This document shows positions 1-64,000 of a DNA stretch of 64,000 bases, piece after piece. The position numbers and the translations under genes were made by a program. The DNA is from an uncultured Gemmatimonadales bacterium (GTDB taxonomy: Bacteria; Gemmatimonadota; Gemmatimonadetes; Longimicrobiales; Longimicrobiaceae), in the NCBI GenBank assembly GCA_963716255.1, contig OY970303.1, positions 256,001 to 320,000 of the forward strand. The letters run 5' to 3'. The notes below the pieces were generated by a model, which saw only the letters and a program-made list of their open reading frames with translations, was not told where the DNA came from and made no database searches. Each line of letters opens with the position of its first letter. Within the stretch, counting starts at the first letter, position 1.

Positions 1-2283
1 CACCGTCCGGGTGGCGCCCGCCGGGAGGTCGCCGAACGAGCAGGACAGCGTCTGGATGATCCCCGTGCTCAGGGTGCACCCGGCCACCGGCTCGTCCAGC
101 TCCCACTCGATCCCGAAGCCCGGCTGCAGGATGTCGAGGAGCCTGACGTCCTGCGCGACCCCCGGGCCCGCGTTGGTCACCTTGATGGTGAAGCCGATGG
201 GCGTGCCGACCTCGACTTTGTCGTCGTCGGCGGTCTTGACCACCTTCAGGTTGGGCTTCAGGGGCGCGGTGCACTTGACCTCGGTGACCGCCTCGTTGGA
301 GTTGGCGGCGCCGTGGTTGGAGGCGGTGAACTTGCCCGTGTTCCGGTACACGCCGCAGCTGGGCGTGGGCGCCGGGGTCGAGCCGCCGCCGTAGGTGGAA
401 GTGGAGACCGTGCCGCTCGCCGCCCGCGTCGCGCTGACCACGGTGACGCTCACCGAGGCCGAGGGCGCCAGCGAGGCGAAGCTGCAGGTGAGCGCCTGGG
501 GGCTCCCGGAGATGGTGCACCCGGCCACGGCCGGCGAAACGGACCAGCTCAGCCCCGGCCCGACGGGCAGCGCGTCCGTGAGCGTCACCCCGGTGGCGGC
601 GGCGGTCCCGCTGTTGGTCAGCCGCAGCGTGAAGCTGATGGGGCTGCCCGCCTCGACCGACGCGGCGCCGGCCGACTTGACCAGCGTCAGCTTGGGCGTA
701 CTGCACTTCACCTCGGTGACCGCCTCGTTGGAGCTGACGGCGCCGTGGTTGGAGGCGGTGACCCGGCCCGTGTTCCGGTACACGCCGCAGCTGGGCGTGG
801 GCGCCGGGGTGTGGCCGCCGTAGGTGGAGGTGGAGACCGTGCCGCTCGCCGACTGGGTCGCGCTGACCACGGTGACGCTCACCGAGGCCGAGGGCGCCAG
901 CGAGGCGAAGCTGCAGGTGAGCGCCTGCGGGCTCCCGGAGATGGTGCACCCGGCCACCGCCGGCGACACGGTCCAGCTCAGCCCCGGTCCCGCGGGCAGC
1001 GCGTCCGTGAGCGTCACCCCGGTGGCGGGAGCGTCCCCGCTGTTGGTCAGCGTCAGCGTGAAGCTGATGGGGCTGCCCGCCTCGACCGACGCGGCGCCGG
1101 CCGACTTGACCAGCGCCAGCCTGGGCTCGCTCGGCTGGCACGCTCCCCACAGCGTCGCGCGCGCCAGTGCGGCCGCGAAGGTGGTCACGCCCCCGATGAC
1201 GCCGCAGTCGTTGATCGTCAGCGAGATCGAGCCGCACCCGCCCGACAGCTTCTCCAGCCGGGTGGGCTCCCCTCCGGTCCGCGCGTTCCAGCTGAAGCCC
1301 AGCTCGCTCCCCGTCGCGTCCCTGCTGCTCCCCACCACGACGCCGCTGGCGTTGATGGCGAACGCCGTGTTCCGGGAGCCGCCCAGCGTGGGAATCAGCA
1401 CGTACGAAGCGGGCGCCGTGTACCGGACGTAGAACGCCCGCGGCTCGCCGCCGGCATTCGACACCTGCCCCACCACCTCGCCCAGGTTGTTGACCGCGTA
1501 GGCGATCCCGCCGCCGTACCCGGCGGGGTTGGCGATCGGCTGGATCGCGCCGCCGAACGGCTTCACGAACGCCACCCCGGTGGGCGCTCCCTCGTCGATC
1601 GCGCCGGCCACGTCGCCGCTCGCGTTGATGCCGTAGCCGCTGGTGGGCAGCCCGGCGAAGGTGCCGAGCGGCGTGAGCGTCCCCCCCGAGTAGAGGAAGG
1701 CCTGCTGCACCGGGGTGGCGAAGGTGGTCCCGGCGATCTGGCCCGCGTCGTTGATGGCCCGGGCGATGGCTCCCTCACCCAGCACCGTCGCCGCGCCCGC
1801 CGCGGTCCAGCGGACGGCGCGGGGTCCGGCCGGCGGGGACACGAAGCCCACGATCTGGTTCAGGTTGTTGATGTCGTACGCGTAGCCGGGGTCCGTGCTC
1901 AGCACGCGCCAGGCCTGCCCCGGCTCCTTGACCGCCGGCACCGGCATTCCCTCGCGGTACACCGCTCCCACCACCCACCCCGCCTCGTTGATCCCGTAGA
2001 TCTCGCTCCCTTCCTCGCCGCCGTTGGCATCGGTGGGCGTCACGCTGCCGGAGGACGCCAGGCTGAAGCTGGTGCCGCCGGGGGCGCGCAGGTCCGCCGC
2101 GGCGCTGGGGGCACCCTTCCCGGAGCAGAACTTCGGCCCGAGGTTGATGCCGGTCTGCGACAGGCTGACGGTGCGCGGCGCCTGCTGCGGCATCGTCACG
2201 TTGGGCGCCACGTCGCTGCACGCCCCGAGGAGCGCGGTCAGGAGCGCCAGAGGTAGATAGCGTCTCACGGGTTTTCCTGTCAT
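1..2283 (-). CDS. Large surface lipoprotein with HAF-like extracellular repeats and DUF11-like Ig domains (3' end runs off window)
   Basis: Own translation of the minus strand (not in ORF track because there is no stop in the window): MTGKPVRRYLPLALLTALLGAC lipobox; repeats such as YGINEAGWVVG and AYDINNLNQIVG; then LKVVKTAD...VGTPIGFTIKVTNAGPG-type DUF11 units. Alternative GTG start at 2268. Confidence 0.8.
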   Translation of the reverse strand, partial: MTGKPVRRYLPLALLTALLGACSDVAPNVTMPQQAPRTVSLSQTGINLGPKFCSGKGAPSAAADLRAPGGTSFSLASSGSVTPTDANGGEEGSEIYGINEAGWVVGAVYREGMPVPAVKEPGQAWRVLSTDPGYAYDINNLNQIVGFVSPPAGPRAVRWTAAGAATVLGEGAIARAINDAGQIAGTTFATPVQQAFLYSGGTLTPLGTFAGLPTSGYGINASGDVAGAIDEGAPTGVAFVKPFGGAIQPIANPAGYGGGIAYAVNNLGEVVGQVSNAGGEPRAFYVRYTAPASYVLIPTLGGSRNTAFAINASGVVVGSSRDATGSELGFSWNARTGGEPTRLEKLSGGCGSISLTINDCGVIGGVTTFAAALARATLWGACQPSEPRLALVKSAGAASVEAGSPISFTLTLTNSGDAPATGVTLTDALPAGPGLSWTVSPAVAGCTISGSPQALTCSFASLAPSASVSVTVVSATQSASGTVSTSTYGGHTPAPTPSCGVYRNTGRVTASNHGAVSSNEAVTEVKCSTPKLTLVKSAGAASVEAGSPISFTLRLTNSGTAAATGVTLTDALPVGPGLSWSVSPAVAGCTISGSPQALTCSFASLAPSASVSVTVVSATRAASGTVSTSTYGGGSTPAPTPSCGVYRNTGKFTASNHGAANSNEAVTEVKCTAPLKPNLKVVKTADDDKVEVGTPIGFTIKVTNAGPGVAQDVRLLDILQPGFGIEWELDEPVAGCTLSTGIIQTLSCSFGDLPAGATRTV
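271..1121. repeat. Intragenic tandem duplication of ~430 bp (271-692 and 703-1121)
   Basis: Near-identical DNA at offsets of 432 and 429 bp (one 3-bp indel). Mirrored by near-identical shadow ORFs at 395 and 824. Confidence 0.9.
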
Positions 2284-2450
2284 TGAGGGGATGATTTTTG
2301 GCAAGGATAGGCCGGTTGGTCCCGAAATTCCGATTGACAGGCGCAGTCGGCCCGCACGTGCGTGTGATCGGTCCAGCTCCGGATGCTGTCAGTCCCCGGC
2401 GGAGGCACGGCCCGGAAGCCCGGGGCCGTGCCTCTGCCGGACGAACGGCG

Positions 2451-3026
2451 TCAGCCGTCCGGCTGCTGCCTGCGGCGCCGCCGGGCGGCTCCCACCAGGC
2501 CGGCGAGCCCCGTGCCGAGCAGCGCCATCGAAGCCGGCTCCGGGGTCACCGTTCCCGCCAGCTGCGTGTGGGTGGTATAGCTGCCCGAGTAGGCGAGGTA
2601 CAGGTCGTCGACGTCGCCGCCGGTGCTCCCCGTCATGTTGGCCGTCCAGGCGAGCGAGTTCTGGAAGTAGACGGGCGACATGTTGCTGAGCGTGAGCTTG
2701 AAGGTCGATCCCGAGTTGAGGACGGACCCGGTGAACGCCGGGAAGTAGGTCGCGCCATCCTTCTTCCCGGACATCGCCACGAAGCCGGTGAACTGCCACG
2801 GCGAGTTAGGCAGCACGTCGACGAACAGCTCCTTGAGCCCGGCGAAGGTGGAGCCGGTCAGCGACGGGGTGAGGAACAGCTGAAACAACACCTGCGAGCA
2901 GGCGGCGTTGGCGCACGACGCCTGCATCTCCGAGGGGAATGCCGTCGCCTGGGCAGGCGGAGCGCCGACGACGGCGAGCGAGCCGACGGCGAAGACCCCG
3001 ACGAGCAGCTTTTTCAATCTGAACAT
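2451..3026 (-). CDS. PEP-CTERM sorting-domain protein
   Basis: Signal peptide (..PAQA); C-terminal VTPEPASMALLGTGLAGLVGAARRRRR; GGAGG RBS. Confidence 0.92.
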   Translation of the reverse strand: MFRLKKLLVGVFAVGSLAVVGAPPAQATAFPSEMQASCANAACSQVLFQLFLTPSLTGSTFAGLKELFVDVLPNSPWQFTGFVAMSGKKDGATYFPAFTGSVLNSGSTFKLTLSNMSPVYFQNSLAWTANMTGSTGGDVDDLYLAYSGSYTTHTQLAGTVTPEPASMALLGTGLAGLVGAARRRRRQQPDG

Positions 3027-3166
3027 TCATCCTCCCTGGTACGGTGGGAAAAGGACTCGGTGGGGATGTCCGGCCGAGTCGAGGTCCGGACCCGGCGTCC
3101 GGGTTTCCCTGCGCGGTGGGATGCTGGCCGCGGGGCAGCCAGCGTGGTGCGCCGCATCACGAGAAG

Positions 3167-3181
3167 GCAAGCCACGCACCA
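3167..3181 (-). promoter_or_regulatory. Putative sigma54 -24/-12 promoter
   Basis: Minus strand TGGTGCGTGGCTTGC (GG-N10-GC with TTGC), upstream of the PEP-CTERM gene. Confidence 0.55.
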
Positions 3182-3259
3182 TGACCGGCCATGCCCCGGA
3201 GACCCTCGACAATCCTTGTATATCAATTCACATCAAGGATTTAAAGCGTATATTCCGGG

Positions 3260-3276
3260 TGTAAAAAAACGTTACA
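3260..3276. promoter_or_regulatory. Putative enhancer-binding-protein site TGTAA-N7-TTACA
   Basis: TGTAAAAAAACGTTACA. The same motif occurs at 4717-4733 upstream of the second PEP-CTERM gene. An IHF-like CATCAAGGATTTA lies at 3231-3243. Confidence 0.6.
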
Positions 3277-3507
3277 GGCGGGAAAAGCGTGGCTTCGATG
3301 CGACGCATCCTGTGGCTCGCATCCCGCAGGTCGCACGCGTCCGGCCGCCTCGCTCTCCGGCCGGCGAACGGCGGCGAAACGACGCGGCCCGGATGTCGCC
3401 GGGACGGCGCGCCCGGCCCCGCCGCCGCGGCCGTGCCCTGCCCATGAAACGAAGCAGCGCGGCCCTCGCGGACCGCGCTGCTTTCCAGACAGGGCCGTCG
3501 AAGGAGA

Positions 3508-4293
3508 CTACTCCTTCTCGACCTCGGCCTTGCGGCGGCGGCGGAAGGCGCCGATGCCGGCCAGCCCGGTGCCCAGGAGCGCCATGCTGATGGGCTCGGG
3601 GACGGTGTCGGTGGGGATGTCCGCGCAGTTGGCGTTGGCGTTGCTGCCGTTGCTCGTGATGCACTCGGTGGACAGCCCCTGCGGGCCGTTCTGCGCCTTG
3701 ACGTACAGGATCGTGCCCGGATCGTTCGGATCGAACGTCTGGTTGATGTTGAAGGTAAACAGCGTCCAGCCGCCGTTGAGCCCGGCGTTGGTGACGCTGT
3801 ATCCGCCGGTGCAGCCGGCGTTGGACGTCATCCACAGCTCGTTGGAGCCGCCCGGGAGGCTCCCGGCCGCCGCGCAGCTGCTGGCGATGCCGTCGCCGAT
3901 GCCGTTGCCATTGTCGCCGCCCAGGTCGACGTTGATGCCGCCGCCGTTGGTCTGGTTGTTGAAGATCTGCCACCCGGCCGGGGTGTCGCTCCCGCGGGTG
4001 GAGCCCGACGTGCTGACGGCGGACGTGGCGTTCACGGCGGCGGTGATGTTGTCCAGCCCGACGGTGGTGAACACCCAGCTCGCCGCGCCGGCGCTGGAGT
4101 AGAGCCCGGAAAGGTTCCGGATCTTCATGGCGACGGTGGTGCCGGTGACGGCCACGTTCACCGACGCGCAGGTGGCGAACGGCTGGTTTCCGCCGCACAC
4201 GTCCCACTGGCGGATGCCGTCGGCATGCGCCGGGGTCGCGGCGCAGACGGCGAGCACGCCGAGCAGGGCACACGACTCCTTCATTCGTTTCAT
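3508..4293 (-). CDS. PEP-CTERM sorting-domain protein
   Basis: MKRMKESCALLGVLAVCAATPAHA signal; C-terminal VPEPISMALLGTGLAGIGAFRRRRK; Asn/Gly/Cys-rich body. Confidence 0.92.
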   Translation of the reverse strand: MKRMKESCALLGVLAVCAATPAHADGIRQWDVCGGNQPFATCASVNVAVTGTTVAMKIRNLSGLYSSAGAASWVFTTVGLDNITAAVNATSAVSTSGSTRGSDTPAGWQIFNNQTNGGGINVDLGGDNGNGIGDGIASSCAAAGSLPGGSNELWMTSNAGCTGGYSVTNAGLNGGWTLFTFNINQTFDPNDPGTILYVKAQNGPQGLSTECITSNGSNANANCADIPTDTVPEPISMALLGTGLAGIGAFRRRRKAEVEKE

Positions 4294-4527
4294 CGCATTC
4301 CCTCGGTTGGAGAGTTGTCGCCGGCGCAGCCGATGCCGCCGGCACTTGGTGTCGGGTGCGGGTGGAGCCCGCCAGCCCGCGTGTTCCCTTCCCCGCCCGC
4401 CCCTCTCCGACACCCATCTTCCGTGATCCCGGAACGCCCCGCGGGACGGCCCATGGGCACCACTGCGACGGACGGTTCGGTGGGGGGTGAGTACACGCCG
4501 GACGGGAGCCTGCGCAGGCGACCCAAA

Positions 4528-4542
4528 GCAAACGACAAGCCG
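4528..4542 (-). promoter_or_regulatory. Putative sigma54 -24/-12 promoter
   Basis: Minus strand CGGCTTGTCGTTTGC (GG-N10-GC with TTGC). Confidence 0.45.
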
Positions 4543-4716
4543 CGTACGGAGGGGAAGACGGGACGGGGACGGGACATCCCAAGTACCTGCGAATGACCAG
4601 CTTGGGATGGAGGGTAGCGCGGCCGCGCCGGGGGGTGTCGCGCGAATGCGTCGCTCCGGCGCCACAGACCTGTGGCGCGCCCTCCGCAAAGTCAGGTGGA
4701 ATGCATGTTTACGACC

Positions 4717-4733
4717 TGTAATGTTTTATTACA
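4717..4733. promoter_or_regulatory. Putative enhancer-binding-protein site TGTAA-N7-TTACA
   Basis: TGTAATGTTTTATTACA palindrome, overlapping the stop codon of the upstream gene. Confidence 0.6.
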
Positions 4734-6378
4734 GCCGGCCTCCGAGACGGCGCACGGCCCACTCCAGGACGGCGAGCGCGGCCGCCGCCGCGAGGAGGCC
4801 CGGGCGCCACGGCGGGGCCTGCCGGCCGGGGCGCGGGAGCGCGGCTTCGCGGCGCGCGAGCTCGGCGGCGAAGGCGGACCCGGGCAGCGCGGCGCCGCCG
4901 GAGCGGGCGGCGAGCAGGGCCAGGCGGGCCCAGGCGTCCGGCGCGGCGACGCCGGTGTCGGCGCGGAAGCCGGCGACGGGCGGCGCCCCCCCGACCGCGA
5001 GGGAGTACACGCCGGGCCGGTCGGGGACGAAGCGCGCCCGCAGCGTGCCCGGGCGGCGCGGATCGGGGGCGAGCGGGAGGGATTCGCCGCGGCCGCCGGG
5101 GCGCGCCAGGACCAGCCGCGGGAGCGGGCCCGTGCGCCCCGCGGGCGCGAAGACGCGCACCTCCGCCGCCGCGCCGGTCGTCCCGACGGGCTCGGGCACC
5201 TCGACCACCAGGGAGTCGCGCGGGGCGGAGGCGAGCCAGTCCACGAGCGAGCGCCAGAACTCGCGGTGCTCGGCGACGCGCCCGGCCTCCATGCGCCAGC
5301 GCCAGGTCTCGGTGAGCCCCAGCGCGGCGGTCCTGCCCCGTCCCGCCGGGCGCAGCGCCAGCAGCATCCCTCCGGGCGCGGAGGCGGCGGTGGACGCGCC
5401 GGGGACAGGCCGGCCCACGGGCACGGACGCGGAGCGGACGCGCGCTGCCGGGAGCGCCGCAAGCTCGGCGGGGAGCGTCCAGCGCACGCGGTCGCCGGCG
5501 ACCTCGGCGGCGGCGCCGCTCCCGTCGGCGGCGCGCAGCGGACCCGCGCCCCCGCCGCCCACCCGCAGCACGCCGCCGCCGAGCCGCGAGGCGTAGTCGG
5601 CCAGCGCGGCGGCCTGGGCGGCGCCCGGGTCGGCGCCCTCCAGCACCAGCACGGCATCGAAGCGGGCGAGCGCGGCGGCGTCCGCGGGCACACCGCCGCC
5701 GCCCTGCCGCACGGCGAGCCCGCGCCCGAGCGGCTGCGACAGCTCCACGGCGGCGCCGGACTCCTCCAGCGCGCGGACGACGAAGCGCGATTCCCACGAC
5801 GGCGCGCCCGCGGCGACCAGCACGCGCGGCGCGGCGCCCGGCGCGACCCACGCGCCGGTGCGCCCGCTCCGCCCGGCGGCCTCCACCGTCCACTCGCGCC
5901 ATCCGGGCCGCGGCGGGCGCACGCGGAAGGCGCCCGCCGCCGTGCCGTCCGGCCCCGGCGCTACGATCACGGAGTCCTGAACGCCGCCCGCGTCGCCCAG
6001 CCGCACCACGACGCTGTCCCGCCCCGGTACGCGGATCGAAAAGGGGATGGCCGCCGCGCGCCCGGCCATGGGCCGCTGCGGGGGATCCACGTCCACCCAC
6101 GCGGCCGCTCCGGGGAGGCGGACGAGGAGCGGCGCGCGCCCGGCGGCGGCGGCGAGCGCGTCCAGCTCGGCGGCGCCGGGCGCGCGCTCGGAATCTCGGA
6201 CCAGCAGCGCGGGGGGCAAGCCGGCCAGCAGCGAGTCGGGGAGCGAAGCCGGACCCGCGGGGAGGCGGGAGACGCGGCCCGCCCCGGTCGCGGCGGGGCG
6301 CGGCTCGGGCGCGAGCAGCGCCCCCGCCAGCGCCAGGAGGACGCCCGCGCGGAGGACGGCGGGGAGGGTCGGGGTCAC
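4729..6378 (-). CDS. Membrane protein of MoxR/vWA-type operon (glutamine-amidotransferase-like domain)
   Basis: PSWESRFVVRAL, FDAVL, ETWRWRM...FWRSLVDWLA, C-terminal TM with LEWAVRR; last gene of the moxR operon. Start uncertain (GTG 6378). Confidence 0.7.
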   Translation of the reverse strand: MTPTLPAVLRAGVLLALAGALLAPEPRPAATGAGRVSRLPAGPASLPDSLLAGLPPALLVRDSERAPGAAELDALAAAAGRAPLLVRLPGAAAWVDVDPPQRPMAGRAAAIPFSIRVPGRDSVVVRLGDAGGVQDSVIVAPGPDGTAAGAFRVRPPRPGWREWTVEAAGRSGRTGAWVAPGAAPRVLVAAGAPSWESRFVVRALEESGAAVELSQPLGRGLAVRQGGGGVPADAAALARFDAVLVLEGADPGAAQAAALADYASRLGGGVLRVGGGGAGPLRAADGSGAAAEVAGDRVRWTLPAELAALPAARVRSASVPVGRPVPGASTAASAPGGMLLALRPAGRGRTAALGLTETWRWRMEAGRVAEHREFWRSLVDWLASAPRDSLVVEVPEPVGTTGAAAEVRVFAPAGRTGPLPRLVLARPGGRGESLPLAPDPRRPGTLRARFVPDRPGVYSLAVGGAPPVAGFRADTGVAAPDAWARLALLAARSGGAALPGSAFAAELARREAALPRPGRQAPPWRPGLLAAAAALAVLEWAVRRLGGRL

Positions 6379-6394
6379 GGGCGGCACCGGCGGA

Positions 6395-6607
6395 CCCCCC
6401 TCCCCCCGGCCCCCTCCCCCGCAAGGGGGGAGGGGGAGCACGACGGCGTGGAGGCTGGCGTCCGCGGGCCCCCACCCGGCGGCCTTGGAGCCGCCACCCT
6501 CCCCCAATTCTGGGGGAGGGCTTCCTGTTCCTCGCCTCGCGGTGTGTCGCTGCAGTGCTCCCCCTTTCCCCCGCTTGCGGGGGAGAGGGGGCCGGGGGGT
6601 GAGGGGG
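6395..6607. repeat. Cluster of short GC-rich REP-like palindromes (CCCCTCCCCC-GCAAG-GGGGAGGGGG type)
   Basis: Units at ~6395-6438, 6497-6520 and 6558-6607. Related units at ~7517-7557, 12411-12448, 19814-19836, 25156-25199, 45241-45265 and 53223-53265. Confidence 0.75.
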
Positions 6608-6636
6608 ACCACACGCGCGGACGCCAGTGCGATGCC

Positions 6637-6765
6637 CGCGTGAGGGATTCCGGCCCGAAGGGGCGAGACCGCGCGGCGGTTTGCGCGGGCTCGACTCCGT
6701 TACGCACGGTTGTTTCGTGCGTTACGGAGCCGAAGCCCGACCCCGGCGCAGCCGGGGGCACGCCC
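6637..6765 (-). repeat. ~130-bp structured intergenic repeat, copy 1 (stem variant ACGCACG)
   Basis: Direct sequence match to 9 other copies; begins ~28 nt after the DUF4159 stop. Confidence 0.95.
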
Positions 6766-6793
6766 AGACCCAGGTCGTTCAAAGCAGTTGAGA

Positions 6794-7483
6794 TCAACGT
6801 GTGAGCGCGTACACGACGACGTTGACGCCGAAGCGGGTGTTGTCGACGGACTGGAAGCGCTTGTTCTGCGGGTGGTAGTTCCACTCCGAGGAGTAGTCCT
6901 TGTTGGAGTACAGGAGCCCGATGCGCCCGTCCACCTCCACGCCGAGGAGGTGCTCGTGGACCAGGTTGTCGCCCCAGCCGTTCAGCTCGTGGCTGGTGGT
7001 GGGCGGCCCGTCGGGGAAGCGGAAGAAGGCGCGGTACAGCTCGTGGTCGCGGGGGAGCGGACGCAGCGCGCGTGCCCCGAAGATGCGCCCCACCTCGGCG
7101 GTGGCGGTCTTGTGGAAGGCGCCGTCCACGTCGTGGTTGTGGTCGTCGATGAACACGAAGCCGCCGCGCTGCACGTACGCGCGCAGGTTGGCGCTCTCTC
7201 GCGCGTCGAAGCGCACGGGGAGGTGCCCGGTGAGGAAGACGAACGGGTAGCGGAACAGCTCGGGGCTGGCGAGGTCCACCACCACGCCCCGCGCGGCCAC
7301 GGGGATGGCGGTGTACTGCGCGATGGAGTGCACCAGGTTGGCGGGCACGAGCGGTGCCGAGTCCCAGTCGCCCGAGCCGTAGCGCGCGGTGGCCCACGTG
7401 AACGGCTCGGCGCGCCGGAACGCCGCGCTCCCGGACGCGGCGAGCCCGCCCGCCAGGCTGAGCAGGGCGAGCAGCAGCCGCAT
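6794..7483 (-). CDS. DUF4159 family protein
   Basis: RYGSGDWD, YPFVFLTGH, YVQRGGFVFIDD, FGVNVVVYALT; N-terminal signal; moxR operon context. Confidence 0.85.
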   Translation of the reverse strand: MRLLLALLSLAGGLAASGSAAFRRAEPFTWATARYGSGDWDSAPLVPANLVHSIAQYTAIPVAARGVVVDLASPELFRYPFVFLTGHLPVRFDARESANLRAYVQRGGFVFIDDHNHDVDGAFHKTATAEVGRIFGARALRPLPRDHELYRAFFRFPDGPPTTSHELNGWGDNLVHEHLLGVEVDGRIGLLYSNKDYSSEWNYHPQNKRFQSVDNTRFGVNVVVYALTR

Positions 7484-7557
7484 GCCCCGGCCGACGCGCC
7501 CTCCGACGTTGCCGTTCTCCCCTCTCCCCTCGTGGGAGAGGGGCCGGGGGTGAGGGG

Positions 7558-9876
7558 TCACGGCCGCCCTCCCGCGCCCAGCCGCCGGAAGTACTCGGCT
7601 GCGGCCGGGTCGGCGGTGGACGGCAGCGGGGCCGCCGCGGCGCCCGGGCCCGTGCCGGACCCCAGGAGCGCGCTTGCCTGCGCGAGGATCCGGCGCGCTT
7701 CGCCGGCCCTCCCCCGCCCCGCCGCCTCGGCCGCCCGCGCCAGCAGCGCGGCGGCGCGGGGGTCGGCGCCCGGCGCGGCGAGCGCCCGCTCGGCCAGCGC
7801 GGACAGCGCCAGCGCGGCGTCCCGCGGGGAAAGGGTGCGCAGGCGCTCCGCGGCCAGGTCGGCGTCGGCGAGGAGCGGCGCCGCGGAGGGCGCGGCGGGC
7901 CCGGGCGTGCGATTCTGCGGCGCGGCCTCGTCCAGCTTGCCGGTGCCGCGGGCGGCGGCCACGTCCACGGGGTCCACCCGCACGGTGCCGCGCACGTAGC
8001 GCCGCTCGCCCTCCTGCGCCTGCTTGATGAGCCGCAGCGCCTCGTACTGGTGCGGGAGCGCCGCGGCGGGCGCGCCCTGGTTCAGCTCGCGCTCGGCGGC
8101 CCACATGGCGTTGTAGATGGTGAGCAGCCGCTGGTCCACGCGGATCACGGGCGCTTCGTCGTGGCGGTGCGAGACCTCGTCCAGCGTTCCCCGCCCGGTG
8201 GCCTCGGAGGCTTCCTCCAGGACCTGCTCCGGGGTGCGCGCCTCCGCCTCCTCGCCGGCGTGCTCCTCGCCCTCGTGCGCGTGGGGGGTGCCGCCGGCGT
8301 CCTGGAAGCCCACCTGGGCGCCGGGGAGCTGCATGCCGCCGGTGCTGCGCTCGAAGATCTGCTCGCCCACGCGGTCGCGGAGGCGCCCCTGCTGGGCGCC
8401 GATGTCCTGCCCATCCCGCAGCACGGCCTCGCGGCCCAGGCGCGGGGCGCGGTCGCGCAGCCGCTCGGTCAGGAGGATCAGCATGCGCTGGCTGAGGACG
8501 GGGTCCTTTTCCACCTCGGGCGGGATGCCGACGATGGTGTTCACCTGGTCCAGCTCCTCGGGGCGGGCGATGCGGATCACGCGCGTCTGCGACACGCTCT
8601 CCCCCGGGCCGCCCACGTCGTTGCGGTCGCGGGCGACGGCGCGCAGGTGGATCATGTCGCCCGGCCGCAGCCCCATGGCGCCCAGGTCCAGCGCGTACTC
8701 GCCGGCGGCCGTCGCCCCATCGCGGGCGACGCGCGCCCAGGGCCACTCGCCCTCCTCGAACGTGTACGACTCGCCGCTCCCGCGCGAGCGGATCCACGTC
8801 AGCCGGAAGTCGCCCACGCCGAAGTCGTCGCTCGCGGTGGCGCGCAGCCGGACCACGCCGCTCGCGGAGGCGAGCACCAGGTCGCCGGCGGGCTCGCGCA
8901 GGGCGACGTCGGGCGGCTGGTCGGCGCGCGGGGTGATGGGGACGACGCGGCGGTCCACGACCTCGCCCGCGGCGACCGCTTCCAGCGCCAGCCCGCGGGC
9001 GCCCGCCTGGGTCCACGTCACGCTCCACTCGCCCCCGCCGCGCCGCACCGGGAGCGGCCCGCCGCCCACCAGCGACGCCCGCACGCCGGACCAGCGCCCC
9101 GGGAAGCGGCTGCGCAGCGAGACGCGCGTTCCCGGGAGGAGCGCCAGCCCCTCGGCGCCGCGGAGCTCGCGCTCGGGGAGCCCGGTGTAGGCGGGCGGTC
9201 GGACGCGCCAGCGGAGCTCGTCGAAGCCGGGGACGGGCGGCGGCGGCACCGCCGGCACCACCTGGGCGCGCGCCTCCTCCCACGCGGTCGGGTAGGCGTC
9301 GGCCGGGCTGCGCCAGCGCGCCCACGCCTCGCGCGCGGGGCCGGGAAAGGCCCCCGCGAGGAGGAGCGCGGCCAGCGCGGCGCCGCCCAGGAGCGCGCCG
9401 GGGCGGCGCAGGCGCGGCGGCACGACCTCGCGCGCGTCCACCTGGCGGACGCGCGCCGCGGCGTCCGCGTGGAAGGCGCGCAGCACGACGCCGTCCGGTC
9501 CCGCGCCGCCGTCCGCCGCGCCGAGGTCGAGCAGGGTCGCCAGCCGGTTGCCGAGCGCGGGGACGCGCTCCTCCGCCAGCAGCGCGAGCCGCCGGTCGCC
9601 CGGGGGATGCGACGCGCGCCACGCCGCCCGCCCGAGCACGCCCGCCGCGAGCAGCAACGGCGCCCAGCGGAGGATCTCGCGCGCCCCGGCCGGCAGCGGC
9701 CACAGCAGGTCGAGCGCGACGAGCGCGAGCGCCGCGAGCCCCCCCAGCGCGGGCGCGAGCAGCAGCGCGCGCGCCAGAACGGCGCCGCGCCAGCGCGCGC
9801 GCACCCGCCGGAGCAGCGTGCGTGCGGCGGAATCCGCGCCCGCGCCGACGGTCCGCGGCTCGATCACCGTGCTCAC
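7558..9876 (-). CDS. DUF4175-like membrane-anchored protein
   Basis: N-terminal TM helices, PPAYTG, ASDDFGV, ARDRNDVGGP, helical C-terminus; GTGA overlap with the upstream stop. Confidence 0.75.
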   Translation of the reverse strand: MSTVIEPRTVGAGADSAARTLLRRVRARWRGAVLARALLLAPALGGLAALALVALDLLWPLPAGAREILRWAPLLLAAGVLGRAAWRASHPPGDRRLALLAEERVPALGNRLATLLDLGAADGGAGPDGVVLRAFHADAAARVRQVDAREVVPPRLRRPGALLGGAALAALLLAGAFPGPAREAWARWRSPADAYPTAWEEARAQVVPAVPPPPVPGFDELRWRVRPPAYTGLPERELRGAEGLALLPGTRVSLRSRFPGRWSGVRASLVGGGPLPVRRGGGEWSVTWTQAGARGLALEAVAAGEVVDRRVVPITPRADQPPDVALREPAGDLVLASASGVVRLRATASDDFGVGDFRLTWIRSRGSGESYTFEEGEWPWARVARDGATAAGEYALDLGAMGLRPGDMIHLRAVARDRNDVGGPGESVSQTRVIRIARPEELDQVNTIVGIPPEVEKDPVLSQRMLILLTERLRDRAPRLGREAVLRDGQDIGAQQGRLRDRVGEQIFERSTGGMQLPGAQVGFQDAGGTPHAHEGEEHAGEEAEARTPEQVLEEASEATGRGTLDEVSHRHDEAPVIRVDQRLLTIYNAMWAAERELNQGAPAAALPHQYEALRLIKQAQEGERRYVRGTVRVDPVDVAAARGTGKLDEAAPQNRTPGPAAPSAAPLLADADLAAERLRTLSPRDAALALSALAERALAAPGADPRAAALLARAAEAAGRGRAGEARRILAQASALLGSGTGPGAAAAPLPSTADPAAAEYFRRLGAGGRP

Positions 9877-11288
9877 GCCGCCCTCCTCCGTCCTTGGGCC
9901 AGGACCGTTTCCACCAGGGCGACGAGGAGCGCCGCCCCCAGCACCCACCGGGCGAGCGGGATCCCGCCGCCCGCCGCCCCCGGCGCCGCCACGGCCACCC
10001 TGTCGCCGGCGCCCGCGCCGCGCAGCATCGCGCGCGCGCCCTCGTCCAGCGGAGCGGACCCGCCCCCGCCGGTCCGCGCTTCCTCGCAGCCGCGCGCGAG
10101 CCGGTCCACCGCGCGTGGAAAGGCCGCCGAGAGCGGCAGCGACCCAGCCTCCAGCTCCGCCGCGACGTACACGACGCACCCCCGGCCGGCGCGGAACGCG
10201 GCCGCCGCCGCCCGCCCGTCCGCCCACGCCGCGAGCAGCCGGGCGCCGCGCGCCGGCCCGCCCGGGAAGCGGCGCGCCGCGCCGTCCAGCCGCGTCCCGT
10301 CGTCCAGCACCAGGCTGCCTCCTCCGCTCGGATTCTCCCCGTCCGCGTCGGCCGACACCCAGGGCAGCACGTCCGCCCCCCCGACCGACGCCGCCCCGGA
10401 GACGACCACGGTCGCGCCGGCGCCCGCGGCCGCGCGCACCCGCGATGCCGCCGTGCCGTCGACCGGACCGAGCAGGAAGTAGACGGAGGCGGAGTCCGCC
10501 GCGCCCCCCACGATCCACCCCGTCGCCCCGAGCGCCGCGGCGACGTACCCGCCGTGCCCGGGCGCCGCCAGCACCGATGCCTTCCGGCCGCCCACGTCCG
10601 CGGCCAGCGCCGGCGAGGCGGAAGGCGGCGCGGCGGACGGCAGCCCGGGGAGGCGGATCGCGCCCGGCCAGGCGGCGCGGCGCACGGCGGCCAGCCCCGG
10701 CCGCCACCCGTCCCAGCGGAGCGAGGCAAGCAGCGTCACCCGCACCGAGTCCGCGCCGCCCAGTCCCCGCGCGGCGGACGGCACGGCGCGCAGCGCAGCC
10801 ACGTAGTCCGGCGGGGACCGGCCGGGCCCCGCCGCCGCGAGCGAGTCGAAGAGCGCAGCCGTCACTTCGCCCCGCGCCATCGGCACCGCCGCCGAGTCGA
10901 AGAGCACCAGCGCGCCCCGCGCCGCGCCGTCGGGACCCAGGAGCGCCCGCCGCGCCTCCGCCACGGCGGCCTCCCACGCCCGCCCGTCCATCGCCGCGCT
11001 GCGGTCCAGCAGCACCAGCTCCGCCGTCCCCCGCTGCCGCGGGAGCCACGCCGGCCCCGCCGCGGCCGCGCCCACCAGCGCCAGCAGCAGCATGCGCAGC
11101 GCCAGCAGGAGCAGGTCCGTGGGCCGGCGCCGCAGGCGGAGGGCGGTCCGCGCGTCCGGCGCGAGGAAGCGCGCCGTGGGGAGCGCGCTCCGCTCCGGCG
11201 GCCTGCGCGCGATCAGGTGGAGCAACAGCGGCACCAGCGCCGCCAGGAGACCGGCCGCGAGCAGCGCCGGGCGCGCGAGCTGGAGCAC
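9873..11288 (-). CDS. BatA-domain / degenerate vWA membrane protein
   Basis: N-terminal PLLLHLIARR...FL...LLLALRML (BatA/N-terminal double TM), LVLLDRSAAM, C-terminal TM. Confidence 0.8.
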   Translation of the reverse strand: MLQLARPALLAAGLLAALVPLLLHLIARRPPERSALPTARFLAPDARTALRLRRRPTDLLLLALRMLLLALVGAAAAGPAWLPRQRGTAELVLLDRSAAMDGRAWEAAVAEARRALLGPDGAARGALVLFDSAAVPMARGEVTAALFDSLAAAGPGRSPPDYVAALRAVPSAARGLGGADSVRVTLLASLRWDGWRPGLAAVRRAAWPGAIRLPGLPSAAPPSASPALAADVGGRKASVLAAPGHGGYVAAALGATGWIVGGAADSASVYFLLGPVDGTAASRVRAAAGAGATVVVSGAASVGGADVLPWVSADADGENPSGGGSLVLDDGTRLDGAARRFPGGPARGARLLAAWADGRAAAAAFRAGRGCVVYVAAELEAGSLPLSAAFPRAVDRLARGCEEARTGGGGSAPLDEGARAMLRGAGAGDRVAVAAPGAAGGGIPLARWVLGAALLVALVETVLAQGRRRAA

Positions 11289-11291
11289 CGG

Positions 11292-12197
11292 CTACCTCCT
11301 CCGCGAGCGCGCCCAGCGGATCAGCCCGCGCTCCACCGGCTCCGCCGTGGAAAGCGCCACGTACTCCGCCCCGCGCCCGCGCAGCCGCTCCGCCAGCGCG
11401 TCGTACCAGGCGCGCACCCGCTCCGCGTAGCCCGGGTCCGCGGCGGGCGCCGCGGCGATCCCCGGCCCCGGCCGCTCCGGGTCGTAGAAGCGCCCCGGCC
11501 CCGGCGCGCGCGTCCCCTCCTCCGCCGGCGTGAGCACCCGGAAGACGATCACCTCGTCCCCCCGCGCCCGCAGCCGCCCCGCGGCGGCCACCGTCGCCTC
11601 CGCGTCGCCCTCCTCCAGCAGGTCCGAGACGAGCACCACCCGCCCCGGCCGCCGCAGCCGCTCCCCGGCCCGGTCCAGCGCCGCCGCCGCCGTGGCGCCG
11701 CCCTCCGCGCGCAGCCTCTCCAGCCGCAGCAGCAGGTCGTGCAGCTGCCCCCGGCGCGAGCGGGGCGGCAGCGCCAGCTCCGCCCCCGTCCCGAAGGTGG
11801 CCAGCCCCACCGCGTCCCCCGCGCCCAGCATCAGGTGCGCCATTGCCGCGGCCACGTACGCCGCGTAGCGCAGCTTGGGGACGCCGCCCGGCTCCGCGTA
11901 GCCCATGGAGGCCGTCGCGTCCACCACCAGCACCGCGCTCAGGTTGGAGCGTTCGCGGAACTCCCGCACGTACAGACGGTCCGTGCGCCCGTACACCTTC
12001 CAGTCCAGCCAGCGCACGTCGTCGCCCTGCTGGTACTCGCGGTGCCGCGCGAACTCCTCCCCCGCCCCGTGGTTGGGCGAGCGGTGGATCCCCGCCACGA
12101 AGCCCTGCGCCACGGTGCGCGCGACCACGTCCAGGCCGCCCAGCCGCTCCAGCAGGCCGGGAGGAAGAAAGTGGGTCTGCGGCGTGGTGTCGGGCAT
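11292..12197 (-). CDS. DUF58 family (vWA-like) protein
   Basis: GIHRSP..GAGEEFARHREYQQGDDVRWLDWK, DATASM, VLVSD. Confidence 0.92.
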   Translation of the reverse strand: MPDTTPQTHFLPPGLLERLGGLDVVARTVAQGFVAGIHRSPNHGAGEEFARHREYQQGDDVRWLDWKVYGRTDRLYVREFRERSNLSAVLVVDATASMGYAEPGGVPKLRYAAYVAAAMAHLMLGAGDAVGLATFGTGAELALPPRSRRGQLHDLLLRLERLRAEGGATAAAALDRAGERLRRPGRVVLVSDLLEEGDAEATVAAAGRLRARGDEVIVFRVLTPAEEGTRAPGPGRFYDPERPGPGIAAAPAADPGYAERVRAWYDALAERLRGRGAEYVALSTAEPVERGLIRWARSRRR

Positions 12198-12229
12198 CTG
12201 GTATGAAAGGATGAAAAGAGCTCGGGTTC

Positions 12230-12361
12230 GGGCGTGCCCCCGGCTTGCGCCGGGGTCGGGCTTCGGCTCCGTAGAGCAGCAAACAACGCTGCTCAACGGA
12301 GTCGAGCCCCCGCGAAACTGCCCGCGGGGTCTCGCCCCTTCGGGCCGAAATCCCTCACGCG
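12230..12361 (+). repeat. ~130-bp structured repeat, copy 2 (stem variant GAGCAGC)
   Basis: Match to family; lies between moxR and DUF58, antisense to the operon. Confidence 0.95.
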
Positions 12362-12458
12362 GGGCATCGCGCTGGCGTCCGCGGGTTACCCCCGCCGTTG
12401 CCGTGCCGTTCTCCCCTCCCCCTTGCGGGGAGGGGCCGGGGGAGGGGGTCGCCGTCGC

Positions 12459-13532
12459 CTACAGTCCGCTCCGCGGCGGAGCCACCGCTTCCAGCAGCCT
12501 CGCCACCAGCGCGTCCGGCGTCACGCCCTCCGCCTCGGCGCTGAAGTTCACCAGGACGCGGTGGCGCAGCACGGGGGCGGCGACGCGGCGCACGTCGTCG
12601 GGGGTCACGTGGAAGCGGCCGGCGAGCAGCGCGCGGGCCTTGGCGCACAGCACCAGCGCCTGCCCCGCGCGCGGGCCGGCGCCCCAGCGCACCCAGCGGG
12701 CGACCTCGTCCGGAGCGCCGGGCGTCCCCGGGCGCGTGGCGCGCACCAGGCGGGCCGCGTACTCCAGGACGTTGCCCGCCACCGGCACCTCGCGCACCCG
12801 GCGCTGAAGCAGGAGCACCCGCTCCGCGTCCAGCACCCGCTCCACCGGCGGCTCCGCCGTGCCCGTGGTGGAGCGCAGGATCTCCACCTCCTCCGCCTCG
12901 CTGGGGTAGTCCAGGCGCACGTCCAGCATGAAGCGGTCGAGCTGCGCCTCCGGGAGCGGGTACGTCCCCTCCTGCTCCAGCGGGTTCTGCGTGGCCAGCA
13001 CGAAGAACGGGCGGGGGAGGAGCAGGTCCTCTCCCGCCACCGTCACCCGCCCCTCCTGCATCGCCTCCAGCAGCGCCGCCTGCGTCTTGGGCGGGGTGCG
13101 GTTGATCTCGTCCGCCAGCAGCACCTGCGTGAACACCGGGCCGCGCAGGAAGCGCGCGGCCCGGCGGCCGGTGGAGCGGTCCTCCTCGATCACCTCCGTC
13201 CCCGTGATGTCCGAGGGCATCAGGTCCGGCGTGAACTGCACCCGCCGGAACTCCAGCTCCAGCGCCTCCGCCAGCGTGCGCACCAGGAGCGTCTTGGCGA
13301 GCCCCGGCACCCCCACCAGCAGCGCGTGCCCCCCCGCCAGCAGGCACAGCAGCACCTCCTCCAGAGCCGCCTCCTGCCCCACGATGCGGCGGCGCACCTG
13401 CTCCCGGAGCGCCGCGGCGTGCGCGACCAGCGATTCGATCTCCCCTTCGGCGGTGGCCAGGACTCCCCCCTCGTGGCTGCGGGCGTGGCGCGCTCCGGCG
13501 CGGAAAAAAACGCGAATGGATTGGGTAATCAT
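12459..13532 (-). CDS. moxR: MoxR family AAA+ ATPase
   Basis: GVPGLAKT Walker [46 protein letters not shown]. Start uncertain (could be near 13460). Confidence 0.95.
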
Positions 13533-13682
13533 ACCCTTGCCCGCGCCCCCCGCGAAAGGCGTGTTTACCCCCGGGTCGCGCGCCGGTCCACGCCCCATGG
13601 ATTCGCCGCGCGCCCGGCATTATACTCCCCGTACTCACCCGAGCACCGGTGGGACCGTCCGTCTCCCGCACGCCCTCGCCCC

Positions 13683-15080
13683 ATGTCCCGCTCCGGAAGC
13701 GCCCTGCGGCTCCTCGGCCTCGCGGCGGCCCTCGTCCTCCTCGCGACCGCCCCCGGGTGCGCCGGCTCCGCGCTGCGCCCCGCGTCCGCCCCGGGCGGAG
13801 GCCCGGAAACGGCCGCCGACCGCGAGCGCGCCTTCTGGAACGCCGTGAGCGAGCTGGAGCTGGTGCGCGCCACCCGCATCGCCCCGGACGCCGAGCACGC
13901 CGAGTTCGCGCGCGGGATGCGGCTGGTGCTGGACGGGCGGATGGAGCAGGCAGAAGCGCGCTTCGAGCCGCTCGCAGGCGCCGCCACCAACTCGCTGGTG
14001 CGCGTGGCCTCGCGCATCGCCCTGTCCAGCGTCTTCGGCTACGGCGGGCGCTGGCAGGCGCTCCACGACCTGTCGGCCGGCCTGCCGCTGCGCGCCTCCT
14101 CCGCCGCGCGCGGGCGCGCCGGCATCGACGCCTGGTCCGCCGCCATGCGCATGGCCCCCGAGGCGCAGTACCGCATCTCCGCCGTCCCCGGCGCGCTCCC
14201 CTTCGACGTCACCGGCACCGGCACGCCGCTGGTCCCCGTGCACGTCAACGGCCGCGTCCGCTACTTCTGGCTGGACACCGGCACCAGCGTCACCCTGATC
14301 GCCTCCGACGTCGCCGCCGAGGCCGGGATGCGGCCGCTCACCGGCGACACCCTGGAGATCGTCACCACCGTGGGGCGCATCACCGCGCTCCCCGCCGTGG
14401 TCCAGGAGCTCCGGCTGGGTCCCCTGTTCGCCACCGGGCACGCCGCCGCCATCGTCCCCGCGCGCGAGCTGACCATCGTGGAGCGGATGGAGGGCGGGCT
14501 CCAGGAGCGGGTCAAGATCGACGGCGTCATCGGCATGGACCTGCTGCGGCAGCTCAACGTCATCATCGACTTCCCCACCGGCGTCGCCATCCTGGGGCGC
14601 CCCCGCGCCGACCCCGAGGGCCGGACGCGCCGCAACCTCTTCTGGCTGGGCTACCCCGTCGTCCGCGCCGAGGGGCCGCGCGGCACCACGCTGTACTTCG
14701 GGCTGGACACCGGGGCCGATTCCACCTTCGTCACCCGCAATCTGCTCCGCAAGCTCCCCAGCCGGCTCCTCGCGAAGCGCACCCGCTACCTGTCCGGCTT
14801 CGGCGGCGACACCACCGTCCGCACGCCCATCCTGTCCGGGCTCACGCTGCGCGCCGCGGGCAAGAGCTTCAACCTGCGCGACGTCACCGTGCACGACAAC
14901 CGGCGCCTCATGCTGTTCGAGCTGGACGGCATCCTGGCAGCCGACCTGGGCGCCGGGCACCGGGTGCGCATCGACATGACCAACGGCATCTTCGAGATCG
15001 GCACTCCCGTGAGCGATCCGCGCGCCCGGGAGCGCCGCGCCGCCGATCCCGTTTCGGGCGGGGTTTCCGATCCTTCCTAG
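13683..15080 (+). CDS. Exported two-domain retropepsin-like aspartyl protease
   Basis: Signal peptide; two catalytic-type motifs FWLDTGT and FGLDTGA, followed by DGVIGMD and DGILAAD respectively. Confidence 0.85.
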   Translation: MSRSGSALRLLGLAAALVLLATAPGCAGSALRPASAPGGGPETAADRERAFWNAVSELELVRATRIAPDAEHAEFARGMRLVLDGRMEQAEARFEPLAGAATNSLVRVASRIALSSVFGYGGRWQALHDLSAGLPLRASSAARGRAGIDAWSAAMRMAPEAQYRISAVPGALPFDVTGTGTPLVPVHVNGRVRYFWLDTGTSVTLIASDVAAEAGMRPLTGDTLEIVTTVGRITALPAVVQELRLGPLFATGHAAAIVPARELTIVERMEGGLQERVKIDGVIGMDLLRQLNVIIDFPTGVAILGRPRADPEGRTRRNLFWLGYPVVRAEGPRGTTLYFGLDTGADSTFVTRNLLRKLPSRLLAKRTRYLSGFGGDTTVRTPILSGLTLRAAGKSFNLRDVTVHDNRRLMLFELDGILAADLGAGHRVRIDMTNGIFEIGTPVSDPRARERRAADPVSGGVSDPS

Positions 15081-15117
15081 TTTTCTTACGGATTACGGCA
15101 CGGATTGCGGCGGGTTC

Positions 15118-15247
15118 GGGCGTGCCCCCGGCTGGCGCCGGGGTCGGGCTTCGGCTCCGTAACGCACGAAACAACCGTGCGTAACGGAGTCGAGCCCGCG
15201 CAAACAGCCCCGCGGTCTCGCCCCTTCGGGCCGAAATCCCTCACGCG
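15118..15247 (+). repeat. ~130-bp structured repeat, copy 3 (ACGCACG)
   Basis: Match to family; 37 nt after the protease stop. Confidence 0.95.
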
Positions 15248-15291
15248 GGATCGCGCTGGAGTCCGCGGGCCTCGAGCTCGTCGCCTCTGCG

Positions 15292-15483
15292 TCAGCGGCC
15301 GATCTCGGGGAGCCCCAGGCCACGGCAGATCTTTCTCGCGAGCAGGTCCGGAACCTCCGAGTGGCGGGGGACAGCCTCGACCGCGCCTGTCGCCGGGTTG
15401 CACCAGGGCGAGTGCGCATCGCCCTCCCGCTTCAGGTAACCGCCGCTGATCCGCAGGTAGCGAAGGAGAGCGCCGCGCTTCAT
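15292..15483 (-). CDS. hicA: HicA family toxin
   Basis: 63 aa basic protein MKRGALLRYL...REGDAHS...VPRHSEV..LARKICRGLG; ATGA overlap with hicB. Confidence 0.85.
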   Translation of the reverse strand: MKRGALLRYLRISGGYLKREGDAHSPWCNPATGAVEAVPRHSEVPDLLARKICRGLGLPEIGR

Positions 15484-15695
15484 CCGATCTTGACCACCGA
15501 CCGGATCGCGTCCGCAGGGACGCCGCGGAGTGCGTCCTCGCGCCGGTCCTCCAGGACCAGTTCGATCGCGGAAGCCAGGCTGTCCAGGGATTCCTCGCGG
15601 GTCCGCCCCTGCCCGTTCGCCCCTGGAATCTCCGGGCACCAGGCCACGAACCAGTCGTCGTCACGCTCGATCACCGCGGTGAACTCGTTGTGCAT
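15480..15695 (-). CDS. hicB: HicB family antitoxin (short form)
   Basis: MHNEFTAVIERDDDWFVAWCPEIPGANGQGRTREE; GGAGG RBS. Confidence 0.88.
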   Translation of the reverse strand: MHNEFTAVIERDDDWFVAWCPEIPGANGQGRTREESLDSLASAIELVLEDRREDALRGVPADAIRSVVKIG

Positions 15696-16053
15696 CTCCC
15701 CTCCCGCGTAGGTTATCCGCTCCGCCTGGTTCCAATCAGGGATGCAAGGCGAGTTCCCGTCACCTGCCAGCCGCTCTTCCGCCAGAGCGTCCGCCGCAGA
15801 CGCACGGCGCGAACACCACGGTCGCAAGGTCGTGGACCCGGTCCGGCTCCACGGCTTCAGCGCCGAACGCCGCCGCCAGCCACCATGCCCGCTCCCCGGA
15901 GGAGCCGCGCCAGGTTCCACCCCACATTACCGCACCCCTGCACCGCCACCCTGAGCTCCGATCACTCGGCGCGGCCCGGGGGCCTGCGAAAACAATCTAC
16001 TTGCATCGTGCATGCAGGACACCCGCAGGCCGGCACGGACAGAGTTGTCCCTA

Positions 16054-16083
16054 TTGACTCTCGCTATACCTGACCGCTAACAT
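16054..16083 (+). promoter_or_regulatory. sigma70-type promoter
   Basis: TTGACT-N18-TAACAT about 60 nt upstream of the small Cys-rich gene. Confidence 0.6.
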
Positions 16084-16142
16084 GCGGGTCCGCCTCCGCG
16101 ACCGTGGGGCGGGACTGGCAAACCTTCTCTCCGGGGGACACC

Positions 16143-16358
16143 ATGAGCCTTTCGTTCACCACGCTGCGCCGGGTCCTGCTCGGCACCTCCTGCGCGATCG
16201 TGTTCGGGTTCGGCGGCGCCGAGCTGCTCGCCAAGCCCGCGCCCGCCGCGGCCCCCCCGGTCTGCCAGTCCGGCTACCGGCTGTGCAAGAACTGCTTTAA
16301 CCAGTGGTACTGCGCCGTGGACACCGGCTCCTGCCCCATCTGCGAGCTGAACAAGTAG
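16143..16358 (+). CDS. Small secreted cysteine-rich protein (71 aa)
   Basis: GGGGGA RBS; signal-like N-terminus; C-terminal VCQSGYRLCKNCFNQWYCAVDTGSCPICELNK with 6 Cys; own promoter and terminator. Confidence 0.85.
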   Translation: MSLSFTTLRRVLLGTSCAIVFGFGGAELLAKPAPAAAPPVCQSGYRLCKNCFNQWYCAVDTGSCPICELNK

Positions 16359-16389
16359 GCGCGACGGAGCCAAGCGACCGGCCCGCACG

Positions 16390-16432
16390 CACGAAGCGGC
16401 TCCCCGATCCGGGGAGCCGCTTCGTGTTTTTT
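16390..16432 (+). terminator. Rho-independent terminator
   Basis: 17-bp perfect stem CACGAAGCGGCTCCCCG/CGGGGAGCCGCTTCGTG followed by T6. Confidence 0.9.
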
Positions 16433-16453
16433 CCCGAGCTGACGGCGCGCCGG

Positions 16454-16497
16454 AGCCCGACCCGAGCGCCAGCGAGGGGCACGCCCAACCCCGCAGT
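16454..16497 (-). repeat. Fragment of the divergent 130-bp repeat subfamily
   Basis: 44 bp identical to 38274-38317; directly after the carB stop. Confidence 0.9.
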
Positions 16498-16504
16498 GTG
16501 CAGT

Positions 16505-19762
<3,258 letters not shown>

Positions 19763-20169
19763 CTATCGGTACCGTCGGGGCGCGGGTGTCTCGGGCGCGT
19801 GCGCGTGCGCCGGTCCCTCCCGTTTGGGGGAGGGGCCGGCGCGGATCGGTCGGTCAGTTGTCGTCGGGGCGGGAATATAGGCGACGGGCGGGCGGGGGGA
19901 AAGGCTGGGGACGGCGCTCCGGCATACGGTGCATTCCGGTCGCACCCGTCGCCCCACGGTACGCCATCCCGGCGAGGCGCCGCACGCATGCGGAGGCGGC
20001 ACCGCGCCTCGGCGGACGCGGGGAACCTTGACTTTGCGTCCGTCGGAGCCCTACCTGCAGCATAGCCCCGCTCGCGGGCACGGGGCGGGCGAGGAACCGC
20101 ACCCGAGCGTATGAGCTGCGCGGCCGCCGACGGGTCCGCGCCCTTCCATCCAGAGCCAGGAGGTGTGCC

Positions 20170-20709
20170 GTGACGGACGCAGAAGGAGCGGGAGCGGGCG
20201 AGGCCGTGGACGTGGATGCCTACGAGCGCGAGATGATGGGCCGGTTCGATGCCGAGATGTCGGCGATGACGGAGCAGGGACGCCGCTTCCAGCAGCAGTT
20301 CGACGCCATGATGGCGGCGTGGCAGCCCGTCCCGCCGCAGATGTTCTCGCAGTACGCGGATGGGCTGGAGCGCTGGATCGCGCACCACCGAAACGGGGCA
20401 GGCCCCGCGGCCGAGTGGCTGGAGCGCGCGGGACGCCCCGCGCTGGGCCAGCGCCTGGCGGCCGTGGTCGACGACCTGGGCAAGGCGGTCGCGGGGTACC
20501 GTCAGATGGCCGGACAGCAGGTGGCGCACATGAACGGCCTCGGCCAGATCCAGACCAACATGTACAGCCAGCAGCTGGCGGGCCAGCAGGAGATCGGCCA
20601 GATCCGGGCCGGCACGAACCGGGAGATCAACGAGATGTGGGCGGCGGGCCAGGCCGAGAGGACGGCGTCGTTCGAGCGGCAGAACGCCCTGTTCCGCCGC
20701 ACGCTCTGA
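20170..20709 (+). CDS. Hypothetical helical Gln/Met-rich protein
   Basis: GGAGG RBS before GTG; GC-rich third codon positions; no recognisable family. Confidence 0.75.
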   Translation: MTDAEGAGAGEAVDVDAYEREMMGRFDAEMSAMTEQGRRFQQQFDAMMAAWQPVPPQMFSQYADGLERWIAHHRNGAGPAAEWLERAGRPALGQRLAAVVDDLGKAVAGYRQMAGQQVAHMNGLGQIQTNMYSQQLAGQQEIGQIRAGTNREINEMWAAGQAERTASFERQNALFRRTL

Positions 20710-20888
20710 CGGCAGTCGGCGGCGGCTCGGGGCTGCGCAGGAAGAGCGGGCAACGGCACGGTCTCCACGACGGACAGCACCCGTGCAGCACCTGCGGCCG
20801 CCGGTGGTGAAAACGGGCTGCCGGCGGCGCCTGCGCGGGAGCTGCCGGCAGCGACGACGAGCGGGGCGTCTCCAGTACGGGGGCGCCC

Positions 20889-21041
20889 CGCTTCGTCAAA
20901 GCCTACGAGGAGGCGTTCCGGGCCGTGGGATTCCGCTCGTGGAGGACCGAGCCCTACCTGATCCCCCAGCGGTACGGCGAGGGCTTCTGGGACGAGTACG
21001 CCGCCGTGCCGTCGGTGGTCCACATCGTCTGCGAGAAATAG
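20889..21041 (+). pseudogene. Possible orphan 3' gene remnant
   Basis: Coding-like frame RFVKAYEEAFRAVGFRSWRTEPYLIPQRYGEGFWDEYAAVPSVVHIVCEK* with no convincing start. Confidence 0.35.
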
Positions 21042-21262
21042 GAGCCCCGCGTCGGAAGCTCTCGCATGAGGCGAGGCAGAGTGCGCTCCACACAAGCGCG
21101 CGGAGCCCAGACTGCTGGGCGAGGACCGCGCAATGAGCCCTGAAGAATCAGCGCCCTGGTCGTGCCAGGTGCGTTGAGACAACAGCTTACGTCCTCCCAC
21201 CCAATCGGTCGCTCGGCACCGTCCACTCCGGCTACGAACGCTCCGCGGAGCCCACCTGCGCA

Positions 21263-22279
21263 ATGCTCTGGCGCGCCGCGATGTGGGCCGAGGGATGGGG
21301 CGCCTGCATCACAGCGCTGACCTTCGAACAGCTCGCGCAGTCCGCTTTCCCCGCCAACGGATACTTCGCCTACGACGTCGGACGGCTCGCTCGGGTGCTC
21401 GCGGACTTCACGGCTGCCGAGAGCTGGCTCAAGTGGTCCGCGCGGCTTTCAAGACGGCAGAAAGCCTGGAAGGTGTACTTCCTTTCCCTGGCGGGCCTGG
21501 GAAACCTCTGCCGGCGAACCGGCAACTACCCGCTCGCGGTGCGCTTCCATCGCCTCTCGCTGCGGGTGGCGCGCATGCACGGGCTACGCACGCTCGAAGG
21601 TGACGCGCTCTACGACCTTGCGATCATGCACTTTGAGATGGAGCACGCCATTCTCGGAAGCGACTACGCCCGGCAGGCGTTGCAAGCGTACGGCGCAGGT
21701 CACGCACGGGTGATGCGATTAGCCCACGACGTGGCCCTTTTCTGGTTGGAAAGCGTGGGAGACTTCAAGAACGCCAAAGACACGTTTCAGGAACTGCTCC
21801 AGCACGTCTGGGAGCCGGCGGACCGCGTGGTCATCCTGGCGAACCTGGCTCGCGCCGCGGCAGGAATGGGAGACGAGTCGGTGTTCGAGGCCACCTGGAA
21901 CGAGACCTGGGCACTTCTACGGAGGCAGGAAGCGCGAGAAGGGCATGCTGCGGCGCTTATCCAGATTGCGCACGGTGCAGCGAGCTTCGGGTACTGGTCT
22001 CGGGTCGAGATCGCAGCCTTCGAAGCACTTGGAGTTGCTCGCGAACGCAGAGAGAGCATGCACATCATCATGGCCGAACAGATGCTCGATACCGCGCGGG
22101 CTGGAATCATGTCCGACGATGATGTGCAGCGGGTATTCCCCGATTACCGCTGGACTGATAGAGCAGACGTGGACGAGAACGCCGCGGAATTGGTCGCGAG
22201 CTTCGTGAACGCGATGAGGGTGCGCCGCGACGGAGCACCGGAGGGCCCCTCGCGCACCCTCATCACGGGTCGTAGCTAG
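21263..22279 (+). CDS. TPR-repeat protein A (paralog of 31406-32677; N-terminus ~105 aa shorter)
   Basis: Aligns by eye with its paralog: WAEG.G...TAL.F, VGRLAR...AESW, AGLGNL, LARAA, W.E.W.LL; helical repeats, no signal peptide, no obvious HTH. Confidence 0.85.
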   Translation: MLWRAAMWAEGWGACITALTFEQLAQSAFPANGYFAYDVGRLARVLADFTAAESWLKWSARLSRRQKAWKVYFLSLAGLGNLCRRTGNYPLAVRFHRLSLRVARMHGLRTLEGDALYDLAIMHFEMEHAILGSDYARQALQAYGAGHARVMRLAHDVALFWLESVGDFKNAKDTFQELLQHVWEPADRVVILANLARAAAGMGDESVFEATWNETWALLRRQEAREGHAAALIQIAHGAASFGYWSRVEIAAFEALGVARERRESMHIIMAEQMLDTARAGIMSDDDVQRVFPDYRWTDRADVDENAAELVASFVNAMRVRRDGAPEGPSRTLITGRS

Positions 22280-22484
22280 TTGCCCGTACCGAGGTAACCG
22301 GTTCCGCGCTGGGTAACCGTCAGGGTGTCACCTCCCGTGCTGCCGTCCTTGTTGCCGGTCCCGAAGTAGCCGGTCCCGTCCCGCAGGACGGTGGCGCTGC
22401 CCGGATCTACCGGGGAGCTGCGTTGTCCGAGCAGGCGGCGAGGGTCGCGGCGGCGAGGGTGAGGAGGATACGGGTCGTACGCAT
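22276..22484 (-). CDS. Small lipoprotein-signal peptide precursor A, split by a 1-nt frameshift at ~22412-22415
   Basis: MRTTRILLTLAAATLAACSDNAAP / VDPGSATVLRDGTGYFGTGNKDGSTGGDTLTVTQRGTGYLGTGN*; GGAGA RBS; stop overlaps the TPR-A stop. Confidence 0.75.
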
Positions 22485-22747
22485 GGCATGCTCTCCATCG
22501 TGGAGTGAGACGAGCGAGCCGGAGACCACCTCCGGCCCGGGCTCAAACCTAGCGCGCCCACGGCCCCGCTCCCATGTCCACGTGGATCGTTCGTATACCG
22601 GCCATCGAACATCGCTCGACGGGTGCACGCCGCCCCGATCCTCCAGATTGCTTGTACATCCCCCGCGTCCCGGATAGCTTGCGAGTGAGCCAGATGTGTC
22701 CGCGGCACGACTCCCGGAGACCGCGGCCCACCCGCACCCCACCGCCC

Positions 22748-23167
22748 ATGCGCCCGCTCTCCCTCGTGCTCGTCCCCGCCCTGGCGCTCGCCGCCGCCTG
22801 CGCCCCGGCCACCAGCGCCGACCCGTCCGCCGGCGCCGGGACCGAGAACCGCAGGTCGGACTTCAACGCCCTGTCCCGGCAGGAGATCGCGGAGTCGGAC
22901 GCCGGCACCGCGTACGACCTGGTCCGTGCCCGCCGCCCCCGCTGGCTGAGCTCGGGCCTCGCCACCGCGTCCCGGAATTCCAGCCGGGACCCCGTGGTCG
23001 TGTACGTGAACCGGACACGGATGGGCGGCCCCGACGCGCTCCGCACCATCTCGGCGTCGGGCGTGGGCTCCATGCGCTTCTATGAGCCCACCTCCGCCAA
23101 CCTGGAGTTCGGGAACGGCCACCTCGGCGGCGTCATCCAGGTGACCCCCATCAGCAGCGGGCAGTAG
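22748..23167 (+). CDS. Small lipoprotein resembling a TonB-dependent receptor plug fragment
   Basis: LAAAC lipobox; TAYDLVRARRPRWL, PVVVYVN, FGNGHLGGVIQV. Confidence 0.75.
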   Translation: MRPLSLVLVPALALAAACAPATSADPSAGAGTENRRSDFNALSRQEIAESDAGTAYDLVRARRPRWLSSGLATASRNSSRDPVVVYVNRTRMGGPDALRTISASGVGSMRFYEPTSANLEFGNGHLGGVIQVTPISSGQ

Positions 23168-23210
23168 AATCCTCGCCCGCAGCCCGTCCGGGAAGGCAGG
23201 CGCACGCGCA

Positions 23211-23240
23211 CGAGGGGGAGGCCACGCGGCCTCCCCCTCG
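23211..23240 (+). terminator. GC-rich hairpin (possible terminator)
   Basis: 13-bp stem CGAGGGGGAGGCC/GGCCTCCCCCTCG after the lipoprotein stop; no U-tract. Confidence 0.5.
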
Positions 23241-23338
23241 CTGCGTCGCCTCCCCGCCCGCCGGAAATCTGGCGCGGGACGCCGCCCGCCCGCATGTTTG
23301 TGGCCCATCCTCTGCCATCCGCCCCCGGAAACCATCCC

Positions 23339-24997
23339 ATGAGCGACCAATCCCTCGTCGCGGCCGCCGGGCCGCCGCTCCCCGACGCGACCCCGCCCGC
23401 CGGCCTCCCCGAGCCCGCCGCGCGGTCCCGCGCCTCCCACGGCCCGCTCGGCGGCATCGGCCTGGCGCTCTCGGGCGGCGGCTACCGCGCCGCAGGCTTC
23501 CACCTGGGCGTGCTGCGGCTGCTGGACGGCGTGGGGCTGCTGGGCGACGTGGTGGCGCTCTCCACCGTTTCCGGCGGCACCCTGTTCGGCGCCGCGTGGG
23601 TGCGGAGCCTGCTGGACGGGCGGAGCTTCGCCGAGTTCGACGCCGGCTTCTCCGCCTTCCTGAAGCGCACGAACGTCGTCCGGCTGGCGCTCGACGGCCT
23701 GGAGTCCCACCGCCCGCACGGTCGGCCCTCCTCCCCCAGCCTGATCCGCTCCGCCGCCGCCGTGTACGCCGCGCCGGAGTTCCTGGGCGACCGCCTCCTG
23801 GGCGAGGTGCTGGACAGCCCCACCCTTCCGCTGGAAGAGGTGATCTTCAACAGCACCGAGTTCCACACCGGCGTGGACTTCCGCTTCCGCCGCAGCGCCA
23901 ACCCCGCGGCGCTGATCGGCAACGGCAACTTCCCCCTCCCGCGCGAGGTCGCCGCCCGCGTCCGCCTGGCCGACGTGGCCGCCGCGTCGTCGTGCTTCCC
24001 CAGCGCCTTCGAGCCGTTCGTCTTCCCGCAGCAGTTCCGCTGGCCGGACGACTTCCCCCTGCCGCGGGTGGAGGCCGCGCTCGCGCAGTCGGCCACCCGG
24101 CCCGGGATGTGGGACGGCGGGCTGCCGCTGATGGACGGCGGCATCTACGACAACCAGGGGATCGGCAGCCTGCTCCTCTCGTACCGCGAGGCGGCGGCCC
24201 CGCCCCTGCTCCTGGTGTGCGACACCAGCCCGCCCGAGCCCGACCTGTACACCGAGCCCGCCGCCGGCCACCGCGGGCGGCTCACGCTGCGCGGCGCCCG
24301 CCTGCTGGCGTGGCTGGTGTTCGCGGCGGCGGTGGCGTCGCTGGTGGCCGTGGGCACGTCCGCGGCGCGCGACCCGGACCGCCTGAGCCTGCGCGGGGCG
24401 CTGGTGTACGGCATTCCCATGCTGTTCGCGGGGGTCGTCGCCGGGGGGATGGTCTGGATGCGCGGGCTGGTGCTCCAGGTGGGGCACCTCCTCAAGACCA
24501 AGGTGCAGGTGCGGGACGCGTGGAAGGACCTCCAGCGGCTCACCGTGCGGGAGGCGGTGCGGATGCTGGAGCTGCGCGTGACCTCGCTGGTGGCGCTGAC
24601 CTCCAGCATCTTCATGAAGCGCGTCCGCGGCCTGGTGTACGGCGCCGCCTACGCCGACGAGACCTTCAAGGACCGCCTGGCGCCCGCGCTCGTGTATTCG
24701 CTGGAGCGCGAGTCGAGCCTCTTCGCCACCCACCCGTGGCTGCGGCCGGGGCCGGCGCTGCGCACGCTGGCCGGGCGGGCGTGCCAGGTCCCCACCGCGC
24801 TCTGGCTCACCGACGACCACGGCGACTCCGGCGAGGCCGAGCTGAAGACGCTGGCCGACACCGGCCACGCCACCGCCTGCTTCGCGCTGCTCAAGTACGT
24901 GCTGCGCGACGCCGACGGGCGGTTGGCGGCCGGAGATCCCGGGCGGACCGAGCTGCTGGAGCGCCTGCGTCGCGTGTGGGACGGAATCAACCGCTGA
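23339..24997 (+). CDS. Patatin-like phospholipase with two TM helices
   Basis: ALSGGGYRA, STVSGG nucleophile, ASSCFP, DGGIYDN. Confidence 0.92.
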   Translation: MSDQSLVAAAGPPLPDATPPAGLPEPAARSRASHGPLGGIGLALSGGGYRAAGFHLGVLRLLDGVGLLGDVVALSTVSGGTLFGAAWVRSLLDGRSFAEFDAGFSAFLKRTNVVRLALDGLESHRPHGRPSSPSLIRSAAAVYAAPEFLGDRLLGEVLDSPTLPLEEVIFNSTEFHTGVDFRFRRSANPAALIGNGNFPLPREVAARVRLADVAAASSCFPSAFEPFVFPQQFRWPDDFPLPRVEAALAQSATRPGMWDGGLPLMDGGIYDNQGIGSLLLSYREAAAPPLLLVCDTSPPEPDLYTEPAAGHRGRLTLRGARLLAWLVFAAAVASLVAVGTSAARDPDRLSLRGALVYGIPMLFAGVVAGGMVWMRGLVLQVGHLLKTKVQVRDAWKDLQRLTVREAVRMLELRVTSLVALTSSIFMKRVRGLVYGAAYADETFKDRLAPALVYSLERESSLFATHPWLRPGPALRTLAGRACQVPTALWLTDDHGDSGEAELKTLADTGHATACFALLKYVLRDADGRLAAGDPGRTELLERLRRVWDGINR

Positions 24998-25020
24998 TTC
25001 TGGATGGAACAGAACGCTTC

Positions 25021-25150
25021 GGGCGTGCCCCCGGCTGGCGCCGGGGTCGGGCTTCGGCTCCGTAGGGCTGCAAACAACGCAGCCCAACGGAGTCGAGCCC
25101 CGCGAAACTGCCCGCGGGTCTCGCCCCTTCGGGCCGGAATCCCTCACGCG
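25021..25150 (+). repeat. ~130-bp structured repeat, copy 4 (GGGCTGC)
   Basis: Match to family; 23 nt after the patatin stop. Confidence 0.95.
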
Positions 25151-25227
25151 AGAGGCCCCCTCCCCCCGGCCCCCTCCCCCGCAAGCGGGAGAGGGGGAGG
25201 ACGGCAGGAGGGCCGCAGCGAGGGGGT

Positions 25228-25316
25228 GGGGGTGGTCGGAGGAAAGAGTTGGGGGGGTGGCCGGGTGGGGTGGCATTAACTCTTTCCGGAGAGCGCCCCC
25301 GCGCCCGACCACTCGC
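25228..25316 (+). repeat. Third repeat type (GGAAAGAGTT...AACTCTTTCC hairpin)
   Basis: Inverted homolog at 53075-53163. Confidence 0.85.
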
Positions 25317-25417
25317 TGGGAACTCCAGCATTTCATCCCCTCTGGGTGGGGCCCGTACAACGGCAGACGAAGGGGGAGGCCCGGTCGGCCTCCCCCTTCG
25401 CCGCAGTCAGCCGCCCG

Positions 25418-27502
25418 TCACATCCGCACCACCCCCACCCGCTGCGCGCCCTCCAGGTACTGCATCACCGCCTCCGGCGTCACGGTCCCGTAGTAGTGGC
25501 TCCCGGCCTCGCGGGCCTCGGCGGCGACCTCGCGGTACACCTCCAGCCCGGTGCGCCGGCCGTCCACGAAGCTCAGCACCTCGTGCGACATCAGGCCGTG
25601 CAGGGCGGGGACGCTGGGGATCTGGCCCCGCTTCTCCAGGAACTCCCTGGGGCCGGCGGCGAGCGCGGGACGCACCGCAGCGAGGCGGCGCTCCACGTCG
25701 GAGAGCGGCGCGGCGGAGGGGGCGCCGCGCCCGGCCACCAGGCGGTACCTGAGGGCGAGCTCGCGCAGCGCCTGCGCCTCCTGCCGGTCCAGCTCCGCCA
25801 GCAGCGGGCCCGACATGCGGCGCCCCTCCGGGGAGATCCCCGCCAGCGAGCCCAGCGCCCGCCGCTCGCGCCGCGCCGCGTAGCGCACCTGCTCGACCGC
25901 GCGGCCGTACGCCGCGGCGCGGTCCTCCGTCCCGGCCACGGCGATCCACGACATTCCCAGCCCCAGGTTGCGCGCCAGCCGCTGGGCGCCCCGCCCCGCC
26001 GTTTCGGCGGCGAGCACCGGCGCCGAACGGTCGTCCGCCGAGGCCATGGCGTAGGCGATCATCGCCACGGCGGCGGCGTTCCGGCCCAGCTGGGTGCGGT
26101 CGATGTTCCACAGGTCGTCGTCCGACGTGTGGATGAAGTGGTCCGGCATGTTGGTGAAGGTGACCGCCGGGACGCCGATGGGCGCCTCGTTGAACGGCAT
26201 GTGGTCGGTGTTGTTGTGGAACCAGATGGAGCGGGCGTTGTAGCGGTGGCGCGTTCCCAGCCGGGCGAAGTGCGGGTTGGGGTAGAGCGGGATCCCGTTC
26301 TGCTGCTGGGCCAGGTCGAAGTTGTTGGCCGCTACCATGTAGTCCACCACCGCCTCGGTGACGTCGTTGAGGAAGTGGAAGCGCGCCGCGGGAACGCGCG
26401 TCACGTTCTGCGTCCGCATCACGTCCTGCGCCTGGTTCGCCCCCACCATGTCCTGGTTGACGTTCACCCACATGCGCCGGTGGGCCTCCGGGTCGTCGGC
26501 GAAGAACTGGCGCTGGCTGCTGATCTCCGTCAGCCACCAGAAGCGGATGTCGCGGCGAGGCCGGGGGAGCGTGCCGTCCGCGATCAGCTTGTTCAGCGCC
26601 CGCGCGATCTCGGTGATGCTGGCGATGCCGCTCCCGTCGTCGTTCGCCGAGGGCTTGCTCTCCTGCAGGTGCGCGGTGAGCATCACGTCCTGCGCGATTC
26701 CCGGCTCGCTCCCGCGGATGAAGCCCTCCACCATCACCTGCCAGGGCTCCTCGCCCTCGCGCGAGGTGAACTCGGCGTCCACCTGCGCGCGCACCCGCAC
26801 GGGCTCCCGCGCCGCCGCGAGGCGCTGCCGCAGCGCCTGTCCCTGCCGCAGCGTGAGGATGAACGCGAACGTCGACGGCGTTCCGCTCGCCGTCTGCAGC
26901 GGGAGCGTGGACCAGTTCACCTGGTCCGGGTACGACAGGTTGCGGTCCACGGCCGGGTTGGGCGACCACACCACGCCCGCGGCGCCGCGCTTGGCCACCG
27001 CTTCGTTCATCACCGCCCCCAGCCCCCCGTGCGCCAGAACCACCTTGCCGGCCACGTCGCGCCCGGCGTAGTCGGCTTCGCGCGTGCCGTCGCCCACGTC
27101 CACCAGCTCGGCCGTGACGTCGGCGCGGCGCGAGTTGTCCGCCAGGTGCAGCGGGGTCTGGAGGATGCTGGCCAGCCGCTCCGGCGCGCTCCCGGCGATC
27201 CACAGCTCCGCCGACTTCGCGTTCCACGGCACCGTCGTGGACGGCTGCTTGATGATCCGCACGTCGGCCAGTCCGGCGGCGCGCGCCTGCTGCTCGAAGT
27301 AGCGCGCCACCTCCCACAGCCCGTCGGAGCCGCCGCGCGGCTTGTGGTACGCGGTGTGGAAGCGGATGTGCTCGTAGGCGGCGTCGCCGGACACCTCCTG
27401 CGAGATGGCCCGCACGTGCTCGGGGCGGAGGACGGGGAGGTCCTGGGCGGCGAGCCCCTGCGCGCCGAGGACGAGGAAGAGCGCGGCGAGTCTCCGTTTC
27501 AT
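25418..27502 (-). CDS. Secreted M28 family metallopeptidase with PA domain
   Basis: Signal peptide; DYAGRDVAGKVVL (PA); TAHL, SANDDGSG, WLTEI, NQDMVG, TDH, IHTSDD. Confidence 0.9.
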   Translation of the reverse strand: MKRRLAALFLVLGAQGLAAQDLPVLRPEHVRAISQEVSGDAAYEHIRFHTAYHKPRGGSDGLWEVARYFEQQARAAGLADVRIIKQPSTTVPWNAKSAELWIAGSAPERLASILQTPLHLADNSRRADVTAELVDVGDGTREADYAGRDVAGKVVLAHGGLGAVMNEAVAKRGAAGVVWSPNPAVDRNLSYPDQVNWSTLPLQTASGTPSTFAFILTLRQGQALRQRLAAAREPVRVRAQVDAEFTSREGEEPWQVMVEGFIRGSEPGIAQDVMLTAHLQESKPSANDDGSGIASITEIARALNKLIADGTLPRPRRDIRFWWLTEISSQRQFFADDPEAHRRMWVNVNQDMVGANQAQDVMRTQNVTRVPAARFHFLNDVTEAVVDYMVAANNFDLAQQQNGIPLYPNPHFARLGTRHRYNARSIWFHNNTDHMPFNEAPIGVPAVTFTNMPDHFIHTSDDDLWNIDRTQLGRNAAAVAMIAYAMASADDRSAPVLAAETAGRGAQRLARNLGLGMSWIAVAGTEDRAAAYGRAVEQVRYAARRERRALGSLAGISPEGRRMSGPLLAELDRQEAQALRELALRYRLVAGRGAPSAAPLSDVERRLAAVRPALAAGPREFLEKRGQIPSVPALHGLMSHEVLSFVDGRRTGLEVYREVAAEAREAGSHYYGTVTPEAVMQYLEGAQRVGVVRM

Positions 27503-27605
27503 CTGGGGATTTCCGTGGGTGGGGGTGCCAGGGATGGGCCGGCCTGCGGACGTCAATATACCGCGGGGCCGCGGTGCGGACAGGAGCGGCGGCGGGCGGC
27601 GCGGA

Positions 27606-30005
27606 TCAGCGCGCGGGGGCGAGCCCCACGCGCCGGACCAGGTCCTGGAAGAGGGGATCGGCGCGGAGCGGGTCGAGCATGGGCTCCACGTTGAGGTAGA
27701 CCATTGCGCCGGAGCGGTTGCGGTACGCCTCCTCCAGCGCGCGCAGCGCCGCCTCGTTCTCGCCCAGCCCCAGGTGCACCAGCGCCCGGTACTCGGCGGG
27801 GACGTAGCGCGTGCGGGCCGCCTCGTCGAGCGCGTGGAGAGCCTGCCGCGCCCCTTCGCGGTCGCCCGCGGCGCCCCGGGCGTGCCCCAGCAGGGCCACC
27901 ACCACGGGCTGCGGGCCGCCCAGCACGAGGAGGGCGCGCCGATACTCCGCGGCGGCGGCCGCGTGCTCGCCGGTCTGCTCCAGGGCGGCACCCAGGCCGA
28001 GGAGCGCCGTGACGAAGCCGGAGTCGGTGGCGAGGACGCGGCGGTACTCGGCGATCGAGCGCGCGTAGTGGCGGGTGTAGTAGAGGTGGCGAGCCATGGC
28101 GGTGCCCATCACCGTGGAGAGCGGGTCCAGCTCCCGGGCCCGGCTGATGGCGGCCAGCGACTCCCCGGGCCGCCCCGTCGCCACCAGGAACAGCGAGTAC
28201 CAGTGGTGCGCGGTCGCGTAGCCGGGGCTCAGCTCCAGCGCGCGCCGGAACTCCCGCTCCGCGGCATCCCAGCTCCACTCGTAGTTGAGGAGGACGTTGG
28301 CGAGCGCGGTGTGGGCCTCGCCGAGGGTGGGGTCCAGCTCCAGCGCGCGTCCGGCCGCGGCGCGGGCGCGCGGGTAGGCGCTGTCCGGGGGGAGGAGTCC
28401 GTAGTCGAAGGCGCCCAGCACGTTGTACACGTCGGCGATCCCCACGTGCACCAGCGGGTAGCGGGGGTCGCGCTCCGCCGCCGCGGTGAAGCTGGCGAGC
28501 GCCCGCCCCAGTCCCTGGGGCGAGCGCTGGAACCAGGCGAAGCGCCCCTGCAGGTACAGGTCGTACGCCACCGGGTCCACCGCCGGGCGGGCGCCCCGCG
28601 GCGCCCGCCCGCCGTGGACCAGCTCGTCGCGGAGCTCGCGGGCCACGGCGCGCGAGATCTCGTCCTGCACCGCCAGCACGTCGCCCATCCGCCGGTCGAA
28701 GCGCTCGGACCAGACCGGGGTGCCGTCGCGCGCGCGGACCAGCCGCACGCTCACCCGCAGCCGGTCCCCGGCCTCGCGAACGCTCCCCTCCAGCACGTAG
28801 GCCACGCCCAGCTGCTCCCCCACCTCGCGGGTCCCCACCGCCCGCCCCTTGAAGGCGAACGCCGAGGTGCGCGCCACCACACTCAGCCCGTCCACGCGGG
28901 TCAGCGCGCCGATGATCTCGTCGGCGAGCCCGTCCGTGAAGTACTCGTTGACCCGCCCCCGGCTGTCGTCGGCGAAGGGGAGGACCGCGACGCTCGCCGC
29001 GGCCGGGGCCGTGGGCGGCGGCGCGGCGGGGCCCCGCACCGACCACCAGGCGCCGAGCGCGAGCGCCGCGGCGGCCGCCGCGGCGAGCGCCGGGAACGTG
29101 GCGAGGGCCAGCCTGCGGTGCCGCAGCAGGCGCCGGGGCGCGCGCTGCGCGGCGGGCGGGAGCGGGGGCGCCGGCACCGGCACCGGGCCGGGGGGAGCGG
29201 CCTCCGCGTCCGCACGAACCACGGGGCGCGGGGGCGCGGCGGCCGCTTGGTCGGGAGGGCCGGCCGGGCCGGGGACCGCGGCAGCTGCCGAAGGGGGCTC
29301 GCGCAGCTCCCGCTCCAGGGCCGCCACCCCGGCGTCGGGCTCCACCCCCAGCTCCTCGCGCAGGAGCGCGGCGTACGTCCGGGCGTGCTGGAGGGCGCCC
29401 GCGCGGTCACCGGCCGCGGCCAGCACACGCATCAGGCGCGCAGTCACCCGCGAGGAGTACGGGTCGTGCGCCGCCAGCCGCTTCCACCACCCCGCAGCCT
29501 CCCGCCCATCCCCCCGCTCCTCCGCCTCCCCCGCCAGCGCCTCCAGCGCGCCCGCATACGCCGTCGCGAGCCGCTCCCTCTCCGCCTCGGACCAGCGCTC
29601 GAACTCCGCCGCGCCGGGCAGCGAGAAGCCGTCCAGGAACGGCCCGGCGTACAGCTCGGCCGCCCGGGCCGGGTCTCCCCGCGCCAGCGCGTCCTCGAAC
29701 TCGCCCACGTCCGAGCCGACGAGGGACGCGGTCAGCCGCAGCTCGTCGCCGGAGGTGACCAGCGCCTCGCTGCCCAGCACCTGGCGCAGGGAGTGGACGG
29801 CCACGTTCAGGGTGTGGCGGCCGCGGTCCGCCCCGCTCTCCGGCCACAGCAGCGCGAGCAGCCTTTCGCGGGGGACGGAGCCGGTGCGGGAGGCGGCGAG
29901 CAGGGCGAGAAGGGCGAGGCGGTGGCGCTGCGAGGCCGGCCCCGCGAGCGGGAGGTCGCCGCGAAGGAGGGACGCGCCGCCGAAGAGCCTCACGTGGAAT
30001 GACAT
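27606..30005 (-). CDS. SARP/BTAD-domain transcriptional regulator with TM, TolB-like and TPR domains
   Basis: VRLFGG..RLALLALL..RERLLALLWPE, LYAGPFLDGF, DPYS (wHTH-BTAD); SVAVLPF..EYFTDGLADEII; TPR tail. Confidence 0.9.
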   Translation of the reverse strand: MSFHVRLFGGASLLRGDLPLAGPASQRHRLALLALLAASRTGSVPRERLLALLWPESGADRGRHTLNVAVHSLRQVLGSEALVTSGDELRLTASLVGSDVGEFEDALARGDPARAAELYAGPFLDGFSLPGAAEFERWSEAERERLATAYAGALEALAGEAEERGDGREAAGWWKRLAAHDPYSSRVTARLMRVLAAAGDRAGALQHARTYAALLREELGVEPDAGVAALERELREPPSAAAAVPGPAGPPDQAAAAPPRPVVRADAEAAPPGPVPVPAPPLPPAAQRAPRRLLRHRRLALATFPALAAAAAAALALGAWWSVRGPAAPPPTAPAAASVAVLPFADDSRGRVNEYFTDGLADEIIGALTRVDGLSVVARTSAFAFKGRAVGTREVGEQLGVAYVLEGSVREAGDRLRVSVRLVRARDGTPVWSERFDRRMGDVLAVQDEISRAVARELRDELVHGGRAPRGARPAVDPVAYDLYLQGRFAWFQRSPQGLGRALASFTAAAERDPRYPLVHVGIADVYNVLGAFDYGLLPPDSAYPRARAAAGRALELDPTLGEAHTALANVLLNYEWSWDAAEREFRRALELSPGYATAHHWYSLFLVATGRPGESLAAISRARELDPLSTVMGTAMARHLYYTRHYARSIAEYRRVLATDSGFVTALLGLGAALEQTGEHAAAAAEYRRALLVLGGPQPVVVALLGHARGAAGDREGARQALHALDEAARTRYVPAEYRALVHLGLGENEAALRALEEAYRNRSGAMVYLNVEPMLDPLRADPLFQDLVRRVGLAPAR

Positions 30006-30011
30006 ACCGCC

Positions 30012-30053
30012 ATTGACCGAAAATTGACCCGGGCGGAACCGAAAATTGACCCG
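30012..30053. promoter_or_regulatory. 11/22-bp phased direct repeats (SARP-like operator)
   Basis: ATTGACC at 30012, 30023 and 30045; ACCGAAAATTGACCCG exact at 30016 and 30038. Confidence 0.7.
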
Positions 30054-30162
30054 TCGGGCGCAAGTTACCCGCACGTCCGGGCAGGAACAAGGCGAATGCT
30101 CACGCCCGGAACGGCGCCCGTATTCCGCGGGTGCGGCTCACCGGAGACAGGAGGGTAGCGAG

Positions 30163-30591
30163 ATGATCAACCTGCACGAAGGGTCGGAGCCGTGGCGCTT
30201 CGGGTCCAAGCACGTCGTACAGTCCCGCACGGCGGACAACGAATACCTCTACACCATCACGGGCGTCGTCATCATGGACATGAAGGGGATGGGGCCGGCA
30301 TGGCGGAGGGACCGCGTCCATCTCTCGATCCTGTTCCCCGGCGCCATCCCGGCCGGGCGGAGGCTGCGTCTCGTGCAGTGGGCGACCCTGATCACGCCCA
30401 GCGCGATCGCGAACGACCACGCGGCCGAGAACGCCGGCTGGGCGGTCGACAGCTTCGGGGGGCCCGACGGTTCGCTCTACATCTCCCCGGGCGGGTACTT
30501 CACCCTGTGGGCCGACGTCGCCGTCCGCGACATCGACGGCTGGCTCTACAGGCTCGCCTACAGCGTGACGCTGAAGTTCGTGCTGGGTTAG
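30163..30591 (+). CDS. Hypothetical protein (142 aa)
   Basis: AGGAGG RBS; coding-like codon use; divergent from the BTAD regulator. Confidence 0.85.
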   Translation: MINLHEGSEPWRFGSKHVVQSRTADNEYLYTITGVVIMDMKGMGPAWRRDRVHLSILFPGAIPAGRRLRLVQWATLITPSAIANDHAAENAGWAVDSFGGPDGSLYISPGGYFTLWADVAVRDIDGWLYRLAYSVTLKFVLG

Positions 30592-30661
30592 CCTCCTCGT
30601 CCGCGGGCGAGCCCGGCAAAGGCCGGCCACCCGCTCCACACCTCTCCTGAAGGAGACAGCC

Positions 30662-31009
30662 ATGTCCTACATCTGCATCCCCCCGTCCGGCACGGGGCGG
30701 GATTGCTTCTTCGTTCCGGTCCACATCCGGAGGTGGAAAGACCTGTTCCCGCCGGAGCCTCCTTTCCTGCGGCTCCTCCAGCCCGTCCGCATCGCACTGA
30801 TCGAGATCCTCGTGGGCCCGCGTCCGCACCCGTGGCGCGAAGCCGGCGTACGGATCGCGCCCGAGGTGGAGCGTGACCTCGCCACGCTCTCGTCGATGCA
30901 CTCGCTCTCCGAAGACCTCAGCCTCGATCTCCGGGAGGCCGTGCGGGAAACCCTCCGGAGCGCGTTCCGGAGCATCCCCCTACCGGAGGGAGTGTCGGTA
31001 CAGCCCTGA
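30662..31009 (+). CDS. Hypothetical protein (115 aa)
   Basis: AAGGAG RBS; follows the previous gene in the same orientation. Confidence 0.75.
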   Translation: MSYICIPPSGTGRDCFFVPVHIRRWKDLFPPEPPFLRLLQPVRIALIEILVGPRPHPWREAGVRIAPEVERDLATLSSMHSLSEDLSLDLREAVRETLRSAFRSIPLPEGVSVQP

Positions 31010-31233
31010 AGGCTGGGCCACTCGTCTCGCGGCTTTCGCGGCTCTTCAACACACGAGCGGCCGTTCCCGGCGACTGGAACGGCCGCTCAACCGTTGGGAC
31101 GCGGAAGACGGCCTCGCGTCGGGAACGATGTGGCCGATGGAACCACCGTCCACATGGCGGCAAAACCTCCCACGATTATCTTGCTACCGGCACGGAGCAA
31201 GCCGTGCACCATTCCCCCAACGGAGGTGGCAAG

Positions 31234-31362
31234 ATGAAAGCTCGTATCCTGCTCGTACTTCTCTCCGCTTGTCTCGTTGGCGCGTGTTCCACCAGCGCCA
31301 CCCCGACCTCACCTCCGGATCCATCCAAGGAGAGCAGTCCGGTGATTGGATCCGGGCACTGA
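31234..31362 (+). CDS. Small lipoprotein-signal peptide precursor B (42 aa)
   Basis: GGAGGT RBS; MKARILLVLLSACLVGACSTSATPTSPPDPSKESSPVIGSGH*; convergent with TPR-B; below the ORF-track size cutoff. Confidence 0.8.
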   Translation: MKARILLVLLSACLVGACSTSATPTSPPDPSKESSPVIGSGH

Positions 31363-31405
31363 CGGTACCCTCGCCAGAGCGAACGGGACCGCGAGCGGTC
31401 GCGAA

Positions 31406-32677
31406 CTAGCCGACCTGAGCGATCGCCCGCGGTCCCCGAAGTACCTCGACGAACCGGGTAGCGAGACGGACGGAAGCCGTGGAGGCGACTCCACGGGGTC
31501 CCGCGATCTGTCCATCGCCCTGGAGTGCCGAGACCAGTGATCCGGCCTGCTCGGCCACCTTTTGCTGCTTCCGCTCGACTGCGAACTCCAATGCTTTTCG
31601 AGCGGCCCGCTCCGCGCGCTTGAGCTCGCCCATGTACGCCGCGCCATACGCAAGGTCGAGAAGCACGCCCGGCGCATTGGATTCCACGCTCTTTCCCCAG
31701 AGAAGTGTCCACGCCTCGGACCAGGCCTGCTCGAACACATAGGGAGCATCCGCTCCTCCGGCTGCACGAGCGACGTCCGCCAGCACGAGAAGGCGGAGAG
31801 GCAGAGAGGCGACCAGGGGCAGCACGGCACTGGCAACCGCGAGCGCTTCCCCGAAGCGCCCGGAGAGAGTCCAGTTGTACGCCACGTCCAGAGCCAGGTT
31901 GAGGAGCGCGGGGCTTGTCGCGGGATATGCGGAAAGTGCCGCCTCCGCGTACTCCTCCGCTTTGGAACCGTTGCCACACTCGATTTCGATCCCGAACAGG
32001 TTGTGCAGCGCCGCGCCCTCCATCTCGTGCAGCGAGTACCGCCGCGCCGCGCGTAGGCAGCGCTGGTGGTACAGCCGCGCCTTCGGAAAGCGGCCCTTCT
32101 GCACGTACAGGTTGCCGAGCCCCGCGTAGCCCTCGGCGTACGCCTGCCATTCCCGCGTGAGCCGCGCCAGGACGATGGCGTGCTCGAACCAGCTTTCCGC
32201 GCGCTCGTACTCCGCCCGCATTCGCGCGAGCCTCCCCACGGCCACCGCGAGCGACGCGTCCTCCGCGTCCGCGGCGGCGGCCGCCTGCGCGAAGGCCAGC
32301 GCCGTGGCGAGCTTTCCCCGCCCCTCCGCCCAGCGCGCCACCTCCCCGCACGCCTCCACCACCCGCGGCACGTCCACCACGCGCGGGTTTTCCAGCAGCC
32401 CCGCGAGCAGCGCCAGCGCCGCCCGCAGCTCGTCGTCCAGCTCCGCCGCTTCCAGCCGTCCCAGCCGCAGCGCCGCGGCGCCCGGCGCGAACAGCCGCAG
32501 CCGCGGCCCGGCCTGGCCCCACAGGTGAACGCTGCGGCACGTCTGCCAGAGGAGAAGCGCCGGCTCCTCGGGAAGCTCCTCCAGAACCTCCGAACCGGGG
32601 AGCATCCGGAGCTCGGCAGAGCGGGTGAGCGGCGGCGGGACCCGTCGGACGGTCCGCCCGGTGCGCTTGTGCGTCAT
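31406..32677 (-). CDS. TPR-repeat protein B
   Basis: 423 aa helical-repeat protein, paralog of 21263-22279; no signal peptide. Confidence 0.88.
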   Translation of the reverse strand: MTHKRTGRTVRRVPPPLTRSAELRMLPGSEVLEELPEEPALLLWQTCRSVHLWGQAGPRLRLFAPGAAALRLGRLEAAELDDELRAALALLAGLLENPRVVDVPRVVEACGEVARWAEGRGKLATALAFAQAAAAADAEDASLAVAVGRLARMRAEYERAESWFEHAIVLARLTREWQAYAEGYAGLGNLYVQKGRFPKARLYHQRCLRAARRYSLHEMEGAALHNLFGIEIECGNGSKAEEYAEAALSAYPATSPALLNLALDVAYNWTLSGRFGEALAVASAVLPLVASLPLRLLVLADVARAAGGADAPYVFEQAWSEAWTLLWGKSVESNAPGVLLDLAYGAAYMGELKRAERAARKALEFAVERKQQKVAEQAGSLVSALQGDGQIAGPRGVASTASVRLATRFVEVLRGPRAIAQVG

Positions 32678-32773
32678 GGCGAATGTGATGAAGAGATGCA
32701 GTTGAGACAGCCTTGAACATGATACCGGCGTCCGGGACGCCGGACAACCATTTTGTCCGGAAACATACTCCCG

Positions 32774-33106
32774 TCAGCGCCGGCTCCAGCGGATGCGCTC
32801 GTACGCCGCGCGCTCGTCCGGGAAGTCGAAGACCGGGTCGTCCAGCGCGTACGGGACGACCGAAACCTCCCAGAGCTGCGACGTGCGCAGGAGCCCGGTC
32901 CTCGCCCGGCCGAAGTACGCCACCGGGCCGGGCTCCCACTCCGCGGCCTGCCAGTTTACACGCACGCCCTGGAAGTCCGGATGGTCGCGGATCACCTCGA
33001 AGGCCGCGTCCGGGGTGGTGAAGATCCCCACCACCTCGCGCGGGGACCGCGCCCCGCCCGGGTACTGCATCTCCCTGCTCAGCAGCCAGAAAACTTCCTC
33101 CCGCAT
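32774..33106 (-). CDS. Hypothetical protein (110 aa)
   Basis: GGGGAGG RBS; MREEVFWLL..VVGIFTTPDAA; coding-like. Confidence 0.75.
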   Translation of the reverse strand: MREEVFWLLSREMQYPGGARSPREVVGIFTTPDAAFEVIRDHPDFQGVRVNWQAAEWEPGPVAYFGRARTGLLRTSQLWEVSVVPYALDDPVFDFPDERAAYERIRWSRR

Positions 33107-33363
33107 TGCCGCCTCCCCACTCGCCGTGACCGGTTTCGCCGTCGCCCGGGAAGATGCGACGCCGAAACTCGTGCCACGGCGGGAACCATGCGGATGAGGG
33201 GTGACGGGCGGGCCGCGGCCGGGGGGGGCGGGGACAGGCGCGGGGCGGGCGCGGCAAATACGTGACAGATCTACATTTACATTGCCGCGGCACCCCCCGC
33301 CGGAGTACCTTGCGGTGCGCACTTCCCATCCGGCGGCGCGCCCCCTCTGACGGGAGACCTGCC

Positions 33364-35319
33364 ATGAGCGCGCCCCTGCGCCCCACCTCGCTCTACTTCT
33401 CCGACCTCACCTCGTTCGCGGGGTGGACGCCCGGCGCCGATCCGATGGATCCTTTCCGGATCGCCCTGGTGCCGCTCCGGCCGCGCGGCGGCCAGCCGGC
33501 CGGTCTTCTGGTGCAGGCCTGCCACGACTACGAGGGCGGGTACGTGGTGAACGCCGACCTGTACCCGCAGGGCACCGACGACCCGGACACGTACAACTTC
33601 TCCTACTGGCAGTACCTGGACCAGTTCATCTACTTCAGCCACCACCGGTTGGGAATCCCCCCGTCGTGGTGGATGAACGCCGCGCACCAGAACGGCATCC
33701 CGGTCCTGGGGACCCTGATCTTCGAGAACGACGGCCAGCCGGACCTTGACCTGCTGGTGCACACGCCGGGGAAGGACGGGTCGCCGTACCTGTACGTCGA
33801 CCTGCTCGTCGGGGCGGCGGAATACTACGGCTTCGACGGCTGGCTCTGGAACGTGGAGACGTCGCTTCCCGGGAGCGTGTCGGTCGCGGAGTTCGAGGCC
33901 TTCGTCCTGGCGCTCACCCGCGCCATGCACGAGATGCTCCCCGGCTCGCTCGTCATCTGGTACGACTCGCTGACCGTGGAGGGCGGCGTCTCGTACCAGA
34001 ACGCGCTGAACGGGCAGAACAACCCCTTCTTCCTCGCCACCGACGGCATCCTCACCAACTACTGGTGGAACCCCGAGTACGGGGAGCCCGTGGCCTCGGC
34101 GCGGTACGCTGAGTCGGAAGGGCGGTCCCCCCGCCAGGTGTATTCCGGGATCGACGTGATCGCCCGGGGCACGTACTACGGGCCCGGGTTCGACATCTAC
34201 GAGCCGCTGAGCCAGTGCGTGAAGGCGGGCACCTCGGCCAGCCTGTTCGCCCCCGTGTGGTCGTTCTGGAAGACCACCAGCCACGCCCAGTTCGAGGAGC
34301 GGGACCGGCGGCTCTGGACGGGCGAGACGGCGGCGCACTGCCCGGGATCGAACGTGGACTGCGTGGCGCAGTACGTCCCGGAGCGCCCGGTGCCGGCCGG
34401 GCTCCCGCTGGCCACCAACTTCGACCAGGGGCAGGGGGAGCGCTTCTGGGTGGAAGGACGGACGGGCTCGCCTGCGGGGTGGAGCAACCTGAGCCTGCAG
34501 GGGCTGCTCCCCACCTGGCGCTTCTGCACGGTGGACGGGGCGGGGCCGTTCACGGCGGGGTGGGACCAGGCCGTGGCGTTCGACGGGGGAACGTCGCTGC
34601 GGATCTCGGCCCGGGGGGCCACCGGCCAGGAGCGGGCCGTGTACCGCCTCTTCGCGGCCCACGCGGTCCTCGACGAGCCTCTCGTCCTCACCTGGACCTG
34701 GCAGCCCCTGGACGCCCTGGCGCACCCGCAGATCGCCGTCGTGCTCGCGTTCTCGGACGGCACCTCGCGGGACTACCCGGCCGAATCCACCCGGCCCGTG
34801 GGGGACGGCTGGCGGAGCTCGGTCTGCACCGTCGGGGCGCTCCCGGCCGGGAAGACGCTTGCCAGGGTGGACGTCGTGATCGGCCCGTCCAACAACGGCG
34901 CGGTCCCGGAGGAGTACGGGGTGCGCATCGGGGCGCTCTCGGTGGCGCCGAAGTCGTGGGCGGCGCCGGTCTCCGTGCGGGACCTCGCCCCGCGGGACGC
35001 CACCTGGTCCGGCGGCGCGGTCACCCTGTACCTGCTGTGGAGCTACCCCGCCGGCGCCGCGCGCTACTACGACGTGTGGCAGGTGCACGGAGACGGCAGC
35101 GCCACCTGGCTGGTGCGCGCCGCCTGCAACGCCGCCTGGCTGGAGAGCGTCGCTCCGGGACCCTCCGACGGCGGGGTGGTGGCGCTCGCCGTGCAGCCGG
35201 TGGACTACGCGGGGATGCGCCAGCCGCTGAACGCGGCCGCCACCGCGCGGATCGCGCCGGGGGGCCCGGCGCTGATGGTGGCCGGCGGGCCCGCCGGGGC
35301 CACCGTGGCCGGGGCCTGA
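33364..35319 (+). CDS. GH85 endo-beta-N-acetylglucosaminidase
   Basis: CHDYEGGY, WQYLDQFIYFSHH, NAAHQNGIPVLGT, GFDGWLWNVE (NxE catalytic), IWYDS, TNYWW. Confidence 0.92.
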   Translation: MSAPLRPTSLYFSDLTSFAGWTPGADPMDPFRIALVPLRPRGGQPAGLLVQACHDYEGGYVVNADLYPQGTDDPDTYNFSYWQYLDQFIYFSHHRLGIPPSWWMNAAHQNGIPVLGTLIFENDGQPDLDLLVHTPGKDGSPYLYVDLLVGAAEYYGFDGWLWNVETSLPGSVSVAEFEAFVLALTRAMHEMLPGSLVIWYDSLTVEGGVSYQNALNGQNNPFFLATDGILTNYWWNPEYGEPVASARYAESEGRSPRQVYSGIDVIARGTYYGPGFDIYEPLSQCVKAGTSASLFAPVWSFWKTTSHAQFEERDRRLWTGETAAHCPGSNVDCVAQYVPERPVPAGLPLATNFDQGQGERFWVEGRTGSPAGWSNLSLQGLLPTWRFCTVDGAGPFTAGWDQAVAFDGGTSLRISARGATGQERAVYRLFAAHAVLDEPLVLTWTWQPLDALAHPQIAVVLAFSDGTSRDYPAESTRPVGDGWRSSVCTVGALPAGKTLARVDVVIGPSNNGAVPEEYGVRIGALSVAPKSWAAPVSVRDLAPRDATWSGGAVTLYLLWSYPAGAARYYDVWQVHGDGSATWLVRAACNAAWLESVAPGPSDGGVVALAVQPVDYAGMRQPLNAAATARIAPGGPALMVAGGPAGATVAGA

Positions 35320-35360
35320 CCGCCGTCCGGGAGGTGCGTGGGACCGGGCGCCCGCGCGCG

Positions 35361-35930
35361 TCACTCCCCCGCCAGCCCCAGCTCGGGCGCGATCCCCCGC
35401 ATGGCCTCGATCACGAACTGCGTGTGCTCCCCGAGGTCCTCGCCCAGCAGCCCCACCGCGTGCCGCACCTCCTCGCGGTCGACGCCGGCGGCGAACGCCC
35501 GGTCCTTGAACTTCTTGAGCACCGACTTGGCCTCCAGGTCCATGACGGAGCGGGAGGGCCGCACCAGGGCGGCGGCGGTCACCAGCCCGGTGATCTCGTC
35601 GCACGCCCACAGGGTGCGGTCCAGCAGCGTTTCCGGCTGCACGCCGGTGCGCGCGGCGTAGTGGGCCAGCACGGCGTGCACCAGCTCCTCGGGATAGCCG
35701 CGCTCGCGCAGGACCCGCGCGCCGCGCAGGGGGTGCTCGTCCGGGTGCTCCTCGTAGTCGAAGTCGTGGAGCAGCCCCGCGGCGCCGAACAGCTCCTCGT
35801 CTTCGCCGAAGCGGCGGGCATAGGCGCGGCAGGCCGCCTCCACCGAGTACATGTGGCGGCGGAGGGATTCGCTCCGGACGTGGTCGTGCATGAGCGCGAG
35901 GGACTCCTCGCGCGGCGGAAGGCTCGCCAT
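35361..35930 (-). CDS. HD-domain hydrolase (HDIG)
   Basis: LRRHMYSVEAA, GLLHDFDYE, ACDEITG, KKFKDRAFAAGV. Confidence 0.9.
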   Translation of the reverse strand: MASLPPREESLALMHDHVRSESLRRHMYSVEAACRAYARRFGEDEELFGAAGLLHDFDYEEHPDEHPLRGARVLRERGYPEELVHAVLAHYAARTGVQPETLLDRTLWACDEITGLVTAAALVRPSRSVMDLEAKSVLKKFKDRAFAAGVDREEVRHAVGLLGEDLGEHTQFVIEAMRGIAPELGLAGE

Positions 35931-36012
35931 GGTCTCGCGTGCGCTGGGCGTGGCGGTGCGTCCGGGGCCGCCCGGCCCCGGGGAGGGCGCGCAATCTACG
36001 CGGCGCCGGCGG

Positions 36013-37101
36013 CTACCGCACCTCGGGGGAGGGGGCCGCCACGCTGTCCGCCGCGGGCCGCCGCCGCGACGCCGAGTGCACCTCGCCGCCCACGTCGCGG
36101 TACCCGCGCAGCACCAGCCGCCCGCCCAGGCTCCGCCCCACCTCCGGCATCCGCAGGTACCAGCGCTCGATGATCCAGGCACCGGTGGGGAGCCTGCGGA
36201 ACTCCACGCGTCCGCCCACCCCGCGCCAGTCGTCCTCGCGGGGGAGGTTGCGGTAGCGGAACTCCAGGTGCCGCAGCTCGGCGCTGCGCGGGTCGATCCA
36301 CAGCGTCCCCGCCACGTCCGTGACCCGGCGCCCGCGCACCGGCTCGAAGGCGAGCCCCAGCAGCCCCCGCGTGGCGCCGCGGCCGCGCTCGGTGTGGAAG
36401 CAGTGCGTGTCCAGGAACCCGTCCGAGAGCAGCACCCGGGCGTCGGGGGCGTAGTACCAGGCGACGTCGCCCTCGACGTGGCGGTAGCCGGCGCGCGCCA
36501 GCTCCTCGGGGTCGAGGGTGACGAACGGGTTGAGGGTGGGGCCCTCGTAATTCCTGCGCTCCTCGGACACGACCTTGCGGCCGCGCCGGTCGAGGGTGCG
36601 CGCGAACTCGGTGGCGGCCACGTGCAGCGACTCGGCGTGCTCGGTCCACGCGGACACCGCCAGCGCCTTGCGCGCCTCCTCCCACAGCGCCGCCGCGGCC
36701 GCGTCGTCGTGGGCCCGCACGGCGCAGGTGGTGGCCCCGCCCACCACGATGGCCTCCAGCGCCACCGCCTGCCCGGTCACGGCCATGCGGTAGGGCAGCA
36801 CCGCGCCCTCCTCCAGCCGCAGCGGCGGCGACGCCGCGCTGGCGTAGCCGATGCGCTCGGCGCGCAGGGTGTACGTGCCGGGCCCGCCGGCGCGCAGCAC
36901 GAAGCCGCCCGCGCTGTCGCTGAGGGCGCGGGCCACGGGAGTCCCGGCGCCGTCCTGGAGGATCACGAAGGCGGCGGCGACGGGCCGCCCGCCGTCGTCC
37001 ACCACCTCGCCGCGCACCGCCTGGGCCCGGAGCGGGGCGGCGGAGGCCAGCAGGAGCGGGAGCGGGAGCGGGAGCGCGGCCGCGGCGAGCCGAAGTCTCA
37101 T
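36013..37101 (-). CDS. Secreted carboxypeptidase-regulatory-like domain protein
   Basis: Signal; VRGEVVD..GRPV, GTYTLRAERIGY; GTLWID..SAELR.LEFRY. Confidence 0.8.
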   Translation of the reverse strand: MRLRLAAAALPLPLPLLLASAAPLRAQAVRGEVVDDGGRPVAAAFVILQDGAGTPVARALSDSAGGFVLRAGGPGTYTLRAERIGYASAASPPLRLEEGAVLPYRMAVTGQAVALEAIVVGGATTCAVRAHDDAAAAALWEEARKALAVSAWTEHAESLHVAATEFARTLDRRGRKVVSEERRNYEGPTLNPFVTLDPEELARAGYRHVEGDVAWYYAPDARVLLSDGFLDTHCFHTERGRGATRGLLGLAFEPVRGRRVTDVAGTLWIDPRSAELRHLEFRYRNLPREDDWRGVGGRVEFRRLPTGAWIIERWYLRMPEVGRSLGGRLVLRGYRDVGGEVHSASRRRPAADSVAAPSPEVR

Positions 37102-37158
37102 GGGACGGCGAGGCTGGAGGAAGCGCCGAAGCCGGGTCGCGGACGCCGGCGCGAGCCC

Positions 37159-37288
37159 CGCGTGAGGGATTCCGGCCCGGAGGGGCGAGACCCGCGGGCA
37201 GTTTCGCGGGGCTCGACTCCGTTACGCACGGTTGTTTCGTGCGTTACGGAGCCGAAGCCCGACCCCGGCGCCAGCCGGGGGCACGCCC
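37159..37288 (-). repeat. ~130-bp structured repeat, copy 5 (ACGCACG)
   Basis: Match to family; 28 nt after the stop at 37317. Confidence 0.95.
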
Positions 37289-37316
37289 GGATCCGGCTGT
37301 TCGACCGGATCCGTCC

Positions 37317-38057
37317 TCAGTACGCGGAGATGGTCATGCGCAGCTGCTCGCGGAACGCGCGCGGGGCGCCGTCGATGGTGCCGGGCGTGAACTTCATCTG
37401 CATGGCGATGAACAGGTAGTAGTCGTCCACCGGCCTGGACCCGCTGGTCTCGCCGACGCCCGCCCACAGCACGGTGCCGGCGCGGTCCACCAGCAGGTCC
37501 ACGCTCCCCACCCGGGAGCCCTTCGTGCCCGCATCGCCCATGCCCTCGTAGCTGGATTCCATCTGGGCGGCCATCTGCAGGTAGCTGCGGACGACGGCCA
37601 GGTTGCGGACGTGGGGGAGGCAGAACCGGACGGGGTGGTCCGCGGGGAGCTCTCCGCCGCCGCCCAGGTCCACCCAGAAGAACATGCGCTCGCGCTGCGG
37701 GTGCGAGTCCAGGTACGCGTTTGCGACCCCGAGGAGCCGCTGCTGGGCGGGCGCGGGGAGGTTGCTCCCGAGCACCTGCACGCCGGGGTTCGCGCCGGCG
37801 CTGTCGGTCGTCAGCAGGAACACGCCGGCGGGCGGCTGCTGCACGGCGCTGCGCGCGACCACCCGCAGGACGGCGGCCATGGTGTCCAGCCCGGGCGCGT
37901 AGCTCGCGGTGCCGGGGAAGCTCCCCGCCGGGCGCTCGCCGCACACCGGCTCACGCGGGTAGCGCTGCTGGGCGGAGGCGGCGGCCGACGCGGCGGCGAG
38001 GAGGGCGAGAGCGAGAGCGAAGGAAGCGGCGGCGCGGGCGAGCGGGTTTCGGTGCAT
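37317..38057 (-). CDS. Secreted protein with TonB C-terminal-like domain
   Basis: Signal; GSVDLLVDRAGTV...TSGSRPVD...MKFTPGTIDG. Confidence 0.7.
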   Translation of the reverse strand: MHRNPLARAAASFALALALLAAASAAASAQQRYPREPVCGERPAGSFPGTASYAPGLDTMAAVLRVVARSAVQQPPAGVFLLTTDSAGANPGVQVLGSNLPAPAQQRLLGVANAYLDSHPQRERMFFWVDLGGGGELPADHPVRFCLPHVRNLAVVRSYLQMAAQMESSYEGMGDAGTKGSRVGSVDLLVDRAGTVLWAGVGETSGSRPVDDYYLFIAMQMKFTPGTIDGAPRAFREQLRMTISAY

Positions 38058-38174
38058 GGGAGCGGAAGGCGAAAAGGAAGCGGAGGGCACAGAATGGCGG
38101 TGCGGCGCGGGCGAATGCCTGCCGGGGTGCATAGATGCGTCAAGCGAGGTGAAATGGCAAGACGTGCGGGAACC

Positions 38175-38306
38175 CGCGTGAGGGATGCGCGCCCGGAGGG
38201 CCGAGACCCGCTAGCGGTTCCGTCGGGGCTCGGCTGCGTGGGGAACGGTGGTATCGTTCCCCACGCAGCGCGCAGCCCGACCCGAGCGCCAGCGAGGGGC
38301 ACGCCC
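38175..38306 (-). repeat. ~130-bp structured repeat, copy 6 (divergent subfamily)
   Basis: Same ends (CGCGTGAGGGAT...GGCACGCCC) and layout; central stem GCTGCGTGGGGAACG/CGTTCCCCACGCAGC; 20 nt after the asnS stop. Confidence 0.9.
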
Positions 38307-38326
38307 AACCCCGCAGTTCAAAGCCG

Positions 38327-39733
<1,407 letters not shown>

Positions 39734-39820
39734 GAATTCTCCGGACGATGCGTGAGCGGCCGGGCGTCCGCCCGGCCGATCTGTAGTTCTACGACATTCT
39801 ACAACGGCGCGCGGCCGGCG

Positions 39821-40153
39821 TCACCCCGGCGGCCAGCGCAGCTCCGCCAGGAGCCCGCCGTCGGCGTCGTAGCACTCGGCGTGGAAGGGAATCCCGGCTT
39901 CCCGCAGCGGCGCCATGGCCCGCCCGGCGTTGGCCACGACGTCCGCCACGGGTCCGTGCACCAGCACCGGCCCGCCCCCCTCCACCACCAGCTCGGCGAA
40001 GCCGCAGCGCGCCTCCCACTCCGTCCACCCGCTGGCCCGCACCGCCCACCCGGCCCGGCCGTACGCCCGGGCGACCGCCTCCGCGGTGGCGCCGCCGCGG
40101 GCGGCGGCGAACAGGTTGCTCCCGTCGGGGAGCTCCGGCCCCGGCGCGCCCAC
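39821..40153 (-). CDS. Hypothetical protein (110 aa)
   Basis: Abuts the GH43 stop; coding-like frame. Confidence 0.6.
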   Translation of the reverse strand: MGAPGPELPDGSNLFAAARGGATAEAVARAYGRAGWAVRASGWTEWEARCGFAELVVEGGGPVLVHGPVADVVANAGRAMAPLREAGIPFHAECYDADGGLLAELRWPPG

Positions 40154-41800
40154 TCAGCTCCCGGAGGGCGCGGGCTCCACCGCCAGCGCCACCTCGACCG
40201 CCTGCCCGGACTCGCGCGTCCAGCTCGCCCCTCCGTCGGCGCTCACCCAGGAGTTGGCGGCCTCGGCGGAGGCGCCGGGCCGGAACGCGTAGCCGTAGCA
40301 CCCCCGCGACGTGGCCGAGCGGAGGCGGACCGCGTACTCCCTTCCCGCCTCCACCGGCACGTCCAGGAGAACTTCCAGCGGGCGCGCGGCCCAGGACGGG
40401 TCCGCGGGCGCGTCCCACGCCCCGCGCTTGGGCTCGAAGATGGTGCTGTGGGCCACGGCGCCGCCGTCGCCCACGCCACGCAGATCCACCAGCAGCGCGG
40501 CCGTGGGCTCGCCGCGCTGGTAGGTGTTCACCGTGACCGAGCGGGCGCGTCCGCTCCGGGCGGCGACGAAGCGGAACTCCCGCATCAGCGCGGGACGCCC
40601 CGCGGGCGTCGCCACGTCGCACTGCAGGCGGCGCGCGTCGGCCTCGCGGACGGGCGGGGCGGCGAGCAGGGCGGGCACGCCGTACGAGCGCTCGCAGGTG
40701 ATGGGCTGGATGCGGCCGCGGTCGTCGAAGCGGAGCGGAGCCCAGAACTGCGGGGCGGGAGCCTGGTTGAGGTCGCCGCCCTCCCTGCCGTCGCTGTTCA
40801 GCCACAGGTCGCTCTGGTACAGGTACCAGCTGCCGCCGTCCGGCGTGGGAAGCTGCGACACGTGCCCCGGCTGCCCGCCGCACGAGGTGGCGGAGATGCG
40901 CTTCCCGGTGGACCAGGGCCCCAGCGGCGCGGACGCGGTGAAGTACGCGGTGCCGGTCTGGCAGTAGGCGCAGTTGGGGTCGCCCAGCAGCACGTAGTAG
41001 ATGCCGTTGCGCTTGAACAGCGTGGGCGACTCGGTCTGGCTCACCCCCAGGCTGGCGTACCGCCCGGTTCCGCTCAGGTAGTCGGGGGTCAGCTGCTCCA
41101 CGACGATGTTGCCCCTGCCCTTGGCCCACTCCGTGTACACCACGTAGCCGGTGCCGTCGTCGTCCACGAACAGGTTCTCGTCGCCGTTGTTGATCTTGCC
41201 GGAGGGGCCGGCGGTGTTGAAGGCCAGCGTCGGGGAGCCGCGCTCCACGAAGGGGCCGGCCGGCGAGTCGGACTCCAGCACGTAGTAGCTGACGGGCCGG
41301 TCGTACACGTTGACCCACAGCACGTACTTGCCGGTGGACCGGTTGAACACCACGTGCGGGCGGAAGCACCCGTTGCTCCACCCGTGGCAGCGGGCCTGCC
41401 AGGGCTCCCAGCTCGCGACGCCGAAGAGCGGCCCGTGGTCGGTCCACTCCACCAGGTTGGGCGAGCTGTAGACCCGGAAGCCGCAGAACGGAGACGCGGC
41501 CAGCTTGTGCCACTCGAAGCCGCAGCCGTACGTCTCGCCGTACAGGTAGTAGCGCCCCTCGAACCAGCGGATCTCGCCGCCGTGCGCGTCCACCTGGCTC
41601 CCGCGGGTGTCGAAGCGCGACAGGGGCTTGCCCGAAGCGTCGAAGTTGACGAGGGTCACCGTCGAGGGGGGAAGCGCCTCCACCGTCGCGGGGGCGGACT
41701 CCACCGCGAGCGGGGCGTCGCCGCCGTCGCCGCGGCAGGCGGCGAGGGCGAGGAGGAGCGCGGCCGCGAGGGCGCCGCGGAGCGGTGAGGATCGACGCAC
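40154..41800 (-). CDS. GH43-family glycoside hydrolase lipoprotein
   Basis: LAAC lipobox; VDAHGG..YYLYGE, YSSPNLVEW, RPHVVFNRSTGKYVLW, DENLFVDDDGTGY, ESPTLFKRNGIYY. Confidence 0.88.
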   Translation of the reverse strand: MRRSSPLRGALAAALLLALAACRGDGGDAPLAVESAPATVEALPPSTVTLVNFDASGKPLSRFDTRGSQVDAHGGEIRWFEGRYYLYGETYGCGFEWHKLAASPFCGFRVYSSPNLVEWTDHGPLFGVASWEPWQARCHGWSNGCFRPHVVFNRSTGKYVLWVNVYDRPVSYYVLESDSPAGPFVERGSPTLAFNTAGPSGKINNGDENLFVDDDGTGYVVYTEWAKGRGNIVVEQLTPDYLSGTGRYASLGVSQTESPTLFKRNGIYYVLLGDPNCAYCQTGTAYFTASAPLGPWSTGKRISATSCGGQPGHVSQLPTPDGGSWYLYQSDLWLNSDGREGGDLNQAPAPQFWAPLRFDDRGRIQPITCERSYGVPALLAAPPVREADARRLQCDVATPAGRPALMREFRFVAARSGRARSVTVNTYQRGEPTAALLVDLRGVGDGGAVAHSTIFEPKRGAWDAPADPSWAARPLEVLLDVPVEAGREYAVRLRSATSRGCYGYAFRPGASAEAANSWVSADGGASWTRESGQAVEVALAVEPAPSGS

Positions 41801-41864
41801 GGGTCTGCCGGTGGAGGTGAGGTGTTGCGGGCGATGGACGGCGGGACCGGAGGCGCGGCCGGGG

Positions 41865-42530
41865 TCAGGCCGTGCGCTCCGGGTGCGGGGCGGACGGGCA
41901 GACCTCGGCCAGCGTGCAGCGGTCGCAGAAGGCCCTGCGCGCGGTGCACACCGCGCGGCCGTGGTCGATGACGCGGTGCGTGAACACCACGCGCGACTCC
42001 GGCGGGAGCAGCCGGAGCAGGTCCTGCTCGATGCGCTCCGGGTCCTCCTCGCGGGTGAGCCCCAGGCGGAAGGCGATGCGCTTGACGTGGGTGTCCACCA
42101 CCACCCCGTCCGCCTCGCCGAAGGCGATCCCCCGCACCACGTTGGCCGTCTTGCGCCCCACGCCGGGGAGCGCCGTGAGGGCGTCCATCCCGCGCGGGAC
42201 CTCGCCGCCGTGCAGCGCCACCAGAGCCCGCCCCAGCCCGATGAGCGCCTTGGCCTTGTTACGGTAGAAGTTGACCGCGCGGATCTGTTCCTCCATCTCC
42301 TCCTGCGACGCGGCGGCGAGGTCGGCGGCGGTGGGGAAGCGGGCGAAGAGCCCCGGGGTGACCCGGTTCACCAGGGCGTCGGTGCACTGCGCGGAGAGCA
42401 CGGTGGCGACCAGCAGCTGCAGGGGGGTCTCGTGGTCCAGCGAGCACTTGCTCTCGGGGTACAGCCCCGCGAGCCCTTCAAGGATGCGGGCGGTCCGCGC
42501 CTGGCGCGCCGCCCTGCTTTCTCTGGGCAA
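41865..42530 (-). CDS. nth: Endonuclease III
   Basis: LLVATVLSAQCTD, LPGVGRKTANVV (HhH), VDTHV, C-X6-C-X2-C-X5-C Fe-S motif. Confidence 0.97.
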   Translation of the reverse strand: MPRESRAARQARTARILEGLAGLYPESKCSLDHETPLQLLVATVLSAQCTDALVNRVTPGLFARFPTAADLAAASQEEMEEQIRAVNFYRNKAKALIGLGRALVALHGGEVPRGMDALTALPGVGRKTANVVRGIAFGEADGVVVDTHVKRIAFRLGLTREEDPERIEQDLLRLLPPESRVVFTHRVIDHGRAVCTARRAFCDRCTLAEVCPSAPHPERTA

Positions 42531-44247
42531 GGTGTTCCTCTACGGCTTGCAGTTCCCAGGTGTTGAGCACCTGCGGCGCGGCCAGCCACCCCTTGCGGGC
42601 GGCGTTCACGCCGAAGGCGACGTTGTCCAGCCCGCGCGTGGAGTGCGCGTCCGGGTTGACGGGCACCAGCACCCCCCGCTCCGCGGCGTAGCGCACCCAG
42701 CGCCAGTCCAGGTCCAGCCGGTGGGGATCGGCGTTGATCTCGATGGCGACGCCGTGCTCGGCGGCCGCGTCGATCACCGCGCGGACGTCGATCGCGTACC
42801 CCTCGCGCGTCAGCAGGAGCCGCCCGGTGGGGTGACCCAGCATGGTGAGGCGCGGGTTCTCCACGGCCCGCAGCACCCGGTCGGTCATGGCGCGCTCCGG
42901 CATGCCGAACGACGAGTGCACCGAGCCCACCACGTAGTCGAAGGAGGCGAGCACGTCGTCCGGGTAGTCCAGGGCGCCGTCGGGGAGGATGTCGGCCTCG
43001 GTGCCCCTGAGCAGCCGGAAGCGCCCGGCCCCCGCCCCGCCGTGCGCCGCGTTCCACGCGTCGATCTCGCGGTGCTGGGCGCGCACCCGGGTGGAGGCCA
43101 GCCCGCCCGCGTACCCGGCCGAGCGGGAGTGGTCGGCGATGCCAAGATATCGCCAGCCGCGCTCGCGCGCAGCCTCCGCCATCTCCGCGACGGTGGCCTT
43201 GCCGTCGGACCAGGTGGTGTGGCAGTGGAAGGTGCCGCGCAGGTCGGCGGGCTCCACCAGCCGGGGGATGCGCCCCTCGGCCGCCGCGGCCACCTCGCCC
43301 ATCCCCTCGCGCAGCTCGGGCGGCACGTACGCCAGCCCCAGCACGGAGTACAGCGCTTCCTCGTCGGGGAGGGGGGCGTCCCCGCCGCCGTGCCGCAGCC
43401 CGTCCGAGTCCCATAGGAGCCCGCGCTCCGCGGCTCGCGCGGCCAGCGCCTCCAGGTGCGCCGCGCTCCCCGTTTCCCACGCGACGGCCGCGACGAATCG
43501 CGGTGGCGCCACGCAGCGCACGTTCACGCGCACGCCGTCGCGCAGGCGCAGCGAGGCGCGCCCCTCCCCCGCGCGCTCGGCGGCGCCGCCGGTGCCCTGG
43601 AGCGCCAGGAACGCGTCCACCACCGCGGCCGCGTCGGTCGAGGCGGCCACGAGGTCCACGGACGCGGCGGTCTCCATGCGGCGGCGCAGATCCCCCGCGA
43701 TCTCGGCGGCGGCCACGGCGGGGTGGGCGCGCAGCCACTCCAGGAAGTGAACGGCGAGCTCCATCGCCTGGGGGTAGCGCCGCCGCCCCGCGGATGCCCG
43801 CACGAAGCCCAGCCCCTCCAGCACCTTCTGCTGCGTCTTCGCGCCGAAGCCGGGGAGGGAGGCCACCTCGCCGGCGCGCGCCGCGGCCTCCAGCCGCTCC
43901 AGCGAGTCGATCCCCCGCTCGGCGTACAGGGTGCGCACGCGCTTCGTCCCCAGCCCGGGGATGCGCAGCAGGTCGTGGAGCCCCACCGGCACCTCGGCGC
44001 GCAGGCGCTCGTGCTGCCCGGAGCGCCCGGTGGCCAGCAGCTCGGCGACGGTGTCGGCGATGGCGGGGCCCACGCCGGGGAGCGAGGTCAGCCCGCCCGC
44101 GCGGGCCAGGGCGTCCAGGTCGGCCGTGGTCCCCTCCAGCGTGCGGGCGGCGGCGGCGAAGGCGCGGACGCGGAAGGGGTTCTCGCCGGTCAGTTCCCCC
44201 AGCATGGCGATCTCCTCCAGGACCGCCGCCACCTCGCGGGCGTTCAC
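42478..44247 (-). CDS. polX: DNA polymerase X / PHP family protein (non-canonical polymerase site)
   Basis: GENPFRVRAF, HhH motifs, YVPPELRE; PHP motifs HCHTTWSDG, DHS, GHPTGR, PDAH. Confidence 0.92.
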   Translation of the reverse strand: MNAREVAAVLEEIAMLGELTGENPFRVRAFAAAARTLEGTTADLDALARAGGLTSLPGVGPAIADTVAELLATGRSGQHERLRAEVPVGLHDLLRIPGLGTKRVRTLYAERGIDSLERLEAAARAGEVASLPGFGAKTQQKVLEGLGFVRASAGRRRYPQAMELAVHFLEWLRAHPAVAAAEIAGDLRRRMETAASVDLVAASTDAAAVVDAFLALQGTGGAAERAGEGRASLRLRDGVRVNVRCVAPPRFVAAVAWETGSAAHLEALAARAAERGLLWDSDGLRHGGGDAPLPDEEALYSVLGLAYVPPELREGMGEVAAAAEGRIPRLVEPADLRGTFHCHTTWSDGKATVAEMAEAARERGWRYLGIADHSRSAGYAGGLASTRVRAQHREIDAWNAAHGGAGAGRFRLLRGTEADILPDGALDYPDDVLASFDYVVGSVHSSFGMPERAMTDRVLRAVENPRLTMLGHPTGRLLLTREGYAIDVRAVIDAAAEHGVAIEINADPHRLDLDWRWVRYAAERGVLVPVNPDAHSTRGLDNVAFGVNAARKGWLAAPQVLNTWELQAVEEHLAQRKQGGAPGADRPHP

Positions 44248-45086
44248 GCGGGCGGGGCGCCGCCGCCGTCCGCCTCGTCCAGGGAGACGCGGTGGAAGGG
44301 GAGCCGCGAAAGGGGGACGGAGCCGGGACGCTCGTGCTCGCGCCGCTCGGCGGGCCCGTGGCCGGCGACGTGGCCGGGGTGGCGGTCCACGTACCAGAGG
44401 GCGCGCCCCACCAGCTTGAGCGCCTCGGGGACGGTGAGGATGGAGTACAGCCCGGCCATGTCGCCGCCGGGGAGGACGCTCTCGAAGTCGCGCCCCTCCT
44501 CGCGCACCGCCGCCTCGTTCCACGCCGCGGGGATCCCCGGCCCCACCTCGGTGTCGAAGTGGATCAGGCTGAGCCCGGCGCGCTGGCGGTGGATCCCCAG
44601 CGCCATCAGCACCTCCAGCGTCTCGAAGGGCTCGCCGCCGGCGTCCTCGCAGTCGGCGCAGCACACGAAGAAGCCGTCCACCGGCTCGGGGGGCACGTCC
44701 GGCGAGACGCTGGCCCAGAACAGGTTGGCGGGAAGCTGCACGTACGCCGACTCGGCGGGGAGGCGCAGCTCCCACCCGCGCAGGTCGGGGGCGGCCTCCA
44801 CCAGGTAGCGCGCCACCGCCGGCTCCAGCACGTACACGCGCTTGCCGAAGCGCCAGAAGTTGAAGGCGTGGTACAGGAACATGCGGTACTGCTCGGTGGC
44901 GTCCGGCGACGCGTCGGGCGGCACCACGCCGCGCACCGCCTCGCCCGCGCGGCTGAGGAAGGCGAAGCGCTCCGGGTGCGACGGGTCCACCCGCTGCGCC
45001 TCGGCCTCCGCGAGGATCGCCGGAAAGGTGCGCCCCTCCATGGCGGGCTCCTCGAACACCAGCTCGTACGGCGTCAGCCGGGCCAT
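44244..45086 (-). CDS. Conserved hypothetical protein
   Basis: MARLTPYELVF...YVQLPANLFW; GTGA overlap with the polX start. Confidence 0.8.
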   Translation of the reverse strand: MARLTPYELVFEEPAMEGRTFPAILAEAEAQRVDPSHPERFAFLSRAGEAVRGVVPPDASPDATEQYRMFLYHAFNFWRFGKRVYVLEPAVARYLVEAAPDLRGWELRLPAESAYVQLPANLFWASVSPDVPPEPVDGFFVCCADCEDAGGEPFETLEVLMALGIHRQRAGLSLIHFDTEVGPGIPAAWNEAAVREEGRDFESVLPGGDMAGLYSILTVPEALKLVGRALWYVDRHPGHVAGHGPAERREHERPGSVPLSRLPFHRVSLDEADGGGAPPA

Positions 45087-45446
45087 GCCGGCCGTCTGCC
45101 GCGCCGCCGGGGGGATGGAACCTTGGTCAGCCACTCTGCTCGCCTCTCGGATGCCCGGTCGTGCCCGGAACGTGGGAGCCTGCGGAAGGATGCAAGCCCA
45201 GTGCGAGCGGCCCTCACCCGGCTCGCTTGAGGCTCGCCACCCTTTCCCAGTTCTGGGAGAGGGGGCCCGCCGTTGCAGTTCCGCAGTACCCCCCGGAGTC
45301 TGTTCGGAGGGAGACAGCCGGGTGGTTTCGGCTGGCTCACTCCGGCGGAGGGAGACACGGGGGCAGTTTCCCGGGGCTCCCGGAGCCCGCGTAGGAAACA
45401 GGCCGGCAGTTTGGCCTGGTTCCGGAGCGGCCCCCGCGCACCGCAC

Positions 45447-46160
45447 TCAGTCCGACGAACCGACGCTCACCAGCGACTCCAGCACCTCCAGCCTGCGTCC
45501 CGAAAAAACTGCGCGCAGCGATTCCCAGAAACCCCGGCTGCGCACCAGCACCACCACCACGTCGCCCCTGGGCGCGGGCACGTCGTCCAGCGTCACGAAG
45601 TGCACGTCCCCCAGCGGCGACGGGAGCGGCAGGGCGAGCGGGCGCCCCTCCCACTCCACGGCGACGGACGCGTCCCCGGGCCCCACCGCGCGCTCCAGGA
45701 ACACGTCGCCGGCCACCTCCCAGGCGCCGGGCCCCAGCGGCTCGCCGGAGCGGAAGAAGAACGGCTCGAACTCCAGCCCCTCGCGGCGCGCGAAGTTCTG
45801 GTCGTCGGCGTAGTCGCGCACCTCCAGCTCGTCGTCCTGCGCCAGCGACTCCAGGTGGTGGCGGATCTCGTGGGTGACGGTCTCCCAGATCTCCTCCTCC
45901 CAGTCCCACTCCTCCTCCAGCCGCGACAGCCGCAGGAACGAGCCGTAGTACAGCATCACGATGGAGCGCACCTCCCCCGCCCCGCCCCACTCGGTGGGGT
46001 AGGTTTCGGTGACGCACTCGCCGAGCGTGTAGACGTCGGGGAGCTCCGGGTGCGGCACGGCGCGGCGCTCCACCGCCAGCCCGTCCACGCCCTCGCGGAA
46101 GTCCGGGGGGACGGCGTCGAACACCTCGTGCGCGCGGCGCTCGAACTCGTCGAAGGTCAT
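45447..46160 (-). CDS. Zincin-like metallopeptidase (minimal zincin / DUF1025-like)
   Basis: MTFDEFE..., IVMLYYGSF, TVTHEIRHH (HExxH). Confidence 0.85.
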   Translation of the reverse strand: MTFDEFERRAHEVFDAVPPDFREGVDGLAVERRAVPHPELPDVYTLGECVTETYPTEWGGAGEVRSIVMLYYGSFLRLSRLEEEWDWEEEIWETVTHEIRHHLESLAQDDELEVRDYADDQNFARREGLEFEPFFFRSGEPLGPGAWEVAGDVFLERAVGPGDASVAVEWEGRPLALPLPSPLGDVHFVTLDDVPAPRGDVVVVLVRSRGFWESLRAVFSGRRLEVLESLVSVGSSD

Positions 46161-46229
46161 CCGCCGGCGCGCGTGCGGGCTGCGGTCATGATACCGGATC
46201 CGGTTGGAACGGCTTTGGACGGCGGGTTC

Positions 46230-46359
46230 GGGCGTGCCCCCGGCTGGCGCCGGGGTCGGGCTTCGGCTCCGTAGGGCTGCAAACAACGCAGCCCAACGGA
46301 GTCGAGCCCCGGCAAACTGCCGCCGGGTCTCGCCCCTTCGGGCCGAAATCCCTCACGCG
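46230..46359 (+). repeat. ~130-bp structured repeat, copy 7 (GGGCTGC)
   Basis: Match to family; antisense to flanking genes. Confidence 0.95.
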
Positions 46360-46498
46360 GGCTCCGTTCGGACCGGGAGGGAGGGATTCGGGTCCGGAAA
46401 CTATCCGCGCGGCAAACCGGCGCGCAACGATGCGCGCGGGGCCCGGACGACACGCGCTCGCCCGGGCCCCGCCCGCCCCTCCGAAGCGCGCCCCGCCC

Positions 46499-47041
46499 TC
46501 AGGCGCCGATCGCCCGCCGGATCCGCGCGATCTGCGCCAGGTGCACCAGGTCGTGCGCCGCCAGCAGGGCGACGACGCGCCGCACGCTCTCCGGCCCGCG
46601 CTCGGCGTGCATCCCGGCGCGGTCCAGCCGCTCGTCGTCCAGAGAGCGCAGCCAGCGCAGGTTGGCGGTGCGCAGCGCGCGGTGCTGCTCCTGCGCGGCG
46701 GCGAGCTCCACGTGGCGGTAGCCCAGCTCGCGGCTCCAGGCGTCCTGGTCGTAGCCCTCGATGGCGCACCCCGGGTCGGCGACGATCTTCCGCATCCGGT
46801 AGCCGTGCACCAGCTCGGTGTCCGCCAGGTGCTGCACCACTTCCACGACCGACCACTTCCCCGGCGCCTCGGGGGTACGCAGCGCCGCGTCGTCCAGCCC
46901 GGCCACGGCCTCCGCCAGGCGCTCCACCTGCGCCTCCTGCACCTCCCACGGGTCGCGATCGCCCAGCACGCCGAGCAGCGAGGCCACGTAGCGGGCCACG
47001 GCTTCCGGCGGGTCGCCGAAGCGGTTGGCGAGGTCCGGCAC
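46499..47041 (-). CDS. DinB/YfiT family protein
   Basis: PGKWSVVEVVQHLADTE, YDQDAW, AAHDLVHLAQI. Confidence 0.9.
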   Translation of the reverse strand: MPDLANRFGDPPEAVARYVASLLGVLGDRDPWEVQEAQVERLAEAVAGLDDAALRTPEAPGKWSVVEVVQHLADTELVHGYRMRKIVADPGCAIEGYDQDAWSRELGYRHVELAAAQEQHRALRTANLRWLRSLDDERLDRAGMHAERGPESVRRVVALLAAHDLVHLAQIARIRRAIGA

Positions 47042-47046
47042 GGCCG

Positions 47047-48396
47047 CTACCCCAGCCGCTCGCGCAGGTACTCCACCACCCGCCCTTCCTCGATCCTCAC
47101 CTGCTCCATGGTGTCGCGGTCGCGGATGGTCACGGTGCCGTTCTCGCCGGTCTCGCCGTCCACCGTGAGCCCGAAGGGCGTCCCCGCCTCGTCCTGCCGC
47201 CGGTAGCGCCGCCCGATGGCCCCCGACTCGTCGTAGAAGCTGGGAATGCCGCGGCGGCGCAGGTCCTCGTGGATGGCGGTGGCGCGCTCCGGCATGCCGT
47301 CCTTCTTCACCAGCGGGAACACGCCCACCTTGAGCGGCGCCAGCGAGGGCTTGATCCCCAGCACCACGCGCGTCTCCCCCTCCACCTCCTCCTCGCGGTA
47401 GGCGTCCGCCAGCACCGCCAGGGTGATGCGGTCGGCCCCCACCGAGGTCTCGATGATGTAGGGGAGGTAGCGCTTGTTCTGCGCCGGGTCGATGTACTCC
47501 AGGCGCTTCCCCGAGTACTCCTGGTGCCGCCGCAGGTCGAAGTCGGTGCGGTTGTGGATCCCCTCCACCTCGCCCCACCCGCCCTCGCCGATGGTGCCGC
47601 CGAAGCGGAACTCCACGTCGCCGGCGGCGCTGGCGTAGTGCGCCAGCTTCTCGTGCGGCCTGTAGCGCAGCCGGTCCTCCGAGAGCCCCAGCACCTGCGT
47701 GTGCCAGCTCATCCGCCGCTCGCGCCAGTACTCGAACCACTCCCCGTCGCTGCCGGGCTCGACGAAGAACTGCATCTCCATCTGCTCGAACTCGCGCGTG
47801 CGGAAGGTGAAGTTCCCGGGGGTGATCTCGTTGCGGAACGCCTTGCCGATCTGCGCGATCCCGAAGGGGACCTTCTGCCGCGCCGAGGTCTGCACGTTGA
47901 GGAAGTTGACGAAGATGCCCTGCGCCGTCTCCGGACGCAGGTACACGGTGGACGACGAGTCCTCCACCGGCCCCATGAACGTCTTGAACATCAGGTTGAA
48001 CTGGCGCGGCTCGGACCACTGCCCCCGCACCCCGCACGACGGGCACTGGATGGCCGCCGTCTCCCGGGTGCCGGCCAGCTCCTGGAGGGTGTCCTCGCGG
48101 AAGCGGCGGTGGCAGTTGAGGCATTCCACCAGCGGGTCGCTGAACTCGGCCACGTGGCCGGACGCTTCCCACACCCTGGGGTGCATGAGGATGGCCGCGT
48201 CCAGACCCTCGATGTCGTCGCGCTCGTGCACCATGCTGCGCCACCAGGCGTCCTTGACGTTGCGCTTCAGCTCCACGCCCAGCGGGCCGTAGTCCCACAC
48301 GGAGCCGGTGCCGCCGTAGATCTCGGAAGACTGGAAGACGTAGCCCCGCCGCTTGCTGAGCGAGACGAGCTTTTCCATCAGGTCGTTGTCGGCCAT
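47047..48396 (-). CDS. glyQS: Glycine--tRNA ligase (alpha2, GlyQS type)
   Basis: [53 protein letters not shown]. Confidence 0.98.
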
Positions 48397-48519
48397 TCTG
48401 ACTTCGGAATCGGTCGGAGGATCGCGGACTTTCGCGCTGCATGCCGTTCATGTATTCACGAACAGGGCTGGCAAGTTACGCGGGTGCCGGCCCCGTGGCA
48501 AATCGGCGCGAGCGGGGCG

Positions 48520-48951
48520 TCACCGCTCCCGCAGGCGCACCCGGGTGACCTCCTCCACGGCCGCCATCACCGCGTGGAAGCCCTGCACGTCGCGGGGGTC
48601 GGCGTGCGCGCGGATCTCGCCCTCCAGCGCCTCCAGCAACCGGTTGCAGCGGTCCGCCAGCTCCCCGCCCTCGTCGCTCACGTGGATCAGGAAGGAGCGG
48701 CGGTCGTCCGGGTTGACCTCGCGGCGCACCAGCCCGGCCCGCTCCAGGCGGTCGAGAAGGCTGGTGAAGGTGGACTGCTTGATCCCGAAGACGCGCACCA
48801 GCTCCGCGATGGGGGCCGGGGCGTAGCTCCGCAGGTAGGTGAGCACGTGCCCCTCCAGGGGGCTCACCCCCAGCTCGCGGGTGCGCGCCTCCAGGTACAC
48901 GGAAAGCTGCCGCGACGCCTTGTGCAGGGGAGAAAGGAATTCCAGGGGCAT
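48520..48951 (-). CDS. MarR family transcriptional regulator
   Basis: STFTSLLDRLERAGLVRREVNPDDRRS. Confidence 0.93.
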   Translation of the reverse strand: MPLEFLSPLHKASRQLSVYLEARTRELGVSPLEGHVLTYLRSYAPAPIAELVRVFGIKQSTFTSLLDRLERAGLVRREVNPDDRRSFLIHVSDEGGELADRCNRLLEALEGEIRAHADPRDVQGFHAVMAAVEEVTRVRLRER

Positions 48952-49023
48952 GGCTTCCTGCGGTCGGGGAGGTGGCGGCGGGACCGGAGCGCACGGCACG
49001 GGCGTCCGCGTCCGCCGCGGAGC

Positions 49024-49052
49024 TTGACGGCGCTCGCGAGAGCCGCTAGTCT
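49024..49052 (+). promoter_or_regulatory. sigma70-type promoter for the DinB gene
   Basis: TTGACG-N17-TAGTCT. Confidence 0.7.
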
Positions 49053-49066
49053 ACCGAAAGAGGATA

Positions 49067-49080
49067 ATACGATATCGTAT
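49067..49080. promoter_or_regulatory. Perfect 14-bp palindrome, likely MarR operator
   Basis: ATACGATATCGTAT between divergent marR and dinB, just downstream of the promoter. Confidence 0.7.
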
Positions 49081-49125
49081 CAATTTCGCATAGTCCCCTT
49101 TCCACCCGGCACCCGCGAGGCGACC

Positions 49126-49641
49126 ATGGCCGCAGAAGCACCCTCCAGCGTGGGCGAGATCGAGCTCCTCCGCCACCAGGCGCGCGTGACCCATCACGTC
49201 GTGCGGCTCAACACCGAGGGCGTGACACAGGAGGAGAGCCTGCTCCAGCCCGAGCCCGCCGGGAACTGCCTGAACTGGGTGGTGGGGCACCTGGTCGCCA
49301 TCTACGAGCGGGCGCTCCCGGTCCTGGGCCAGGAACCGGTGATGGGGCCCGGCGCCATGGCGCGGTACGACCGCGGCTCGGCGCCGCTGCGCGACCCCGC
49401 CGAGGCCATGCGGCTGGACGACCTGCTGGCGGCGTGGGACGAGGCGTCGCGGCGCGTGGACGCGGGGCTTGCCGGGCTCGACCCGGCGGCGCTCGGCGCG
49501 CCCGCGCCGTTCAGCCCGGGCGGCGACCCGGACGAGACGACCCGCTCGCTGCTGGCGACGGTGCTCTTCCACCAGGGCTACCACGCCGGCCAGACGGGGA
49601 TCCTGCGCAGGCTCGCCGGGCGGGAGGGAGCCATCCGCTGA
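49126..49641 (+). CDS. DinB family protein
   Basis: [20 protein letters not shown]. Confidence 0.9.
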
Positions 49642-49871
49642 GACGTCCCCGCGGACGGAGCTCCCCCGGTGGGTTGCCGCCGCGGCGCGCTGCCACTACC
49701 CTGTTGGGTGGCCGCGCGCGCGTGTGGAACGACACCTGCACGCGCCGCCGCGGGCGACGCAAATCTCCCGCACGCGCGGGAGCGCACGGAATCTTTCAGG
49801 ACGGCGCCGCCGGCCGGCGCCGGCTTCGCGCTCGTAGCACGACCTTTCAAACCGCGGATCGGAGGAGCAGC

Positions 49872-50498
49872 GTGAACGACGACGATCAGGACCAGGACCA
49901 GGAGCAGGAGAAGGAGGAGCGGACCCCCGCCTCGACCCCGACCACCGTGACCGACTCCCTCAAGGAGCGGCTCTTCAAGGCGCGCACGCTGGTCATCAGC
50001 GGCGAGATCAACCAGGCGCTGGCGTCGCACGTCATCGCGCAGCTGCTGGCGCTCGCCGCGGATTCGGACAAGGCGATCACCATCTTCATCAACTCGCAGG
50101 GCGGCCACGTGGAGTCGGGCGACACCATCCACGACGTCATCCGCTTCATCAAGCCGCGCGTGCGAATGGTGGGGACCGGGTGGGTGGCGAGCGCCGGGGC
50201 GCTGATCTTCGTGTCGGTTCCGCTGGAGGACCGCTTCGCCCTCCCCAACACCCGCTTCCTGCTGCACCAGCCGGCGGGCGGGAGCGGCGGCACTGCGGCG
50301 GACATCGACATCGAGGCCCGCGAGATCCTCAAGATGCGCGACCGCATCAACCGCATCTTCTCCACGGCGACGGGGCAGCCCATCGAGCGCATCGAGAAGG
50401 ACACCCACCGCAACTTCTGGCTGGGCGCCGACGACGCCAAGGAGTACGGGCTGGTGGGACGGATCGTGGCGAGCCAGGACGAGCTGGAAGGGGCCTGA
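49872..50498 (+). CDS. clpP: ATP-dependent Clp protease proteolytic subunit
   Basis: FINSQGG, GWVASAG (Ser), LLHQP (His), [17 protein letters not shown]. Confidence 0.95.
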
Positions 50499-50620
50499 CC
50501 GTCCGCGGGCAGGGAGAAGTCCGGGGGGTGCCGGCGGGCGCGTTGCACGGGCCGCCGGCACCCCCTAGCTTTGAGGACCCGCAGGCTTCCCACCCACCCG
50601 CGCCTCCCCAGGAGATCCGC

Positions 50621-51076
50621 ATGCGCAGATTGCTTCTGTCCGTCGCGTTCGCCGCCGCGCTGCTCGCCCTTCCCCGCGCCGCGGCGGCGCAGGACTACCG
50701 CACCATCGTCGTCTCCCAGCTCGACACCGTCGCGGGCCCCATCGCCCGGAGCGGCTTCCGCGCGGAACCGTCCGTGTTCGACCGCGACGTCGTGGTGGGG
50801 GCGCTCGGCCAGGGCGCCACCTCCATGCTGGAGCTCAACCTGGTGGGCGGGGTGAACTACTTCATCCCCGCGGTGTGCGACGGCGACTGCAGCGACATGG
50901 ACCTGCGCATCTTCTCCACCGACAACACCACGGCGGTGGCGGAGGACACGGCGGACGACGACGTCCCCATGCTCAACTTCACGGCGCCCAAGTCGGGGCG
51001 CTACATGCTGGCCGTGGACATGGCGAAGTGCTCGGCGAGCATCTGCTACTACGGGTTCCGCGTGTACCGGAAGTAG
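50621..51076 (+). CDS. Secreted PPC-like beta-domain protein
   Basis: Signal ..AAAQ; VCDGDCSDMDL, EDTADDDVP, SGRY. Confidence 0.8.
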   Translation: MRRLLLSVAFAAALLALPRAAAAQDYRTIVVSQLDTVAGPIARSGFRAEPSVFDRDVVVGALGQGATSMLELNLVGGVNYFIPAVCDGDCSDMDLRIFSTDNTTAVAEDTADDDVPMLNFTAPKSGRYMLAVDMAKCSASICYYGFRVYRK

Positions 51077-51093
51077 CGAGAACGGCAGGATTT

Positions 51094-51223
51094 GGGCGTG
51101 CCCCCGGCTGGCGCCGGGGTCGGGCTTCGGCTCCGTAACGCACGAAACAACCGTGCGTAACGGAGTCGAGCCCGCGCAAACAGCCGCGCGGTCTCGCCCC
51201 TTCGGGCCGAAATCCCTCACGCG
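51094..51223 (+). repeat. ~130-bp structured repeat, copy 8 (ACGCACG)
   Basis: Match to family; 17 nt after the stop at 51076. Confidence 0.95.
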
Positions 51224-51490
51224 GGGATGGTGCTGGCGTCCGCTGGGGCCCCCTCCCCGGCGCTGCGCGCCACCCGCCCTCGCTCCACCGGCGGGCGAGT
51301 GCTCTGGCGAGTCCCTTCGGGTTTCGCACCGACGGAGCAGCCTCCCCCGGCCGACCCCATGCACGGAGCCGGCCGGAGCACACGCTGTCGGCTCCCCTCT
51401 CCCAGAATGGCGCTTCACGCTTCGCGTGAACCGGATCGAGGACCCGGGTGGCGAGCCTCGAACGAGCCGGGTGAGGGGCTGAGGATTCAT

Positions 51491-51532
51491 ACGACGGAGG
51501 GGGCGGCCCGCGCGGGCCGCCCCCTCCGTCGT
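51491..51532 (-). terminator. Long perfect hairpin after the permease stop
   Basis: ACGACGGAGGGGGCGGCCC...GGGCCGCCCCCTCCGTCGT. Confidence 0.6.
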
Positions 51533-51535
51533 TCT

Positions 51536-52924
51536 CTAGCGGGCGGGCGACTCGCCGGGGGGGCGGCGCTTCCAGAACCAGAAGACGGGGATCCCCAGCA
51601 GGATCACGCCGAAGCCGAAGAGCGTCTGCCCCGGCTCCTCCACGACGGCGTTGGCGAGCATGGCCACGGAGGCGAGGAGGAAGACCAGCGGCACCACCGG
51701 ATACCCCCAGGCTCGGTAGGGACGCTCCAGGTCGGGGCGGCGGCGGCGCAGCAGGAACACGGCGCCCACGGCCAGCGCGTAGAAGGGCCAGATCCCCAGG
51801 ATGAAGGCGTCGGCCAGCTGCTCGAAGGAGCGGATGGACACGTAGCCGATCCCCAGCGCCGCGGCGAGCGCGATGGCGGCGAAGGGGGTGCGGAAGCGCG
51901 GGTGCACCGCGGCGATGGGGCGGAAGAAGAGCCCGTCGTCCGCCATGGCGTAGAAGATCCGCGGACCCGTCATGGTGGAGCCGTTCAGCGCCCCGAAGGC
52001 GGAAAGCATCACCATGGCCGCCACGATGGCGGCGCCCGCCTGCCCGAACACCGTGCGCGCCGCGTCCGCGGCCACCAGCGGCCGCCCCGCCATCTCGGAG
52101 ACGGGGAGCACGTACAGGTACGCGGCGTTGACCACCAGGTAGATGGCGATCACCGCGGCGGTGCCGCCCAGCAGCGCGCGGGGCAGCACCCGGGCGGGGT
52201 CCTTGACCTCGCCGGCCACGAAGGTGAGGTCCGCCCACCCGTCGTACGCCCACATCACCGCCACCAGCGCGATCCCGAAGCCGCCCCACGTGGTCGGCGA
52301 CCACTCGATGGGCGACGCGAGCGCGCCCGCCGAGCCGTCGCCCAGGAAGAAGGCCGCCGCGGCGAGCCCCACCAGCGTCACGGCCTTGGCGAGGGTGGAC
52401 GCGTTCTGCACCAGGGCGCCCCACTTCACCGACAGGATGTTGGCGGTGGCGAGCGTCACGATGGCGCCGGCCGCCACCGCCTTGACCCCCGTCTCGGTGA
52501 TGGGGACGAAGGTCTGCACGTACTCGGCGAAGAGCATGGCGATCCCCCCCAGCGCGGAGGGGCGGATCACCAGCAGCTCCGTCCACCCGAAGAGGAAGGC
52601 GGGGAGCGGCCCGTACGCCTCGCGCAGGAACACGTAGATCCCCCCGGAGCGCGGGAAGAGCGCCGCCAGCTCGGCCAGCGTCAGCGCGCCGAAGAGGGCG
52701 ATGACCGCGCCCAGCACCCACAGCATGATCATGGCGCCCACCGTCCCCACGTCCGCCGCCACGCTGCTGGGAACGCGGAAGATGCCGCTCCCGATGGTGG
52801 AGCCCACCAGCACGGCGACGGCGCTCCAGAACCCCAGACGGCGCGGCAGCGCGTCGCCGTGCGGGTGGCCGGACGGGTCGAGGATCTGGGTAGTGTCGGG
52901 GAGAGGGGGGGTGGGTCGGCTCAC
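51536..52924 (-). CDS. APC family amino-acid permease
   Basis: GSTIGSGIF, AELAALFPRSGG.YV, WAYDGW, RPYRAWGYP; multiple TM helices. Confidence 0.95.
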   Translation of the reverse strand: MSRPTPPLPDTTQILDPSGHPHGDALPRRLGFWSAVAVLVGSTIGSGIFRVPSSVAADVGTVGAMIMLWVLGAVIALFGALTLAELAALFPRSGGIYVFLREAYGPLPAFLFGWTELLVIRPSALGGIAMLFAEYVQTFVPITETGVKAVAAGAIVTLATANILSVKWGALVQNASTLAKAVTLVGLAAAAFFLGDGSAGALASPIEWSPTTWGGFGIALVAVMWAYDGWADLTFVAGEVKDPARVLPRALLGGTAAVIAIYLVVNAAYLYVLPVSEMAGRPLVAADAARTVFGQAGAAIVAAMVMLSAFGALNGSTMTGPRIFYAMADDGLFFRPIAAVHPRFRTPFAAIALAAALGIGYVSIRSFEQLADAFILGIWPFYALAVGAVFLLRRRRPDLERPYRAWGYPVVPLVFLLASVAMLANAVVEEPGQTLFGFGVILLGIPVFWFWKRRPPGESPAR

Positions 52925-53074
52925 GGTGCGCTCGGGGCGAAGGGTGCGGAGCGGGAGGACGCGCGGCGGCTGTGGGACGTGTGGGCGCAATCTAACGCTC
53001 CGCCAGGGCGGCCGGACAGGGTGGCGGAAGCCGGAAGGGCCGCCCACGTCGTGGAGCGGCCCCTCGGGTTCTGC

Positions 53075-53163
53075 GCGAGTGGTCGGGCGCGGGGGTGCTC
53101 TCCGGAAAGAGTTAATCCCCCTCCCCGCCACCACACCCCCAACTCTTTCCTCCGGTCACCCCC
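53075..53163 (-). repeat. Third repeat type, copy 2
   Basis: Inverted homolog of 25228-25316. Confidence 0.85.
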
Positions 53164-53274
53164 GCACCCTCCCGGCGAGCATCCCTGAACGGCGACGTCC
53201 CCCGTCGTCAGTAGTTGTAGTGCTCCCCCTCTCCCGCTTGCGGGGGAGGGGGCCGCGGGGAGGGGTCCTGCCGT

Positions 53275-53404
53275 CGCGTGAGGGATTTCGGCCCGAAGGG
53301 GCGAGACCCGGCGGCAGTTTGCCGGGGCTCGACTCCGTTGGGCTGCGTTGTTTGCAGCCCTACGGAGCCGAAGCCCGACCCCGGCGCCAGCCGGGGGCAC
53401 GCCC
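53275..53404 (-). repeat. ~130-bp structured repeat, copy 9 (GGGCTGC)
   Basis: Match to family; 11 nt after the DPP-IV stop. Confidence 0.95.
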
Positions 53405-53415
53405 AAACCCAGCTG

Positions 53416-55608
53416 TCAAAGATTCTGCTCCAGCCAGTTCGTCAACATCGTGAACAGGTGGAGCTGCGTCTGCGCCCCCGAGATGCCGTGGTTCTTGCCC
53501 GGGTACATCATGAACGAGAACTGCTTCCCCACCCCCTGGAGCGCGGTGGCCAGCTGCACCGAGTTCTGGAAGTGCACGTTGTCGTCCGCCGTGCCGTGCA
53601 CCACCAGGTAGCTGGCCGTGATCCCCGCCACGTGCTTGAGAATGGAGGTGGAGTCGTACCCGGCCGGGTTGGCCTGCGGGGTGCCCATGAAGCGCTCGGT
53701 GTAGATGTTGTCGTACAGCCGCCAGTCGGCGACCGGGGCCACCGAGATCCCCGCCTTGTACAGCCGCCCGCCGCGGGCCAGCGACAGCCCGGTGGTGAAC
53801 CCGCCCCCGCTCCACCCCCACATGCCGATGCGGCCGGCGTCCACGTACGGCTGCGCGGCCATGTAGCGGGCCGCCGTCATCAGGTCGTCGGTGGCGGTCA
53901 CGCCGTGGCTCAGGTAGCCGGACTTTTCCCAGGCGCGGCCGCGGTTGGAGGTGCCGCGGGTGTCCACGCTCACCACCACGTACCCCTTCTGCGCCAGGAG
54001 CATGTGCCACAGGTTGCGGCTCCCGCCCCAGGAGTCGGCCACCGTCTGCGCGCCGGGGGTGCCGTACACGTAGAAGAGCACCGGGTACTTCCTGGAGGCG
54101 TCGAAGTTGGCGGGCCGGAACATCATGGCATTCATCTCCGCGCCGCCCTGGGTGGGGATGCGGAAGAACTCCGGCTGGCCCACCCCGGCCGCGGCCAGGT
54201 TGGCCTGCACCCGCTGGTTGTCCGAGAGGCTGCGGACCAGCGTGCCGTCGGTGCGGAAGAGACGGCTCGACGGGCTGGTGGCGGCGCGCGAGTACACGTC
54301 CACGAAGGTGCGCCCGTCGGGGCTGACGCTGGTGGAGTGGGTGCCGGGCTCGCGGGTGAGCTTCTGCACGGCGCCGCCGTCCAGCTTGACGCGGAACAGG
54401 TGGCGCTCGGCGGCGTTGCCCCCGGTGCCGGTGAAGTACACCCAGCCGCCGCGCTCGTCGACGCGGTCCACGGAGGTGACGTCCCAGGCGCCCGGGGTGA
54501 GCTTGCGCACCAGCCGGCCGTCGCGGCCGTACAGGTAGAGCTGGTTGTAGCCTTCGCGCTGGCTGGTCCAGAGGAGCTGGCTCCCGCCGCGCACCAGCAT
54601 GAGGTCGTCGTCCACGTTGACCCAGGCCGAGTCGGTGTCGCTGAAGAGCGTGCGGCTGCGGCCGGTGCCCACGTCCGCGAGCAGGACGTCGATGCGGTTC
54701 TGCGCGCGGTTCATGCGCTGGATCACCAGCTCGGTGGGCGAGGCCGCCCACGACATGCGCGCCAGGTACTCGCCCTCGCCGGTGTCCATCCAGCGGGTCT
54801 CGCCGCCGGCCACGTCCACCACCCCGATCTTCACCTGGCTGTTGGGCTCGCCCGGCTTGGGGTAGTGAAGCGCCACGGGGACGGAGTAGCGGCCGGTGTC
54901 GTTGAGCCAGCTCTGCACGGGGACGCGGCTCTGGTCCAGCCGCCAGAAGGCGATGCGCCTGCCGTCGGGGCTCCAGCGCCACCCGTCCTGCACGCCCAGC
55001 TCCTCCTCGTACACCCAGTCGAAGGTGCCGTTGATGACGTTGTCGCCGCCGTCGCGGGTCAGCTGCGTCTCGCGCCCGGTGGCCAGCTCCACCACGTACA
55101 GGTTGTTGCCGCGGACGAAGCCCACGCGCGTCCCGTCGGGGGAAAGCTTGGCGAACTGCTGCCACCCCTCGCCGCGGCTGACCGGGGCGAGGCGCCCGGC
55201 CTGCTGGTCCCACACGTAGTAGGTGCCCTTGGTGCGCTGCCGCCAGACCTGCTGCGAGTTGGTGTAGACGAGCGCCCGCTGCCCGTCGGCCGACCAGGCG
55301 ATGTCCTCCACGTCCACGGGCTCGGCCTGCCCCTCGGCCACCAGGCGGGAGCCCTGCACCAGGCGCTCGCGCTTGCCGTCGTCGATCCCCACCGTCCACA
55401 CGTCGCTTGCGCGCGACTGGGGGTCGGCCTCGACGACGACGAAGCTCCGGCCGTCCGCCGACCACTGCGGGTAGAACGCGCCCCCGGAGAAGTCGCGGGA
55501 GGTGAAGATGCGCTCGAGGGTGAGCTGCTGCGCGGACGCCGCGGGCGCCGCCGCGAGGACCGCGACCGCGGAGATGCCGGCGGCTGCGGAGCGGAACCGG
55601 ATCGTCAT
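53416..55608 (-). CDS. Dipeptidyl peptidase IV (S9B)
   Basis: Signal; DWVYEEE, GWSGGG, HGTADDNVH, KNHGI. Confidence 0.96.
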   Translation of the reverse strand: MTIRFRSAAAGISAVAVLAAAPAASAQQLTLERIFTSRDFSGGAFYPQWSADGRSFVVVEADPQSRASDVWTVGIDDGKRERLVQGSRLVAEGQAEPVDVEDIAWSADGQRALVYTNSQQVWRQRTKGTYYVWDQQAGRLAPVSRGEGWQQFAKLSPDGTRVGFVRGNNLYVVELATGRETQLTRDGGDNVINGTFDWVYEEELGVQDGWRWSPDGRRIAFWRLDQSRVPVQSWLNDTGRYSVPVALHYPKPGEPNSQVKIGVVDVAGGETRWMDTGEGEYLARMSWAASPTELVIQRMNRAQNRIDVLLADVGTGRSRTLFSDTDSAWVNVDDDLMLVRGGSQLLWTSQREGYNQLYLYGRDGRLVRKLTPGAWDVTSVDRVDERGGWVYFTGTGGNAAERHLFRVKLDGGAVQKLTREPGTHSTSVSPDGRTFVDVYSRAATSPSSRLFRTDGTLVRSLSDNQRVQANLAAAGVGQPEFFRIPTQGGAEMNAMMFRPANFDASRKYPVLFYVYGTPGAQTVADSWGGSRNLWHMLLAQKGYVVVSVDTRGTSNRGRAWEKSGYLSHGVTATDDLMTAARYMAAQPYVDAGRIGMWGWSGGGFTTGLSLARGGRLYKAGISVAPVADWRLYDNIYTERFMGTPQANPAGYDSTSILKHVAGITASYLVVHGTADDNVHFQNSVQLATALQGVGKQFSFMMYPGKNHGISGAQTQLHLFTMLTNWLEQNL

Positions 55609-55915
55609 GACGTTCCCTGTTGGGGTGAGGTCGCCGGGCCGGGAAGCGATACGAGGCCGGGCGGGGTGCTGACAGAATGCAGCGTGGTACGAGGAAACGC
55701 CAGGGAGGTTCCCCGGGGAGAACGAAGTGCGAAAGTGCGGGAGTGCGAAAGTGCGGAGGGGGAGCGGCGGAAAATCCGGACGATGCAGGATGGTGCACCA
55801 CCGGTGCAGAATGGTGCAGCGGCCCGTTAGGGCGCGGCAGATGCGAAAGCGGCACCGGGCGGAGGTCCGCCCGGTGCCGCTTGTACCTGCTGTAGCCTGC
55901 TGTCCACCGCGGCCC

Positions 55916-56044
55916 CGCGTGAGGGATTTCGGCCCGAAGGGGCGAGACCCCGCGCAGTTTGCGGGGGCTCGACTCCGTTAAGCAGCGTTGTTTGCTGCTT
56001 TACGGAGCCGAAGCCCGACCCCGGCGCCAGCCGGGGACACGCCC
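55916..56044 (-). repeat. ~130-bp structured repeat, copy 10 (AAGCAGC)
   Basis: Match to family; 56 nt after the stop at 56101. Confidence 0.95.
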
Positions 56045-56100
56045 GAACCGCCGTAAAAAGCCGTTCAGCCGTGCCGTTCTACAGGACGCGACTCAAGAGC

Positions 56101-57042
56101 TCAGTGCCCGTTCGCGTGCCCCTCGGGGTGGTGGTACGGGTCCAGCCCCTCGCCGCTGTAGCCCGCGGCGCCCGGGCCCTGCCCGACCTTGCCCACGCGG
56201 TTCGGGATGGTGATGGCCACGTCGCCGACGTTGTTGTCGTAGCGGGCTTCCTTGAACATGTGGCAGAAGCCGTTGGAGTCCTTGACCGGGCACACCTCGC
56301 CGGCCTGCGCGGTGAACGGCGGGTTGGCCGTCACGCGGATGATGTAGTTGCCGGGCGCCACGGGCTCGTTGGGATCGCTGAGCAGGAAGAGCTGCCCGGG
56401 CAGCCGCTTCACGTACTCGTCGCCGAAGTTGGTGGAGATGCCCTGGTTGCCGTGGATGGTCAGGTTGCCGCAGTTCATGTAGTAGCGGGCCTTGGGCTGC
56501 TGACTCGGCGTGCTGTTGGCCAGCGGGGTGGTGTCCAGCATGCAGAAGCCGCGCTTGCGCGACTGCACCGGCGTGCCCAGCGAGCCGTCGGCGTTGATCT
56601 TGATCAGCTCGTAGGTGGCGTAGTTGCGGAAGTGGAAGTGCGCGTGGCACGAGGCGAACTCGAACAGGCCGTCCTGGTCGGAGAAGTTGCCGTCGCCGTT
56701 GGGATCCATGTGCTTGAGCGGGTCGCCCACGAACAGGTCGGCGTCGCCGACGTTGTTGATGAGCACGGAGAAGCGCAGCGACTTGTGCGTGCCGGTGGGG
56801 ATGTTCCCCTCCTCGACGCTGCACTGCCCCTGCACGAAGTCCTCCTCCACCACCAGCCAGGAGGTGCGGATCTTCTCGGTGTCCACCACCAGGTCCGGGG
56901 TCCCGACCAGGTCCTGCACGGCGGCCTTGGAGGGAGGCGCGGGCGAGGTGAGCTTGCTGGCCTCGTCAACGTTGCAGGCCGCGAAGGCCATAAGAATAAA
57001 CGTACCGGCGGCGCCCGCCAGCACTGCGGTGTTCCTGCGCAT
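56101..57042 (-). CDS. Lysyl-oxidase-like lipoprotein
   Basis: FAAC lipobox; LRFSV.I.NVG, FEFASCHAHFHF (Cu-binding His), KRGFCMLD, QGISTNFGDEY. Confidence 0.85.
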   Translation of the reverse strand: MRRNTAVLAGAAGTFILMAFAACNVDEASKLTSPAPPSKAAVQDLVGTPDLVVDTEKIRTSWLVVEEDFVQGQCSVEEGNIPTGTHKSLRFSVLINNVGDADLFVGDPLKHMDPNGDGNFSDQDGLFEFASCHAHFHFRNYATYELIKINADGSLGTPVQSRKRGFCMLDTTPLANSTPSQQPKARYYMNCGNLTIHGNQGISTNFGDEYVKRLPGQLFLLSDPNEPVAPGNYIIRVTANPPFTAQAGEVCPVKDSNGFCHMFKEARYDNNVGDVAITIPNRVGKVGQGPGAAGYSGEGLDPYHHPEGHANGH

Positions 57043-57339
57043 CTTTCCTCCCTGAGGAATTGTGAGGGGATGATCCCCGTGGACCCCCGCGAACGCGGGT
57101 GGTACGCTGCAAAGTGGTGCACCGCTCTCCGCGGAGATCCGGCGGCCGGGCGGACCCGGAGCACGCGGACGATTCCCCGGCTGGCGTGCGCCGGGCGGTG
57201 CAACCACTTCTTTGGATTGAGCTTACGGCCTGCTGTGAAGGCGAGGCCGAACGGTGGAGCGGGAACCTCTGGCGATGAAAACGCGGCTCGAAATGCTGCC
57301 GAGACGCTGGAACAGTCGCAAACTCTGCGCCTGAAATCG

Positions 57340-57375
57340 CGAGGGCTCCGTTCCCATCCGGGAACGGAGCCCTCG
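57340..57375 (-). terminator. 16-bp perfect hairpin after the NRPS stop
   Basis: CGAGGGCTCCGTTCCC-ATCC-GGGAACGGAGCCCTCG. Confidence 0.7.
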
Positions 57376-57395
57376 TGCATTCGGCCCGCGTGCGC

Positions 57396-60300
57396 TCAGC
57401 CGGGGTCGCGCAGCGTCCTCCCGGTGCGGTCGGCGCGCTTGATGGGCCCGGTGCGCCGCGGCTGCGCCTGCCGCTCGGCGAGGAGGGCGGCCAGCCCGGC
57501 CACCGTGGGCCGCTCGAAGAGCGCGGGGATGGGGAGCTCCACTCCGAAGACGGTGCGCACCCGGGACACCACCTGCATCACCAGCAGGGAGTGCCCGCCC
57601 AGGTCGAAGAAGTTGTCGTGCACGCCCACCGGGGAGCGCCGCAGCACCTCCTCCCAGATCCGCGCCAGCCCCTCCTCGGTGGCGTCGCGCGGGGCGACGA
57701 AGTCGCCGCCCTCCTCCAGCCGCGAGGGGGCCGGGAGCGCCCGCCGGTCCGTCTTGCCGCTGGGGGTGAGGGGAAGCGAGCCCAGCGGCACCAGGGCCGC
57801 GGGGACCATGTGCTCCGGCAGCCGCTCGCGCAGCCAGCCGCGCAGCTCGGCCTCGGCCGGGGCGGCGCCCTCCGCGGGGACCACGTATCCCACCAGGCGC
57901 CGGTCGCCGGGCGCGTCCTCGCGCGCGACCACCACCGCCTCCCGCACGGCCGGGTGCCCCAGCAGGGTCGCCTCGATCTCGCCCGGCTCGATGCGGAAGC
58001 CCCGCACCTTGACCTGCTGGTCGGCGCGCCCGGCGTACTCCAGCTGCCCGTCGCGCCGCAGCCACGCCAGGTCCCCCGTGCGGTACATGCGCTCACCGCT
58101 GCGCGCCCCGCCGAACGGGTCCGGCACCCAGCGCTCGGCCGTCAGCTCCGGCCGGTCCAGGTAGCCGCGCGCCAGCCCCACCCCGGCCAGGTACAGCTCG
58201 CCGCGCACGCCGCGCGGCACCGGCTGGAGCGCCCGGTCGAGCACGTAGAAGCGAGTGCCGTGCAGCGGCCGCCCGATGGGCGGCGCCACCTCGCCATCAT
58301 CCACCTCGGCCCAGGTGGAGTAGGTGGTGTCCTCGGAGGGGCCGTACAGGTTGACGACGCGGTGCACGTGGCCCAGCGCCCAGGTGTCGCGCGCCAGCGC
58401 GGCCGAGACCGGCTCGCCGGCCAGGTTGACGGTGCGGACCGACTCCGGCACGGCGCCGACGCGCAGCAGCTCGGCCCAGGCGGAGGGGACGGTGTTGACC
58501 AGCGTGACCGTGCCGGCGGCGGCCAGCTCGGGGAGCTGGAGGACGTTGCGCGCCAGCACGACGGTGCCGCCGGTGGAGAGCGGGAGAAAGATCTCGAAGA
58601 CGGAGATGTCGAAGCTGATGGAGGTGGAGGCGAGCAGCCCCGCGCGCTCCCCGGCCGAAAAGGTCTCGGCGGCCCAGGCGAGCATCGCCACGGCGCTGCG
58701 GTGCCGGATCACCACGCCCTTGGGGCGGCCGGTGGAGCCGGAGGTGTAGATCAGGTAGGCGGCGTTCTCCGGGTCCACGCCGGAGGGCGCACCGTCGTCC
58801 CCGGTGCCGTCCAGCATGGCGGCGTCGGCGTCCAGGCGCACGACGCGGGCGCCGTGGTCCGGGGGGAGCGCGCCGGCGAGCGATTCCTGGGTGAGCACCA
58901 CGCGCGCGGCGGAGTCCGCCAGGGTGGCGGCGGTGCGCTCGCGCGGGTAGGCGGGGTCCAGGGGGACGTACGTGCCGCCGGCCCGCAGCACGCCCAGGAG
59001 GGCGGCCACCATGGCCGGGGTGCGCTCCAGGAAGATGCCGACGCGGGTCTCGGGCCCCACGCCCGCGCCTCGCAGGAAGCGGGCGACGCGGGCGGAGTCG
59101 CGGTCCAGCTCGGCGAAGGTGACGCGCTCCCCGTCCGCGACCAGGGCGACGGCGCCGGGGGTGCGGCGCGCCTGCGCCTCCACCAGCTCGTGGATGCACA
59201 GGCCGGCGGAGGCGTCGGCGGTGGTGCGGTTCCAGCGCACCAGCACTTCCTCCCGCTCCGCCCCGGCGAGGAGAGGGAGCTCGGCGAGCGGACGGTCGGG
59301 CTCGGCGGCGGCGCGCTCCAGGAGGGTGACGTATTGGGCGAGCATGCGGTCGATGGTGTCCGCGTCGAACAGCTCGGTGCGGTACGACGCGGCGCCCACC
59401 AGCCGCGACCTGCCCTCGACCATGGCCAGGCTGAGGTCGAAGTGGGTGGTCTCCGCCTCGTGCCCCAGCGTTTCCACTCCCAGGCCGCCCAGCTCCAGGC
59501 TCCCACGCTCGTTGTTCTGGAGGATGAACATCACCTGGAAGAGCGGCGTGTGCGCCAGGCTGCGCTCGGGGGCCAGCTCCTCCACCAGCTTTTCGAAGGG
59601 GATGTCCTGGTGCGCGTACGCGCCCAGCGTGGTTTCGCGCACCTGGGCGAGCAGCTGGCGCAGCGACGGGGCGCCGGACAGCCCGGCGCGCAGCACCAGC
59701 GTGTTCACGAAGAAGCCGATCAGCCCCTCGGTCTCCACGCGGTTGCGCCCGGCGATGGGAGTGCCCACGAGCACGTCGTCCTGCCCGGACCAGCGCGCGA
59801 GCAGCGCCTGCCAGCCGGCCAGGAGCGTCATGAAGACCGTGGCGCCTTCGCGGCCGGTGAGCTCGCGGAGCGCCGTGGTGGCGCGCTCGGACACGGCGAA
59901 GGTGCGGTGCGCGCCGCGCGGGCTCTGCACCGGCGGGCGCGGGCGGTCCGTGGGAAGCTCCAGGAGCGGGGGGGCGTCTCCCAGCTGTTCGCGCCAGAAT
60001 TCCAGCTGCCGCTCCAGCACGGGGCCGGCGAGCCAGCCGCGCTGCCAGGCGGCGTAGTCGGGGTACTGCACGGGGAGCGCGGGGAGCCGCGCCTCCCGTC
60101 CGGCGGCGATGGCGGTGTAGAAGGCGGACAGCTCGCCCATCAGGATCCCGGTGGACCAGCCGTCGGTGACGATGTGGTGGAGGGTGAGCAGCAGCCCCCA
60201 GTCGTCGTCGTCCAGGTGGAGCAGCCGGGCGCGCAGCAGCGGCTCGCGCGCGAGGTCGAAGGGGGTGGCGGCCTCGGCGCGGGCACGCTCCCGGGCCGTC

Positions 60301-63300
60301 CACGCGCGCGCCTCCGGCGCCAGGGCGGTCAGGTCCTCCACCGCGAGGCGGCGCGGCCGGGGGGGCTCCACCACCTGCACGGGCACCCCCTCCTCGAAGG
60401 CGAAGACGGTGCGCAGCGACTCGTGCCGGGCGCGCACCGCGTCCAGCGCCCGCTCCATGGCGCCCAGGTCCAGCGCGCCGCGCAGGCGCATGGCGTAGGG
60501 CATGTTGTAGGCGCTGCTCGACGGCTCCATCTGCTGGATGAACCAGAGCCGCTGCTGCGCGAACGACGCGGGGAGAGGCCGGTCGCGCGGGACGCGGAGC
60601 AGCGGCGGCGCGCCCATCCCGGCGCCCTCGCGCACCGCGGCGTCCACGCGCTCGGCGAGCCCGGCCAGGTCGGGCGCCTCGAACACGGAGCGCAGCGGCA
60701 CCTCCACCCCGAACGCGGCGCGGATGCGCGATACCACGCGCGTGGCGAGCAGCGAGTGCCCGCCCAGCGCGAAGAAGTTGTCGCGCACGCCCACGCGCTC
60801 CACCTTCAGCACCTGCGCCCAGATGCCGGCCAGGATCTCCTCGGCCGGGGTGCGCGGCGCCGCGTAGTCGTCGGTGGCCAGCGCGTCGGGCGCGGGGAGG
60901 GCGCGCCGGTCGACCTTGCCGTTGGGCGTGAGCGGAAGCCGCTCCAGTACGACCACCGCTCCCGGGACCATGTACTCCGGGAGCCGCTCCAGGAGGTATG
61001 CCCGCAACGCCGCGGGCTCGGGCGTGGCGCCGGCCCCGGGGACCACGTAGCCCACCAGGCGCGATGCGCCGGGCGTGTCCTCGCGCACGGTCACGGCCGC
61101 CGCGCGCACCTCCGGGTGGCGCTCCAGCGCGGCCTCGATCTCCCCCGGCTCGATGCGGAAGCCCCGCACCTTGACCTGGAAGTCCGTCCGCCCCACGTAC
61201 TCCAGCTCCCCGTCCGCGCGCCACCTCACGCGGTCTCCGCTCCGGTACATGCGCGCCCCCGCCTTCCCCGAGAACGGGTCCGGCAGGTACTGCGCCGCCG
61301 TCAGCTCCGCGCGCCCCAGGTACCCCCGCGACACCCCCGCCCCACCCACGTACAGTTCCCCCGGCACCCCCACCGGCACCGGCGCGCCATTGGCGTCCAG
61401 CAGGTACACGCGCGCGTTGCCCACCGGCCGCCCGATGCTCACCGGCTCCCCCGGCCGCACCCGCGCCGCCGTGATGTTGACCGTGGCCTCCGTGGGACCG
61501 TAGTGGTTCCACAGCACCACCTCCGGGAACGCCGCGAAGGTGCGCTCCGCGAGCTCCGCCGGCAGCGCCTCTCCCCCCAGCAGCACCGCTCGCAGACCCG
61601 ACGGCCGCGGCGCCTCTCCCGAGCGCACCAGCTCCAGCATCGCGCTCCACAGCGACGGCACCCCCCCGAAGGACACCCGCTCGTGCCCGGAGATGGCCTC
61701 CAGCAGCGCGCCCGGATCGCTCACCGTTTCCTCCGGGAGCACCCACGCCGGCTCGCCTCGCAGCAGCGGCGGGAACAGCTGCCGCACGTGCGCGTCGAAG
61801 CTGAGCCGCGACACCAGCGGCAGCGCGAAGCCCTCCGCACCCAGCACCGTCTCGTTCGAACCAGGCCAGGTAGTTGGACAGCCCGCCGTGGGTCACCAGC
61901 ACGCCCTTGGGCGTGCCCGTGGAGCCCGAGGTGTAGATGACGTACGCCAGGTTCTCGGGCAGGCAAGCACGCAGCGGCGCGCTGTCCTCCTCGGACTGCG
62001 GGGCGCCGTCTCCCATGGCGCCGTCCAGCAGGACGACTGCACCCGCGAAGCCCTCGACGCGCTCGGCCAGCTCCGCGCTGGTCACGACGGCGGCGGCGCC
62101 GGAATCGGCGAGCATGAAGCGCAGGCGCTCGTCGGGGGAGGCGGGGTCCAGGGGGACGTAGGCGGCGCCGGCCTTGAGGATGCCCAGCACGGCGACGACG
62201 GTCGCGGAGCCGCGCTCCAGGAGGAGGCCGACGCGGCCGTCCGGGCCGGCGCCGAGGGCGCGCAGGCGGCGGGCGAGGGCGTCGGCGCGGCGCTCCAGCT
62301 CGGCGAAGCTGAGCGTCCCGCCGGCGGCGACGACGGCGGGGGCGTCGGGGGTGCGCTGCGCCTGCCCGGCGATGCGCTCGTGGACCGGGCGCGACAGGTC
62401 GTACGGGCGGCCGGTGGCGTTCCACTCCTCCAGCACCTGCCGGCGCTCCCCGTCGCCGAGGAGGGGGTAGTCGGCGATGGAGCGCGCGTCCTCGGCAGCG
62501 ATGCCGTCCAGCAGCGCGACGAAGTGGCCGAGCATGCGCTCGATCGTGGCGCCGTCGAACAGCGAGGTGCGGTACGACATCCACCCCACCAGCCGGCCGT
62601 CGCGCTCCGCCGCCCCCAGGCTCAGGTCGAAGCGCGCGGTCTCCAGCTCCCAGCGCAGCGAATCCAGCTCCAGGTCGCCCAGCCCCAGGACCGCGGCCTC
62701 GTTGTTCTGGAGCGTGAACATGGCCTGGTAGAAGGGGGTGTGCGTCATGGAGCGCTCCGGCTGGAGCTCCATCACCAGCTTCTCGAAGGGCACGTCCTGG
62801 TGCGCGTAGGCCCCCAGCGTGGCCTCGCGGACGCGGCGGAGCAGCGCCGTGAAGGTGGGCGCCCCTGACAGGTCGCCGCGGAGCACCAGGGTGTTGACGA
62901 AGAAGCCGATCAGCCCCTCCACCTCCACCCGGCCGCGCCCGGCGATGGGGGTGCCGACGAGCACGTCGTCCTGGCCGGAGTACCGGCCCAGGAGCGTCTG
63001 CCAGGCGGCGAGCAGCACCATGAAGAGCGTGGCCCGCTCGCGGCGGCCCAGCTCCTGGAGCGCGGCCCCGGTCTCCGGCGACAGCTCGAACCTGCGGGTC
63101 GCGCCCTCGGAGCCCTGCGCGGCGCCGCGCGGGCGGTCGGTGGGCACCGCCAGCAGCGGCGGCGCGCCGGCGAGCCGTCCGCGCCACCAGTCCAGGTGCA
63201 GCTCCAGCGTCTCGCCCGAGAGCCAGTCGCGCTGCCACGCCGCGAAGTCCGCGTACTGCACCGGAAGCTCGGGCAGAAGGGGCTCGCCGCCGCGCGAATA

Positions 63301-64000
63301 CGCCCCGTAGCACTCCGACAGCTCGCCCACCAGGACGACGGTGGACCAGCCGTCGCTGACGATGTGGTGGAGCGCGAAGAGCAGCGCCCACTCCTCCTCG
63401 TCCAGGCGGAGGAGCCGCACCCGCATCAGCGGCCCCGCCGCCAGGTCGAAGGGGCGCGTCATCTCCTCCTGCACCTGCCGCCGCACCTCCGCCTCGCGCG
63501 CTTCCGCGGGGAAGGCGCGCAGGTCGGTCACGGGGAGCTCGCGCGGCCCCGGCTCGCCCACGATCTGCACGGGCTCGCCGTCCACCGAGGCGAAGACGGT
63601 GCGCAGCGTCTCGTGCCGCCTGCGCAGGGTGTCGAAGCTGCGCTCCAGCGCGTCCACGTCCAGCCGGCCGCGCAGGCGCAGCGCGTACGGCATGTTGTAG
63701 GCGGGGCTCTCCGGCTCCATCTGCTGGATGAACCAGAGCCGCTGCTGCGAGAAGGAGACGGGGAGCGTGCCGCCGCGGGGGATGCGGCGCAGGGGGGGCG
63801 CCTGCGCGCCCACGCCCTCGCGCAGCGAGGCCTCCACCCGCTCGGCGAGCCCGGCGAGGGTGGGCGCCTCGAACAGGGTGCGCAGCGGCACCTCCGCCCC
63901 GAACGCTTCGCGGATGCGCGAGACCACGCGGGTGGCGAGCAGCGAGTGCCCGCCCACCTCGAAGAAGTTGTCGTGCGCGCCCACGCGCTCCAGCCGGAGC
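57396..64000 (-). CDS. Non-ribosomal peptide synthetase, 3' part: T-C-A-T-C-A-T, no TE; frameshift at ~61855; 5' end outside window
   Basis: GGHSLL (T, three times), HHIV(S/T)DGWS (C, twice), Y(V/L)[11 protein letters not shown] and N.YGP.E (A, twice). The two frames join if one base of TT at 61855-61856 is removed (..[14 protein letters not shown]..). Confidence 0.96.

Follow-up and report, generated by a model that had tools for sequence, protein, structure and literature searches.

The closest described relative of the repeat reported here is Flavo-1 (RF01705; Weinberg et al. 2010, PMC2864571), with which it shares terminal motifs, the P3 stem with its A.G mismatch and the strand; both are intergenic, numerous and placed in both orientations. 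Matches to Flavo-1 were reported to be sense and antisense alike, many of them beyond transcribed regions (available part of Guerin et al., PMC9723704). In the literature found naming it, Flavo-1 has been without a function since 2010, and the open-access literature contained no description of the repeat, nor of Flavo-1 as single-stranded DNA or on plasmids. Bacterial MITEs (Correia, RUP, ERIC) are short, non-coding and gained or lost between relatives. REP, BIME and REPIN elements lie in hundreds of intergenic copies just past stop codons (PMC6006769, available part). The T-strand of conjugative plasmids carries the anti-defence genes of the leading region, where Frpo/ssi promoters also lie (Samuel et al., PMC11541004, available part).

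The repeat is a branched unit of about 130 bases between genes of a soil bacterium. The window, i.e., the whole 64-kb stretch analysed, holds ten copies and one fragment (Table 1); ten had been counted in an earlier sequence-only reading, the tenth being the divergent one. The pattern CTCCGT-A-[7]-AAACAAC-[7]-A-ACGGAG given there was recovered in nine copies, with the same stem alleles: ACGCACG (four), GGGCTGC (three), GAGCAGC (one) and AAGCAGC (one). Genome-wide, nhmmer gave 863 matches, 827 of them exceeding 50 bits (about 830 copies); both end anchors are present in 773. Some copies are landing sites for two insertion sequences.

Table 1. Repeat copies and associated features in the 64-kb window (window positions; strand, Flavo-1 strand; G001 to G008, genomes of relatives)
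Feature	Position	Strand	Remark
Full copy, 128 nt	6638..6765	+	Orthologous site filled in G008 and G005, internal alleles differ
Full copy, 131 nt	12230..12360	-	G006 filled with another stem allele; G008, G005, G004 empty
Full copy, 129 nt	15118..15246	-	
Fragment: terminal hairpin and junction start only	16454..16486	+	5' fragment
Full copy, 129 nt	25021..25149	-	Orthologous site empty in G008, G005
Full copy, 129 nt	37160..37288	+	
Divergent subfamily copy, 131 nt, architecture unchanged	38176..38306	+	Found by nhmmer and outside-trained model
Variable 39-nt flank (3' tail, Flavo-1 strand)	46191..46229	-	Absent together with core at orthologous site of G001
Full copy, 129 nt	46230..46358	-	Clean empty site in G001
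Full copy, 129 nt	51094..51222	-	Orthologous site empty in G008, G005, G004
Full copy, 129 nt	53276..53404	+	G008 site filled, other alleles
Full copy, 128 nt	55917..56044	+	G008 site filled, another subtype

Selection on structure, proposed from the window, is supported by stem pairing and by long-range covariation. The 7-bp stem is paired perfectly in 616 of 671 copies, in 18 alleles; its loop and the A.A mismatch, described as invariant, are so in the nine window copies but not genome-wide (AAACAAC 448/671; A.A 633/671). Terminal inverted repeats had not been seen; a 5-bp terminal pair, GCGTG/CACGC, exists and covaries with GCGTT/AACGC in other phyla. The hairpin behind the reported CUUCGG motif is real (columns 120:126: C-G in 694/747, G-C in 53/747), in a triloop register instead of a UUCG tetraloop. 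A C.T mismatch is kept in 744 of 747 copies. For both strands, fold z-scores relative to 200 shuffled sequences were -3.4 to -5.5 (three copies as RNA, two as DNA). The core is a three-way junction of P1 (GCGTK/MACGC), P3 (GGG-A-TK/MA-G-CCC) and the terminal hairpin P2, and is common to several phyla, plasmids and phages; in the source genus, P3 bears a four-way junction with three additional arms. At positions free of the search pattern, P1 is paired in 123/123 and P3 in 122/123 elements, all four combinations being present; uncorrected for the tree, P1/P3 pairing holds in 99.8% of 494 cells with 40 double changes (0/500 shuffles).

The motif had been called possibly uncatalogued, and a direct match in Rfam was indeed not obtained; its core is nonetheless that of Flavo-1, so the label is not supported. 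The 64-kb window gave no Flavo-1 match, and two single copies gave nothing near the Flavo-1 gathering threshold, chance matches of miRNA type being the only ones in both cases; the genome gave 0 Flavo-1 matches (150 of 200 candidates scored, no positive control detected), and 20 phage and six plasmid loci had no match in Rfam. The lack of a direct match for the repeat is explained by its interior, which differs from that of Flavo-1: the latter is one long interrupted hairpin, the former a four-way junction with three arms. Of the core stems, P3 is represented in the Rfam consensus structure, P1 and P2 are not. The repeat is further set apart by its GC-richness, its occurrence in Gemmatimonadota, its copy number and evidence favouring DNA over RNA. 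A pattern taken from the repeat ends matched Bacteroidota, Treponema and Gemmatimonadota; in 6 of 20 loci tested, Flavo-1 exceeded the cut-off at the pattern match, on the opposite strand, and these loci bear the full three-way core too. The basal stem GGGAUK...MAGCCCGAC and the flanking GCGUKA are common to the repeat and these six loci, and the phage members have branched interiors similar to that of the repeat. A model built from 38 non-Gemmatimonadota sequences found 10/10 window copies (E 5e-10 to 5e-7; next match 0.13), a test that is partly circular because the training sequences were gathered with the repeat-derived pattern; in 150 other genomes of the phylum it had 0 matches (27 candidates scored per genome).

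The strands in Table 1 are those of Flavo-1, which we infer to be the folded one; the complement had been read before, and the loops and the triloop register speak for the strand used here. On it, 732 of 750 copies close P6 with a GNA triloop, and among 122 elements of other lineages GNA makes up 85/204 triloops vs 19/204 on the other strand; GNYA tetraloops (30) outnumber GNRA (17), UUCG occurring 0 and 3 times. GNA loops favour DNA. Their position on the Flavo-1 strand speaks for single-stranded DNA, an option already named in the sequence-only reading; the folded form of the conserved core is likely single-stranded DNA and not RNA. The AAAC loops, offered as the recognition feature, are not supported in that role: they vary in the source genome and are absent from relatives in other phyla. 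Folding energy favours the Flavo-1 strand with DNA parameters (299/300) and RNA parameters (296/300) alike and hence does not discriminate between the two molecules; G.T at columns 49:85 (668/747 copies) favours the opposite strand.

Practically all copies are extragenic (770/773 overlap predicted genes by at most 60 nt), at a median of 26 nt from the upstream same-strand stop codon; divergent gaps are avoided (39/773 copies vs 628/2635 gaps). As 515 of the 773 copies are sense to the upstream gene, near its stop, the repeat might be an RNA element in the manner of Rfam, acting in 3'-UTRs on mRNA stability or regulation and possibly copied through RNA by a reverse transcriptase; its sharp end would then correspond to the 3' end of the RNA. 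A G.U-compatible pair on the strand first read, the one reverse transcriptase gene of the genome and the occurrence of the repeat in soil metatranscriptome contigs (4/4 runs, small shares of the runs) agree with this. We consider it rather improbable: the triloop register and the GNA/GNYA loops belong to the opposite strand, tandem gaps between co-oriented genes have no sense preference (243 vs 219, p=0.28), no copy adjoins the reverse transcriptase gene, and the metatranscriptome contigs, which have no joints, show presence and not strand, ends or circles; the indifference of Flavo-1 to sense and to transcription (PMC9723704, available part) points the same way. The replichore bias is not significant overall (364 vs 409 copies, p=0.11).

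By comparison of empty and filled sites, copies are gained and lost between relatives, as would be expected of the non-autonomous element envisaged earlier; they contain no ORF. A target duplication is absent, as had been noted, and this was confirmed at two clean empty sites. Copies that were gained or lost end sharply on one side, at 5'-GCGTG, and raggedly in a tail on the other. At orthologous sites of sister genomes, hairpin arms are exchanged in place as whole blocks: with flanks 89-99% identical, filled sites carry the same allele in 6/17, 3/19, 5/19 and 7/19 cases (chance 0.11, 0.08, 0.30 and 0.28). Modules are near linkage equilibrium (V 0.16-0.17, 509 copies), and copies with identical cores have no additional flank in common (2.2 vs 2.0 nt). 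Because stems move as blocks, independent compensatory events are far fewer than copies, and a passive repeat could be envisaged, in which gene conversion and template-switch repair at quasi-palindromes produce the perfect stems while the structure itself is not under selection. That account, which we regard as quite improbable, leaves unexplained the P1/P3 covariation over 60-120 nt in several phyla, the kept A.A and C.T mismatches and the one-strand placement on plasmids described below. Short, non-coding and gained or lost like MITEs, the repeat differs from them in that its terminal pair spans only 5 bp, target duplication is lacking, one of the ends is ragged, and identical copies with common flanks do not appear in clonal bursts.

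The sharp end and the ragged end without duplication are what one-ended strand transfer would leave, and the intergenic position just past stops, with few copies in divergent gaps, fits a REP/REPIN-like single-stranded DNA element cut and moved in trans by a dedicated HUH (RAYT-type) enzyme or another small nuclease, which here would be rare, have been lost or have escaped recognition; Bacteroidetes Y1 transposases of subclass 2.6 are flanked by atypical structures (Quentin et al., PMC6006769, available part). Like REP, the repeat makes up about 1% of the genome, clusters with other palindromic repeats and is an insertion-sequence target; unlike REP, it has no GTAG foot, is 130 nt long and multi-branched, and its core is kept across phyla, REP being species-specific. 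The HUH/RAYT partner suggested earlier was not found: Y1, IS110 and TnpB are absent from the source genome (positive controls detected), the exclusion covering four families only, with the Y2 search run without a positive control. Y1 was present in 1/9 genomes of the genus, with no copy within 1.5 kb of it. The flank and core consensus lack one REP/RAYT hallmark, and no Y1 gene flanked by the repeat was seen. The 66 neighbours at non-Gemmatimonadota loci include no recurrent nuclease or transposase family, and seven inverted copy pairs (gap at least 300 nt, no predicted gene between them), translated and inspected by eye, hold no enzyme-like ORF; the core motifs are missing from two supplements of PMC6006769. 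A trans-acting nuclease is therefore considered unlikely. As to single candidates, a DUF559 gene is boxed by a different repeat; two GIY-YIG matches fall within long ORFs, without copies boxing them at the one of the two loci inspected; and a recurring phage neighbour of 530-570 aa, at first sight a partner enzyme, is the terminase large subunit.

On plasmids, all homologues lie on one strand in 7/7 multi-copy plasmids (5/7 being related Vibrio plasmids), mostly upstream of RadC, ParB, DUF3560, ArdC or antirestriction operons and mostly on the template strand of these leading-region-type operons; the T-strand is identified here from gene orientation, not from a mapped oriT. Recurrence of the plasmid homologues on one strand before leading-type operons resembles that of Frpo; in contrast to Frpo, the repeat has no visible -35/-10 stem, and it bears no resemblance, by eye, to Frpo1 and ssiE as given in the supplement of PMC11541004. 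A blastn search of plasmids with one window copy gave three matches, short and weak. Homologues also show enrichment in the neighbourhood of terminase genes of phages; a role as conserved packaging signal in the terminase family was rejected, the element being present in 3/80 unselected relatives, all three known before. The longer pattern matched no viral contig. In 7/9 loci of microviruses, the Flavo-1 strand is non-coding and so the wrong one for plus-strand virion priming. A further single-strand signal is the primosome assembly site (PAS) of phiX174/ColE1 (PMC8246471). The model matched neither ColE1 nor the F-G intergenic region of phiX174. GA-rich junction motifs loosely resemble a PAS heptamer, which is exact in 7/122 elements. 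Amplification of an ssi on a chromosome to hundreds of copies is not known to us.

On balance, we favour a reading of the repeat as a GC-rich branch of Flavo-1 in about 830 intergenic copies. Its core likely adopts a single-stranded DNA fold on the complement of the strand first read, and host enzymes, not a transposase of its own, are likely what rewrites and spreads it. It is likely a single-stranded DNA signal of mobile elements amplified as a REP-like repeat; a phage or plasmid probably brought the family into the genus, where it expanded afterwards. The Flavo-1 strand, when transiently single-stranded, would fold and might be read by the host machinery that would read an entering plasmid strand. 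By analogy with ssi and Frpo, priming or a single-strand promoter may tentatively be proposed as the function. Priming or strand invasion from the fold would account for the frequent conversion between copies and for one-ended insertions from time to time. More speculatively, and with greater doubt, Flavo-1 at large could be not an RNA but a widespread and so far unrecognised single-stranded DNA signal of conjugative plasmids and phages that recruits host priming or transcription enzymes and that became, in this genus, a transposase-free, self-propagating chromosomal repeat, spread and rewritten by means of host enzymes only.

The Flavo-1 core is now found in one further phylum and on plasmids of Vibrio, Moraxella and Bacteroides, where it apparently sits at the place of single-strand signals, which makes a direct assay possible. 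For the fold, the roughly 830 copies amount to a natural mutagenesis library, and they show unusually fast exchange of modules in place. If the single-stranded DNA fold is right, Flavo-1 would be recast as a mobile-DNA signal able to overrun a chromosome; if the priming reading holds, the repeat would represent a new class of ssi and a route by which repeats can spread with no enzyme of their own.

The motif scan of the window returned nine canonical copies carrying the stem alleles described in the sequence-only reading; a divergent tenth copy was added by profile search. The surrounding genome (8.42 Mb, 73% GC) gave 863 profile matches, 827 scoring >50 bits; both end anchors were present in 773 genomic copies. 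In 671 parseable copies, the 7-bp stem was perfect in 616 (45 types, 18 of them perfect alleles), its loop read AAACAAC in 448, and 633 retained the A.A mismatch. With rough gene predictions of our own, copies fall between genes, are under-represented in divergent gaps and lie downstream of a same-strand stop at a median distance of 26 nt. The repeat was found in 8/8 other genomes of the genus; more distant relatives gave marginal matches only, in 2/22; near-identical repeats are present in records titled Longimicrobiaceae or Gemmatimonadota.

Seven stem pairs were recovered by covariation over 747 aligned copies; in these, the long-range pair 46:132 was T-A in 667 and G-C in 70, and covariation of pair 120:126 set the triloop register. 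The fold is a three-way junction built from a terminal stem (P1), a hairpin (P2) and a further stem (P3) that has a fixed mismatch of its own; P3 leads into a four-way junction that bears three further arms. The outer junction was returned for 8/10 window copies by DNA folding of the complementary strand. Since each strand that crosses the four-way junction carries a CG, two registers are possible, which accounts for the alternative pairing noticed at first reading.

A similar repeat is known from Bacteroidota. GTDB was scanned with the end motifs of the present repeat and at least 122 stretches matched; the 80 matches listed belonged to Bacteroidota, Treponema, Gemmatimonadota and one unclassified bacterium. 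The Rfam search suggested with the sequence-only reading gave no direct match for the repeat; kinship with Flavo-1 was found via these relatives, Flavo-1 being above cut-off at the matched site in 6/20 loci tested, always on the strand opposite to that first read. Positions left free in the pattern were paired in 123/123 (P1) and 122/123 (P3) distinct elements, among which all four combinations occur. A model from 38 non-Gemmatimonadota sequences recovered 10/10 window copies; since the pattern itself supplied the training set, there is some circularity in this test, and six picked loci were discarded because they were missed by a shorter pattern. Flavo-1 is listed as a probable RNA of Bacteroidetes in the relevant passage of Weinberg 2010 (PMC2864571), and its matches are sense or antisense indistinctly in that of Guerin 2021 (PMC9723704).

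Twenty-seven repeat sites were mapped in 452 kb of the sister genome: 21 filled, 6 scored empty (four internal deletions, one with another insert, one clean). In the reverse comparison 21/42 elements were mapped (20 filled, 1 clean empty). At both clean sites the junction falls directly after CACGC, a 39–46 nt variable flank replaces 3 or 19 nt, and target duplication is absent. This flank, before GGGCGTG, is made of short imperfect ACGGC/ACTGC units and differs even at orthologous sites; its Bacteroidota counterpart is T-rich instead. Modules at filled orthologous sites mostly differ, by whole compensated alleles; modules are close to linkage equilibrium, and copies with identical cores have no extra flank in common. 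Within-genome covariation therefore mostly reflects the swapping of whole blocks drawn from a limited set of paired alleles; independent compensatory events are modest in number.

The proposed transposase or nuclease beside copies was not borne out: no such family recurs among the 66/99 neighbouring ORFs scanned at non-Gemmatimonadota loci. Y1, IS110 and TnpB were not found in the window's genome; Y1 occurs in 1/9 genus genomes, and neither it nor the single RT gene of the window's genome has a repeat copy nearby. DUF559 was ruled out as partner, being boxed by a different repeat, a second palindromic family that often adjoins the 3' side of the present one and flanks the nuclease gene in inverted orientation. 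Insertion sequences occupy the repeat itself: an rve-type element and its 300-nt miniature at one fixed position (8/8 copies), an IS4-like element at a fixed position in one loop (4/4), and one DDE_Tnp_4 element, with a second partial match elsewhere. The repeat works like a REP-type repeat, yet it does not pass the membership tests for REPs, MITEs or known ssi.

Features and their positions
Feature	Position	Remark
Divergent tenth copy	window 38176-38306	
Repeat fragment	window 16454-16486	
Variable flank (example)	window 46191-46229	
Repeated modules, ~3.2 kb apart	window 57396-64000	large; probably a non-ribosomal peptide synthetase region
Second palindromic repeat family	window 25153-25202, 53220-53269; G000:C1:125100-125650 (window's genome)	C/G-rich
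Insertion sequences inside repeat	G000:C1:639709-641040, 443473-443775, 4228519-4230080, 7602881-7603995	
Lone reverse transcriptase ORF	G000:C1:1015502-1017064	520 aa; missed by codon model
Family member between cas1 and cas2	L065:1501-1613	Bacteroidia contig
Short members after terminase large subunit	loci L146, L148, L154, L162, L165, L171, L206, L246, L249	
Microvirus members	loci L161, L163, L170, L190, L229	between pilot-protein and replication-initiation genes
150-nt variant	loci L393-L395, L400-L404	Vibrio conjugative plasmids

Plasmid homologues (49 Vibrio records, 93 mostly Bacteroidales records) were confirmed by the model in loci tested; the Vibrio form has a divergent core (model E about 1e-6 to 3e-3). 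Among 11 plasmid records, a strict pattern matched once in 3 and not at all in another 3. All copies lie on one strand in 7/7 plasmids with two or more. Most are upstream of RadC, ParB, DUF3560, ArdC or antirestriction operons, whose template is the Flavo-1 strand; one follows a divergent parA start, which ties its orientation to the operon downstream; one Phocaeicola plasmid copy comes after transfer genes. The unannotated 150-nt variant recurs at 2–4 kb spacing in a single orientation, upstream of leading-type operons (no Rfam match in the two Vibrio loci scanned). Position and strand of plasmid copies resemble those described for Frpo/ssi in the pertinent part of Samuel et al. (PMC11541004). 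phiX174 and ColE1, however, gave no model match.

Viral scans gave 70 distinct loci (51 clusters), with a terminase gene in 31/70 loci or 21/51 clusters and microviruses, by seed match, in 8/70 or 4/51. On contigs ≥20 kb, 13/32 were near terminase vs 5.2 expected (P 0.0008, although related loci are not independent); for all 61 non-microvirus loci, 31 vs an upper-bound expectation of 24.5. Repeats near terminase are sporadic gains, because only 3/80 unselected terminase relatives have one. The short members directly follow the stop of a divergent phage terminase large subunit, which matched neither Pfam nor PHROG in the cases scanned; most relatives lack such a member. Microvirus members occupy one place but have interiors of two different kinds; in 7/9 microvirus loci the Flavo-1 strand is the non-coding one, an orientation opposite to what priming on a plus-strand virion would need.

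The C(GNA)G loop is stable in DNA. P6, read on the Flavo-1 strand, has a GAA, GGA, GCA or GTA loop in 732/750 copies; in 122 other-lineage elements, GNA triloops were 85/204 on this strand vs 19 on the other, GNYA exceeded GNRA (30 vs 17), and UUCG was nearly absent. Against DNA on the Flavo-1 strand stand a G.T at 49:85 on the strand first read, wobble counts (76 vs 63 cells) that are uninformative, and folding energies, which prefer the Flavo-1 strand under RNA parameters too. Copies between co-oriented genes are oriented 243 vs 219. The repeat also occurs in soil RNA contigs, which are uninformative on strand and ends. The likely reading is an ssDNA element that works through the Flavo-1 strand.

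The repeat is a real, structure-conserving relative of Flavo-1 whose modules are exchanged in place and whose copies vary in presence between genomes; its putative reader, and the driver of its spread, would be host priming or single-strand promoter machinery.
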